A DNA stretch of 64,000 nucleotides from Lingula anatina (GCA_051362555.1 CM120640.1:36289967-36353966); one strand, 5' to 3'. Counted from the first letter of the stretch, positions 1 to 64,000 are shown. Program-made: numbers and translations. The notes: generated by a model not told the origin, from the letters alone.

Positions 1-1483
1 AACTGTTCAAAACATTATTGTCACATTAATCTGCTATATATTTCACATTAATCTGCTATTATTCTTCACATTAATCTGCTCTATATGTGTAACTCAAATG
101 AAGATGCACTTGGAGACAAACTTGCATACCATATGACCAGTCAACCTTTCCCTGCACTCTGACAGTAGCCATCCAAACACATGCTTAGTACGTAGTTACA
201 TTCATTGTGGTTTCACACAACTTATACCAATTGTTTAGTAATTCTATTTATCTGATGCTGATTAATGCTCAAGAAATGCCATGGGTAAACCACTGCTGAT
301 GATGTTTATATTCATAATTCAAGGCCTCCAACTAAAGAAATCAGAGCTTTCCATTTATTCTTCCTAAAATAGATATTTCTTTAATAATAATAATTAAATA
401 ATAATAAAAAACATTCATCATCAAATGTATATGGTAGTAATAAAGTGAATAATTTCAAATGGGTCTTCAGATACTTGGGAAGAGGTTTATTAGTTAAGAG
501 ACACCAGAGGTACAGGCAATGACTAATTCTAATTAAATAACTGCTAACATGTAAATATTCAGGAAATAAATTTTAATAAAGTATCTTATTTGTCTCGGTG
601 CAATATCTGCTGATCCCCATGTATCACGGTTATAGCAAGATAAACTAGATACTTCCTACAGCAAGATGGATGTACTGCCATTGGCAAAAATCCCATATAT
701 CAGTATCCCACCTATCTGGCACAAAGCTGGATGTTGGCAGTACCTCACAAAATATAGAAAGGAATTCAGATTCATGCTGTTACAAAGAATGAATCCGTCG
801 ATGTGACGAGGGGAAACTGATATGATTTATGTGTATTTCTAATTTCTATCGTTAGACAACGTCAATGGTCCTAGGACTAAATCACCACAACGCAAAGAGC
901 TGTCAGTTGAACTGGAACGCAATCCTGGCTGTGCAGTGTTTGTCTTGTTCAACTTTCATTGTTATGGAATTTTTGCGTTCCTTTTTCAATTTGTCACTTC
1001 CGACACAAGCATTTAGCAATTATAATGACTAGTTTGTATTTCAGGTTATTCCCCTTATTCTTACATATCTAAATTGCATGGACACAAGTAACTCACTGCA
1101 GCAAATAATTCATGTCAGCTGCAGCGCCCACTTACCGAGATCTGCTTGCATTCACTTCCAAGTCTACGTCAACTCAAAATCTCGTCAACTACAGCTGTGG
1201 CCGCGGTCTATTGATTTTGACTGTGACACCGTTATCATTGCAGCAGGTGCGCTTCTCGGAACACCCGGATGTGTTTAATTAGAGGTGCTTTAGTTTTCTC
1301 TGTAAAATGAATGCAATTATCATAGCAACTAACGTGAAATCATGAATCTCGTATTCTCCAGTATTGTACTATATAATTACTTTGTAACAGAGATCATTTC
1401 AGGGCATTATATTGGATGTCCCCACACGAACCAATAGGATTTGGATTGTATTCGTTTCTGCGTGATTACAACATCATTTAGCC

Positions 1484-4400
1484 ATGGACGAGAGGGAACC
1501 AAGTTGTAATCCTGTGGAGCCGCTTCTTCAACAGGTATGAGGCGTCGACTAATTAAGATTTTGATTAAAGAATTTAAAGTATTCTTCAATTATCCTTCGT
1601 TAAAAAAATCATGGTTTATATTAGATCAGCCAGATTGATCTATTTGCCGGGTAAGGTGAATCGTCATGGGGGTAGATTGAGCAATGTCAATGTTTACACT
1701 GTGCTGGTGTGGCTCATTTAGTCCCAGGATATGGGTGTTGCCTGTTATCAAGATAACGCTGTACCCCTAGTAACTCACTTCAGTTAAGACCTTTGAACGA
1801 CATCAATGGCTTGTGAATAAATCGGCCTCAAACTGGATGTGTGTAATTTATTAAATTCATTCCTGATCAATCCACTCCCAAAATTCCAAAATGCTTCAAA
1901 GTTTTTGCCTCTGGTCTCTAATTAACTGTAGTGCTAAAATATGAACATCACAATCACTGTACAGTGTGTGGTGCAGCTTGGATTGTATCCTCCCCTAGGA
2001 AATGAATCAGTTTGAAAAAGAACAATGTCATAACAAAAACAGGTTTACAAAGAAAAGTCAAAAGATTTTGTTCAATTGCATTACCAGGCTTTAATTATTA
2101 AGACTTCTTGTGCATCACATGTTATCTAAGCCCCTGCAGTGGCACCAACTGGCAGGATGCATAATCCTGTGGATCAATGCAGAGCCTAATGGAGTATCGG
2201 GACTGGTAGATTGATTATAATGTACTGCAGTTTTCTTGTAGACTTATCTCAGATGTATAGAAATGAATATGGTGACTATTCCGCCTACACACACAATGAT
2301 TAAATATCCCTCCTGTTTTGATTGCATTGATATTTAATATAAATTAACTTACCAGAAAAGAGTTGACTTTGATATTTTGGAAAATGATGATTCAAATATG
2401 GGGATCTTTATTGGTTATTGCTGGTGTACATTGATTAGCTGTTTCATGTTCTGTTCATGTCCATAACAATGTACCCCTTGTATATTTTCAGGTAGATGAT
2501 GAAGATGAATTCAAGCCATATCCCACCCAACCAGACATGGGGGCGGCGGCACCCAGTATGCCCAGTGTACCCCCTAAAGCAGAACCCACCATGGATGAGA
2601 TGATGAAATATGACATCGTCAAGGCAACCCAGTATGGTGTGATAGAGAGATGCAAGGAGCTGGTGGAGGCAGGGTTTGATGTCAATCAAATGGACAGGGA
2701 GAACGTGTCTCTCCTGCACTGGGCAGCAATCAACAATAGACAGGAACTCGCCAAGTATGTAGATCATAGTAGATGGGTGTTTATAATATGGTAGATTTAA
2801 TTTGCGAGAGAGCACTACAAAATTTCTTCATGGTACTGACTAGATTGAAGTCTGGGCCCACCTCATAATAGTGACGATCTTGGATTTATACTTCAGTTTG
2901 CTTGTCAGCTAACACCTTTAAGGATTAAGTATGAACATTTATGCATAGGAATTACATTTCAAGATATTATTCATGTGACCTTTTCAGATATTATATCTCC
3001 AAAGGGTGCATCATTGATAAATTTGGTGGTGATCTGAACTCTACTCCCCTACACTGGGCCACAAGGTGAGATGGGAATGAAGATATAGTAGTGAGATTGA
3101 AACATCAAAATTATAGCCTGTAATATTTTTTGGTGAAGTGGGATAAAACTATATATTCGCTAAGATTGTAGTTAGACTGCTTTATTATTTATAAATTATA
3201 TTCACATAATATCTGGAGAGCAATTATCAAAATTTGAATATATTTTAACTTTACCAACAATTTATGAGAGTTATGGGGAAGATAAGTTTTATATTTACCA
3301 TGTTTTTACTGCCATATAATAAAGTTTAAGTTAAAAAAATGAAAAAAATTAATCTCTCTCTTTTAGACAGGGTCATCTTCCCATGATGGTGCAATTGATG
3401 TCATATGGCGCAGACCCATCTCTTAGGGATGGAGAAGGTGTGTAGAGATGTGGAACTTTAAAAACAGTCGATAAAAGTTATAAGAAGTAAAAACAACTTT
3501 TAGTGTTTGGAAAAGGACCGCAATTGCAATGCAGTGATAAGGGCTTTTAAGCCTATAGGGCTTTCATTTCTTTTTGTCTTACTAGTGTTTTTTTTATGCT
3601 TTGCCATCTTGTTCATGAATATGCTAGATGGAATGAATTTTTACATGATTGTAAATGATTTATTTCAGGCTGTAGCTGTATACATTTAGCTGCCCAGTTT
3701 GGTCACAGCAGTCTAGTTGCCTACTTGCTAGCCAAGGGTCAGGATGTGGACATGTTAGATAAGAATGGAATGACAGCTTTAATGTGGGCAGCCTACAGAG
3801 TTATTGGGTAAGTGAAAGAAAATAGTTATTATAATAGTGGAATGAACTTTATTTTTTTAATGAAATATTTTCCTTATGAGCCAAGATGGGCATGAGGCTA
3901 TAATGGTGCAATATGATGGTTTAAACACTATAGTGCTTGATATTATACACCGATGTCATGATCAGTTGCTAAACAAAATGTGTAAAAATTTTTTTGGTCT
4001 TTTTAATAAGTAGCTATTTAAGTATTGTTTGGAAGTTAAATTTTTATATCTTTTATGATTTATAAGAATATTTCACCGTGTTGGAAAAAAATTAGTATTG
4101 ATGAAGTAAATATCATGAAAAAACATAAACGATGCAAATTAATGTCCTTCATTTCAGGCCTGATCCCACTAGGCTACTGCTCAAGTTTGATGCGTCTGTG
4201 AATAAAACAGACAAGTTTCACCACAACACTGCCCTCCATTGGGCAGTCATGATAGGCAACAATGTGGTGGTGAACCACCTTGTAGAGGCTGGGATTAATC
4301 TAGATGCAGTCAATGCTAAGGTTTGAAATAGGATGTTTTGATAATTATAAATTTATGTGTCATGAACTACCAAAGCTTGACTTTTTTAAAATCATACCTG

Positions 4401-7400
4401 TTAATATGTGACAAGGGTTAAGGAAAGACATAGCTCAAACTTGTGAATGTGTGTAATAAAGATTACCCAATGTTTTGCTTTAAGATACTGTATGATTAAA
4501 AATTAAAGGTAAATACTGCTTTTTTGAAGGGAGAAACAGCTTTAGACATTGCAATTACCAAAAAGAACCACTGGCTGGTGAAGAATCTTCGTAAGGCAAG
4601 AATAGAAAGAGGATATGATAAATCAAATTGTATACAGACATATGTTCATGATAAGGTGAGATTTAAGTAGATGTTGTCAGGAGAGATGACTGAAAAAAAC
4701 AAAAGCTGTAAAAATACAGAGTCTAATCCTTTTTAAACTTCATTATATTTCACACTTTATTAATTTCACCAATCCTTCAGTCAATTTTATTGCTTTAATT
4801 ACAAATCATTTCATCAGCAGTTGTTGCCAGCAGCTATTTTATTATCTAGGTTTTGTGCAGGGATCTGAAGTTCAAGGCATGAAGATAATGCTCTATTTTT
4901 TTTAATCTGTGAATTTCAGGCTACAAGAAGACGTGTGATCTGGACATTCCCTTTCATCATGCTCTTCCTTGGAGGTGCCATATTTGAACTGGACTGTTCG
5001 TGGTGGTTGAAACTGGGTTTCTGCATACTTACATTTCTGTTTTATAAAGGCGTAACTAGGTATGTATATAACTTGAACACGGCCTACTGTAGCATATGAA
5101 TCGACTTTCATTTTCTTTCTTTTTTTTTTTCAAAGAAAATTTTAACTTGATGTTTGAAAGTAAATGAGATGATATGAAAATTTATCTGAATATGGAATTT
5201 GTGATGGCTGTAAGCATCTGAGCCTTGACTGGAGAAAAACAAAGGACAAAAAAATTCACAGAATAGTTGTATTTATTTGAAGAATGATACATGCATTACT
5301 ACTTGATCAAGACTATGTCACTGACTCTTACAGCAAAGTTTTGCCTGAACAACCATCTTTCTGTATTTCAGCCTGTTCTTTGATGACCGTGCATGGACAA
5401 TAGAAGCACCTGTTGCTGTCTACTTAGCAACCAAGCTGTGGATGCATGTCACGTGGTTTGTCTACTTCTGGCCATATATCCTTTGTGTTAAGATATTTAC
5501 TATGTACAGTGGTTACTGTATTATTCTAAACTGCTTTGTAAGGACTAAGGTATATTTACATGGAAAGTGTGCATTTTAAATGAGAGGGAGAATGTTCTGT
5601 TTAATCCATCCTTTGTTGCCAGGCCATCTTTGTTACAAGATAATTCATAACTTTGCTGTACTTAAACAAGAAAATTTTTTATTTTCTCCTTTCTATTTTT
5701 TCCTTTAATTTCCCATTTCCCTTTTATCTGAAGGTATATTTTAACATGATGCCCTGGATATAGAATAATTGACCATATTTACCGGTGTAAAAGTACTTGT
5801 AGATCATATATTAGACGTACAGCATGTAAATAAATAAAAAAATTAAGATAACAGGAAACAATAAATTTGAACAATACGTCTCTTTCCACAAATGATTTAC
5901 TTAAAAATGTGCTAGAAATCTTATATACTGTAACATCACAAAAGGTAATGAATGAATGAAAATGCATCAATTTTCTTAACCTTTCGCACATGTGAACAGG
6001 TTCACAATACAAGTTATGTTCACCTGTAATACACTGGCTCTGACATACTACTTCTGGAAAGCAGTAAGGACAGACCCAGGCATTATTAAGTCAACCAGGG
6101 AAGAAAGGATCAGGGTAATGATAAAAAATCTGTGTTGTCATAAATTTTTTTAAATTATATTTGAATACCAAGGTGTCTTATTCTGTTTGAAAGGATTACA
6201 AACAATTTGGAAGCTAAAGTCTGATTTGCATCATTTTCTATCATAATTCCTTTGAATGCATTTAAACATATGTATCTATGATAAATATTTATTTTTGCAT
6301 AAGATCTATAGCTACATTGTGTTTTTTAAAATGATCTGTAATATTTATGAATATTAATGATATTTATTTACTAACAAATATATTAAATACCTGTTACTCT
6401 TCAGGTAATATTAGAATATTCTGAGCTGCAGGCCTTTGATTTGAATCAGTTTTGTGCCACATGTATACAGAGGCGGCCAATAAGATCAAAACACTGCTCT
6501 ATATGTGATAAATGTGTCAGCAAATTTGACCACCACTGCCCTTGGATATACAACTGTGTTGGTATGTATACTGTGATTGTATATTGTGATATGATTAATA
6601 TCATTTACTCATTTTTCTGTCAAGTACTTACTACCGAATGACATTTTAGTGCATGCTTTTACATGTTTTACTGTATCTAAAGGAAGTGAAAGAAGTAAAT
6701 GTGATTTTTGTTTTAAAAGTTGGTTATTTAATCGGTGAAAATTGAGTCATTTGTTAAAAATACAACAGCAAGAAATATCTGTTGGTGTGATCTGTGCTTA
6801 GCCCTGAATTGATACTGCTGATGTTGTGAACTTCATGTACACTGTTAATTATGAGTGTCTTATATCTGTCCTAACTTGACAAATGCTGAATATTCTCCTT
6901 GATGATGAATATAAAATCAGAACAATTATTGGAAGAAATAAACTTTGCAGTCACATTTAGAAATTATCTACTATTTTCCTCAAAGTTTGTATTGTCTTGT
7001 TAATTTTTTTATTTTGAATTTATTCCAGGTGAAAGAAACCACAAGTATTTTATCTCTTATCTCTTCTTTCTCGTGGGGATGATCTCCTGGTGTTTGTTTG
7101 GCTGTGGACTCTGTAAGTATCATTTATACTACATTTTTAACTACCATTCACCATGCTTTTGATTAAGGAAACCCATATTTTCAATTGTAACTTCCTGTAA
7201 CCTGTAACACTTATGAACACTCCGAATCATTTGTCAACCAACAAGAATCATACCGAAACTGCTCTCAGTAAAATTTTGATTTTATTCATTGTGAAAATTT
7301 ATATACAATGCCTGTGTATTAAATTCCTAACTTGGATGTTTTTAGACTGGCATCACAATGTGAAGTACAGCTGGGAAGATGATGGGATTACTGGTATAGC

Positions 7401-10400
7401 CTGGAAACTGATGAAGGCGTCTCCCTGGGTGTTCTGGATAGCTATGAATGCAATGTTTCATGTACTCTGGGTTGGGATGCTGCTGATATGCCAGCTCTAC
7501 CAGGTAGATCTAGAGGGAATGTACAGGAGAATATGTTTATTTGTTTCTTACAAGGGAGAAAGTAAGATATAAGAGTCTTGCAACATGCTAAATTGATATC
7601 TTAATGAGGAACCTGTTCCATTCCGAAATTTAAATCTGCGTGTACATGTAACTGTCAAAATTAAAGTGACATTTTAAAAACTCTCCAGTAATTGTAAAAT
7701 TGGAGACTGGTTTTATATCAGTTATAATTATATAGAATGTTGATTTGATGGATATCAGAAAAAATGATCCCAATTTGTGGATTTTTTTTCAGGCCGTTTG
7801 GCTGGGTGAAACAACCAATGAAAGACTAAATATCAATAGGTATAAACATTTCCATACAGAAAAGAAAGGACAGTTTGTCAGCCCGTTCGAGTAAGTACAA
7901 TACTACCCGTCAGGTTTTTCATTTGATTATTTCAGCTTTCTTATATATTTTGTCTCTTTAGGTTTTGTCTTAATTTAACTCTCTTGGCTTTAGATGTGTC
8001 AGTTTTCTTCCAACCCTCTTTTGTCATTCTCTGTATTTTTTATATTTCATCTTCAACTTAAGCTTAATATGCACAAATTTCACAGATCTCAGCAGCTCAG
8101 TTCTGTTCTGATGTAAGAGTAATTAGAAATTATGATCCAAGGATTTAATTCTCTTGACTGAATGTTTCTACAGTGATGAGGATGAGGATGAGGAGGATTC
8201 ATTTGTTTACAAGCCACCGCGGTAATTATTAACTGCTTCCTAACCATGTGTGTTTGTTGGGCTATACAAGAATAGAAACACAAACAATACTGTCAGACTC
8301 AACCAAACACTTGTTCAAAATGTCCCTTTTTTCTCAAACGAGGCAATTGACAAGTTAGATGTAATGTAAGGCTTTCCCTGAAGAGCTTTCCAGTCATCAT
8401 TTGGACGGCCAGTTTCCTCAGGAAACTCATTTTTTATGATGGCTAGACAGCTTACTCACTTAATGGTACTAAATTTTGGGGATGTGATGGCTTGATTTGC
8501 CAGTGCAGGTGGACGACCCAAAAAATTCCTGGGAGGTATTTTGACATACCCAACTTATGTGATGTTCCTCTAATTACACATGAAATATACAGTTTAAATT
8601 GAAAAATGAAATAAAGATGGACAGGTAAACAAAATGCTACCTTGTGTCTGAGGCTGCTCTGCTCAGATTGCTTTGAGCAGATGTTGCATTGTCAGAGACA
8701 GAGGTTAGAGTAAGTTTATATGAAGTCTGTGCACATTTTTTTTAATGAAACTGGTTAAGTGTGTCATTTATGTGTACCCTCCTAAAATTTTGTTGTCCAC
8801 TATGCAACCTGGCTTACACTGACTGAGTACAAGTTAAAATTTCCAAAACTCATGGAACCTCCCTCTTTTCCTTTGGTCAGACTCCTGTTTCAGTGCTCCA
8901 CAATAATCGACAAATAGTTCTCCTCTTCATTAAGCATGATTGTAACTGTTTTGATCTCTAGTGATACAAGTCAGGCATAAATAAAAAAATTGGCTTTATT
9001 TAGATCCCTATGTGGCAGTTAATTTGTATTGTGTAATGTTGGTCATGTTGTAGTTTTAACTAATATTCTAACTGTAATGAAATTGATTCCATTCCATTCC
9101 ATTCCATTCCATAATGTACAATGCACTATGCACAGTTTCAGTTAGGAAAACATTGTTGCATTGTCACATTTCCATGCATGTAAGAACTTATTTGAGGACA
9201 TTCTCAACCTGACATGCATGTTGGACCATAGTACGTCTGTGCATTTGATTTTGATACATATCATTTCATTTTGGAACATGTTTTAAATATTTCTTATAAG
9301 TTTTCATGCTTTTATACAGTAATGATATGTTGGAATGTAGAAAACCATTGTGAAATAAATCAGTTTAAATTTGCTTAATTGTAATGAAAAATTGTTAATG
9401 AAATTGTAGTATGATCATTAGAAGTGACAGTGCTATATTGTTATACTATTGAAATGTACAAAAAGAAAAAGGCAAGTAATTTAAAAAAACAACGTAACCC
9501 CATCCTCCCACTCAACATTTTATTTATTATTTTTTTTTTTTTTGAGATGGTGCCCCTGAATTTTTTTAAAGAAAAAATAGAGAATACACATACTTGATCA
9601 ATTTCATAATCTGAGACACTTGACCTTTAAAATTCTAAACAATACGTTGTAAACATGCCTTAAAAAAGACTACTCACTTACTGGATTGTCCTATCTAGAC
9701 TGTGATGTTAAATCATTGGTGGGTTTAAGAGGCAACATATTTTGTACTTTTTTTGTTGCTTTGTTCATATTAAGATGGCATCTGGATATGAATTTCTAAC
9801 AAAGGGTCAGTCTGCTGGGGCATAGTCGTACTAATTGCTAATTTGTGAAGAAGTAGTGGGTTTGTGTAAAGAAATACAAGGAATATTTCTTAACTTGAAC
9901 CACAACTCAGAAGATCACTAATTACACTTAGGCAATAATCTTTGGAAATATTCTAGTTCTCATTCTAAAAAAAGAATTTGTACTTTTAGGAATTTGTGAG
10001 AATTTTGGTATTGATTTGCAAATGATCAATGCCATTCTTTACTTTTCATAGTATATGAATTATGGGGCTTAGTTTGCAAGGTCATTATTGTTTTTATAAT
10101 GTGTCATGTAGATATCATGTTTGTTTTTTTGCTTCTTTTATTATGTTTATTTGATACTTTATGCTTGGCAATAATTGCTGAGTGGTATTTACACTGAATA
10201 TTTCTTTTAGTGAACAAATATAGTTTGATGCACTAAGTAATGAAAATGAATGAGTTCTACTTAAATACTGTAAACATTTTGAAATGCTGCATGAAAGTTG
10301 AATTTGCAGTAAACACCATATTTTCTGTCCTTGATATGTGGATTAAGATGGTGATGTTTTGACATGACTTGTTTTACATCGAGCTCTTCTTGCATGAATT

Positions 10401-10798
10401 ACCTTATGCAGCAGGTGACTTATCATCTTTGTAAAGTATATAATGTCTTAACCAAACTTAGATAATAGACCATGCCTTTCGACATCAAATAAATTCAATT
10501 TTTGCCTTTCATGTTTTATTATAAATATTTTCCCACTGTTCATTTCGCAGTGTAAGAAGACTTAATTTACAGAGGATTTCTAATTAATGAAAATGAGAAT
10601 TACTAAAAGCTGTTTTTTTCCCTCTTCAGTCGCGGTGTCATCAAGAACCTTATTGATGTGATGGGATGGCGATGCATGGGTCTGTGTCGTCCTGATCCAA
10701 CAGACTGGTCGAAACAGTTTGAACTTCCTAATGCCCCTCCAAAGTCCTTAAGGACAGCAAAGTTTAATGTAGCAAGAGACAACTACCAGTATGTGTGA
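1484..10798 (+). CDS. ZDHHC17: Ankyrin-repeat DHHC palmitoyltransferase (HIP14/ZDHHC17), ~641 aa, 15 coding exons
   Basis: Exons joined in frame: 1484-1534 (gccATGG start), 2492-2754, 2988-3065, 3367-3437, 3669-3807, 4158-4320, 4530-4655, 4920-5059, 5372-5475, 5990-6114, 6405-6561, 7029-7112, 7346-7503, 7793-7890, 10630-10798 (1926 nt). Ankyrin motifs ([44 protein letters not shown]), DHHC-CRD ([31 protein letters not shown]), TTNE motif, C-terminal YQYV. The first exon is the least certain. Confidence 0.93.
5476..5989 (+). other. U12-type (minor spliceosome) AT-AC intron in ZDHHC17
   Basis: 5' site ATATCCTTT at 5476; branch-site-like TTTTCTTAAC at 5971-5980; terminal AC at 5988-5989. Splicing gives continuous frame ...YFWP-Y-VNRFTIQ...[12 protein letters not shown]. 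Confidence 0.9.
9086..9111. repeat. (ATTCC)n pentanucleotide microsatellite
   Basis: About five tandem ATTCC units in the last ZDHHC17 intron. Confidence 0.85.
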
Positions 10799-12418
10799 AA
10801 CTGCAAGCTGGCCACTGGGCAAGGATTATAGGTTTTTTATTTCCACAAACATAACAAAGAGGAAAAAAACAAAATGCAAGATCTATTACAGTTACCAGAC
10901 AGATGAACTTATTTCAACATGTGTATGTATTATTTCAAAAGTTGACATAGGTTTTTTTTTTCCCTGAGAAAAGTCATGCTCAGGAAAAAGTCCTAGGAAG
11001 TGGCTTGGGAGTATTATGTGAAAAAATCTCTATGGGACTGAAGCTATTGATAATTAAAGGATACTCGATAAATCAAACCAAAGAACTTCAGAAGTTGTGA
11101 ATGTGTATTAAGTTCCTTCATGCTTGTGATAAAGAGTATTGGTATTCAATTTGCTGTAGCTCTGGACTACAAGGTTGAGTTTTTAAGGAATAAGTGTGAT
11201 ACAAATCATATCAATTTTTGTATCGAATTTTTTTTTTCATATTGGCTTAATCAAATGGGATGTTTGCCAATCATGTTGAAGCTACCAGCAGAGGTCACTG
11301 TTTTACTGTATTTTGATAATTATTTGATCAAAATGAACATGCTTTCTATTGATATCTGGACCCTAAGTCCGTGTGTTCAGGAAAACCATATTTGGAGTTT
11401 TATGGGCACTATATATTTCTCAAATTGGGGAATCTGTGGTTTTAACTTAAACTGTTTAGTATTGTGTACAAGATACATCCATAATTATTTTTAGGAAAAA
11501 GTTTTGCCCATTAAATATGTTGCTATACACTATGCTTACAGTTTATCATTTTGAAATGGTTAGTTATTATTTTTAAATGATAAATTGACAATTTTTTAGA
11601 TTTCAAATATCATCCGTATATCACTGAACAAAATGTTAAGAACTCTCTCTCTCTCTTTCACTCTCATAAGGTCAAATGCCCTGTCTGTCCATGTGTCGTG
11701 TTCCATGCTGATTGTATATTGTTGGTGTGTGCCAGTCTTCATTTAATTGCTTGTATTACAGTACTCAAGATATGTGTTTCTTTTCAGTTATGATTAACAT
11801 AAAATAAATATCCTTGTTTTAATTGCTTTGTAGAGCACAGTATATGGAAAATATTTGGGCATATTCATATATCATAGATATATTGTATAACAGTTAAAAG
11901 GACATTTTATATGAAGTGCTTAAAATCTTAAATATCCCCGACTTTCATAATTGCACTTTGTTGATAATCTAGATGTTTTAAACAATTCAGTGTTAATTAT
12001 GTCACAGCGATTTACATGTTCAACTACTTGAAGATGATAATTATCTTGTCCACATTTTAGTCATTATAAAGTTCATGCTCTGAATAAAACAAAATGATCC
12101 ATGGATTTGATAATTGGGTGTGGTAGATTTTTATAATAATGTGACTATAAGTATACCACTGATTTAACAGTTAATAATAATGTCAAAAAAGTGATACTAA
12201 GTAATTGTTGATTTTAAGTTACAAGATTGGTTTATGAAATTTGAATTTAATAGTATTATATGCTTATTCAAGATGAAGAATTAAATATGAGAGCTTTTTA
12301 TACTTTTTTTTTTTTTACTGTGTTAGACATATAATCTTCATGTTGGTTGCCTCGTGTTGTATGAAATGCCTTTATCTATTTTGTTTGAATGTAAATGTTG
12401 TAAAGTATTTGAAAATAC

Positions 12419-12466
12419 AATAAACACTGGGATAGTGTGCTAATTTAAATAGCTTTTCATAATAAA
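12419..12466 (+). terminator. Candidate polyadenylation signals of ZDHHC17
   Basis: AATAAA at 12419-12424 and 12461-12466 after ~1.6 kb of AT-rich putative 3' UTR; the motif is frequent by chance here. Confidence 0.3.
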
Positions 12467-14720
12467 TATTGTAAGATTCCAGCCTGCCTCCTCTTTTCCC
12501 TCTTTTCTTTGCCAAATCATACACACTGCCCAGGGAATTAGTATATGTAAACTATTGACCAACTGGTCATATTTTTTTTAGTCCATGAAGAATGTACTAT
12601 AAATAATTTTGCTTCATTATCATTTCCTTGTTTCTTCCTCCATTTTGTGTCTAATATTTGATAGTCTCTGATACAGAGACAATAAGTTGTGTTCAGCACA
12701 ATATAAAAACAGGATGAGTATAGGACTCGTTCCCAATGAATCTATCCTTCTATGTAGATCAATCCAATTCCACAGGGACTCTTGCTGAATGCAATCAGTT
12801 AAATTAACACCTTAAGGATGTGGGATGTAAAAAGTTGATTCAAATATGTTAGATTGTTCATAAAAGATTAGACCATTCCGATATTTACACTACATAATCA
12901 CCATTATAGCAGAGGTGACTTTGGTTATGCTGTGAAAAGTTTTTATCTTTATTGCTTTAGACATTTTTGAGCAAGTCAATTTTTTAGTAAAGAGCGTGAT
13001 ATAAAGACGAAAGAGTGTTGAAGCATACTTATCTATGGTGCAGTGTGAAGACTTATAGTTCAAGAACTAAGTAATGAAACTATGCAGAAAAAGCATCTGA
13101 AATTAATGTGTAGATATCTTAAAATAAATGATAAAGCGATTGCCATCAAGTACAAAAAAAAATCATTGTTTTATTTCAAGACAAAATTTTATTACTGCCA
13201 ACAGGACATGCCAACAAAATGTACACTTAATCAAGATATCGAGTATCATTATTTTATAATATGCAAATTAAAAGGAAAACTTATTCTTCATATGAGATTC
13301 AGAATTTCACAATAAATAAATTGTAAACAACCCATAGAAATATAGTCTAACAAATTCCATTATACCACCAAAATGGCAGTTATCGTGCTTTTCTTGCCAA
13401 AATGATGAGTTATTGTCTTTTTAAGATACCCAAAATATAAAAATTCAGGCATGCCGTATTGCTAATATGTACACTTTGCCAAAAAAGTTCAGAAATATAA
13501 AATAATCATTTGAGCTAAGGTAAATATTTTAACCAAATATTGATGGATAATGCACCCACTAATTGCTACTTTTTTATATACACTTCATATGATTGGATTG
13601 AAGCTGAGAATGGATGATGCTTGTACCATGTAACTTTTAACGCAGTTACAACATGGAGTTGTTTCATTCTTTTCTGTGTACAGAGAAAAGACATAGAATC
13701 TGGGAATCTCCATAGCAGTTTTACAGTTATTCAATGACGTGAGCCCATTGTGCCCAACTCCTGGGGGGTTTATTATAAAGGGTTATTTAATCTATTGTGG
13801 GGGTCAGGATGGTCATAAAAAAGGGTCCTCATACCATTGCTGTTACAGTGCTGAGAATGTTCCCAGATTCAAAGAGGATAATGCTTATTGCCTAATCCTA
13901 AGCATATTCACAAGTCCAACTACATGTACCCTACACCAAGATATGCACATCTGCCTGCAATACCTAGGGACCAGGTCTTTTTGGGCAGACAGACCATGTA
14001 AAGGAATCCATCTCCTAATTATATAAACAGGCACCAGCTGGAGGTACTCCTGGAGGAGTGGAACGAATCTCACAAGAAGTAATCCAGTGATGCATGTGTC
14101 AATATGCAAAAAGGTCATATTCCATACTAAGCCTGAGGGATTCCAACAAATCTCTGAGTAATAAATCTATCTTTAACACATTGTTCTCTCTTTAAGTTTA
14201 TACATTTAGATGTTGTAAAATGTCCTATTATAAGTATATATATAATAATTATAATCTATCAACCATTTTCTCTTCTCTACTCTTCTTTCCACATTATACA
14301 CTTACTATATTATAGGTAAAACACTTCACTAATTGTATTATATTGTAGTCGTGTAATCTTTTAGTGAAGAAAAACATGATACAAATTTGATCCTGGCTAC
14401 TTATATTACACCTGAAAATCACAAAAACAAAAAATACAAAATACTGGGGGAGGGGAAGGGGGTAGTTAAATGCCTAGGTACAACACCTGCAAACAGGTTA
14501 TTTGTTTAGCCTATGGCACTTATCTCAATGCTAACTGTACCCCCCTCCTCCCCCAGCCTACATTCCTGTAAATGATACTGACATAGCTCAGAGTTCATCG
14601 TCTTCTCATTAACATTGCCAGAAGCTCTTAAACTTGTAAGCTCTTCATACTTCTCTTCCAAATAATACTTCATGTGAAGTTCAAATTTACACAAGTCCTA
14701 CATGTGACAAACTAGGTGTA

Positions 14721-17700
14721 TTAAACAAAGTGCAGTGTTTTTGCAATGTCTTTGGTTAGTAGAGCCCGAATGTGAATGTCATGGAGAAATAAATGTCCGC
14801 TGTTGAACATTTTTATACCAAAGCTGAAATCCTTGTGACGTATATCTTCCCAAGCAGTTAGCTTTTCCCTTGCAACAAATGCATCATTTTTTCCACCATA
14901 TATCTTCAGGGGGCAGGGGAGTTTGGCTGAGGGTACATATTCGTAATTCTTGCTCATTTCATGAGTTGCTCTGAGAACAGGGACAAACTGTCGAAGGATC
15001 ATAGGATTGTTGATGATTTTCCCATCCAAAAATGTTAGCTGCTGTGCCTCTTTCACAAAATTCACATTGTCCATGTTGCCGTCTAGGATTTTATTTCTGA
15101 AAGTAGGGGTTTCTTTGTATGGTATTTGTGGTGCAATCCATGCTCCCATAAAAAGGTGTGCTGGAAGAACCCCTTGCTCATTCAAAAAGTGTGCCAGTTC
15201 AAAGGACAAAAGGGCTCCAAAACTATGACCATAGAAGGCAAACTTCCCATGCTTCAAAAGTGGTCTCATTTCACGAGCTAATATACCAATGACCTCTGAC
15301 ATATTCTTCATAGGTTTCTCCAAGCGTCTTCCTTCCCAGCCAGGCAGCTGGGCCACATAGACCTGAGTGTGAAATTTTGAAAAATATTTTTGCCACCCAT
15401 TAAATGATGTCAGTCCCCCACCTGATGGAGGGAAACAAAAAAGCTGGAACTTTGGATTTTCCAGAATTTTCTCCGTGATGAAGAAAGAAGTTTTTGCCTC
15501 TTTGGATTGGTCAGAACCCTTGACAACCTCTGTTGATGCATTATCTCCTTTGGAATGCAGTTGCTTGCAGATTGTGGAAACTAACTGTGCAACGGTAGTG
15601 CTGCTGTTTAGAAGGTCAACTGGTGGAATTGATACATTGAATTCATTATCAATGAATGCTCTTAGCTCTGTTGCCATCAAGGAGTCAAGTCCCATTTCAA
15701 CTGGAGATGTGTCTTCACTGATGTCAACTATACCTAAGGTCTGCGACAGATAATTTTCAAGCTTTTCCTTAATGCTACTTTCTGTTTGATGAGATCGTGA
15801 ATATTTGCCAACTGCGAGTTCTTGCAATGTTTTCTTGCTAAACAAGTCTTGCAACCTCGATAATGTTACATCACCTTCTACTGCACCTTTTGTGATAAAT
15901 GAACGATGTTTACGTGCATATACTGCTTCGTCAAAATGACCGGTGACACCTAAGTGACTGTACTGAAGCTCAAGCATTGTTCCTAAAACTGCTGTTGTTT
16001 GGGATGGAGAAATGTGTCCTATGCCTTTCTCCTGCCATACTGACACTAAATTGTTGTCAGCTGCAAACCCTGCCTCTGATATTACTCCAAAACTTACAGC
16101 AGTGGCAGGCAGTCCCATACTTCTTCGCATCTCTACTAATGACACCAACACAGAGTTTGCTGTGGCGTAGTTGCTTTGTCCAGCATTTCCTATCAAAGCC
16201 ACTAAAGATGACATCATCACAAAATTTGCCAGAGGTAGGACATATTTCAATGAAATTTGATGTAATAAAACAGCTCCATATGCCTTTGGTAACATTACTG
16301 CCTCCCAGTCTTTCTCAGACATGTTGGTCATCCAATTATCCAAGTAAACTGTTGCACAGTGAAAAATGTTTTCCACTGGGGGTTGAGTTTCCACTATCTC
16401 TGAAAACACAACATCTACAGCACTGGCATCGCTGACATCACATATATACAGTTTAATGTCTGCATTTTTACCAAGCTGATCAAGGACACTTTGGTTTGCA
16501 GTTGTTGGATTACTTCGAGTAAGTATGACAACATGTTTCGACCCTCTTCTGATAAGCCATCTCACAATTTTCAGACCCATACCCTTTGCACCCCCAGTGA
16601 TACACTGTGTCATTTCTGGATTAGGCTTGTAGGTATCTTCTGAAAAGGTAGATACCATTCCCATACTAGGTCTATCAAGATGAATCACCCTACCCATGCA
16701 TTCCTGCAGATATTTGTTTTCAATTTTTGAAGCTGGCAAAGCATGGCCTATGGTTGGTAAATGACACAATTTGTTAGATAATGCATCAACAAACTTCAAT
16801 GTCTCAGCAAGATATTGTGGTATTTTGAGGAGTTGTTTCACCCCAGCACTAATTGGTAGAAACTGGATGTTTTCACGAATGCCATTAAAATTCCTGAGCT
16901 TTAATGGGGTCTGAGTGAAAACAACAAACACACCAAAATCGCAGAGGCAATCAAGGCACTGGAAATATCCTTTCTTGTTTATCAGATACTGGCCAGTTGC
17001 AACAACAGCACTGAACTTTCCAATATTCTGCAAAGTATCTTCTTGGAGAACCTCTTCATCTTCCATAAAATTGCTGATTTTTTGTCCACATGGCAGTTTT
17101 TCATGATCTGGGCAGTCATTATTACACTGGTAGCTTAAAATGGTAACATTACACCCTAAGGTTTTGAGAATCTGTGCAGTGACCAATCCTTTTCTGGATT
17201 CTTCACAAGTACAAACCAGCACTCTATCATCTTCTCGAACAGATTTGGCAGAGTAGACCATAATTACACTTGCTACAGCATCATTCACTAGAGAGAGCAA
17301 TGCAGCGTGAGAGGTCTCGAAATTTCCCAGTGGCATGACATTTTCTTGAGGGATCAAAGTTTCAGATTTGAGACATCCCTTAAAAACTGCAATAACAGTT
17401 TGCCCATCTTGTAAATTAGCTTCACTGCCTTTGCTTTGTATTACATGTCCTGTGCAAATGAAGTGTGGGTCATCATCAAAGTAGCCATCTGCAATAAAGT
17501 GCTCAATGGATATCCGGAAAGAGTTATCAGGTTGTACATCTGTGATTGTATCTCCTTCATACACATATTTTATCTGCTTTGCCTTGTTTTGGTGCAGCCT
17601 GAACTGGTGAGAAACAATGGGATGTCTTCTCGTCAAAGGTGATTGGAACTTAGTTCTTCTCACAAATAACTGTAGTGAGTGTGCTGTTTTAGGGCGAAGC

Positions 17701-20700
17701 GCAAATTCATTTTCCCCGAAAGGCGGAAAACAGAGTAGGTTCATGAGCTCAGTTTCAGGTGTTGAGATGTCACTCAAGCTCGAAATATCTACCATGTAAA
17801 CCCTGGCACTAGGGTACTCATGGAGTGTACTCAGGCCAACTGCAAAGGTAGAGGCAGTGAAAGGTGATACTTGATCTCCTTCTGATACCTGAAAACCCTT
17901 GACAGTAATGATCCATAGCTTTGGCAATACATCTCCAAGATTTAAAATGCCAAGGATAACATCTCTTGCAAAAGATGAACTGCTCTTTATAAGCTTCCAC
18001 ACATCTTCTTTTGTTGTAATTGTTGGCCCAGAAATATGACTCTCATTTTGGGAAATGAGTATCAGGACAATATCATCCACATTCAGTTTTCTTTCATCTT
18101 GGAGGTCAAGTATTTTCACTACTCTGTGTAACTTTTTCAGTGAACTCTGTAGAACAGTCAAATCTTCCTTGTTGTCACTGGTTAAGTAGAATACCGGGGA
18201 TGCCTCTCCTTTCTTTTCATTCTGTTTGGGTAATGCCGCTTCAACCCAGAAGATGCTCCACACCTTCATTGGATCCTTAGAATGCTCCCCTTCTAATGAC
18301 TGAAAGGACAGGTTGTCTATCCTACAGCATACAATTCCAGAATCTGCATCAATTGCCAAAACCTCATTTTGATCCTCATCAGTGGCACTCAGCATTTTGA
18401 TGTATACAGCTACCCTTTTGGGTGTTTTCTTGCTATAGTAAGTAAAGCGCTTCAATGAAGATGGGAATGCTGGAGAATTAGTACGGAGCAAGTGGAGAAC
18501 AGCAAAGCTCTGCATCATGCAATCAAGGAAAGCTGGATGAAAGTTGTACAGCATGAATTCTTTCCAAATTTCATCTGGTGCTTCTGTATGAATTAGGCAC
18601 TTTGTGAAGCTTTTGTTAAAGGATGCCTGTTGAATTGCTCTGAAGGCTGATCCTAGTTGGATTTCACCAACAGCCAGATTGCTGTAAAATTCTTCAGAAC
18701 TATAGTGTAACTCAAGAGAGTCTTGTATATGTTCCAGTTTTCCTTGAGGAAGAGTAAATGCTTCTCTCACAATATCTACCTCTTGAGTCTTGAATTCATC
18801 TTCTTCCAAAGCCACAACTTTACAGCTGACATGCTCTATGTAGTCACTCTGGTCACCACTACATATTTTGATATTTGTTGTCGGATCATTTTCTTGAAAG
18901 ATCGTATGTATAGTTGCTTCTCCATTTTTGGGGAAGAGAAAGCGTTTCAATTCCACATCTTCCAGTGTTATAGTTTCTCTTTTTTGGCGCACTGCATTGA
19001 CAGCTTCCAATGCTGTTTCTATGTAGGCTGTACCAGGGAGGATGACGCTGCCTTGGATTATGTGGTGACTCACCCAGGGTGTGTTTATTCTTGAAATCTT
19101 GCTTTTCCAGTGGAATTGGAAGGGGGGGTCATTGTTATACATGCTGACATCTTCTTGCATTTCTCCCAATAATGGATGGCTATGGACAGGAAAAAGGTAT
19201 TCTCTTCTCACAAAATCTGTTATTCCACTGCAAGTGATACGTTCCCAAGGGTAGAGGGGTAAATGCATCACTTTGTAAGCAGATGGAAACATGGCTTCAT
19301 ATTGGACAGGGTATCCTTCACAGTGGAGGGAAGTCAAGGTCTTCACAACATTTTTCAAATCTTCTAAGATTGGTGATGAAGCTGTAGGTCTTTTAAGTGT
19401 CTCTAATACCACTACTTTCACTGGCTTGTCTGCTCTTGCTCCAATGATATCTTTTATTGGACCTCTAAGTGCCGGATGAGCACCAATCTCAACAAAAATG
19501 GAATAGCCTTCATCAAGAAGAGTGTCCACAGCACTTTGGAATTTGACTTGTTGTCTAACATTTTTCCACCAATACATGCCATCATTTACATCTGCGTAAT
19601 GATTGTAATTGTTGGTAACAGTGGAAATCATAGGAACTTGGACAGCATTGACCACCTCTTGTTTTGCTAGTGGTTTCATCTTTTGGAGGAATTTCTCTTT
19701 CAGTGGCTCTTGTTGGTAGCTATGAAATGCATTGTTTACTTTCAACTGAACAGCTCGAATCCCTTCTTGGTTAAACATTTCAGCTAGGGCATCGACTGAG
19801 GATGCTGAGCCTGAGAAAACTACTTGTGAAGGACTGTTGATGGCTGCCACATCAATATATACAGAATGCTTGCTTTCATTCAATTTTGCTTGAGCTGCAT
19901 CTGTATTGTGTAACACAGCTAGCATTTTCCCACTGCCGCTGGTTTTCTTCAATAGCTTGCCACGGTTGTAAATAATCAGCACAGCACTGTCAAATGATAG
20001 CATACCTGATGCATAAGCTGCAGCCACTTCTCCTACACTGTGACCTACCACAGCATCTGGCCGGACACCAAATTTCCGCAAGACTTCAACAAGACCTATC
20101 TGAACGGCACAGATAGCAGGCTGGGCATATTCTGTAATAAAAGTGCTTGTAGTCTTCTGGTGTTCTTGTATTGTATTTATATATTTGTAGTAGACAAATT
20201 GAGTGGGTGATCATCACAAGTAACAAAAGTTAGAGGAGTCTACTACTAAAGAAACAAAAGCTTGAAGCCATGAGACCTCTTCTTGATATGTCTTCGCCTT
20301 CATGATATCTCTTCTGTACTATGTAAGCTAGATTTACACATATATATTAACCACAAAATAAAAACAAATTGCCAGATATTTACCTGTTTGATTTATCAAA
20401 TCTTCATCCTGATTGTTCATTAGTAGCCACTGCATTGACCACTTTGCTCCACACCTTTTCAAGCAGGTATCAAAGTTCTGAATTGGGAAAATGATTGGCT
20501 TTTATAAGTAAAATACCTTTTTGATGTTGAGATATTTAACATTTGGAAATATCCTAGATTAATATTACTAAAAATCACTTATAATTATGTATAGCAAATT
20601 AGGTCCTACTTTCACAGAAGACAACAATAAAATCCCCGATTCCATTTTAATTAGACACTAGTCTCCCTCCTGTAACATGGAAAAAAATGCCAAGTTGGGA

Positions 20701-23700
20701 CTCCTATGGGCTAATAAACATTAAAATGTGTCATTGGCAATGGGCTCCACACAGATCCCAAATTCACTATTCTAAAAAAAAGCTTTAACTTGGCACCCAC
20801 AGTACTATCCACCATATAATTGTATTTAAAAAGTATCACTGAGCAAACTAATATGTACAGACTTGACATTGTAAACATGGAATGTTTCAGTTTAATAGGT
20901 ACTAGGTATGTCTTGGTATAAAACATACTGTTTTTAAAAACATTTATTTCATATGAGATATGTGAATAAATAAATGTGTAGTCAGGTGTGTCAGTAGTAC
21001 TAAATTAATTAATTGACTGTGTTGTCTGTAACATTACATAATATGCAATAGTTTCATTGAGAAGTACTCTTTGACTGCCCTTTATATGAGTATGAGAGAT
21101 CATGGTTCTGTTAAAAAAAGTCTTCATATTTCAATTATGCCTTCACAGATTATTAAAAAATTTTGCATACAATTAGTCAGTTAAAGGGAGTATTCAGAAC
21201 AAGTTGATTTGCAGACTAACAGATACATGGATCAAATATGACCAACCCACTTAAAAGCTTGGTGTATATACATGTACCCTAACAGACACTAGATAGAATC
21301 CCCGCAGGGCTAGGTCATAATGTTTCAGGTGGGTCAGCTAGAATGTACAAAGATCTACTAACACTATTGATTGTTGTTGTATGACTAAAAATCAGCCATG
21401 TATTTTGTCTGTTTAGTAAGGGTAATTAAGTTACTTAAGTGATGTCACAATGACACTATAGAGATAGTTAGAAGTTTCTAGAACATGATTTGAATCCTTT
21501 TTTTTTTCATTTATCCGTCAGAAAAATAGGAAAAAATTGAAGAAAAATGATTTGGAAAAAATATTCAACAGTAAGTGCCAAGTTTTTATGCTAGCTATAT
21601 GTCCAACAGCTATAGCATTACAGTGACAAGATTAATATTTTATAAATAATTCATATCATACCTGGATTGTTTTGGCAAATGTTGGTTCCTGGTGAACAAG
21701 CTGTCGGCCCATTCCCCACCACTGTGTTCCCATGCCATTGAAAACAAATACCAGTGGTGTTTGCGTATTTGAATCCACAGCTTCACCTGAAACAAAACCA
21801 GCAGCCACTTTCTGTGTCTTGAAAGTCTCCAAAGAATGCAAAATTTCGGACGCATCTCTCCCAAGAACACCAAGGCGATGTTGATGATGATGTGAGCGCA
21901 GGCAAGTAGTAGCTGCCACATCATAGAATCTCTCTGGTTCTTGATCCTGTATCTTGCGAAACAACTCAATGAAGTCGTCAACGCGTGATGACAATGCTGT
22001 AGGTGTTGCTGCAGATATCAACACAACCTATTCACGCGAAAACAAATTTTTTTCCAATTTAAATACAAAGCTGTCCTAAGTGTGTTTTTGTTTGTTTGTT
22101 TGTTTATTTGTTTGTTTGTTAAGGTGTTGGAGTCAAACAGATATAGCCTTTGGTGTATAAGCATGAGAGAAGATTTACGTTATCCAGGAGACTAGTTTTT
22201 AATACTGACATTGTATAGTTGGCCATGCATTTTTGCATAAGATGCCACATGGCATAAGTTATTTCACAGATTTGGTATGCCAGAATAAATGCCATACATA
22301 GAGAAGCTGGGTTAAATAGTAACCCCTGGTCTATGTGATATATAATAAAATTGAAAACATAATCTATCCACCCAATATATTATGAAATTTTTTGTCTTTA
22401 CCTTAATTTGTGGTCCTGATTCATGTTCTGGCAGAAGTAGATCATTGGTGGAAGGAGGGGCTTCAAGTATTACATGGGCATTTGCACCTCCAAAACCAAA
22501 TGAACTGCAACCAGCAATCAAAGGCATTTCTTCTACATAAGGCCAAATTATCAATTCCTTTGGAACCTTGATATTCAGTTCTTTGAACTTTATTTTTGGA
22601 TTGCCCAACTTGAAATGTACTACTGGAGGTATCAATTCATTGTGTATCATCAGAGCAACCTTGATGACCCCAGCAATGCCTGATGACCCTTCACAATGGC
22701 CAATGTTTGACTTAACTGAGCCAATATAAAGTGGGGTTTTTGCATCTTTAATTTGACCAATAGTCTTTCCAAGAGCGTTGGCTTCAGTGGCATCACCTAC
22801 TTGTGTACCAGTCCCATGGGCTTCCACGTATTGTATATCTTGTGGGTTTATCATAGCGTGACGACAAGCACGATATACAAGATTGACTTGTGCGGAATAG
22901 CTTGGGTTGGCAATGCCCGGAGTTCTGCCATCATTGCTGAGTGCACCACCGCGGATGACTGCATAAATCCGGTCTCCATCTTCAACAGCCTTGTTCAATG
23001 ATTTTAAAATAATTACCCCAGCCCCTTCACTTCGACAGTACCCATCAGCAGAGGAATCAAAGCTTTTGCTCCTACCATCAGGTGCCAGCATGCCAGCTTG
23101 ACAAAATCCAATAGTGATTTCTGGCATCATTATAACATTGACCCCCCCTGCCACTGCCATGTCGCAGTCACCGTTTCGGATGGCTTCTGAAGCTAGATGA
23201 ACAGCATACAGTGAAGAGGAACAAGCTGTGTCAATGGAGAAACTAGGTCCACGGAGATCAAACTCGTATGATATACGATTGGAAACCATACAACTGTTAG
23301 TGCCAGAGTTTGAGTATTGACTGATAGCGTCAGATCTTGCAGATGTTAAGGTTGTGTATTCGCTAGCTGTCACCCCCATGTAAACACCTGAAAGCACACA
23401 TTCAACATCTCATTACCAAATGCAAGTCATATAATTCCATTAGCTGTATGTATAAGCGCAATCAGAATGTAACATGCACTTTGTAAAAATAGATAGGTAA
23501 AATTTAGACAAAAGTAGAAGTAAAAATTAAATTTTAGAGGAAATAACCACCTGTACCCACCAGTCCTTAAGAAAAATCTCAGAAGAAAAGACCACAAAAG
23601 GGAAAAAAAGAATTGCCATTGTTAAAAATATCTGAGAAAGCTGGCTCTTACATATTGTGTATCGATGGGGTATTATTCTTAAAGGATGTGTTAACTCGTG

Positions 23701-26700
23701 TATCTTTACAATTTATGTTGAGTTTTGGCGAAAGTTATCAATATTAACGCAAAAAAAACTAGTGTTGAAAAAGGCAATCCACTTATGCAGATTTTTGAAA
23801 GGAAATTTTTTATCAAAGTTGTCCAGTTATTTTTTTTAGTAAAACAAAATATGGTTTATCAGTGAACATGTTCAACAGGTGTGGTGGATGGTAATGGCGA
23901 TGGAGCAGACAGGCACAGTGATCAGAACAAATCAAGCACATACAGTGCCTGTATTAAAAATTGAAAGAATAAGAATCGATTAAAACGTTGTCTTGTTGAG
24001 GGGTCTGGTTCAATCAAGCCATTTTTTTTTCTTGTCTCGAAGATTACATACTGGAAATCTGGTAAGTTATGATTATAACACTGACAATAATTCTGATAAT
24101 AAATACTGGTTAAAGGTATAATTCATGTTCTGATGGCTAAACAAACTAAAAGCCAACGTCACAACATTCAATCAAGACACTGTTGGGGTTTGAACTAATG
24201 CTGAAACACCTTTGGATCAGCAGTGATAATGTTTATGATATTCACTTAAGTCCATATTGACATTTTACCAAACTGTACAACCCACTCCACCTGTAAACAT
24301 TTATTTTGGAAAGGCAAAGACAGCTCAGGGTAGCAGTACAAGTGGCCTTCGCAACGTTTACTACACCTACCGCAGTTAGTCCCTCGGATGGACCTTGCTG
24401 GAATTCCACCATCTTCGAAGGCCTCCCACACCACTTCTAAGAGGAGACGGACTTGAGGATCCATGTGATTTGCTTCGTCTGAAAGCAGTTTCATTGAATT
24501 TCATTGAATATTGAACTTTATCAGTCTATTTATCTGTTTAAATTATTGTACTGTAACACTAAAAATGGTGCAAAATCTAATGCTCAAGCGTTTCAACCCT
24601 TTATTACTCTTGTTAAAGCAATAATAACTCTTCCTTTGAGATTCAAAATTCCACAAGAAATACATTCTAAACAACACACGGAAATATATTATATTGCATT
24701 TCACCACTAAAACGGCTGTTATTGTAGTAAAATTAAAAACTGTGCTTGTCAATAGGGCTTTCGGTGCCTTTCTTCCCGGTCATCAAGGCATTCGTTGCCA
24801 AGGATTTTGGCGCATCACGCGGATTCTCGCGTGCATTCGAGACAAAAATAACATGTGGCGGGATGAGATATAGCACAATTCTCAGACGTAAGTTGCGAGT
24901 TTTTGTACGGTGTGTCGGATAACGAATAGCCCAGAACTGCACACGTTGTGGATATAAATGCATTCTGAGCAATAAGACGATTATATCGTATGAATCTTAT
25001 TTTATTGTAATAAAGTGTTGTTGTTGTCTGCTTTTCCCACGGTTTTAAGTAGGTCATCAGAAAACCCCGCTCGATAGGCTATGTTAGAGAGGGCTCCGTC
25101 AGTTAAAATCTCTTAAGAGATTTTAACAAAAAACCAAGCGTTTAGGAAAAAAACCCTGGACTAACTTTGAATGCAGGAATGGGGTCGTTGACCATTGGTA
25201 AATTTGGGAAAATTGCCGTTTACGCCAGGAAAATCCAATTTTTGGCCAAAACGAAGTGTTATTATGACTTTAACTGTTTCAAGTACTTCTAATTCTGTGT
25301 ATGTCCACTTTACAAAATAAAAGTAGATCAGACATCATCAGCAAGGTCTGCTTAACACAACATGCCTAATGGACTGTTGTACTTCTAAGACCCCCTTCCC
25401 ATACCTAGATTGATCTAGGTATGGGAATGGGGTCTAAGATGTATGATTTAGTGTCTGGTTTATCAACTGACTCTTGGTCTTGTAGGTATATCAGCAACAA
25501 CTTACATTAATTGTTCACGAGCTCATTTAGATATAAACCATTTACATGTGGGTTTTAGGATGGTTTATTTAAAAACACCTTGAAAACGTACGACGCATTG
25601 ACGAGTGATAACGGGGTCCCATGTGGTCAGATAAAACCTGCCAGTATATAATATTAAACAGCAAAATATAAACAAAATATAGAAAAATATACTTAAAAGA
25701 AATTTTAAAATGAACTAAAAGGAACCACTTCCCTAATATTCATAATATAAAAGAAATAACATAAATCGTATAAAGCAAATTTAAGAAACTACAAGCACTG
25801 AGGAAAAAAAATAATGAGAAATTATTAAATAAGAAAACTTTGGAAGTGACCCAAGTCAGTCCTACTTTGAAAATGTAACACATGACGATAAGTGATAACG
25901 AATTCTCACGTAGCAAGATCAAAGCTGCTGCAGATTGGACCAAGGTAGCTATTTTTGTGAACCAAGTAGGAGATACATGTGAAGGTGATGTAACGGCTGG
26001 AAATGGAGCCTATTTACCGCTCTCTCATTGGTCGGAATAAATTAAACACTGAGAAAATTGGGAGAAGATGTCTGTTATGCTCTTGTTTAAGTCACATTTT
26101 CCAGAAAACAGGCTACAAGGGTACCCATAGTTTTAACTGTACTATTACATAACAATTACGAAGCTGATCATTGTGTAAATTAGAGATGCCAGTAGAAGAA
26201 CATATTGACCTACCTAGCTTAAACATTGAAATACTTCAACACCAATTATTTTTTAATATGCAGCTCCTAAGTGAGAGGGATACGTTTCTTACCAAGCGGT
26301 TGATAAAGAGGGTAGTTTTGACCATGTTCCGTGAGAGCCATTCAGAGGGATACCATCATTCCAAACAGGCACTTGAGACATATGGGACAACATCATTACC
26401 AAACAGGCACACAGGCAAAATTACCTGGGCAAGACCGACTGAAGAAAACCACACCATGAGAAAGAGAGAGTGACCGCGGTGGATTTAGTGGTCACTACAA
26501 TATTTTTTTATTTTGAAAAAGATTCATTAATCATTGGCAAGTATTCTAGATAGATATTCACACCACGAACATCTGTTTTACTCCACCTTCCCTGCCAAAA
26601 TGAAGAGTGTTATCCCTTTGCATTATTGCACATTATATGTGGTATGTTTCAACCTCAGTACATGTTTTCTTCATACAAAATTGCAATGTAAAAATATACC

Positions 26701-29700
26701 TGGAGGCATCTTAAAAAACAGTCTATCGAAGGACAATAGATCTTGCTCTAGGTAGCCCCCTCCTCTCACGTACAGCTTGCCTGGAGTCTTTGGTGTAGGA
26801 TGATAAAAATGGTTGACATCAAATCTGTCATCTGGTAGTGGTCTGGTACAGTCAATGCCTTTAAGAAGCACCTTGGATACAAAAAGTAAAACAAAGTTAA
26901 AAAGCTAAATTTAGTTCTTGCAAAGTTATAATCGTGTAGATCATCGATTTTGCCCTTTTTGAAAGCTTGCACCAAATACACACTAGGCCAATATCCTGGT
27001 ATGCATTGTCATTGTAAGTTTTAATATATATATATATATAACCCCAGTAGTCACGGCTCCCTGTTTTGATGGCTATTATCCCTTACGAAAATTTCCTATA
27101 GGATCCTATAGGATTCCTATAGGGTCCTATAGGAAATCTTATAGGATCCTATAGGGCACATTTCCTATAGGATTTCCTATAGGATCCTATAGGAAATTGT
27201 TGTAAGTTAAAATCTTGAGAAAAATGCATATCTTATAAACATATATCATTCTAAACAATAGATATTTGATATAGGTCCATTTTATCAGTTGAATTGTCAA
27301 TTATATATCACTATTAAAGCAAAAATGCTTTTTATTGTTTATAATGCACAATCTTATAGTCTTCTATAGGATTCTATAGAAATTCTTTAATTTCTTTTTT
27401 AAAGAATTTTTGAAAAAAATTGATCATTTTAAAGTAATCTTTTATAGAGAAATATTTTATCATTAGAAATGTTTTTGTACCAAATCATTGAAGCTGATTT
27501 TTTTTTAATTCATGTTCAGACCATTACAAAAATCTTATAGGAATTTCTATAGGAACCTATAGAAAATCCTATGCTAATATAATTCATTTAGGGAATTTTT
27601 ATAAGCCAGGTTGAATGAAAAATAATGAATCTGGTTTAAATATTAGTATATGATTTTGATTTTTAATTTATGTTCAGACCATTACAAAAATTCCTATTGG
27701 ATCCTATAGGAAATCTTATAGGAAATCAACTCAGGCCTGTAGCCAGGGGGGGGTTCGGGGGGTTCGAAAGAACCGCCCCTTATGCTGGAAAAAGGTCCAC
27801 TCTGGGTAAAATTTGATCCAGGTACATGACATTTTTATGGGAAAAGGTCCACTTTTTCAGAAAAAGAACCCCCCTTTTGAAATTGCTGGCTACGGGCCTG
27901 CAACTGATGTTAGCTAGAGAATGCCCTACTCCACCAACCATAACCATAGATTCAACAACTGTGAATTTCTTTTGTTAGCTTGGCACCTATTATTAGGTCA
28001 CTACTCCTGTAGCTATTGTTACACTAGTAACAGTAACCACCTATTAGGTGTTATCAGATGTGTGGTATCCTGTCTAAGTCTTTGTTTATATGAGACAAGC
28101 AGCAAATGAGTGTACAGCTATAGTTTAAATTCAGGAGCATAGTGGAAGGGTACAGAGTGTAGAAAAATCGATTGAGGAAGGTATGTATAACAGTAATGCA
28201 TTGGATCATTTGGGCATTTAATCAAATTGAAAATGAGATGATTGATCTAATTTGTAGTGTACCTTGTAAACATCATATCTATATTACATTAAACAAGTTA
28301 TAATTTATAAAATATAGCTTCCCTTTTAGCCAACAAAGAAATACTGTTTATTCTCTTTATTTCTTATAAAACTGTGATCAATTGCTCATCAAAATATTTC
28401 TATAAATGCAGTTGAATCTAAAAAAAAAATTACATTTCATATAACTTTTGGTTTGTGATTTATTAAAAATTATCTATTAATGTTATCCACAACTGCCTCA
28501 AAGGAACCATCATGATATATAACTGAGAAAGACCTATGCTAATAAATAACATACAATTAACATGTTAGAGAGGCTGTCAGGGCAAATTTCATTACCTCAC
28601 ATGTTCTTCAGGATTGTTTATTTGCCAAGTTTTCTTTTCATTTAATTTCTTTTCAACCATAAATGTGAGGTAAACACCATAGTTTGTTTAAAAATATTTT
28701 TTGCTTACCTATACATATTGGAAATGAAATGTGCATTGTGAAAATCTGACCATTTTGCTTACACGGAAGCTATAAATTTTAACTTGGAGTTGCTTTTTTT
28801 GTGGTTTGGACTGATGATTTAAGTCAAGCAAAGACTGGTCAGAATATAGGGAATTACTGTTTACCCTCGGAAATTAGTTTTCCATGAGTTTTTGAGACTT
28901 GGCCCTGGCCCTTGGCCCTGACAGCTCTGTAATGGCCCAATTGCATATTTAACCAGAGTAGAGTTTTCTCCACTGCTGATTTCTGCATTTTAAAATTCGT
29001 TTCTGATTGTTCCTGTGGGCTTGGTTCTATGAAATATGTTCAAGTTCTTAAAAATTTTTTTTTACAAATTATCCAGCTTTAATACCTTGTCTTTGAAAAA
29101 AACAGTTAACTAATAAAGGCTATGAAATGCTCAAAATAAAATTGGTGCAATGATTATTATTGATCTCATTAGAAAATTTTTCCTTCATCATTTTGCATTT
29201 TTGTAGACATGTACAATTAATTGAAATTCACAATGTTTTTCTTTTAGATTGTGTCTGCAAATGGTTCAACACAACTTAGACGGAGTTTAAGAAGACTATC
29301 ACAGTAAAGTTGACCAATGTGCAAAAGACTTTTGTCTAAAATTCTTCAATTATTAAGTGACTAAAGCAGTATGCTGACAATGTACACAATCTGGCCAAGG
29401 GAGGTTTTAGCCACTCATTCTGGCAGGAGTTCGAACGCACACAAGAAAAAGACAGTGATGCCACAGCTTGACAAGACATATTTGATCCTTGTGATAACTT
29501 ATAGAACTTATAATTCAAAAGCAGTAGCAGCATCGTTAAATTTGCAAAAATCTATGAAACAATTCTCTAGTAAGCTGGTTGCATAGCATACTGTGGAATA
29601 TGTACATTTATACATTTTTATATATTGAATAAAGAATGTAAACATGATACTCTCTTTTGTTTTGAGGGACCAGTGCCTATAACCAATTTTGCCTAAGTTC

Positions 29701-30369
29701 CAACAATATATAAAAAGCTGTAAAAATATTCAAAACAGTTAATATAAATTTCTATAGGTTCCTATAAGATTTCCTATAGGATCCTATAAGATTTCCTATA
29801 GGATCCTATAGGAAATTGGGCCAATTTCCTATAGGAACCTATAGGAAATTCTATAGGATCCTATAGGAAATCTTATAGGATCCTATAGGAAATTGGGCCA
29901 ATTTCCTATAGGAACCTATAGGAAATTCTATAGGAACCTATAGGAAATTCTATAGGATCCTATAGGATATTCTATAGGATCCTATAGGAAATTGGGCCAA
30001 TTTCCTATAGGAACCTATAGGAAATTCTATAGGATCCTATAGGAAATTTCCTATAGGAATCCTATAGGAAATTTTCGTAAGGGATTGAACATTTAATTTT
30101 TCCACATATGTTGTAATTATCTTCAAAGGACAGTTCATGCTGTGATAAAGATATGATATTACAAACTTAATTTACTCACTTTTTGGAACTATTGTTGCAT
30201 TATCGGAACCTGGTTAATGTTTTAAAAAAGATACACTTACCTCCCAAAAGTCCTTGACGTTATTAATTTCCCCTGGGAAACGACAACCGATTCCAACAAT
30301 TGCAACTTTCTTGTTTTCAGGTAGCCAAGTAGGCATTTGACATGGTTCTTTTTTGCGTCTTTGAGGCAT
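14721..30369 (-). CDS. Type I (probably iterative) polyketide synthase PKS-A, KS-AT-DH-psiKR-degenerate ER-KR-ACP-TE, ~2421 aa, 7 coding exons
   Basis: Exons (GT-AG, phases consistent): 30369-30241, 26871-26700, 24478-24371, 23387-22402, 22027-21662, 20477-20384, 20131-14721 (7266 nt). KS: [43 protein letters not shown]: GMGTQW, GHSVGE, NAFHS. DH: [23 protein letters not shown]: [21 protein letters not shown]: GLDSLMA. TE: GHSFG...GHLFL. Confidence 0.93.
24620..25280. repeat. Copy of a dispersed repeat family (probable non-autonomous transposon) in PKS-A coding intron 2
   Basis: Segments (gagattcaaaattccacaa...; ctcttaagagatttt...gactaacttt...accattggtaaa...; gccaaaa.gaag.gttat) recur at ~13270-13420, ~44000-44340, ~26585 and ~61645. 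Confidence 0.5.
25389..25434. mobile_element. 46-bp hairpin mini-MITE (two TIRs only) with TAA target-site duplication, PIF/Harbinger-like
   Basis: gacccccttcccatacctagat-tg-atctaggtatgggaatggggtc, one mismatch between arms; TAA on both flanks. Confidence 0.6.
27080..30083. mobile_element. 3.0-kb TIR DNA transposon (CCC...GGG ends, 2-bp AT TSD, CMC/EnSpm-like) with subterminal CCTATAGG arrays, in PKS-A coding intron 1
   Basis: TIRs cccttacgaaaatttcctatagga / tcctataggaaattttcgtaaggg; arrays at 27095-27195 and 29750-30070; the empty site is visible in the PKS-B intron at ~62670-62730. Confidence 0.85.
27732..27900. mobile_element. 169-bp MITE nested in the 3-kb element
   Basis: TIRs caggcctgtagccag / ctggctacgggcctg; 5-bp direct repeat caact on both flanks. 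Confidence 0.8.
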
Positions 30370-31353
30370 ATCTAGAGAAAAATGTGACAAATACAAAAGT
30401 AGATTTCTGCTCTGGGTACCTACACATGGCTCATTGGGTGCACGAAACAAAACTCAAAATTGCCTAATTATAATCCAATTCATGATCACATTGCAAGTTC
30501 TTCTACCCTATGGTGCAGTGTCTGGTCCACAATTGTTATTAATCATTATTGGACCTTCCTGGAAAGTGGGCAATTAAAAAACATAGTGCAAAAACAATCT
30601 CATTTAAAAAGGCAATATGATTGTCAAACCACCAAAAATTTGAATTTTTAGGAATTTTATAGGTTTTTTAAGCTCTATGTAAGTTAACACTTGGCTTCCA
30701 TCTTCCCCATAGTAATCAATGACCTTCTGACATTATCTTGCAGACCTAGGACCAATAGGTCATCACATGCCATCGTTTGGAATGACCAATTAAGTAAAGT
30801 TAAGAATGATAAGGGCATACACGTGAATATATATATATATATATATATATATTTGCAAAGAAGGTTTCAATTTTATATTATGATCCATTAGTTTGTACCA
30901 TAGCCCTATTCTCCATATTTTATCGAAGGCAGCCTTACCATGAAAGCAAAAAAAATTTAAATGAGATCAAGATATCTATGTCAAAGTTTTTAGAGTAAAT
31001 ATGTGATCAATGGTTGAATAGTTGGCTCGGAAACCTTGGTTATCTTTTTATATGTCAAAAAGTTATTAGAGAAATCGGCTAATCTTTTACACAATATGGA
31101 GTGAATACTTTGCCCAGGCAACTAAGTACAGTAATTGGTCGTTAGTTCCTCAGATCATTCATATTTCCTTTATTCTTATAGATTGGAATAATAGTGCACT
31201 CAAGTCATGCTTCTGGCAAAATACTAGTATTGAGTGCCATACTAAACAATTTTAAATAAATTGGTAACATAAAGGTAACACAGAGCACTTTTGTTTTCCT
31301 TTGATTTTTTATTGTATTTTGGAATTCAACTCCAGTAATTTACATGAAGCATT

Positions 31354-33088
31354 TCATTTTTGAATTTTTTTTTGCTGTTCTTTAATCCACCTCTGCCAAA
31401 ATTGGTCTGCAAGTAACTGTGCGTGTTTCCACTGTTCATTATATTGATCATGCTTTGTGAAATTGTCAGCAGACAAGCAGGAGGGATTCAAACGCAGCAA
31501 CAGTAGTTGGTTGGGTGACAAGGTTTCTAAGTCGTAGTGATGGTCTGCTTTGCGTATCAATGGGCGATCATTTGCGATTTTCTCAATTTCAGCAAGCACG
31601 ATAAGTCATGTCTCATCATCCACCAATTTATTTCCCAAGATAGAACGCATAATTTTCCATACTGGTCTGATTGAACGCTCCCATACGCCACCTGCATGGC
31701 TTGCACATGGCTTGCAATTGAGATACCACTGAATGTTGGAGAAGTGATAAAGAAATGATGTAACAATTGCTCTACACCATCAAATACTTCCAAAGACGCA
31801 ATGGCATGTACCTGAGCTGATTTACTCATAACTTCTCCATCATTTCCTGGAAGTTCGTGTAGTGGGTAGATTATCTGTTTTTTTTTTTTTTTTTTCGACC
31901 AGTATAACTCGGGCTGGTACAAAAAGCTGGGCCATGTAATCAACGCTGTATGTCTTCACCACTGTCACTTCTGAGCTGTATTCCCCTTGAAAGGTAATCT
32001 TCTGGGTTATGATCAGAATTAACATGGTATCACTGCGAAGGTGTCCATGAAACATCATGTATCATTTAAAGACGATTGGCAACAAACACAAAAACGTGGA
32101 ATCTGATCGCAGAATTCTGAATAAACTGGAGAACAATCATAGAATCTGTCCAGAAAATAACGCGATGAATATCATGATCAATGGGCACTTGAAGCTCCTC
32201 CAAGATTTGTTTGTGAACTTTCGCAGGCAATGTTGCAGCTGTCAGCTCCATTCATAGAACAGTCACTGTTTTCAGAGGCAATACATGTGATTTCCCACAG
32301 ACTATGTTGCAATATACTTGCTGGTTAATATCAACAAACAGCAGGTAGAAAACAACGCTGTATGTAGCCAGATAATGAGGCAATGGCTCAAGGGACTGTA
32401 TATCTGCTAAATAAGTTGATTTCTAACATCTTGCGACTTCAATTGTAAATTGTCCAAACCTTCTCTCCACTGTGCCCATGCATTTAGATGCTGCAAAGCC
32501 CATTGGGTCATAAATTGATACAATAAATGACAAAATACTTATTCGAGTATCCTTTACATCCCTCTCACGGACAAAGTATCCAAATGTTTTCATTTTCTAT
32601 GTTCCACTTTATGCCTAATACATGTCCTATTGGCTGTTTGTCTATGTTTGTTTCTGACTGATGGATGAAATACACCTTTATGCAGTAGCGTGGTGAGCTG
32701 AATGATCATCTTCTCAGCTTCATCAATGCTCCCTTTCTGCATTTTGAGGGGGAGCGTAGACTGTACAACTTGCAGATTAGTAGTGGCAAACGTGTGCACT
32801 GCCATTTGTTATTCTTCTGGTTGTTTGCTGAGATCTGCCATCCACCATAGGAATCGTAGGGCATCACGATCATCAGGATGTACTTCCACTTGATGATACA
32901 TTTGTTCAATAGCAGCAACAATGGTTATCTTTTTCTGATGATTTCTTTTTTTTTTGTCCGAAATGAGTCTGTAATGAGTTTCAAGCCTTGAAATAACTTG
33001 CTTCTGGTTCCAGTATGACATAGCTTTTTTATTTATTTATTTATTTATTTATTTTTATTTTTATTTATTTATTTTTTATTTATTTATT

Positions 33089-33121
<33 letters not shown>

Positions 33122-33250
33122 GGCTTCAAGTCTGGTACTGTCTGTTCTCTATTAGTTTTAAAGTTTCTGATGAAAACTGGGTATAATACAGGATCACTGT
33201 TGAAATACAAATACTCACGTTTAGGCATTTCTTGATTGAGTGTGATCTCT
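31354..33250 (-). mobile_element. Degenerate BEL/Pao LTR retrotransposon (gag, RT, RNase H, integrase fragments)
   Basis: Frameshifted fragments: FNSDPVLYPVFIRNF (gag-like), IEQMYHQVEVHPDDRDALRFLWW (RT), ELTAATL...VIFWTDSMIVL...VFVANR (RNase H), HAGGVWERSIR and AEIEKIANDRPL...SPNQLLL...QFWQRWIKE (integrase and its C-terminal region). Confidence 0.85.
33026..33121. repeat. (TTTA)n/(ATT)n microsatellite
   Basis: Direct reading; a similar (TTTA)n run is at 34391-34430, and (TA)n runs are at ~30827-30852 and ~35216-35239. Confidence 0.85.
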
Positions 33251-33600
33251 TTCAATGCTCTTTGCTGCTGTTGCAATGAAATGCTGGGTGGAAATGAAAT
33301 AATGTAGCCTACAAACTCATGGGGTATACCCAGAGCAACGTAAAAGCTAGCTTGTAAAATATACATTGTGATGGAGTCGCTTTTACTAGTATTGCTGATA
33401 TGGGTTATATATGAAATCAAGATCGAGCTGGCAATACCGGAATCTAGAACCTAGGGTAATGGGGTACCACCCTGATTGAAAAGTTATCAAATATGCAAAT
33501 GATTAACTTCTTGTGTTAGATGTATTAGCCTGCTCCTCTAACACAATAAAAGGCAAACTAAACCCTACACTCCCCAGTTAAGTGATGGCCTAGGGTAAAT

Positions 33601-33760
33601 CGGGGCCGTAGCGATAGTCCGAAGGTTCAATAGTCCGAAGGTTCATTGGTCCGAATGTTCACTATAGAACCTTCGGACCAATGAACCCTTGATTAAAAAA
33701 TCGATGAAAATGTTACCACTTTTCGGACCAATGAACCTTCGGACTATCGAGACGCCCCCG
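33601..33760. mobile_element. 160-bp MITE with internal tccgaaggttc/gaaccttcgga subterminal repeats
   Basis: Ends cggggccgtagcgatagtccgaaggttc / gaaccttcggactatcgagacgcccccg; ggtaaat duplicated on both flanks (7-8 bp TSD). Confidence 0.8.
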
Positions 33761-34392
33761 GGTAAATCACAGCGTTCAAGAATTCTCTTTTGACACTGCA
33801 AAGAAAGAACCGCGCTTAGAATGGGTCCATCAACTTAATTGCAGTCAATTCCTTCATTTTCGGATAAATTGAGATTCCTTCTTGAAGTTTGTTGTTTTGA
33901 TGGCTAACCCCGTGTTCAATGTAATGTTTGTACGACGTTTCCTGAACACTGTGTGGTGAAAACAATTGCTCACAACCACTTTTTATTGAGACGAAGTTGA
34001 GCAAATGGATTGCCTGGCCTATTTAATCTCTTGATTTGTGTCCCATAGGGCAATGCTGGGATACTCTAAACTGGGGTGTTTGAAAAGGAGAGATACAGAA
34101 AACTATTGGACAAACTGAGAAAGGCGTTTGTTGAGGAACGGGTCGATCGTGACCAGTGATAATGCAGAAATTGTAAAATGGTGAATTATCATTTGTAGGC
34201 CTATATGTAATTTAGGATTTCTCTTTCTCCTAGACAATGTTTCACACAATGTTTCACACCAAAATAAAACGGGTCGATCGTACAGTTTAAGTCAGTACTT
34301 CTAGAACTTGAGCAGGGCTTTCACGACATTCTTCATGTAAGTCTGCACTGGAGAATAATAGGGTGACACTGGGATTCAGCACAACTCCTCTT

Positions 34393-34427
<35 letters not shown>

Positions 34428-34828
34428 TTTGAGAAAATGGTGATTAATGAACAATTGATCGCCAAAAGGAACTCAAACGGTAAACGTTCAACAAAAATAC
34501 TGTCACTTAAAGTTAGAACATGAAATAATAATGATTATAATAAAAACACTAATGGTCTGGTTGAATGTTGCATCCGTCTTACTTATTGAAACCTTGGACA
34601 TAATAAGATCTTTTTATGTCCAAGTTGAAACCATACTGAAACCTTAGGCTACTGAAATCACGGATGTAATGTTCTGTTGGAATATTCAATCATTTTATAA
34701 AGAGTGTATTTTTGTAAAAATGTAGAGTGATGTGTATTCCACGCTATTTTTAGGTTTGGCCTTGTATAATCGGTCTCTGTTGAGAAACCTGTTTTAACTG
34801 TGTTAATATTTGTCCCTAAACAACAAGA

Positions 34829-35155
34829 GTTTGAAGAAATGCCCCGCACCTGTGAAGCAAGTTACTAGCTTTTTTTGTGTTTGACACTCGACTCTCAAAG
34901 AGAATCAGTCTGCGATCACCCGATATTTGTACTGGTTTTATTTTGCGCTTGCCAAGGCTAACATTTACGTCACGACCCGATTTCATAATAGCGAATAAAA
35001 AACAAAATATGGCGGCGCCCATGCACCTAAATCTAGCGATTGTGAATGTTCCAGAAAAAAGGCTAGAAAGGGATTGTATTGAGCTGACAGATACTCAATC
35101 GTTGCTTTGGAGTAAATGAAGCAACAGGAAAACAGACTATAAGGTATTTCAGTAA
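34829..35155. repeat. ~320-bp direct repeat, copy 1 (copy 2 at ~37282-37640, partial copy at ~37184-37240)
   Basis: Shared blocks gtttgaagaaatg, actcgactct..caaagagaatcagtc, acatttacgtcacgacc, ggcggcgcccatgcac, gcgattgtgaat.ttccaga. Confidence 0.8.
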
Positions 35156-35593
35156 ATAAGGGTTAAATTTGACTTAGGCTACTGTTGTGTTTCGCTGTTT
35201 TTGTAATCTTGTTAAATATATATATATATATATATATATCAGTATTTCTGAGTGAGATGTCAGGATGAACAAAACTAGGCCTATTTACCTACTACATGCA
35301 ATGGCGAGAGAATAAACAATTTATTGACCTGTTTTAGCTTTCACATGTCCATCATCCAGTAAGAAATAAAAAATATATAGGCCTAGGCCTATAGTTTCAA
35401 TGAGTGCAAACTTCTAGGGTAATCACTCAATAGGTACGACCATTGAAATGAGCAATTAATAGCTTTACTGGCATGAAAATGGACACCAATCATAATTGTT
35501 TTCTTCAGTTTGCTATGGTTTTAATCAAGATAGACTTGATGCCTTTTTAGCGTTTTAGACCCTATCAGTAATAGAACAATGAAACATATTCAA

Positions 35594-35762
35594 CAGGGGC
35601 GGATCCAGAAATATTTCCTGACAGTCTTCCATATTATATTTGGTTATCTATTTTCCATTTTTGACCGTCTTCCGACAGAAAAAAATTAGATACCCTTCAA
35701 TGTAAACTTGAAAATCTGACCGTCTTCCGGAAGACCCAGAAGACGGCCTAAATCCGCCCCTG
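35594..35762. mobile_element. 169-bp MITE
   Basis: TIRs caggggcggat / atccgcccctg; 5-bp TSD ttcaa on both flanks. Confidence 0.8.
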
Positions 35763-35943
35763 TTCAAAGCCTTTAATACCCCTGCTAACACAAAAACGTT
35801 GCTTAGATGTATGTTTAACCAAAGTTTTTTCATAGCTTTTAATGGGTTATCTTTTTTAACATTTTCAAAAACGTAACTGGGTAAATATAACCGACAGATG
35901 TCAACATGTTTAGACCAGTATGACAGTAAGTGATAAAACTTAC

Positions 35944-36363
35944 CTTGAGTTTAACTGATTCAGATTCGGCTACGATTAACCCAGCCCGTCCGTTTGAGAT
36001 GAAGCTAGAAAACAGGTTTTCATAAAAAAGTGACAAGCTGAAAATAGAAAACAGTTTTTTTAGAAACGAATTGAATAGCCGACTAGGAAGTAACGGCATA
36101 AAAATATCTGAGGCTCAGCCAATCACGAAAAAGTTATTGCCAAACTGGAATATCACGTGATCTTTGAATGCAGAAAACAATACCCCTTCCTGACATAACT
36201 TGCATTCTGATACCGATCAATTAATAATAACGAGCAACGGGTGTGTGTTTTCATGGCGCTGTATAACAAGAAGACCAGATAAAAGTCTGTCTCCTACCTT
36301 ATTCACAGCGCTATCGACGGTAAAATTGGCCTTTCAGCAGTGTGCGATGTGAAGATCTGACAG
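35944..36363. promoter_or_regulatory. Putative bidirectional promoter with non-coding first exons for PKS-A (-) and the PTCHD gene (+)
   Basis: Minus-strand donor AAG|GTAAGT at 35944/35943; plus-strand donor CAG|GTAAGG at 36363/36364; between them GGAAGT (36086), CCAAT (36119-36123) and palindrome ATCACGTGAT (36152-36161). The PKS-A ATG is 2 nt after an acceptor AG, consistent with an upstream UTR exon. Confidence 0.55.
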
Positions 36364-37281
36364 GTAAGGAAAGGACATGTGAGACCCCTCAACAGAGCCA
36401 AACCGCTTAGCTAATTGCAATTTCAATTTACCGTCGCTCATTGTCTTTATAGAGGAAGCATTTTGAAATTTGACTACCTTAAAGGTTTCCAATTTCTGCA
36501 GAATATAAAAAAATAAAATTCTTATGGCGCAATTGGGTGAATGGAAGTTGGTCGTTTTAATGGACCATTCTGTAAATGTGATTTTAACTATTCTTGAAAT
36601 TTAGAGGAATATTCCCTTAAGACAGGTATACAAAAACTTTCACCCCTGCTTTTCATAGCCAAATCGTAGTCAGCTGACGAATGCTTAACAATTCTCAGTG
36701 AATACATAAGAATGGTTAACAATGTACTAGGAATCATCTAAGAATGTACCCAGGACCTGTTAATTAGCCAAGATTTTTTGCATTTTGAACAGCTCAAAAC
36801 TTTTGTCCTGATTTCACGATCTCTCAAGAATAAAACATACAACTGTGCCCTGCCACCATATCGTCAAGCTAATCATGGATGCAACTCAACTGAAGATTTT
36901 TGTAATGGCTAAAAAATAACGAAAACATTAAACAGCAAAACATGATGACTTGCGCCATAAGACGTTACGAAGTTGTTTTTTCTTTTCAATTGTTTAAAAC
37001 CCGGCGACTCATCGAAAGTACAGTAGACGCAAGCTATCGACGTTTTCACGTAGCTGTCGACGTGAATAGGTACATATAAAATACAATACAATATAGTACA
37101 ATGCTAAGTGGATAGCGTATTAAATAATTATACTTTACCCTTTCTCAGCACGAAAAAAGGTCCCTATCAACAAGATGAAGTAATGGTCCCACACCTGTGA
37201 AACAAGTTACTAGTTTTTTGTGTTTGAAACTCAACTCTCCCAAACTCAACTCAGCCCGAGTAAAGGTATCTATATCAACAC

Positions 37282-37640
37282 AGTTTGAAGAAATGGTCCC
37301 ACACCGTGAGACAAGTCACTAGCTTTTTTTTTTTTTTTTGTTTGTTTGCAACTCGACTCTCTCAAAGAGAATCAGTCGGCTCTCACCTGATATTTATGCT
37401 ATTTTGCGCTCCCCAGGGCTTACATTTACGTCACGACCTGTTTTCTCAACAGCGACCTAGAATTAATCAATAAAAGAATACGGCGGCGCCCATGCACTTA
37501 GCGATTGTGAATTTTCCAGATGAAGGCTTTTTTATATAAAAAGCAGTAGGAGGAGATTTTGTTAAGAGTGCTGATAGGTATTCATTCATGGCTTTTGAGT
37601 ATATAAAGCTACATGAAAATAGACTGTTAGTTATTTAAGT
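37282..37640. repeat. ~320-bp direct repeat, copy 2
   Basis: Homologous to 34829-35155 (see that feature). Confidence 0.8.
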
Positions 37641-38103
37641 AACACGACCTGATTTCCCAACAGCGACTGATATGTGATAACCTTGACAAGAGCAATCCTT
37701 TTTGCACTCTGTCCGCGAGGGAACCTTGGAAGCCAATATTGAGTTGAGTTTGTCTTATTGTATGTTCAATTGTCTTAGTGATTTTGTCTTAACTGCACGT
37801 TTGTTTGTGTTTTTGTCTTTCCTTTTGTTTGCGCCTTAAAACCCGTATCCTCAAAAGTCACTCTCCCTTGGGCCTTAGGACTAGGCGTTCCCACCCTTCA
37901 AAGATACCGAAAAAATTGATTTGCGATATTGAAAAATGGCGAATATCATAAACCTGTTTTGTGTATGACATACAATTTTGCAAATGCGCACATTTACCTA
38001 ATAGAATCTGCAAGTAAAACACACACAGCGGGTAGATGTTATGGGATGTATTTGAATACAAATAATTTTAACGAAGGTTTTCGTTCTTCCAGTTGTTCCA
38101 GAA

Positions 38104-41100
38104 ATGAGGTGCCTTTGGAACTGTATCGAAAGACCATTGAGCAGGGCTTTTGGTCGGTATGGGAGGTTTGTAGCAAGGTACCCACATCCTTTCCTGCTGA
38201 TTCCTATTTTAATGGCTGCTACACTGGGTTCAGGAATGTATCGACTCGATTCCTTAAAAATGTCAGATGTGGAATATCTTTTTACGCCAGAACACGGAAG
38301 AGCGAAAGAGGAGCAACGTACAACTAAGAGGTTATTTTCGACCAATGATTCCGGAGCATTTGATGCCACAAGAATGACCACGCTGGGAAAATATGGACGG
38401 TTAATCATCGTGCCATCCTTAGATGGAGAGAACATTCTGCAATTCAGTTATCTCACAGAAATAATTGATTTGCACAACCGTGTGCTAGAAATGTCGGTGA
38501 ATGATGATAAGGGGGGAGCATACACGTATGCCGACGTCTGTGCCACGTGGCAGGACTCTTGCGCAATAGCTAACCCTCTTTTTTTCTTACTAGGAAATAA
38601 TGCTTCAAAAATAGCTGGTTTGAACATTACATATCCGACTACAGAAGTGATAACACACACGATGGGAGCAAATGGTCTACCGACGCAAATATTAACCTCC
38701 ATTTTCCTTGGAGGTTCTATCGGTGGCGTCATCGTTGACGAATCAAATCTGATAATCTCCGCAAATGCTATTAATTTAGTATATTATTTAGATTCACAAA
38801 ATGAACTATTGGCAGAAATGTGGGAATCGTCGTTCTTGGATACAATGAAAAACATGGATTTCAAAGACATAATAGTGGCATATTACTCCTCCCAGACCTT
38901 GGAGAAAGAACTTGGGGCAAACGCCAAGTCAATCATACCTTTATTCAGTGTAACATTTACAGTGATGATAACTTTCTCCGTCATTACTTGTATCATGAAG
39001 GACTGGGTACGAAGTAAGCCATGGTTGGGTCAAATAGGCGTTGTTTCCGCAGGTTTAGCCATAGTGTCTTCATTTGGACTTATGCTTCATGCAGGGGTGC
39101 CCTTTATTGACATAGTAGCTTCAACGCCCTTTCTTATTCTAGGTGAGTTCTATCTTTAAGCTGTTTGAAGTAATGCCCAAGCAACTTAAGTGAATAAACT
39201 TAAATCTAAAGATAACAGATTTGTTAAAGTAACTGTACTTCAATGTCATCATCGAGGCTTATCTTTCTTCATGTTCAGATTGGCATTTGGGAAGTATTTT
39301 GCTATGAGTTTTGAATAAGGAAACTAGAGAATAACTCGCTTAAAGGCATAAAATGCACGTTAGACTTCAATAGAAAAAAAGGGAATTTTCCTGGAGATTA
39401 CAGCAAACCTACTCGGTATAACTTTTCCAAAAATGATGAGAAAATTACAATATATAAACCCATTTTCGAGTTTACATATCTTATTCGTAACAATCAAGAG
39501 TACTTCTATTACAAGAGTGACTCAGAAACTTAAAAAAACTAGACAGTTATTGCATGATAGGGCCATGATATATCTTGGTGATTGAGATGAACTTTTTGAA
39601 ATCTACAGGAAAAATTACTTTTGCTCTGTGGGTCAAACTTATTGAGTACTGTCAATATCTCTTTCCGTAGAATCCAGATTTGGGGATTTCCGTTCATTGA
39701 AAACTCACATCATGATGATCATAGTATTTTTTAAAATAAAGAACGTTTCTGTTTTTCTATTAGTTTGTTTGCATTTAAATTGTCATTTCCTAAATAAAAA
39801 AATTAGATACATATATCTGTCGTCATTTAAAGATATTAAAATACACATTGTCTCATTTTTCGTCATGTCAAAGAGAATGAGTGGTAGGAAAAATATTTTA
39901 TTTACAAACAAGCTTTGGTTGGATTATAAAACAGTTTCTGGTAAAAACTCAGTTAAATGCTGCATACATAATACAGACTAGGCCTAATTATGCTTTGGTT
40001 AAATGAGTTTATTTTCTTAGAACATATGAAACATTTCCTCAAATGTTGAATGAAAAGGTTTTTGATCATATGTACATTTTATCGTTTGCAGCAATCGGAG
40101 TTGACGATATGTTTATTATGATAGCCGCATGGCGGCAGACCAATCCACGCGACACCGTTGAAAAACGCATGGGGGAGACATTATCTGAAGCAGCCGTTTC
40201 CATTACCATCACTACGCTTACGGATGGTTTGTCTTTTGGTATTGGCGCCATTACTGATTTTCCTTCTGTCAGAATATTTTGTCTATACACAGGTAGGATC
40301 AACTGGCGATTACAGTTTTATCTAAAGTTGAAGAGTGCCATAAGCCTTTTTTACTTTTCGATCTTTCGCTCTTTCTGCGTGAAATGAACAGTTCTTGTGA
40401 TTATACGTATACGATTTCAATGTTTGAATTATTGCAATATGAATTCATTTTTGATAGAATTTATGGCTGCCGTGTGCAGAACTCTTTCGAAATACTCACT
40501 TCATAAATTTTATGGAATATTTTGATAAATACAGGCATTGCAGGAATTTTCTTCATTTTACTGGAACGGTGGTCACGAAACCATTATTATACACTTCATT
40601 ACTGTAATTTTTTCATTGGTATATCCGTAAGTTTATTTATTTATTTATTCATTTAGGTGTTGCTGTGCTCTTTGACTTCTTTTTCCAAATAACCTTTTTC
40701 GCTGCCAGCATGGTTTTTATTGGAAGGCGCGAGGCGGCAAATAGGCATTGCATGGTGTGTACAAAGGTTATACCCACGGATGAAGCAGGTATAGGTTGCT
40801 ACATTGCTATGTAATATATTTTTCCATTGAAAAATGCTAGGTACTCTGTGCACATTTTATTTTTATTTTGTACCTATGAGACTCCGCAAAGGTCGACCTA
40901 ATCGAAAAACATATTTTTGAAAGTAAGCCTTTTACAAATCAAACATTTGAAGATATTTATTTATATAAATTTAAAAGCCTTTATTTTATTATTAACTATT
41001 TAATTTTTATTATATTTATTTTTATTTGTCTAGCACAAATACGTATAGGCCCTCTATTCATTAGAAGCGGATATATTTTTTATATAAAAGGACATGCAGT

Positions 41101-42620
41101 GCAATAAACACCTTCAATAAAAAAAGCCAAATTATGTGTACAAATACATGCAAATGCTTCACATTGACATTTCAGAAAATCGTTCCAAAATATTCAGAAT
41201 ATTTTGCACCGGTGGAACGCCGTCAAAGAAGAAAGAGGGTGAAGATTTGAATCAGCATGTCATGATGGAATTCTTTCGAGATTATTATGGCCCTTTTCTA
41301 AATAAAATTCCGACCAAAGTTTCTGTGATTTTAGTATACGGTTCTTACTTAGGCATAGCTATTTGGGGAATCACAGGAATGAAAGAAGGCCTCAAACTAA
41401 AAAACCTGGCCGATGATGCTTCTTATGCCAGTTCTTTCTACAACCTAGAGGAAAAATACTTCAAAGAGTTTGGTCCAAAAATATCGGTTATCTTAGAAGG
41501 GAAGTTGGATTATTGGGATGGTACCGTACAAACAGAACTGTTTCATTTAATAAAATCTTTTGAGGATGAAAGGAATATATTTGACAATTACACGACGGAA
41601 TTTTGGCTGAGAGACTTTTTAAGTTTTATAGAGCAGTACAGCTTGACAGTTAATGAAACCAATTTTGTTAATGTGCTAAAACGCGAGTTTTTGCCTAGGA
41701 ATGAAAAGTTTTCATTAGATATACACATGGATAATACCACAGATAATATAGTGGCCTCCCGATTTCTGGTACAATCAGTTCAAACCACCACAGCGTCTAA
41801 AGAAAAGGAACTGGTTCTACTTGCCAGGCGCCTGGCTGATAATGCTCATGTCGATTTGAGTGTCACTGTCTTCCATCCTGCCTTCGTTTTCTACGATCAA
41901 TACGTAGCGATCATACCCAATACTCTACAAAATATTGGCATTGCTCTTGGTGCAATGGTAGTTATTTCACTACTTTTGATCCCCAATCCTATCTGTTCAC
42001 TATGGGTTGCTTTGTCGGTGGCATCAATAGAGGCAGGTGTTGTGGGTTATATGGTGTGGTGGGATGTTAATCTGGATTCGGTCTCTATGATCAATCTGAT
42101 AATGTGTATTGGGTTTTCTGTTGATTTTTCAGCACACATTGCATATGCATATATTAGCGCCAACGGTTGCACCGAGAAAAAACTTTCTTCCTCTCTGTTT
42201 TCCCTTGGTTTTCCCATTCTTCAGGGGGCTCTGTCCACGATACTAGGTGTGCTAGCTTTATGTGCATCGTCCGTGTATATTTTCAGAACGTTTTTCAAAA
42301 TAATGTTCATGGTGATTTTGTTTGGTGCTTTCCATGGTCTTGTTTTGCTTCCAGTGCTTTTGTCGATAGTAATGCCTGGCACCAAAAGGGCGCCTAATAT
42401 TTCACAGTCAAATTCAAAACAAAAAAAGGAGTTTCAAAGAAGTAAAGGTGATTTCTCACCCACATTAAGAAAGTGGATGAACGAGGTCAGCCGGCCTAGT
42501 TTATATGGAGTTACAAATGGCCATAGTTGTGAGACAAGAAACAAGTCTGAACCTATCTTAGGCATGAATGGTGCGATGCCATATACTATAACCTTAAATG
42601 TACGATCTGAACAGTTTTAA
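38104..42620 (+). CDS. Patched domain-containing protein (PTCHD3/patched-related, sterol-sensing-domain RND transporter), 938 aa, 4 coding exons
   Basis: Exons 38104-39142, 40092-40292, 40657-40788, 41176-42620 join in frame (2817 nt). Motifs: YGRFVARYP, YLFTP, SSD with DWVRSKPWLG and PFLILAIGVDDMF, SITITTLTD, second repeat with NLDSVSMINLIMCIGFSVDFSAH and FGAFHGLVLLPVLLS. Confidence 0.92.
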
Positions 42621-45600
42621 TGGCTGAATGGTGAAGATTTGCAAAATTATGAAGGCCATGCCTAATGGTATATTTTCCATTTGAAAGGTTGGCTAAAAAT
42701 GAGAAATTATTAGTTGCATGTTTGACAATTTTGTGCCGTGCTGCAAAGTAAGCTTGTAGTAAAATTTTGTTGGTAAAATATTATATTTCATATTCAGATC
42801 GTGTGACAATGTTATGCTAATAACTATTGCTTAGTTTATTTTGTTTGATTTTTGGTGAGTTTGCAAGACAATAAGATACATGTAGCTCAGGATTTCAGAA
42901 TTCTCACGGGAGCACGACACCCTTCTTGTGTATGACAGGAACACTATAGAGAGGATTGTCTGTAGTTTGGGATTCAGAAAACGGTGAAATTATGCTTTCA
43001 ATCTTTCTACGAACTAAAGTTTAGAATTTAACTGTATAGGGTATTAATATGTTAAGGTTTATGTAAAATGTGTGTAATAGGAACTGGTTTACAATAAAAC
43101 TGCATAGAAAATTAATTACTGTCTATGTGTTTTCAATTTTGTGCATAATAATCGTTATTTGTGCCGTACAGTAGCTATGCCAAATTTTTCAATAAAGCAC
43201 TTCATCAGATCTTACGATGCATTGCCATTTATCACCTCCGCAAAGTAAATAGTTTTTGATTCCATTTATCTGTTAGCAACATAATGGGGAAAGTTTTGGA
43301 CAGATTTTAATGAAATTTTCAGAAACTGTCCACAGGGGAACAAAGTAACAAGTGATAAAACATTGGTGGCCATTCATTAGTTAGTAAAAATTGCTGAGAA
43401 AAGGCCTGGCATTGCAGAGGCCTGCGTTCTTGGAGTGCTTTTCCAGTTAGTGTTGTGACCAGATTAAAATATATTAAAAGGTGGTGATTTGTTTGCTTAA
43501 CAGCATTATCACCACCACATTTTACCAAAGTTAACAAGCACATTCAGAGTAAGTACCTACCATGGTAGTAGCATAAGGCTTCAAATCCATAACAGTTAAA
43601 ATTTATACATAGGGCAACTTTTTTGAAATTCAGAAATACCATATTTTGAGATAGCATGGTGAGACTGATATTATAATTTGTTGTAAAATGTTTTGAATTT
43701 CTTCATGGGAATGTAAATATCGTTAAGTGTTAGGTGCAGTGGAATTAATCTGCTACTGGTTACATCTTTATAAGTTAGTGAAAACTGCAGTATTATTTAT
43801 TTATTTATGCAGAAAAAAGTGTCTAAAATAAAAGTAGTGGTAGAGCAATTGCCAGCAAGTACAGAAATTCCATTATTTCAAGACAAACTTTTATTGCTGC
43901 TAACAGAAAATACACACTTCACTAGAAAAATCCTTAATCAAGAAACCGAAATGTGTAATCAGTGTAATGACTTGTATAATCATTTTATAAAGTGCAAATT
44001 AAAGAGATAACAACTCTTTATATCAGATTCAAAATTCCACAATAAATACATTGGAAACAACACAGATATTAGTCCACTAAATTTCATTTTAACACCAAAA
44101 TGGCACTTATCGCAATTATTCTGAAATATATGCTTGCCTTTGGATCACACGGACTTTTGTAGATGGCTACCCTCTGTGATTATCTCTTAAAAGATTTAAA
44201 AAAAAAACACTGACTAACTTCAAATGTCAGCATGGATTCAATAACCATTAGTAAGTATAGGAATATACATATGTTTACCCAAGGAAAATTTTTATGTCAC
44301 TTTTCCTGCCAAGATGAAGAGTTGTTATCCCCTTAAGATACCCAAAAATAAAAAAAAAACAAAACAATTAGACATACTGTACTGTTGATCTGTACACTCG
44401 ACCAAAAAAGTTTGGAAATGTTATTTTTGATAATTATAAAATAACCATATTGAGCAAAAGTAAATTTTTAACCAAATTTTGATGAATAATGCACCCACCA
44501 ATCATTACTTTTTTATATACACTGACCGTTTTCCCACTAATTTACATAGTGTTTTATTATTGAAAAACAACTTTATATTTCTCTTTTTGGTCGACTGTAT
44601 ATTATAAAACTGTTTAAAATGATGCATTAAAACCAACTATATTTATTAAGGGAAAGTTGCATAGTTATTCATGCATGTCTTATTTAATGTGAGGCCATTC
44701 CACTCTAAAGTATTATTTTCCTTACGAGTGCTGCCACATTATGAAAGAACATCAACATAATCAAGCAGATGAAATACTAAAACAGCCTTCATAATATATT
44801 GGCTTGACCCAGATTTGAATTTTCTTCCTGTATTGCAAAAGTAATAATTTGACAATTTCTTAGTGAAAAGAATTATTCATAAATTCTCTGTTTTGCATCT
44901 TATAGCATCCACCTAATCCAGGTATATTTGCAATCTTGTCTAAGATATCTTTCATAAATGTACAGTTTTACAAATCAAAAACTTTTCGTTTGCTTACTAA
45001 GTTTCCAAATTTGGTAATGATGGACATTGTGCACCTGCCTGGATGGTTGTCAGTACATGATCCTCTTGATTAATACATGCATTAATTATGTTTACAACAG
45101 GCTGTACCTACAAACTACTTATTTAGCAAAAAGGTCCATCAGATTTTGATTTCATTGCATCTTTCTTTGTAACTACCTTTACATAGGTACTAAATCTATT
45201 GAATCATACAACCTTTGAAAGCTTTAGATAACTTGTAGTGCAAAAATGATTATATAGTACTAACAAACAATTTAATTATAAAATCCCATGTACTAGTATA
45301 ATTTGCATGTATGTTATCACTATGCAGCCATAAATCCACTCTTAAGGATACTACAAGCGTTTGCCAAAAACTCTTTATCTACTTCCTTACATTCATTCCT
45401 TTGCATATAGCAGATAAATATTTAGTATTCAGGGTGACATCATAGTTGTGATTTAGGAGTAAAAATGGAAAAATCATTTTGTCAAATTTCTCTTTTACAG
45501 GAGCACATGAGAACATCATTTTTAATGCCAATTTAATGAGACCATTTAGTACTCCAAAATCCTGCCAGCAATTTTCCTAAATGCCTTAGTTCAGATTTTA

Positions 45601-46173
45601 TCATTGATAAAGCAAAATACACATTTGATTAATAAAAATCTATAATTAGGGGCTCACAACTCCATAATAAAAACATTTAAACCAAAATGACATCGATGGT
45701 ATTGAAGCCCATGCACTTATGGTTAGCTGTGTCAGTTTATGTGATAAAATCTTTGTTTAGGGATGGAGTTATGTCCCATACCCATTACTATCTCACATCA
45801 AAATAATGTGTTAAATAATTGATGATAAAAGCCTTTGAGTTGCAAATACATAGCAATGAGAAATATAAACGCTGATTTTTGAAATTTTTTAGGGGATTTA
45901 TATTGTTGTAAATCATTACAAAGGTACATGCATTATTGAATAATTTAGTGCAGGAAAAACTCATTTCGGTGTATGGATGATAATAAACCCTTACCATATC
46001 CTTTAGTCTTAATGCATGTGCCTAGGTTAAATTTTGATTATAATAAATAAAATCTGATTAGATAAGATAAGCACATTAGGTATTATAGAAATAAACAATG
46101 ACATATCAAAGTATATCATTATAAAAGTGAAATATTCTACATGATGCATTAGATAAGAGAGGCATGTCTTATC

Positions 46174-46901
46174 TGGTCTCTTGGCAAGTAAGTGCTAATT
46201 ACCTAATTGATAAGGGTGATTCAGATACTGTCTCAGATAATTTCTAAAGCAAGGAAAGACTTGGTTGTGGAAGTACTAGTGCAGCATACTTTTAATGTTT
46301 TGACAGGAGAGCTTAGGAATATAGCATTAACAAACAAGGTACATTTATTTTAAAATTAGACATGGCCTTTTATTTGTCACAAACAAGATAAATGTGAAAT
46401 TGATACGATTTCATTTATAATTGTGAATACTGATGTGCCTGTAATTAAAGTGTTACCATGTTTTAAAAGTAAAAAAGTAATTTTGTATTTCAATTTTTTT
46501 TTTTGTGAATTGTATATGAGTATTTGGTACAAATAAAAGGAAACTTGCTTTACAATTAAAATAACTGTACCTTGTTTTTCACTGCCTTGCATTCACATTT
46601 CTTGGGACAATAACAAATACTTAATGTCAAAACCTTTTAATAAAGAAAAATTGTTAAATGTATGCTACATTTTCCCTGCTTTAGAAATTATCTGAGGTAG
46701 TATCTGATTCATCCTTTAGATATAAATCAAAATCAAAGAAAGAGAAAACAAAGAAAGGAAGACTTCCTTCAAAACAATTTTAAAAGTATGCTGCACTAGT
46801 ACTTCCACAACCAAGTCTTTCCTTGCCTTAGAAATTATCTGAGACAGTATCTGAATCACCCTTATCAATTAGTCAATTAGCGCTTACTTGCCAAGAGACC
46901 A
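46174..46901. repeat. Long inverted repeat (~120-bp arms, ~485-bp spacer); foldback/MITE-like
   Basis: 46174-46295 is the near-perfect reverse complement of 46780-46901; a partial third arm lies at ~46676-46716. Confidence 0.85.
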
Positions 46902-47849
46902 CCCTTTGCTACTCACACAATGGCCCTCTACCTGATTGCTATCTTCACCTGTCTGGCTGGAGAATAAGTCCAAGTCTGGTCTGAATGTGTGTGGGGAGAT
47001 AATTGCTTTGCCACTTCAGTTGAATTTAGACCAATTATAGTCTTACTCACTGCAGTTTAAGTTTGTTTTTAGTCTTAAGACTAAATTAAGAGTCCCTCCT
47101 TGATTTTTAAGACCGGCTCAGTCTAGTGTTAGACTGAAATTGCACTTTAAGATCAAATCAGGCCCACTAGTGTTTGGTCCAGCAATTAATTTTCCTAAGA
47201 GGCAAACACTGGCTATATAGAAATATATACTTTAGTGATTATAAATTTATGTTTTGGAAAGTTTAATAATTTTGCCCATTGAAAAGATCAATTCATTACG
47301 TTGGGATGTATCCAAATTTGCCATTTAATACATTGGGTAGCAATGACTCAAACCAAGACATCCACTAGAAATGCCACATAATATTTCCAACCCCTAGGCC
47401 TACAGTTACAGCACAAATGCCCATTTAGGACAGGGTATGCTATAATCTTTGTCATTAAAAATACAGTGATTTACTTCAATCGATAATAATTTCAAAATAT
47501 AGCTATTATATAGCTATTATCAGGCAGAATTGATTTGGAAATTGTTTTAAATCATAGCCGTGGGCTAAGAATAATTCTGGGGGAGGGGGCAGTTAAAGGC
47601 CATATACGATGTACAATATGCATGCAAGCAGGTTATTTCTTTAGTCTTTGGTACTAATCTAGATGCTAACTACATGCCCCAGCCTATGTTCCTGTAAATG
47701 ATACAATCTGACATAGAGTTCCCTGACTTTTAGTAACATTGCCAGAAGCTCTATAGGTTGTAGGCTATTTATGTTTCACTTCAGTTGCAAATATTACTGT
47801 ATGTATAGGTCAAATTTATACAAGTTCGACATGTGAGCAACAAAGTGCA

Positions 47850-50800
47850 TCAAACAAGGTTCAATGTTTTTGCAATGTCTTGGGTAAGTACAGCTCGGAT
47901 ATGAATGTCATGGAGAAATAAATGTCCACTGTTGAACATTCTTATACCAAAGCTGAAATCCTTGTGCCGTATATCTTCCCAAGCAATTAGCTTTTCCCTT
48001 GCAACAAATGCATCCTTCTTCCCACCATATATCTTCATGGGGCAGGGGAGTTTGGCTGAGTGTGTATATTCATATTTTTTGCTCATTTCATGAGTTGCTC
48101 TGAGAACAGGAACAAACTGTCGAAGGGTCATAGGATTGTTGATGATTTTTCCATCCAAAAATGTCAGCTGCTGTGCCTCTTTCACAAAATCCTCATTGTC
48201 CATGTTGCTGTCTAGGATTTTATTTCTGAAAGTAGGTATTTCTTTGTATGGTATTTGTGGTGCAAACCATGCTCCCATGAAAAGGTGTGCTGGAAGAACC
48301 CCTTGCTCACTCAAAAAGTATGCCAGTTCAAAGGACAAAAGGGCTCCAAAACTATGACCATAGAAGGCAAACTTTCCATGCATCAAAAGTGGTCTCATTT
48401 CACAGGCCAATATACCAATGACTTCTGACATATTCTTCATAGGTTCTTCCAAGCGTCTTCCTTCCCAGCCAGGCAGTTGAGCCACATAGACCTGAGTGTG
48501 AAATTTTGAAAAATATTTTTGCCACCCATTAAATGATGTCAGTCCCCCACCTGATGGAGGGAAACAAAAAAGCTGGAACTGCGTATTTTCCAGAATTTTC
48601 TCTGTGATGAAGAGAGAAGTTTTTGCCTCTTTGGATTGGTCAGAACCCTTGACAACCTCTGTTGATGCATTATCTCCTTTGGAATGCAGTTGCATGTAGA
48701 TTGTGGAAACTAGCTGCGCAACTGTCGTGCTGCTGTTCAGAAGGTCTACTGGTGGAATTGATACATTGAATTCATTATCAATGAATGCTCTTAACTCTGT
48801 AGCCATCAAGGAGTCCAGTCCCATTTCAACTGGAGATGTGTCTTCACTGATGTCAACTATACCTAAGGTCTGCAACAGATAATTTTCAAGCTTTTCTTTA
48901 ATGCTACTCTCTGTTTGGTGTGATCTTGAATATTTGCCAACAGCGAGTTCTTGCAATGTTTTCGTGCTAAAAAAGTTTTGCAACCTTGATAATGTTACAT
49001 CACCTTCTACTGCACCTTTTGTGATGACTGAACGATGTTTACGTGCATACAATGCTTCGTCAAAATGACCGGTGACACCTAAGTGACTGCACTGAAGCTC
49101 AAGCATTGTTCCCAAAGCTGCTGTTGTTTGGGATGGAGAAATGTTTCCTAGGCCTTTCTCCTTCCATACTGACACTAAATTGTTGTCAGCTGCAAACCCT
49201 GCCTCTGATATTACTCCAAAACTTGCTGCAGTCCCAGGCAGTCCCATACTTCTTCGCATCTCTACTAATGACACCAACACGGAGTTTGCTGTGGCATAGT
49301 TGCTTTGTCCAGCATTTCCTATCAAAGCCACTAGAGATGACATCATCACAAAATTTGCCAGAGGTATGACATATTTCAATGAAATTTGATGTAATAAAAC
49401 AGCTCCATATGCCTTTGGTAATATTACTGCCTCCCAGTCTTTCTCAGACATGTTGGTCATCCAATTATCCAAGTAAACTGTTGCGCAGTGAAAAATGTTT
49501 TCCACTGGGGGTTGAGTTTCCACTATCTCTGAAAACACAACATCTACAGCACTGGCATCGCTGACATCACAAATATACAGCTTAATGTCTGCATTTTTAC
49601 CAAGCTGATCAAGGACACTTTGATTTGCAGTTGTTGGATTGCTTCGAGTAAGTATGACAACATGTTTTGACCCTCTTCTGATAAGCCATCTCACAACTTC
49701 CAGACCCATACCCTTTGCACCTCCAGTGATACACTGTGTCATTTCTGGATTAGGCTCATAAGTGTCTTCTGAAAAGGTAGAAATCATTCCCATGCTAGGT
49801 CTATCAAGATGAATCACCCTACCCATGCATTCCTGCAGGTTCTTATTTTCAATTTTCGAAGCTAGCATAGCACAGCCTATGGTTGGTAAATAACACAACC
49901 TGTTAGGTAATGCATCAACAAACTTCAGTATCTCAGCAAGATATTGTGGTGTTTTGAGGAGTAGTTTCACCCTGGCACTAATTGGTAGTAACTGGATGTT
50001 TTCACGAATGCCATTAAAATTCCTGAGCTTTAATGGGGTCTGAGTGAAAACAACAAACACACCAAAATCTGAGAGGCAATCAAGGCACTGGAAAAATCCC
50101 TTCTTGTTTATCAGATACTGGCCAGTTGCAACAACAGCACTGAACTTTCCAATATTCTGCAAAGCATCCTCTCGGAGAACCTCTTGATCTTTCACAAAAT
50201 CACTGATTTTCTGTCCAGATGGCAGTTTTTCATGATCTGGGCAGTCATTATTGCAACAGTAGCTTAAAATGGTAACATTACACCCTGAGGTTTTGAGAAT
50301 CTGTGCAGTGACCAATCCTTTCCTGGATTTTTCACAAGTACAAACCAGCACTCTATCATCTTCTTGGACAGATTTGGCAGAGTAGACCATAATTACACTT
50401 GCTAAAGCATCATTCACCAGAGAGAGTAATGTACTGCAAGAAGTTTCAAAATTTCCCAGTGGCATGACATTTTCTTGAGGGATCAAAATTTCAGATTTGA
50501 GGCATCCCTTAAAAACTGCAATAACAGTTTGCCCATCTTGTAAATTACCTCTGCTGCCTTCACCTTGTATTACATGCCCTGTGCAAATGAAGTGTGGGTC
50601 ATCAAAGCAGCCATCTGCAAGAAAGTGCTCAATGGATATCTTGAAACAGTTATCAGGTTGAACATCTGTGACTGTATCTGCTTCATACACAAATTTTACC
50701 TGCTTTGCCTTGTTTTGATGCAGCCTGAACTGGTGAGCAACAATGGGATGTCTTCTAGTCAAAGGTGATTGGAACTTTGCTCTTCTCACAAATAACTGTA

Positions 50801-53800
50801 GTGTTTGTGCTGTTTTATGGCGAAGTGCAAACTCATTTTCCCCAAAAGGTGGAGAACGGAGTAGGTTCATGAGCTCATTTTCTGGTGTTGAGATGTCACT
50901 CAAGCTCGAAATATCTACCATATAAATCCTGGCACTAGGGTACTCATGGAGTGTACTCAAACCAACTGCAAAGGTAGAGGCAGTGAAAGGTGATACTTGA
51001 TCTCCTTGTGATACCTGAAAACCCTTGACAGTCATGATCCATAGCTTTGGCAATGCATCTCCAAGTTTTAAAATGCTGAGGATAACATCCCTTGCAAATG
51101 ATGAACTGCTTTTTATAAGCTTCCACACATCTTCTTTTGTTGTAATTGTTGGCCCAGAAATATGACTCTCATTTTGGGAAATGAGTATCAGGACAATATC
51201 ATCCACTTTTGGTTTTCTTTCTTCTTGGAGGTCAAGTATTTTCACCATTCCATGTAGCTTTGTCAGTGAACTCTGAAGAACAGTCAAATCTTCCTTGTTG
51301 TCACTGGTTAAGTAGAATACCGGGGATGTCTCTTCTTTCTTATCATTCTGTTTGGGTAATGCCGCTTCAACCCAGAAGATGCTCCACACCTTCATTGGAT
51401 CCTTAGAATGCTCCCCTTCCAATGACTGAAAGGACAGGTTGTCTATCCTACAGCATACAATTCCAGAATCTGCATCAATTGCCAAAACCTCATTTTGATC
51501 CTCATCAGTGGCACTCAGCATTTTGATGTATATAGCTACCCTTTTGGGTGTTTTCTTGCTATAGTAAGTAAAGCGCTTTAGTGAAGATGGGAGTGCTGGA
51601 GAATTAGTACGGAGCAAGTGGAGAACACCAAAGCTCTGCATCACGCAATCAAGGAAAGCTGGATGAATGTTGTACAGCATAAATTCTTTCCAAATTTCAT
51701 CTGGTGCTTCTGTCTGAATTAGGCACTTTGTGAAGCTTTTGTTAAAGGATGCCTGTTGAACTGCTTTGAAGGATGATCCTAGTTGGATTTCACCCACAGC
51801 CAGATTGCTGTAAAATTCTTCAGAACTAACGTGTAAATCAAGAGAGTCTTGTATATGTTCCAGTTTTCCTTGGGGAAGAGTAAATGCTTCTCTCACAATA
51901 TCCTCTTGAGACTTCAAATCATCTTCTTCCAAAGCCACGGCTTTACAGCTGATGTGCTCTGTGTAGTTGTTCTGGTCACCACTACATATTTTGATATTTG
52001 TTGTCTGATCATTTCCTTGAAAGATTGTATGTATAGTTGCTTCTCCATTCTTGGGAAAGAGAAAGCGTTTAAAGTCCACTTCTTCCAATGTGATAGTTTC
52101 TCTTTTTTGGCGCACTGCATTGACAGCTTCCAGTGCTGTTTCTATGTGGGCTGTTCCAGGGAGGATGACACTGCTTTGGATGATGTGGTGACTCACCCAA
52201 GGTGTAGTTATTCTTGAAATCTTGCTTTTCCAGTGGAATTTGAAGGGGGGTTCATTGATATACATGCTGATATCTTCTTGCATTTCTCCCAGTAATGGAT
52301 GGCTATGGACAGGAAAAAGGTATTCTCTTCTCACAAAATCTGTTATTCCACTGCAAGTGATACGTTCCCAAGGGTAGAGGGGTAAATGCATCACTTTGTA
52401 AGCAGATGGAAACATGGCTTCATAGTGGACAGGGTATCCTTCACAGTGGAGGGCAGTCAGGGTCTTCACAACATTTTTCAAATCTTCTAAGACTGGTGAT
52501 GAAGCTCTAGGTCTTTTAAGTGTCTCTAATACCACTACTTTCACTGGCTCTGCTCTTGCTCCAATGATATCTTTCATTGGACCTCTAAGAGCTGGATGAG
52601 CACCAATCTCAACAAAAATGGAATAGCCTTCATCAAGAAGAGTGTCCACAGCACTTTGAAATTTCACTTGTTGTCGAACATTCTTCCACCAATACATGCC
52701 ATCATTTACATCTGCACAATGGTTGTAATTGTTGGTAACAGTGGAAATCATGGGAACTTGGACAGCATCGACCACTTCTTGTTTTGCTAGTGGTTTCATC
52801 TTTTGGAGAAATCTCTCTTTCAGTGGCTCTTGTTGGTAGCTATGAAATGCATTGTTTACTTTCAACTGAACAGCTCGAATCCCTTCTTGGTTAAACATTT
52901 CAGCTAGGGCATCGACTGAGGATGCTGAGCCTGAGAAAACTATTTGTGAAGGACTGTTAATGGCTGCCACATCAACATATACAGAATGCTTGCTTTCATT
53001 CAGTTTTTCTTGAGCTGCATCTGTATTGTGTAACACAGCTAGCATTTTCCCACTGCCACTGGTTTTCTTCAGTAGCTTGCCACGGTTGTAAATAATCAGC
53101 ACAGCACTGTCAAATGATAGCATACCTGATGCATAAGCTGCAGCCACCTCTCCTACACTGTGACCTACCACAGCATCTGGCCGGACACCAAATTTCCGCA
53201 AGACTTCAACAAGACCTATCTGAATGGCACAGATAGCAGGCTGGGCATATTCTGTAATAAAAGTGCTTGTAGTCTTCTGGAATTCTTAAGTATTATATTG
53301 TATTTATATATTTATAGTGGACAAATTTAACAGGTGATCATCACAAGCAACAAAAGTTGGAGTGGCCTACTGCTAAAGAGACAAAAGCTTGAAGCCATGA
53401 GACCTCTTCTTGGTGTCTTCATGATATCTCTTTTGTACTCTGTAAGCTAGATTTACACATATTGGCCACAAAATGAAAACAAATTGTCAGATATATGGTA
53501 TATTTACCAGTTTGATTTATCAAATCTTCATCCTGATTGTTCATTAGTAGCCACTGCATTGACCACTTTGCTCCACACCTTTTCAAGCAGATATCAAAGT
53601 TCTGAATAGAGAAAGTTATTGGCTTTTATAATTAAAATACCTCTATTGATGTTGAGGTATTTAGCATTTGGAAGATTAATATTACTAAAAATCACTTATA
53701 ATTATGAATACCAATTTAGGTCCTACTTTTACAGAAGACAATAATAATTTCACTGATTCCATTTTTGATTAAACAATAGTCTCCCTCCTGTAATAAGAAA

Positions 53801-56800
53801 AAAGGCCAAGTTGGGACTCTTATGGGCTAATAATAATTAGAACTTGTCATTGGCAATGGGCTCCACCCCAGTACTACCAACCACATAATTTTATTTAAAA
53901 AGTATCACTGAGCAAAACAATACGTGCAGACTTGACATTGTAAACATGGAATATTTCAGTTCAATAGGTATGTCTTGGTATAAAACATACTGTTTTTAAA
54001 AACTTTTATTTCATTATGAGATATGTGAATATATAAATGTGTGGTATTAAGGTGTGTCAGAAGTACTAAATTTATTAATTAACTGCCTTGTCTGTAACAT
54101 TACATAATATACAATAGTTTTTTTGAGAGGTACTCTTGACTGGCCTTTATATGAGTACGAGAGATCATGGTTCTATTTGAAAAAGTCTCCATATTTTGAT
54201 AATACCTTCACAGATAATTTTGAAATTTTGCATACAATTAGTCAGTTAAAGGGAGCATTCAGAACAAGTTGATTTGCGGACTAACAGATACATGGATCAA
54301 ATATGGGCAACCCACTTAAGAGCTTGCAGTATAATCCCCTAATAAACACTGGATAGAATCCCCATGGGGCTAGGTGGTAAGCTTTCAAATGGGTCATCAA
54401 AATTTGATCTGCAAATCAGTCAGTCCATAGATCAACTTCTGTTGTGAATTTGGCCAAACTGTGGATGTATTGAGCGAAGCAGTGTTTCACAGCACTGTAA
54501 CTCTATCAGAATGGTCCAAAACACTGCCAACATTGCCATACAAAATGTTGTGTCACAAGAAACTGTCTGTACAGTTTTGCAGAGTAATGCCCAGAAGGGT
54601 TTACCTAAGCAGAGGTATCCACATCTTACCACCAGCAAACAGGACCCATTGTTCTTATGGTTTTGCTCCTTGTAACAAACAAATGCAACTGTTCACTTCA
54701 GCATGAGGGCCAGATTGCAACTAGTAAGTGTTTTTCTAATACAACAAAGTATGACTTAGAGTTACTGGACAGCATTGGTATTTGTAGTAAAATTCCAATT
54801 AGCAGTCATCCATGGAAACCTGAACCATGTCAAATATTTGGCTTTTCTGGGAATCTCCTGCTTACCATTTGCTAGAAGGCACCTCAGGAACAATTTTATT
54901 TGCAAGACCAGGGGCCTGATTTGAGCCAAATACAATCTGTGGGTTGTCAATATTTGCCAAATCAATGGTCTACTGGTCCTACAACAAATCTGAACCAAAC
55001 TGAATTTTTTCCAATACCTGGAAAGTTCTTCCTGATGAAACTCTAGAAAACCTGTCAGAAGGAATGTGCATGCCTTTCTGCTTAAGAGACCTGGCAGCAG
55101 CCAGATGAGACCAGAAGCACCTTTGGCAAACCTTGGACTAAACACTGATATTAGCAACCTTTGTGGGGCATGCTATTCTTTCAAAGATGATCATTTAGAA
55201 TGTACGAAGATCCACTAACAATGTTGATGTTTGTTGTATGACTAGAAATCAGCCATGTTTTTTTGTCTGTTTAGCTATAGGGTTATTAAGTTATGTAAGT
55301 GATGCCACAATGACACTAAAGAGATAGTTAGAAAGTTTCTAGAACATGATTTGAACGTTTGTTTCATTTATCCATCAGAAAAATAGGGAAAAATTGAAGA
55401 AAAATTATTTGGAAAACAATTATTCAACGTTCAGTGTCAAGTTTTTACACTGGCTGTGTCCAGCAAGATATTATAGTGACATGATTAATATTTCATAAAT
55501 GGAACTAAATAATTCATATCATACCTGGATTGTTTTGGCGAATGTTGGTTCTTGGTGAACAAGCTGTCGGCCCATTCCCCACCACTGTGTTCCCATGCCA
55601 TTGAAAACAAAAACCAATGGTGTTTGTGTAATGGAATCCACAGCTTCACCTGAAACAAAACCAGCAGCCACTTTCTGTGTCTTGAAAGTCTCCAAAGAAT
55701 GCAAAATTTCAGATGCTTCTCTCCCAAGAACACCAAGGCGATGCTGATGATGATGTGAGCGCAGGCAAGTAGTAGCTGCCACATCATAGAACTTCTCTGG
55801 TTCTTGATCCTGTATCTTGCGAAACAACTCAATGAAGTCCTCAACGCGTGACAACAATGCTGTAGATGTTGCTGCAGATATCAACACAACCTGTTTACAA
55901 AAGAAAACAAAATCATTTTCCAATTTAAATACAAGGAAAGCTATCCTTAACATTTTTTCTTAATGGAATGCTGTAAATTAGAAAGATACAGCATATAGTG
56001 CATTACGTACCATTAGGGAAGCTAGGTTACATTATCCAGCAGACATTAAAGTGTTAAATACTGACAATGAATAATTGGCCAAGCATTTTTGCATTAGATG
56101 CCACATGGCGTAACTTATTTCATAAGATTTGATGTGCCAGAATCCATGCCATACAAAGAAAAATTGTGTTTAATAATAACCACTAGGCTATGTGATATAT
56201 AATAAAATATATAATTTAATCTAGCCACCCACTATATGATGAATGTTTTCATCTTTACCTTAACTGGTGGTCCTGATTCATGTATTTGCAGTGGTGCATC
56301 GTTGATGGAAGGGGGGGCTTCAAATATGATGTGGGCATTTGCACCTCCAAAACCAAATGAACTGCAACCAGCAATCAAAGGCATTTCTTCTTCATAAGGC
56401 CAAATTATCAATTCCTTTGGTACCTTGATATTCAGTTCTTTGAACTTTATATTTGGACTGCCCAACCTGAAATGAACTACTGGGGGTATCAACTCATTGT
56501 GCATCATAAGAGCAACCTTGATGACCCCAGCAATGCCTGATGCCCCTTCACAGTGACCAATGTTTGACTTAACTGAACCAATATAAAGTGGAGTCTTTGC
56601 ATCTTTAATTTGACCAATAGTTTCTCCAAGAGCACTTGCTTCGGTAGTATCACCTACTTGTGTACCAGTCCCATGGGCTTCCATATATTGTATATCTTGT
56701 GGGTTTATCATAGCATGACGGCATGCACGATATACAAGATTGACTTGTGCAAAATAGCTTGGGCTGGTAATGCCCGGAGTTCTGCCATCATTGCTGAGTG

Positions 56801-59800
56801 CACCACCGCGGATGACTGCATAAATCCGGTCTCCATCTTCAACAGCTTTGTCCAGTGACTTCAAGATAATTGCTCCAGCCCCTTCACTTCGACAGTACCC
56901 ATCAGCAGAGGAATCAAAGCTCTTGCTCCTACCATCAGGTGCCAGCATACCAGCTTGACAAAATCCAATAGTGGTGTCTGGCATCATTATAAGATTGACC
57001 CCCCCTGCCACTGCCATGTTGCAGTCACCGTTTCGGATGGCTTCTGAAGCTAGATGAACAGCATACAATGAAGAGGAACAAGCTGTGTCAATGGATAAAC
57101 TAGGTCCATGGAGATCAAACTCGTATGATATACGGTTGGAAACCATACAACTGTTAGTGCCAGAGTTTGAGTATTGACTGATAGTGTCACATCTTCCAGA
57201 TGTTAAGGTTGTGTATTCGCTAGCTGTCACCCCCATGTAAACACCTGAAATCACACATTCAACATCTCATTACTTTGCAAATTGTATAATTACAATAACT
57301 GTAAATACAATCTAAATCTATAAATACAATCTGAATATAACATGGAGCTGGTAAAAATAGATAGGTACAATTTAGACAAAAGTACAAGTAAAAATTAATT
57401 TTTTGAGGAAATAACCTCCTGTACCCACCAGTCCTTAAGAGAGATGTCAGAAGACAAGACCACAAAAGGGATCAAGGCAGCAAAGCTGTCAAATGTACAG
57501 ACAAAAAGCAGAAAATGAAGATGCAGAAAAATTTGTCAATTTTGATACAATAAATAATGCTTATAACAGCATAGTCAATTAACACTAAAATTTAATCATG
57601 CACAACAGCTTACATGGTCAATAAGATTACAGTTTCAGGACCATAAGTGAAAGTTCAAATTCAAATAATGAATATCCCACTATGCGAAAAATTATGACAG
57701 TGCATAAAATAATATTACATTATGTTTAAAGACATAAACACAATACAATTGCTTATGTGGAAATACAGAAAATGCACAGAGCTTCTGGTGGATGGGAGTT
57801 AAAAGTCACATCTTGAAGATGCTAGTGTTTGAAAAATAATTTAAAAAAAATTAAAATAAAACATAACCAAAAATTCCAATAAAGCCATCATTCAAACTTT
57901 TAATCTAGCTGTATTAACATGAAGCTGCACTTCAGTCCTATGAAACTTTTCAGTAAGTTTGAGTATCATAAGTAATGTGGTTTTCCCTTAATGGTCATCC
58001 TGGCAGCACTGTCCAAAATAGGGTTTTCTTCAACTTTTATGCAATAACATAATGCTTAACAGCATAATGACCATCAATTTTTAATAATAAAGTAAAAGTT
58101 TGGGAAGGGTAAGTGACATGGTTTTCCTTTAAGGGTCACTATGGAGGCAGTGCCCAAAATAAGGTTGTCTGTAATTTTGATGCAAAATTACATAATGCTT
58201 TACAGCAAAATGACCATCAATTTTTAATAATAAAATTAAAGTATCATGGATATTAAGAAAATGAGAGATGTTAAAGTCTTCAAGGCCATCCCAGCAGGCA
58301 TAGTGATGTTGGATCAATGTTGAAAACAGGTTGGGACATTGAATTGCCGTTGATCTACCTAAATTCAACATAAAATCAACATTGATCCAGCCATATATAT
58401 TATATAAGAAAATAACTATATATATATATAAGTATATAAAACTAAACCCTGGAAATCCTAACTTAAAGGCCATACATATATACCCTACATATATTTAGCC
58501 ATCAAACATGTCCTACTGCTAAACACAACCAGGCTAAAAGGGTGTACCAAGCTTAGGTTAACATGTTTTTACAATGTACGTTACAATTGTGTACCTGTTT
58601 TTTGTACCAAAATTAAAAACATTTCAGGTCATTTTAATGTCTTTTCATGCAAGAATGTTGTCTAACAACTGGGGTTGATACAATGTTGTTATCTGACATT
58701 GATACAACGTTGTTATCTGACGTTGATCCAACTTTCAAATCCAACGTTTATCCAATGTCTTATCAATGTTATGGTTCAATGTTGTTTCAACGTTAAAACA
58801 ACATAATTTGCCCGCTGGGAAGGAAGTTCAGAGTCACACCTTCAAAATGCCAAAATGTAAACAAAAGACAACTGTACTGAAATGGTTTCCTTTCCATTTT
58901 CAGCACCTTTTTTACATAAAACAGAATAATCAATTTACTGTCTTTTTTAAATGATCCACTAAGAAAATTGTTGACATAGGAAAATCATCAATAGAACAAT
59001 GTCAAATGTCCAATTTGCTCCATTCTGAGATTCTGAATGTGGTGAATGATTGAATCTGAAAAACTGTAAAGATATGAGTTGATTTCCTTTTCTGATATTT
59101 AATTACACAATACACAATAGCAGGTTTACCATCATTTTTATATAATCAACTAACAATATTGTTAAGATGCAGAAAATGTCAACAGAACACCTTTACATAT
59201 CTAATTAGTTAAAAATGAGACTGTTAACATGCCTAAAAATTAAATCTGAGGAAAAAACACTTTTATACAAAAAAGGCATAACTTCATCAAACCTGAACCA
59301 ATCAAGCTGATTTTAAAACTCGACCTGTATTTTAGTAAGATTGATCACTCCTGTGAGTAACAAAACAATAGGATTATCAGTTTTCCTTGAAATCCGTTAT
59401 CAGTGTTGCATATATGCTGAAGAAAGCAAAAAAAAAAAAAAAAAAAACAGCATAACTTTTGAAAAAATGGTCTGCGTATTATAAATATCCATCAGTTCTG
59501 TTAGTTTCAAGCCAAAAGGTAAAACGGTTTTTCACATTGTGTTATCAGTGTTGCATATATGCTGAAAAAGGTGAAAAAAAAAACATAACTTTTATGAAAA
59601 TGGCCCAATCATGCTAATTATTGAACTTGACCTGTGTTTTGTGAATAAACATCAGTTCTGTAAGTTTCAAGCAAAAAAGTAAAATGTTTTTTCACTTATC
59701 AAGTTATCGGTGTTGCATAAATGCTGAAAAAAGTGAAAAAAAAGCATAACTTAGATAAAAACGGCCCGCTCATGCTGATTTTTAAACTTGACCTGTATAT

Positions 59801-62800
59801 TATGAATATTCATCAGTTCTGTAAGTTTCAAGCCAGAAAATGAAATCATTTTCCACTTATTGTGTTTTTGGTGAAAGTGCACAGCGATGACAGACGCAGC
59901 TGATGGCTATATGTACCTGTACAGACACATCTGTGAAGACAAAGCTGTTAAAATAAATCCACAGCTGACATGGGCAACAGCAACTTCAATGACAGAACTT
60001 TGCAGTCACCATCCTACCCAAGTACAGGTACACCGCAGCCAACCAAACATTCCTTACTGCAAGCGAGCAGTCAAGAGTCCACAGTACTCAGCTTTGCACC
60101 CAAATAAACCTTATCATACATGTTACATGTTCAACACAGGTGTGTTGGATGGTAATGGAGATGGAATGGGCAGGCACAGTGATCAAAACAAATCAAGCAC
60201 ATGCAGTGAAGAATAAGAATGGATTAACATGTTGTCTTAGTGAGGGGTCTGGTTCAATCGAGCATTTACTGTGGAAAGACAGTTTAGGGTTCCAGTACAG
60301 GTGCTTTGAAAATGTTTACTATACGAACCGCAGTTAGTCCCTCTGATGGACCTTGCTGGAATTCCACCATCTTCAAAGGCCTCCCACACCACTTCTAAGA
60401 GGAGACGGACTTGAGGATCCATGTGATTTGCTTCATCTGAAAACAGTTCATTGAATTTCAGTGTATATATATTGAATTTTGTCAGTCTACTTATCTGTTT
60501 AAATGTAGTGTAACACTAAAAAACATACACAATCTTATGCTCAAGCATTTAAATCTTTTATTATTCTTGTTAAATGCTTCAAGTACATCTTTTTCTGTGT
60601 AGGTCCAGTTTCCAAAATATAAGCAGATAAGACATCGAAGATTATGTAAAGGAAAATTGGTTAGCTATAATACTGATAATATATCTGATAATAAATACTG
60701 GTTAAAGGTATAATTATTGTTCTGTTGGCTAAACAAACTAAAAGACAATGTAACAACATTCAATCAAGACATTGGAAAGGTTTGAACTAATGCTGAAACA
60801 CACTTGAACATGTTTTTTCTTTTAATGAAAAATGTTCTGGAACATTCTGAAGGGCTTCCCAAAACAGAGCTGTTACATTCATTACAGAACAACATTAGAA
60901 CTGTAAAAAAATACACCAAATGTTCTAGAATAGATTGAAAACCATAAGTAAACGTTACATGAGACAAAATTTCGTAGGGGATCATTCCAAACAGGCACAC
61001 AGGCAAAATTACTTGGGCAAGTCTGAGTGTAGAAAACCACACCAAGAGAAGAGTGACCGCAGTGGATTTAGTAGTCACTACAGTATTTTTTTTTTTTTTT
61101 TTTTTTGATGTAACGATTTCATTAATCATTGGTAATTACCCTGTATGGGAAGATCGATATTCATACCAGGAACATCTGTTTTAAAGGGCAGAAACCACTA
61201 AATCAACCAATCAGAATGTAGTTCAGTGAGAGAAAATGAGTGTTTTTTCCATTTTTGTTCCTGGCATTTCTTGTGTGTTGCTAGGGTTTATTTTGGTATC
61301 AACTAGCAGACTAGGGTGTAAACTACTGCCTGTTTTTTTTTTTTTTTTTTTTCAGGACCAGGCACAGGTGCAGTCGTGAGACCTCTGGCGGAAGGGGCTA
61401 CTGACTGTGAGTGGTGCAGTGGTTTGTTTACAAACAGAGGGGTGCACATGTTCAAGTGATGCCGGTAAGACAGTGGACTTGATGACAGTGTATTTTTTGC
61501 CATTGGGAGTTATGTCAGTGTGTCTGCTGTCCATGGAGATGGGGAATGTTTCACAGAGTAATTTTCTTTATGCAGGTTTGCAGGCATTTCTTAAAATGGT
61601 CGTCAATGGGAAATTTTTTGGTGGTTTCTCCCCTGTATTCTGCTTTTCATGCCCAAATGAAGAGCTGTTATCCCTTTGCATTATGTGGTATGTTTGACCC
61701 TCAAACGACTCATATACATGTATCTTAAAAAGTTTGTAAAATATCTTTATACAAAATTGCAATATCAAAATTTACCTGGAGACATCTTAAAAAACAGTCT
61801 ATCAAAGGACAGTAGGTCTTGCTCTAGGTAGCCCCCTCCTCTCACGTACAGCTTGCCTGGAGTCTTCGGTGTAGGATGATAAAAATGATTGACATCAAAT
61901 CTGTCATCTGGTAGTGGTCTGGTACAGTCAATGCCTTTAAGAAGCACCTTCCATACAAAAAGGAAAAATTAAGTTAAAAAGCTTAATTTAGTTCAGGCAA
62001 ACTTATCGTCGTGTAGATCATCTATTTGCACTTTTCGAAACCCTGGACTAAATACATACTAGGCCAGTATCCGGGTATGCATTGTCATAATAAGTTGTAT
62101 GTCCTACGTCTCCTATTCTCAGAAACACATCCCCCTGGACACAATTTCATGGGACTTTATACCCTGTGGACACCAATTACGTAGTATGAGGCCAGATGCA
62201 CCACTAACCATTGCTGTGACTCGATAATGATGTGGAGCATTTAACTCTTTCACAGATGATAATTTGGAAAATATGCAGACCATAATAACGCTTTTAATGG
62301 TTGTTGTTTGACTTAGATTCAGGCATGTATTTTTCTTTGCTTAATGGTGAAAATTCAATTAAAGAACTGAAGTCATAATTAGGTTAGAAAAGTGTATCAA
62401 AAATTATTTAAACCCTTGTTTTCATTTATAAGTCGGAAAAGTAGGAACAAATCAAAGAAAAATGATTTAGAAATAACCAGGAGCCGAGGTCCATTTACAC
62501 GTGCCATAAAATTGTTTATTTGCCATCATGACCATGGTTTATATCATAGTTGTCAATAAATAGAAAAAAAAAATCGTGTAGTAAGAAGTCTCTGACGCCT
62601 TTGTTACATGTAGCAGTGCGTGCAAGGGCACTTAATTGCTGCAGGTGTTAATGAAAATAGCTCACTCCAGCAGTCGCGGCTCCCTATTTTGATGTCTATT
62701 ATTGCACTTTTAATTTTCCCATATGTTGTAATTATTTTCAAAGGACAGTTAGAAGATATGATATTTCAAACTTTACTCACTTTTTGGAACTATTGTTGCA

Positions 62801-62970
62801 TATTAGAAACCTAGTTAATGCCTAAAAAAAAATACACATACCTCCCAAAAGTCCTTGACGTTATTAATTTCCCCTGGGAAACGACAGCCGATTCCAACGA
62901 TTGCAATTTTCTTGTTTTCAGGTAGCCAATTAGGCTTTTGGCCTGGTTCTTTTTTGCGTCCTCGAGGCAT
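47850..62970 (-). CDS. Type I polyketide synthase PKS-B, paralog of PKS-A, ~2418 aa, 7 coding exons
   Basis: Exons 62970-62842, 61947-61776, 60436-60329, 57244-56259, 55890-55525, 53601-53508, 53251-47850 (7257 nt). The first six exons have the same lengths as in PKS-A; catalytic motifs are intact (DTACSS, HGTGT, GHSVG, GQSNY, GLDSL, GHSFG). Confidence 0.93.
58290..58819. mobile_element. ~530-bp non-autonomous TIR element (CCCAG...CTGGG, CMC/EnSpm-like) in PKS-B intron 3
   Basis: Ends cccagcaggca / tgcccgctggg with subterminal caatgttg/caacgttg repeats; TSD not clean. Confidence 0.65.
59276..59870. repeat. Tandem array of ~4 degenerate 130-175-bp units
   Basis: Recurring cataactt (59277, 59451, 59584, 59746), aacttgacctgt, catcagttctgtaagtttcaagc and ttatcagtgttgcatatatgctgaa. 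Confidence 0.8.
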
Positions 62971-63559
62971 ATCTACAGAAAAATTAAACATAATTAAGCA
63001 GAATGTCACGTCCCACGCAAGTTCTTCTCACGAAATTTCGAGTTCTCAGACAGCCCGTAAGCACGTACGGAGGATATTGGACATGTCCAAAAGATTCTAC
63101 GAATAATCTGCGAACAGCAAGGCCGCAAGCGTAACTTGCTCTATTCGTAAAGAGTTTGCAAGTGAGACGTGCGTGGTCCAAGAGGCATATCGCAAACAAT
63201 GAAGGAGCAAGTGCCTTTTGTGTTGAGCACTCCCACGCCTGCAATATAAAAGGTGCTCACGACGCACGCTCGTGTCTCGAAAATGAACGTCGATTGTGCA
63301 ACGTGTACAACAATTTTCAAAAACTTCAAAAACTTATAATGTGACTCCAAAAGGCAAGAGAAAGAAGCTTAGAGAACAGAAAAAAGGGAGGAGGAAGAAG
63401 AAAGAAGGGGAGCACAAGACTCAAAACTGACGTACGCGGTCAGTACGCTATTACAAGTGTGTGAGGCAAGTGTGAAGCAAAAGGAAATTACTTTCGCCGT
63501 GCGTAGCATTCTCTTTGTAAGTGGTGAGTGCTTGCCACGTACACAGGTAGCAAAACTAA

Positions 63560-63750
63560 AGCCCCCTTTACACTGGGCGTCGTCCTTTCTGCATCCCGTT
63601 GTACGGCCCTGTTTGGGAGTTAAAAAACAATAAAATTTTACGTGTCGACAACTGGCCGACCACTCAGTATTCATTTTGCAACTAAAGCGATACCAGTTTC
63701 ATGGTCGCACAAAGGACGCAGAAAGGACGCCGTCCAGTGTAAAGGGGGTT
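63560..63750. mobile_element. PIF/Harbinger-like MITE
   Basis: TIRs agccccctttacactgggcgtcgtcctttctgcatcc / ggacgcagaaaggacgccgtccagtgtaaagggggtt; TAA TSD on both flanks. Confidence 0.8.
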
Positions 63751-64000
63751 TAACTCAAGAAATGGATACAATTTTCCCTTCCCTCGCACCGTGCAATTAG
63801 CGTCCCTCTTTGCAATGACATCGTAAGGCAGACTTGCGCCTTTCCATTAAAACCTTTCCTGTAGCTCTACGGACTACACGGCCTCCACTACACCCAAACT
63901 TCGTAGGAGACGTGGGGTCTTAAAATTCGTGCGGACGGTTGTGACCGAGGCTTAAATGTTGAATAGCCAGGCAATGTTTATGCCACTTTCTCTGAGGGCA

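What the first reader, a model, noticed from the sequence alone, without database searches (positions are those of the whole stretch)
14721..62970. Candidate animal biosynthetic gene cluster: two polyketide synthases sandwiching a Patched-family RND transporter
Seen: two intact paralogous type I PKS genes flank an intact PTCHD3/PTR-like transporter, which is head-to-head with PKS-A and tail-to-tail with PKS-B. Established: Patched/NPC1/Dispatched/PTR proteins are RND-fold, sterol-sensing-domain lipid transporters, many PTRs have no known substrate, and actinobacterial RND MmpL proteins often sit beside pks genes and export their lipids. Animal PKSs (budgerigar MuPKS, sea urchin PKS1/2, medaka OlPKS) are usually described as stand-alone genes. 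Inference: this may be a synthase-plus-exporter module for a secreted lipid or polyene (pigment, biomineralisation or surface lipid), giving an orphan PTCHD a candidate substrate.
Basis: partly seen in the sequence, partly recalled or inferred. Interest (0 to 1): 0.85.

Follow-up and report, generated by a model that had tools for sequence, protein, structure and literature searches.

The report
Ancient polyketide synthase–PTCHD3 transporter gene pair
In a lamp shell (brachiopod) genome, a gene for a polyketide-making enzyme sits head to head with the gene for an orphan membrane transporter, PTCHD3, a pairing also found in lancelets, sea stars and lizards, so the transporter likely exports the enzyme's fatty product, while the second enzyme copy is only a recent duplicate.

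Summary
Confirmed. The window is Lingula anatina DNA. It holds two intact 7-exon type I PKS genes (2421 and 2418 aa, 91.5% identical) and an intact 938-aa PTCHD3, oriented as described. The 'sandwich' is young: PKS-B is a recent duplicate (dS 0.14). The old unit is the divergent PKS-A/PTCHD3 pair. Accession numbers put a PKS within 2 numbers of a PTCHD3 in 4 of 10 deuterostome species and on one contig in all 10 (proteins picked for sharing a contig). Both genes are transcribed in 3 runs of one study and are silent or at trace level in 4 others. PTCHD3 keeps the three aspartates of Na+-driven Patched/Dispatched transporters. The PKS has a dead enoylreductase and a thioesterase, so it likely makes an unsaturated acid. 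Export is untested (about 50%). Against it: PTCHD3 persists where PKS is lost, and 8 of 28 PKS relatives share no contig with a listed PTCHD3. The adjacency is in print (clam and wall-lizard papers), but not as synthase plus exporter in the passages I saw. This scan noted it before in a fish and elephant shark.

The parts
14721..30369 (-). PKS-A, type I PKS (KS-AT-DH-degenerate ER region-KR-ACP-TE), 2421 aa. Coding exons 30241-30369, 26700-26871, 24371-24478, 22402-23387, 21662-22027, 20384-20477, 14721-20131
   Evidence: RefSeq match with 11 differences; splice joints
47850..62970 (-). PKS-B, recent duplicate of PKS-A, 2418 aa. Coding exons 62842-62970, 61776-61947, 60329-60436, 56259-57244, 55525-55890, 53508-53601, 47850-53251
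   Evidence: 91.5% amino-acid identity; 91% DNA identity over 6.9 kb including introns; dN 0.039, dS 0.139, all catalytic motifs kept
38104..42620 (+). PTCHD3 (Patched-related RND/sterol-sensing transporter), 938 aa. Coding exons 38104-39142, 40092-40292, 40657-40788, 41176-42620. Acidic triad D351, D352, D774
   Evidence: joints
36364..38092 (+). First (5' UTR) intron of PTCHD3; the non-coding first exon ends at 36363 and its start was not mapped
   Evidence: joint read by 21, 15 and 17 reads in runs X7, X8, X9; GT..AG in the sequence
35937..35945 (-). Predicted splice donor (AG|GTAAGT) of a non-coding first exon of PKS-A, ending at 35944
   Evidence: only AGGT[AG]AG match on the minus strand in 30372-36300; this 8-mer occurs twice in the window, the other being the PKS-A exon 1 donor. 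No read joint to it was among the rows shown
35944..36363 (.). Predicted shared bidirectional promoter region, with a CCAAT box at 36119 and a 10-base palindromic E-box (ATCACGTGAT) at 36152-36161, midway between the two first donors
   Evidence: the palindrome is unique in the window. Found after the fact; function untested

Best explanation
This is an old animal gene pair, an iterative-type polyketide synthase head to head with the orphan transporter PTCHD3, in which the synthase likely makes an unsaturated fatty-acid-like molecule and the transporter likely moves it out of the cell using the sodium gradient, both probably driven from one shared promoter; the second synthase is a recent tandem copy. 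Shown here: gene structures; intact KS (Cys, His, His), AT, DH, KR, ACP and TE motifs; loss of the enoylreductase NADPH motif; the transporter's three intramembrane aspartates and RND fold; joint presence or absence of both transcripts; neighbourhood in relatives. Inferred: malonyl-CoA loading, repeated extension with ketoreduction and dehydration but no enoyl reduction (an enoic or polyenoic chain), release as a free acid by the thioesterase, hand-over to the transporter, and a role at an outer surface or lumen (shell, mucus or mineral nucleation).
For: (1) Neighbourhood. Smallest PKS-PTCHD3 accession gap per species: 1 in Acanthaster planci, 1 in Asterias amurensis, 1 in Branchiostoma lanceolatum (GenBank numbers), 1 and 2 in B. 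floridae (older UniProt numbers), 9 in Ptychodera flava, 11 in Patiria, 30 in Anneissia, 115 in Glandiceps, 123 in Asterias rubens, 8931 in Antedon. All 10 species have both on one contig. 20 of 28 PKS clusters from species with a listed PTCHD3 share a contig length with one. (2) Papers (passages): PTCHD3 neighbours almost all homologues of a clam PKS while other flanking genes vary (PMC9894158); five Pks and five full-length Ptchd3 copies lie together in wall lizard (PMC10990284); PKS1 and PTCHD3 lie in one 56-kb window in crown-of-thorns seastar (PMC12330192). (3) Both trees show lineage-specific expansions of PKS and PTCHD3 in the same lineages. (4) RNA: both on in X7, X8, X9; both absent in X3, X4, X5; both trace in X1. 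(5) Transporter: GVDD and GFSVD motifs; 110 of 120 relatives keep all three aspartates, as do 14 of 14 copies within 30 accession numbers of a PKS, while 9 of 28 other invertebrate copies have lost one. These residues bind Na+ in DISP1, and PTCHD3 is named as fully conserving them (bioRxiv 10.1101/2020.09.05.284026, passages). The predicted C-terminal half matches NPC1, PTCH1, DISP1 and MmpL3/4/5. (6) The medaka PKS sits at the apical membrane of the otic vesicle and its product is secreted (PMC4604110, passages). Zebrafish ptchd3a is expressed in the otic progenitor domain (PMC10261724, passages) and pks1 in the otic vesicle (PMC6531356, passages). (7) Mouse and human have no such PKS (table in PMC4604110), and their PTCHD3 is dispensable (abstracts of PMC7285965 and PMC3072306).
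Against: No transport, product or knock-down data exist here. PTCHD3 persists in mouse and human without the PKS, and close relatives are abundant in insects and other arthropods (Drosophila has no PKS in the table). 8 of 28 PKS clusters share no contig with a listed PTCHD3, including the three nearest to sea-urchin PKS2, the skeleton gene (Acanthaster, Asterias rubens and Anneissia 2566-2610 aa); the PTCHD3 list was only the best 120 of 871. One lancelet PKS lies 2551 accession numbers from the PTCHD3 on its chromosome. Extract added to the medium rescues medaka pks mutants, so the product may cross membranes unaided. Transfected human PTCHD3 localised to the ER (abstract). The three positive RNA runs come from one study, no housekeeping gene was laid as a control, and the reads come from a diverged population. 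The shared promoter rests on a predicted donor only. No vertebrate or mollusc PKS was in my tree, so their orthology to this gene was not tested.
Confidence: 0.5

Rival explanations
1. The pair is kept together by shared regulation (one bidirectional promoter or enhancer active in a secretory epithelium). The two proteins serve the same tissue, but PTCHD3 moves some other lipid, such as a sterol, and not the PKS product.
For: Predicted shared promoter with a central E-box palindrome; joint expression; PTCHD3 retained where PKS is lost; nearest solved relatives are sterol transporters; externally added extract rescues pks mutants.
Against: The pair is repeatedly duplicated together into arrays in lancelets, sea stars, acorn worms and lizards, and PTCHD3 becomes dispensable in mammals that lack the PKS.
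Confidence: 0.27
2. PTCHD3 handles the PKS product or its precursor, but not as a plasma-membrane exporter: it works in the ER or a vesicle, supplies substrate, takes the product up, or senses it as a signal, as Patched does with sterol.
For: ER localisation of transfected human PTCHD3 (abstract); RND/sterol-sensing proteins run in either direction (NPC1, NPC1L1, PTCH1, DISP1; directions are recalled knowledge); zebrafish ptchd3a is on at 12 hpf in the otic progenitor domain, early in ear development.
Against: Medaka PKS product is secreted from an apically placed enzyme, which calls for an outward step; the full Na+ triad resembles PTCH1 and DISP1.
Confidence: 0.13
3. The adjacency is an inherited accident of gene order with no functional meaning; co-duplication just reflects segmental duplication of neighbours.
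For: Several PKS and PTCHD3 paralogues are unlinked; lancelet, echinoderm and brachiopod genomes rearrange slowly (recalled).
Against: The other flanking genes differ between lineages (a ZDHHC17-like gene here; Rab18/Acbd5 in lizard; many others) while the pair stays; joint expression.
Confidence: 0.1

Closest known systems
PKS-PTCHD3 neighbourhood reported for homologues of the clam PKS MpES (PMC9894158) and the Pks/Ptchd3 tandem array of Podarcis muralis (PMC10990284)
   Same: Same two gene families side by side; local tandem duplication
   Different: Here in a brachiopod, with two PKS and one PTCHD3 in view and a predicted shared promoter. Those papers use the adjacency as proof of animal origin or describe copy-number variation; the passages seen propose no synthase-exporter link
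Sea-urchin PKS2 and its lancelet, acorn-worm and sea-star relatives (KS-AT-DH-ER-like-KR-ACP-TE)
   Same: Best sequence matches (28-36% over the AT-to-TE part), same domain order, same loss of the ER NADPH motif, one group in the tree
   Different: The window's enzymes form their own long branch. The PKS2 subclade itself showed no contig shared with a listed PTCHD3. PKS2 serves calcium carbonate spicules, whereas the Lingula shell is calcium phosphate (recalled)
Vertebrate PKS (medaka OlPKS, zebrafish pks1, budgerigar MuPKS) beside PTCHD3
   Same: Single-module PKS with KR and DH; secreted lipophilic product in medaka; PTCHD3 next door in lizard
   Different: Vertebrate enzymes are listed as KS-AT-DH-KR-ACP without a thioesterase; orthology was not tested here
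Mycobacterial pks-mmpL clusters (RND lipid exporters)
   Same: RND fold (MmpL3/4/5 among fold matches, E about 1e-8, TM 0.53-0.61) next to a type I PKS
   Different: 11-13% identity; eukaryotic Patched branch with a predicted Na+ triad; no MmpS-type partner or tailoring genes seen in the window; an analogy, not membership

Membership tests
Animal type I PKS (PKS2-like group) | Single module KS-AT-DH-KR-ACP-TE | tested here: met
   Pfam
Animal type I PKS (PKS2-like group) | Intact catalytic residues in KS, AT, DH, KR, ACP and TE | tested here: met
   motifs in both copies; PKS-B has Ser for the usual Gly four residues after the DH His
Animal type I PKS (PKS2-like group) | Groups with animal PKSs and not with bacterial PKSs | tested here: met
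   tree of 42 rows: with lancelet, hemichordate and echinoderm PKSs apart from 7 bacterial rows (support 100 including one metagenome row, 83 without it); no FAS or AFPK rows were included
Fully reducing FAS/highly reducing PKS | Active enoylreductase with the GGVG NADPH motif | tested here: not met
   motif absent in both copies and in all 26 animal relatives aligned, present in 4 of 4 non-animal controls
Sea-urchin PKS2 orthogroup proper | One clade with S. purpuratus PKS2 | tested here: not met
   the window pair lies outside the 8-row PKS2 subclade and outside the 26-row ambulacrarian group
PTCHD3/Patched-related (RND, sterol-sensing domain) | 1+5+1+5 transmembrane layout with two large outer loops and a sterol-sensing domain | tested here: met
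   12 hydrophobic segments in that pattern plus one inside loop 1; Pfam Patched/Sterol-sensing; model of the C-terminal half, pLDDT 82, matches NPC1/PTCH1
PTCHD3/Patched-related (RND, sterol-sensing domain) | Closest relatives are PTCHD3, not PTCH, NPC1 or DISP | tested here: met
   41-51% identity to the best 120 hits, most named PTCHD3, against about 17-23% to NPC1, PTCH1 and DISP1
Cation-driven RND transporters (PTCH1/DISP1 type) | Three acidic residues in TM4 and TM10 | tested here: met
   D351, D352, D774; role from the DISP1 preprint
Biosynthetic gene cluster with dedicated exporter (pks-mmpL type) | Conserved physical linkage across lineages | tested here: met
   accession proxy and three papers; not universal, 8 of 28 misses
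Biosynthetic gene cluster with dedicated exporter (pks-mmpL type) | Co-expression in the same cells | tested here: inconclusive
   concordant in 7 of 7 bulk runs, but the positives come from one study and there is no cell-level data
Biosynthetic gene cluster with dedicated exporter (pks-mmpL type) | Transporter moves the synthase's product | not testable with these tools
   needs knock-out with LC-MS or a transport assay
MmpL family | Sequence membership | tested here: not met
   no MMPL Pfam hit on the window's exons; 11-13% identity in fold matches

The most novel reading that the evidence does not exclude
PTCHD3 is the dedicated sodium-driven exporter of animal polyketides. PKS plus PTCHD3 is a two-gene biosynthetic cluster, run from one bidirectional promoter, that dates from the last common ancestor of protostomes and deuterostomes: an animal counterpart of mycobacterial pks-mmpL. 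It would supply the missing secretion step for the otolith-nucleating PKS product and explain why PTCHD3 is dispensable in mice and people, who lost the synthase.
Probability: 0.4. Interest if true: 0.82.

Novelty: new member of a known kind. Interest (0 to 1): 0.58.

Why it matters
True biosynthetic gene clusters are rare in animals, and PTCHD3 has no known substrate. If the pair is a make-and-export unit, one experiment in an existing model (a zebrafish ptchd3a mutant scored for otoliths, beside the known pks1 mutant) would assign a cargo class to an orphan human-conserved transporter. It would also show how animal polyketides used in biomineralisation and colour leave the cell. The brachiopod locus adds a second protostome phylum to the pair and points to a short, testable shared promoter. 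The two-PKS sandwich itself is ordinary recent duplication.

Tried and rejected
No whole genome is held for this window, so I could not see whether PKS-B has its own PTCHD3 partner beyond base 64000, or whether a second Lingula PTCHD3 (P0122, another scaffold) has a PKS beside it. A search with the KS domain to reach vertebrate and mollusc PKSs returned almost only bacterial multi-module enzymes. No RNA holder was listed for the stretch; the runs laid were offered by species label only, and I laid 7 of 9. Assigning reads to PKS-A or PKS-B failed: the reads carry the PKS-A letter at 5 of 5 shown PKS-B exon-7 sites; at 37 PKS-A exon sites they carry the PKS-B letter 8 times and neither letter 29 times (37 of 40 shown rows, three intronic rows dropped, 737 rows not shown). 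The last 1 kb upstream of PKS-B has no similarity to the PKS-A/PTCHD3 intergenic region. The budgerigar MuPKS paper is not held, so what I say of it is recalled or taken from PMC10990284. Supplement searches for ptchd3 with pks gave nothing usable: one 7.8-kB file for PMC10261724, whose gene tables are not held and could show whether pks1 falls with ptchd3a; 8 files for PMC10396339; one file for PMC6531356. PMC13121700 (Lingula genome) has no hit for polyketide, PKS, patched or ptchd in its main text. No complex prediction was run, as I do not claim that the proteins bind. Rejected: assembly artefact or allelic duplicate (introns differ widely, dS 0.14); PKS-B as a pseudogene (open frame, dN/dS 0.28, motifs intact); bacterial contamination (spliced introns).

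Full report
1. Observation. Three long reading frames and their satellite exons assemble into three intact genes. PKS-A: minus strand, 30369-14721, seven coding exons, 2421 aa. PTCHD3: plus strand, 38104-42620, four coding exons, 938 aa. PKS-B: minus strand, 62970-47850, seven exons in the same phases, 2418 aa. All modelled introns are GT..AG and there is no internal stop. PKS-A differs from RefSeq XP_013403201.1 of the brachiopod Lingula anatina at 11 of 2421 residues, so the window is L. anatina DNA of another haplotype.

2. The sandwich is young. PKS-A and PKS-B are 91.5% identical as proteins, and 6.9 kb of DNA including introns aligns at 91%. dS is 0.139 and dN/dS 0.28: a recent duplicate still under purifying selection. 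They are sisters in the tree. The RNA reads, from a population mostly 90-95% alike to the window, look like a single sequence more distant from both copies than they are from each other. This suggests, but does not show, that the duplication is younger than that split. What lies upstream of PKS-B beyond base 64000 could not be seen.

3. The synthase. Pfam gives KS, AT, DH, KR, ACP and TE. Both copies keep the KS Cys and two His, the AT Ser with an AFH motif, the DH His and Asp, the KR nucleotide motif and Tyr, the ACP Ser, and the TE Ser and His. The enoylreductase region lacks the GGVG NADPH motif, as do all 26 animal relatives aligned, whereas 4 of 4 non-animal controls have it. From established PKS logic (my knowledge, not a call), such a single module works iteratively on malonyl-CoA, reduces and dehydrates but cannot saturate, and so gives an enoic or polyenoic chain that the thioesterase frees as an acid. 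The closest proteins are from lancelets, acorn worms and echinoderms, including sea-urchin PKS2 at 30%. The window's pair groups with them but lies outside the PKS2 subclade. Vertebrate, mollusc and FAS rows were missing from that tree because one search returned almost only bacterial enzymes.

4. The transporter. The best 120 of 871 hits, 41-51% identical, are nearly all named PTCHD3 or Patched-related where a name is given. Hydropathy gives the 1+5+1+5 layout. A model of the last 480 residues (pLDDT 82) matches NPC1, NPC1L1, PTCH1 and DISP1 and, more weakly, MmpL3/4/5. The three intramembrane aspartates (D351, D352, D774) are intact; 110 of 120 relatives keep all three, 9 have Asn at the second, 1 is gapped. 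In DISP1 these residues hold Na+, and the authors name PTCHD3 as conserving them fully (bioRxiv 10.1101/2020.09.05.284026, passages). All 14 copies within 30 accession numbers of a PKS keep the triad. Nine of 28 other invertebrate copies have lost one aspartate; the six of these in the tree fall in three lineages. This is a hint only.

5. The pair is old. No eukaryotic genome context tool was open, so I used contig lengths and accession order as a proxy. I looked up 30 proteins of the 240 listed, most chosen because they shared a contig. Smallest PKS-PTCHD3 gaps: Acanthaster planci 1, Asterias amurensis 1, Branchiostoma lanceolatum 1 (GenBank) and 3 on both sides (RefSeq), B. floridae 1 and 2 (older UniProt numbers) but 260 in RefSeq, Ptychodera 9, Patiria 11 and 14, Anneissia 30, Glandiceps 115, Asterias rubens 123, Antedon 8931. 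So 4 of 10 species show a gap of at most 2, 7 of 10 at most 30, and all 10 share a contig. The B. floridae case shows that RefSeq numbers are not strictly positional. Of 41 animal PKS clusters, 13 come from species with no PTCHD3 row; of the other 28, 20 share a contig length with a PTCHD3 and 8 do not, among them three close relatives of sea-urchin PKS2. One lancelet PKS is 2551 numbers from the PTCHD3 on its chromosome. [quoted passage not shown] The other neighbours change: here an ankyrin/DHHC (ZDHHC17-like) gene. This scan's earlier notes report the pair in a fish and in elephant shark; I did not test them.

6. Expression and promoter. Seven of nine offered RNA runs were laid. In X7, PTCHD3 coding bins reach summed depth 6-37 and PKS exon 7 bins 3-23; X4 and X5 have none on either, and X1 has about 1 or less on both. 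In X7, X8 and X9 a PKS exon-4 bin reads 19, 13 and 8 and a PTCHD3 exon-1 bin 32, 20 and 19; X3 has 0 on both. No run has one gene without the other, but the three positives are one study and no housekeeping control was laid. Reads reveal a non-coding first exon of PTCHD3 ending at 36363. Both PKS start codons follow a splice-acceptor-like sequence. The only strong donor on the minus strand between PKS-A and that exon lies at 35944, 419 bases from the PTCHD3 donor, with a CCAAT box and a palindromic E-box (unique in the window) midway. I read this as a likely bidirectional promoter. It was noticed after the fact, and no joint to 35944 was among the 15 rows shown (43 were hidden).

7. Mechanism and rivals. 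Most likely (0.5): one promoter turns on both genes in a secretory epithelium, the PKS makes an unsaturated acid, and PTCHD3 moves it outward against Na+ influx. Support from fish: medaka PKS is apical and its lipophilic product is secreted and nucleates otoliths (PMC4604110, passages and section 17 part 1); zebrafish ptchd3a is expressed in the otic progenitor domain (PMC10261724, passages) and pks1 in the otic vesicle (PMC6531356, passages). Mouse and human lack the PKS and tolerate PTCHD3 loss (abstracts). Against: PTCHD3 persists in mammals and arthropods; extract added from outside rescues the medaka mutant; transfected human PTCHD3 sat in the ER; some PKS copies are unlinked. Rivals: shared regulation with another cargo (0.27), an intracellular, uptake or sensing role (0.13), inert linkage (0.1). 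What the product does in Lingula is not shown; its shell is calcium phosphate (recalled), so a carbonate-nucleating role cannot simply be carried over.

8. Novelty. The adjacency is known. Ten library searches found three papers holding both 'polyketide synthase' and 'PTCHD3', and none of the passages seen proposes a synthase-exporter link; subscription journals and most supplementary tables were not searchable. PMC10764717 (passages) gave background on animal PKS clades only. The locus is a new member of a known gene pair. The functional reading is unpublished as far as these searches reach, and it is directly testable.

Noticed in passing
window 2435-7570 (+), probably extending further: Exons with ankyrin repeats and a DHHC palmitoyltransferase domain: a ZDHHC17/HIP14-like gene (name recalled from the domain layout), tail-to-tail with PKS-A.
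   Followed up: partly
window about 31330-33040 (-): Broken remnant of a BEL/Pao-type retrotransposon in the predicted 5' UTR intron of PKS-A; weak Pfam hits to Pao peptidase (E 0.0012) and DUF5641 (E 0.046), both below the curated cut-off.
   Followed up: partly
window 27078-27206 and 29742-30085: Palindromic tandem satellite built on a CCTATAGG core inside PKS-A intron 1, absent from PKS-B.
   Followed up: no
window 34812-35155 and 37144-37642: Degenerate direct repeat (70-84% alike) on either side of the predicted shared promoter; origin not examined.
   Followed up: no
window 43100-46300: Continuous RNA coverage downstream of the PTCHD3 stop in run X7 (depth up to about 35), possibly a long 3' UTR of PTCHD3 or PKS-B, mixed with repeats.
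   Followed up: no
window 63000-64000: CpG-rich stretch (CpG o/e about 1.1, GC 45-48%) upstream of PKS-B with no similarity to the PKS-A upstream region; may be a newly acquired promoter or a transposon.
   Followed up: partly
proteins P0122, P0222 and lancelet P0147, P0156, P0158, P0172, P0182, P0186, P0208: PTCHD3 paralogues not shown to lie beside a PKS carry Asn for the second TM4 aspartate, apparently arisen three times; all PKS-adjacent copies keep it.
   Followed up: partly
proteins P0002, P0003, P0020, P0071: Lancelet relatives carry an added condensation domain (one also an adenylation domain), and an acorn-worm relative carries ankyrin repeats, so the C-terminal end of this PKS group is swapped between lineages.
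   Followed up: no
fold match 9mw0: A mycobacterial MmpL5 is solved bound to an acyl carrier protein, a lead for asking whether the PKS ACP docks on PTCHD3.
   Followed up: no
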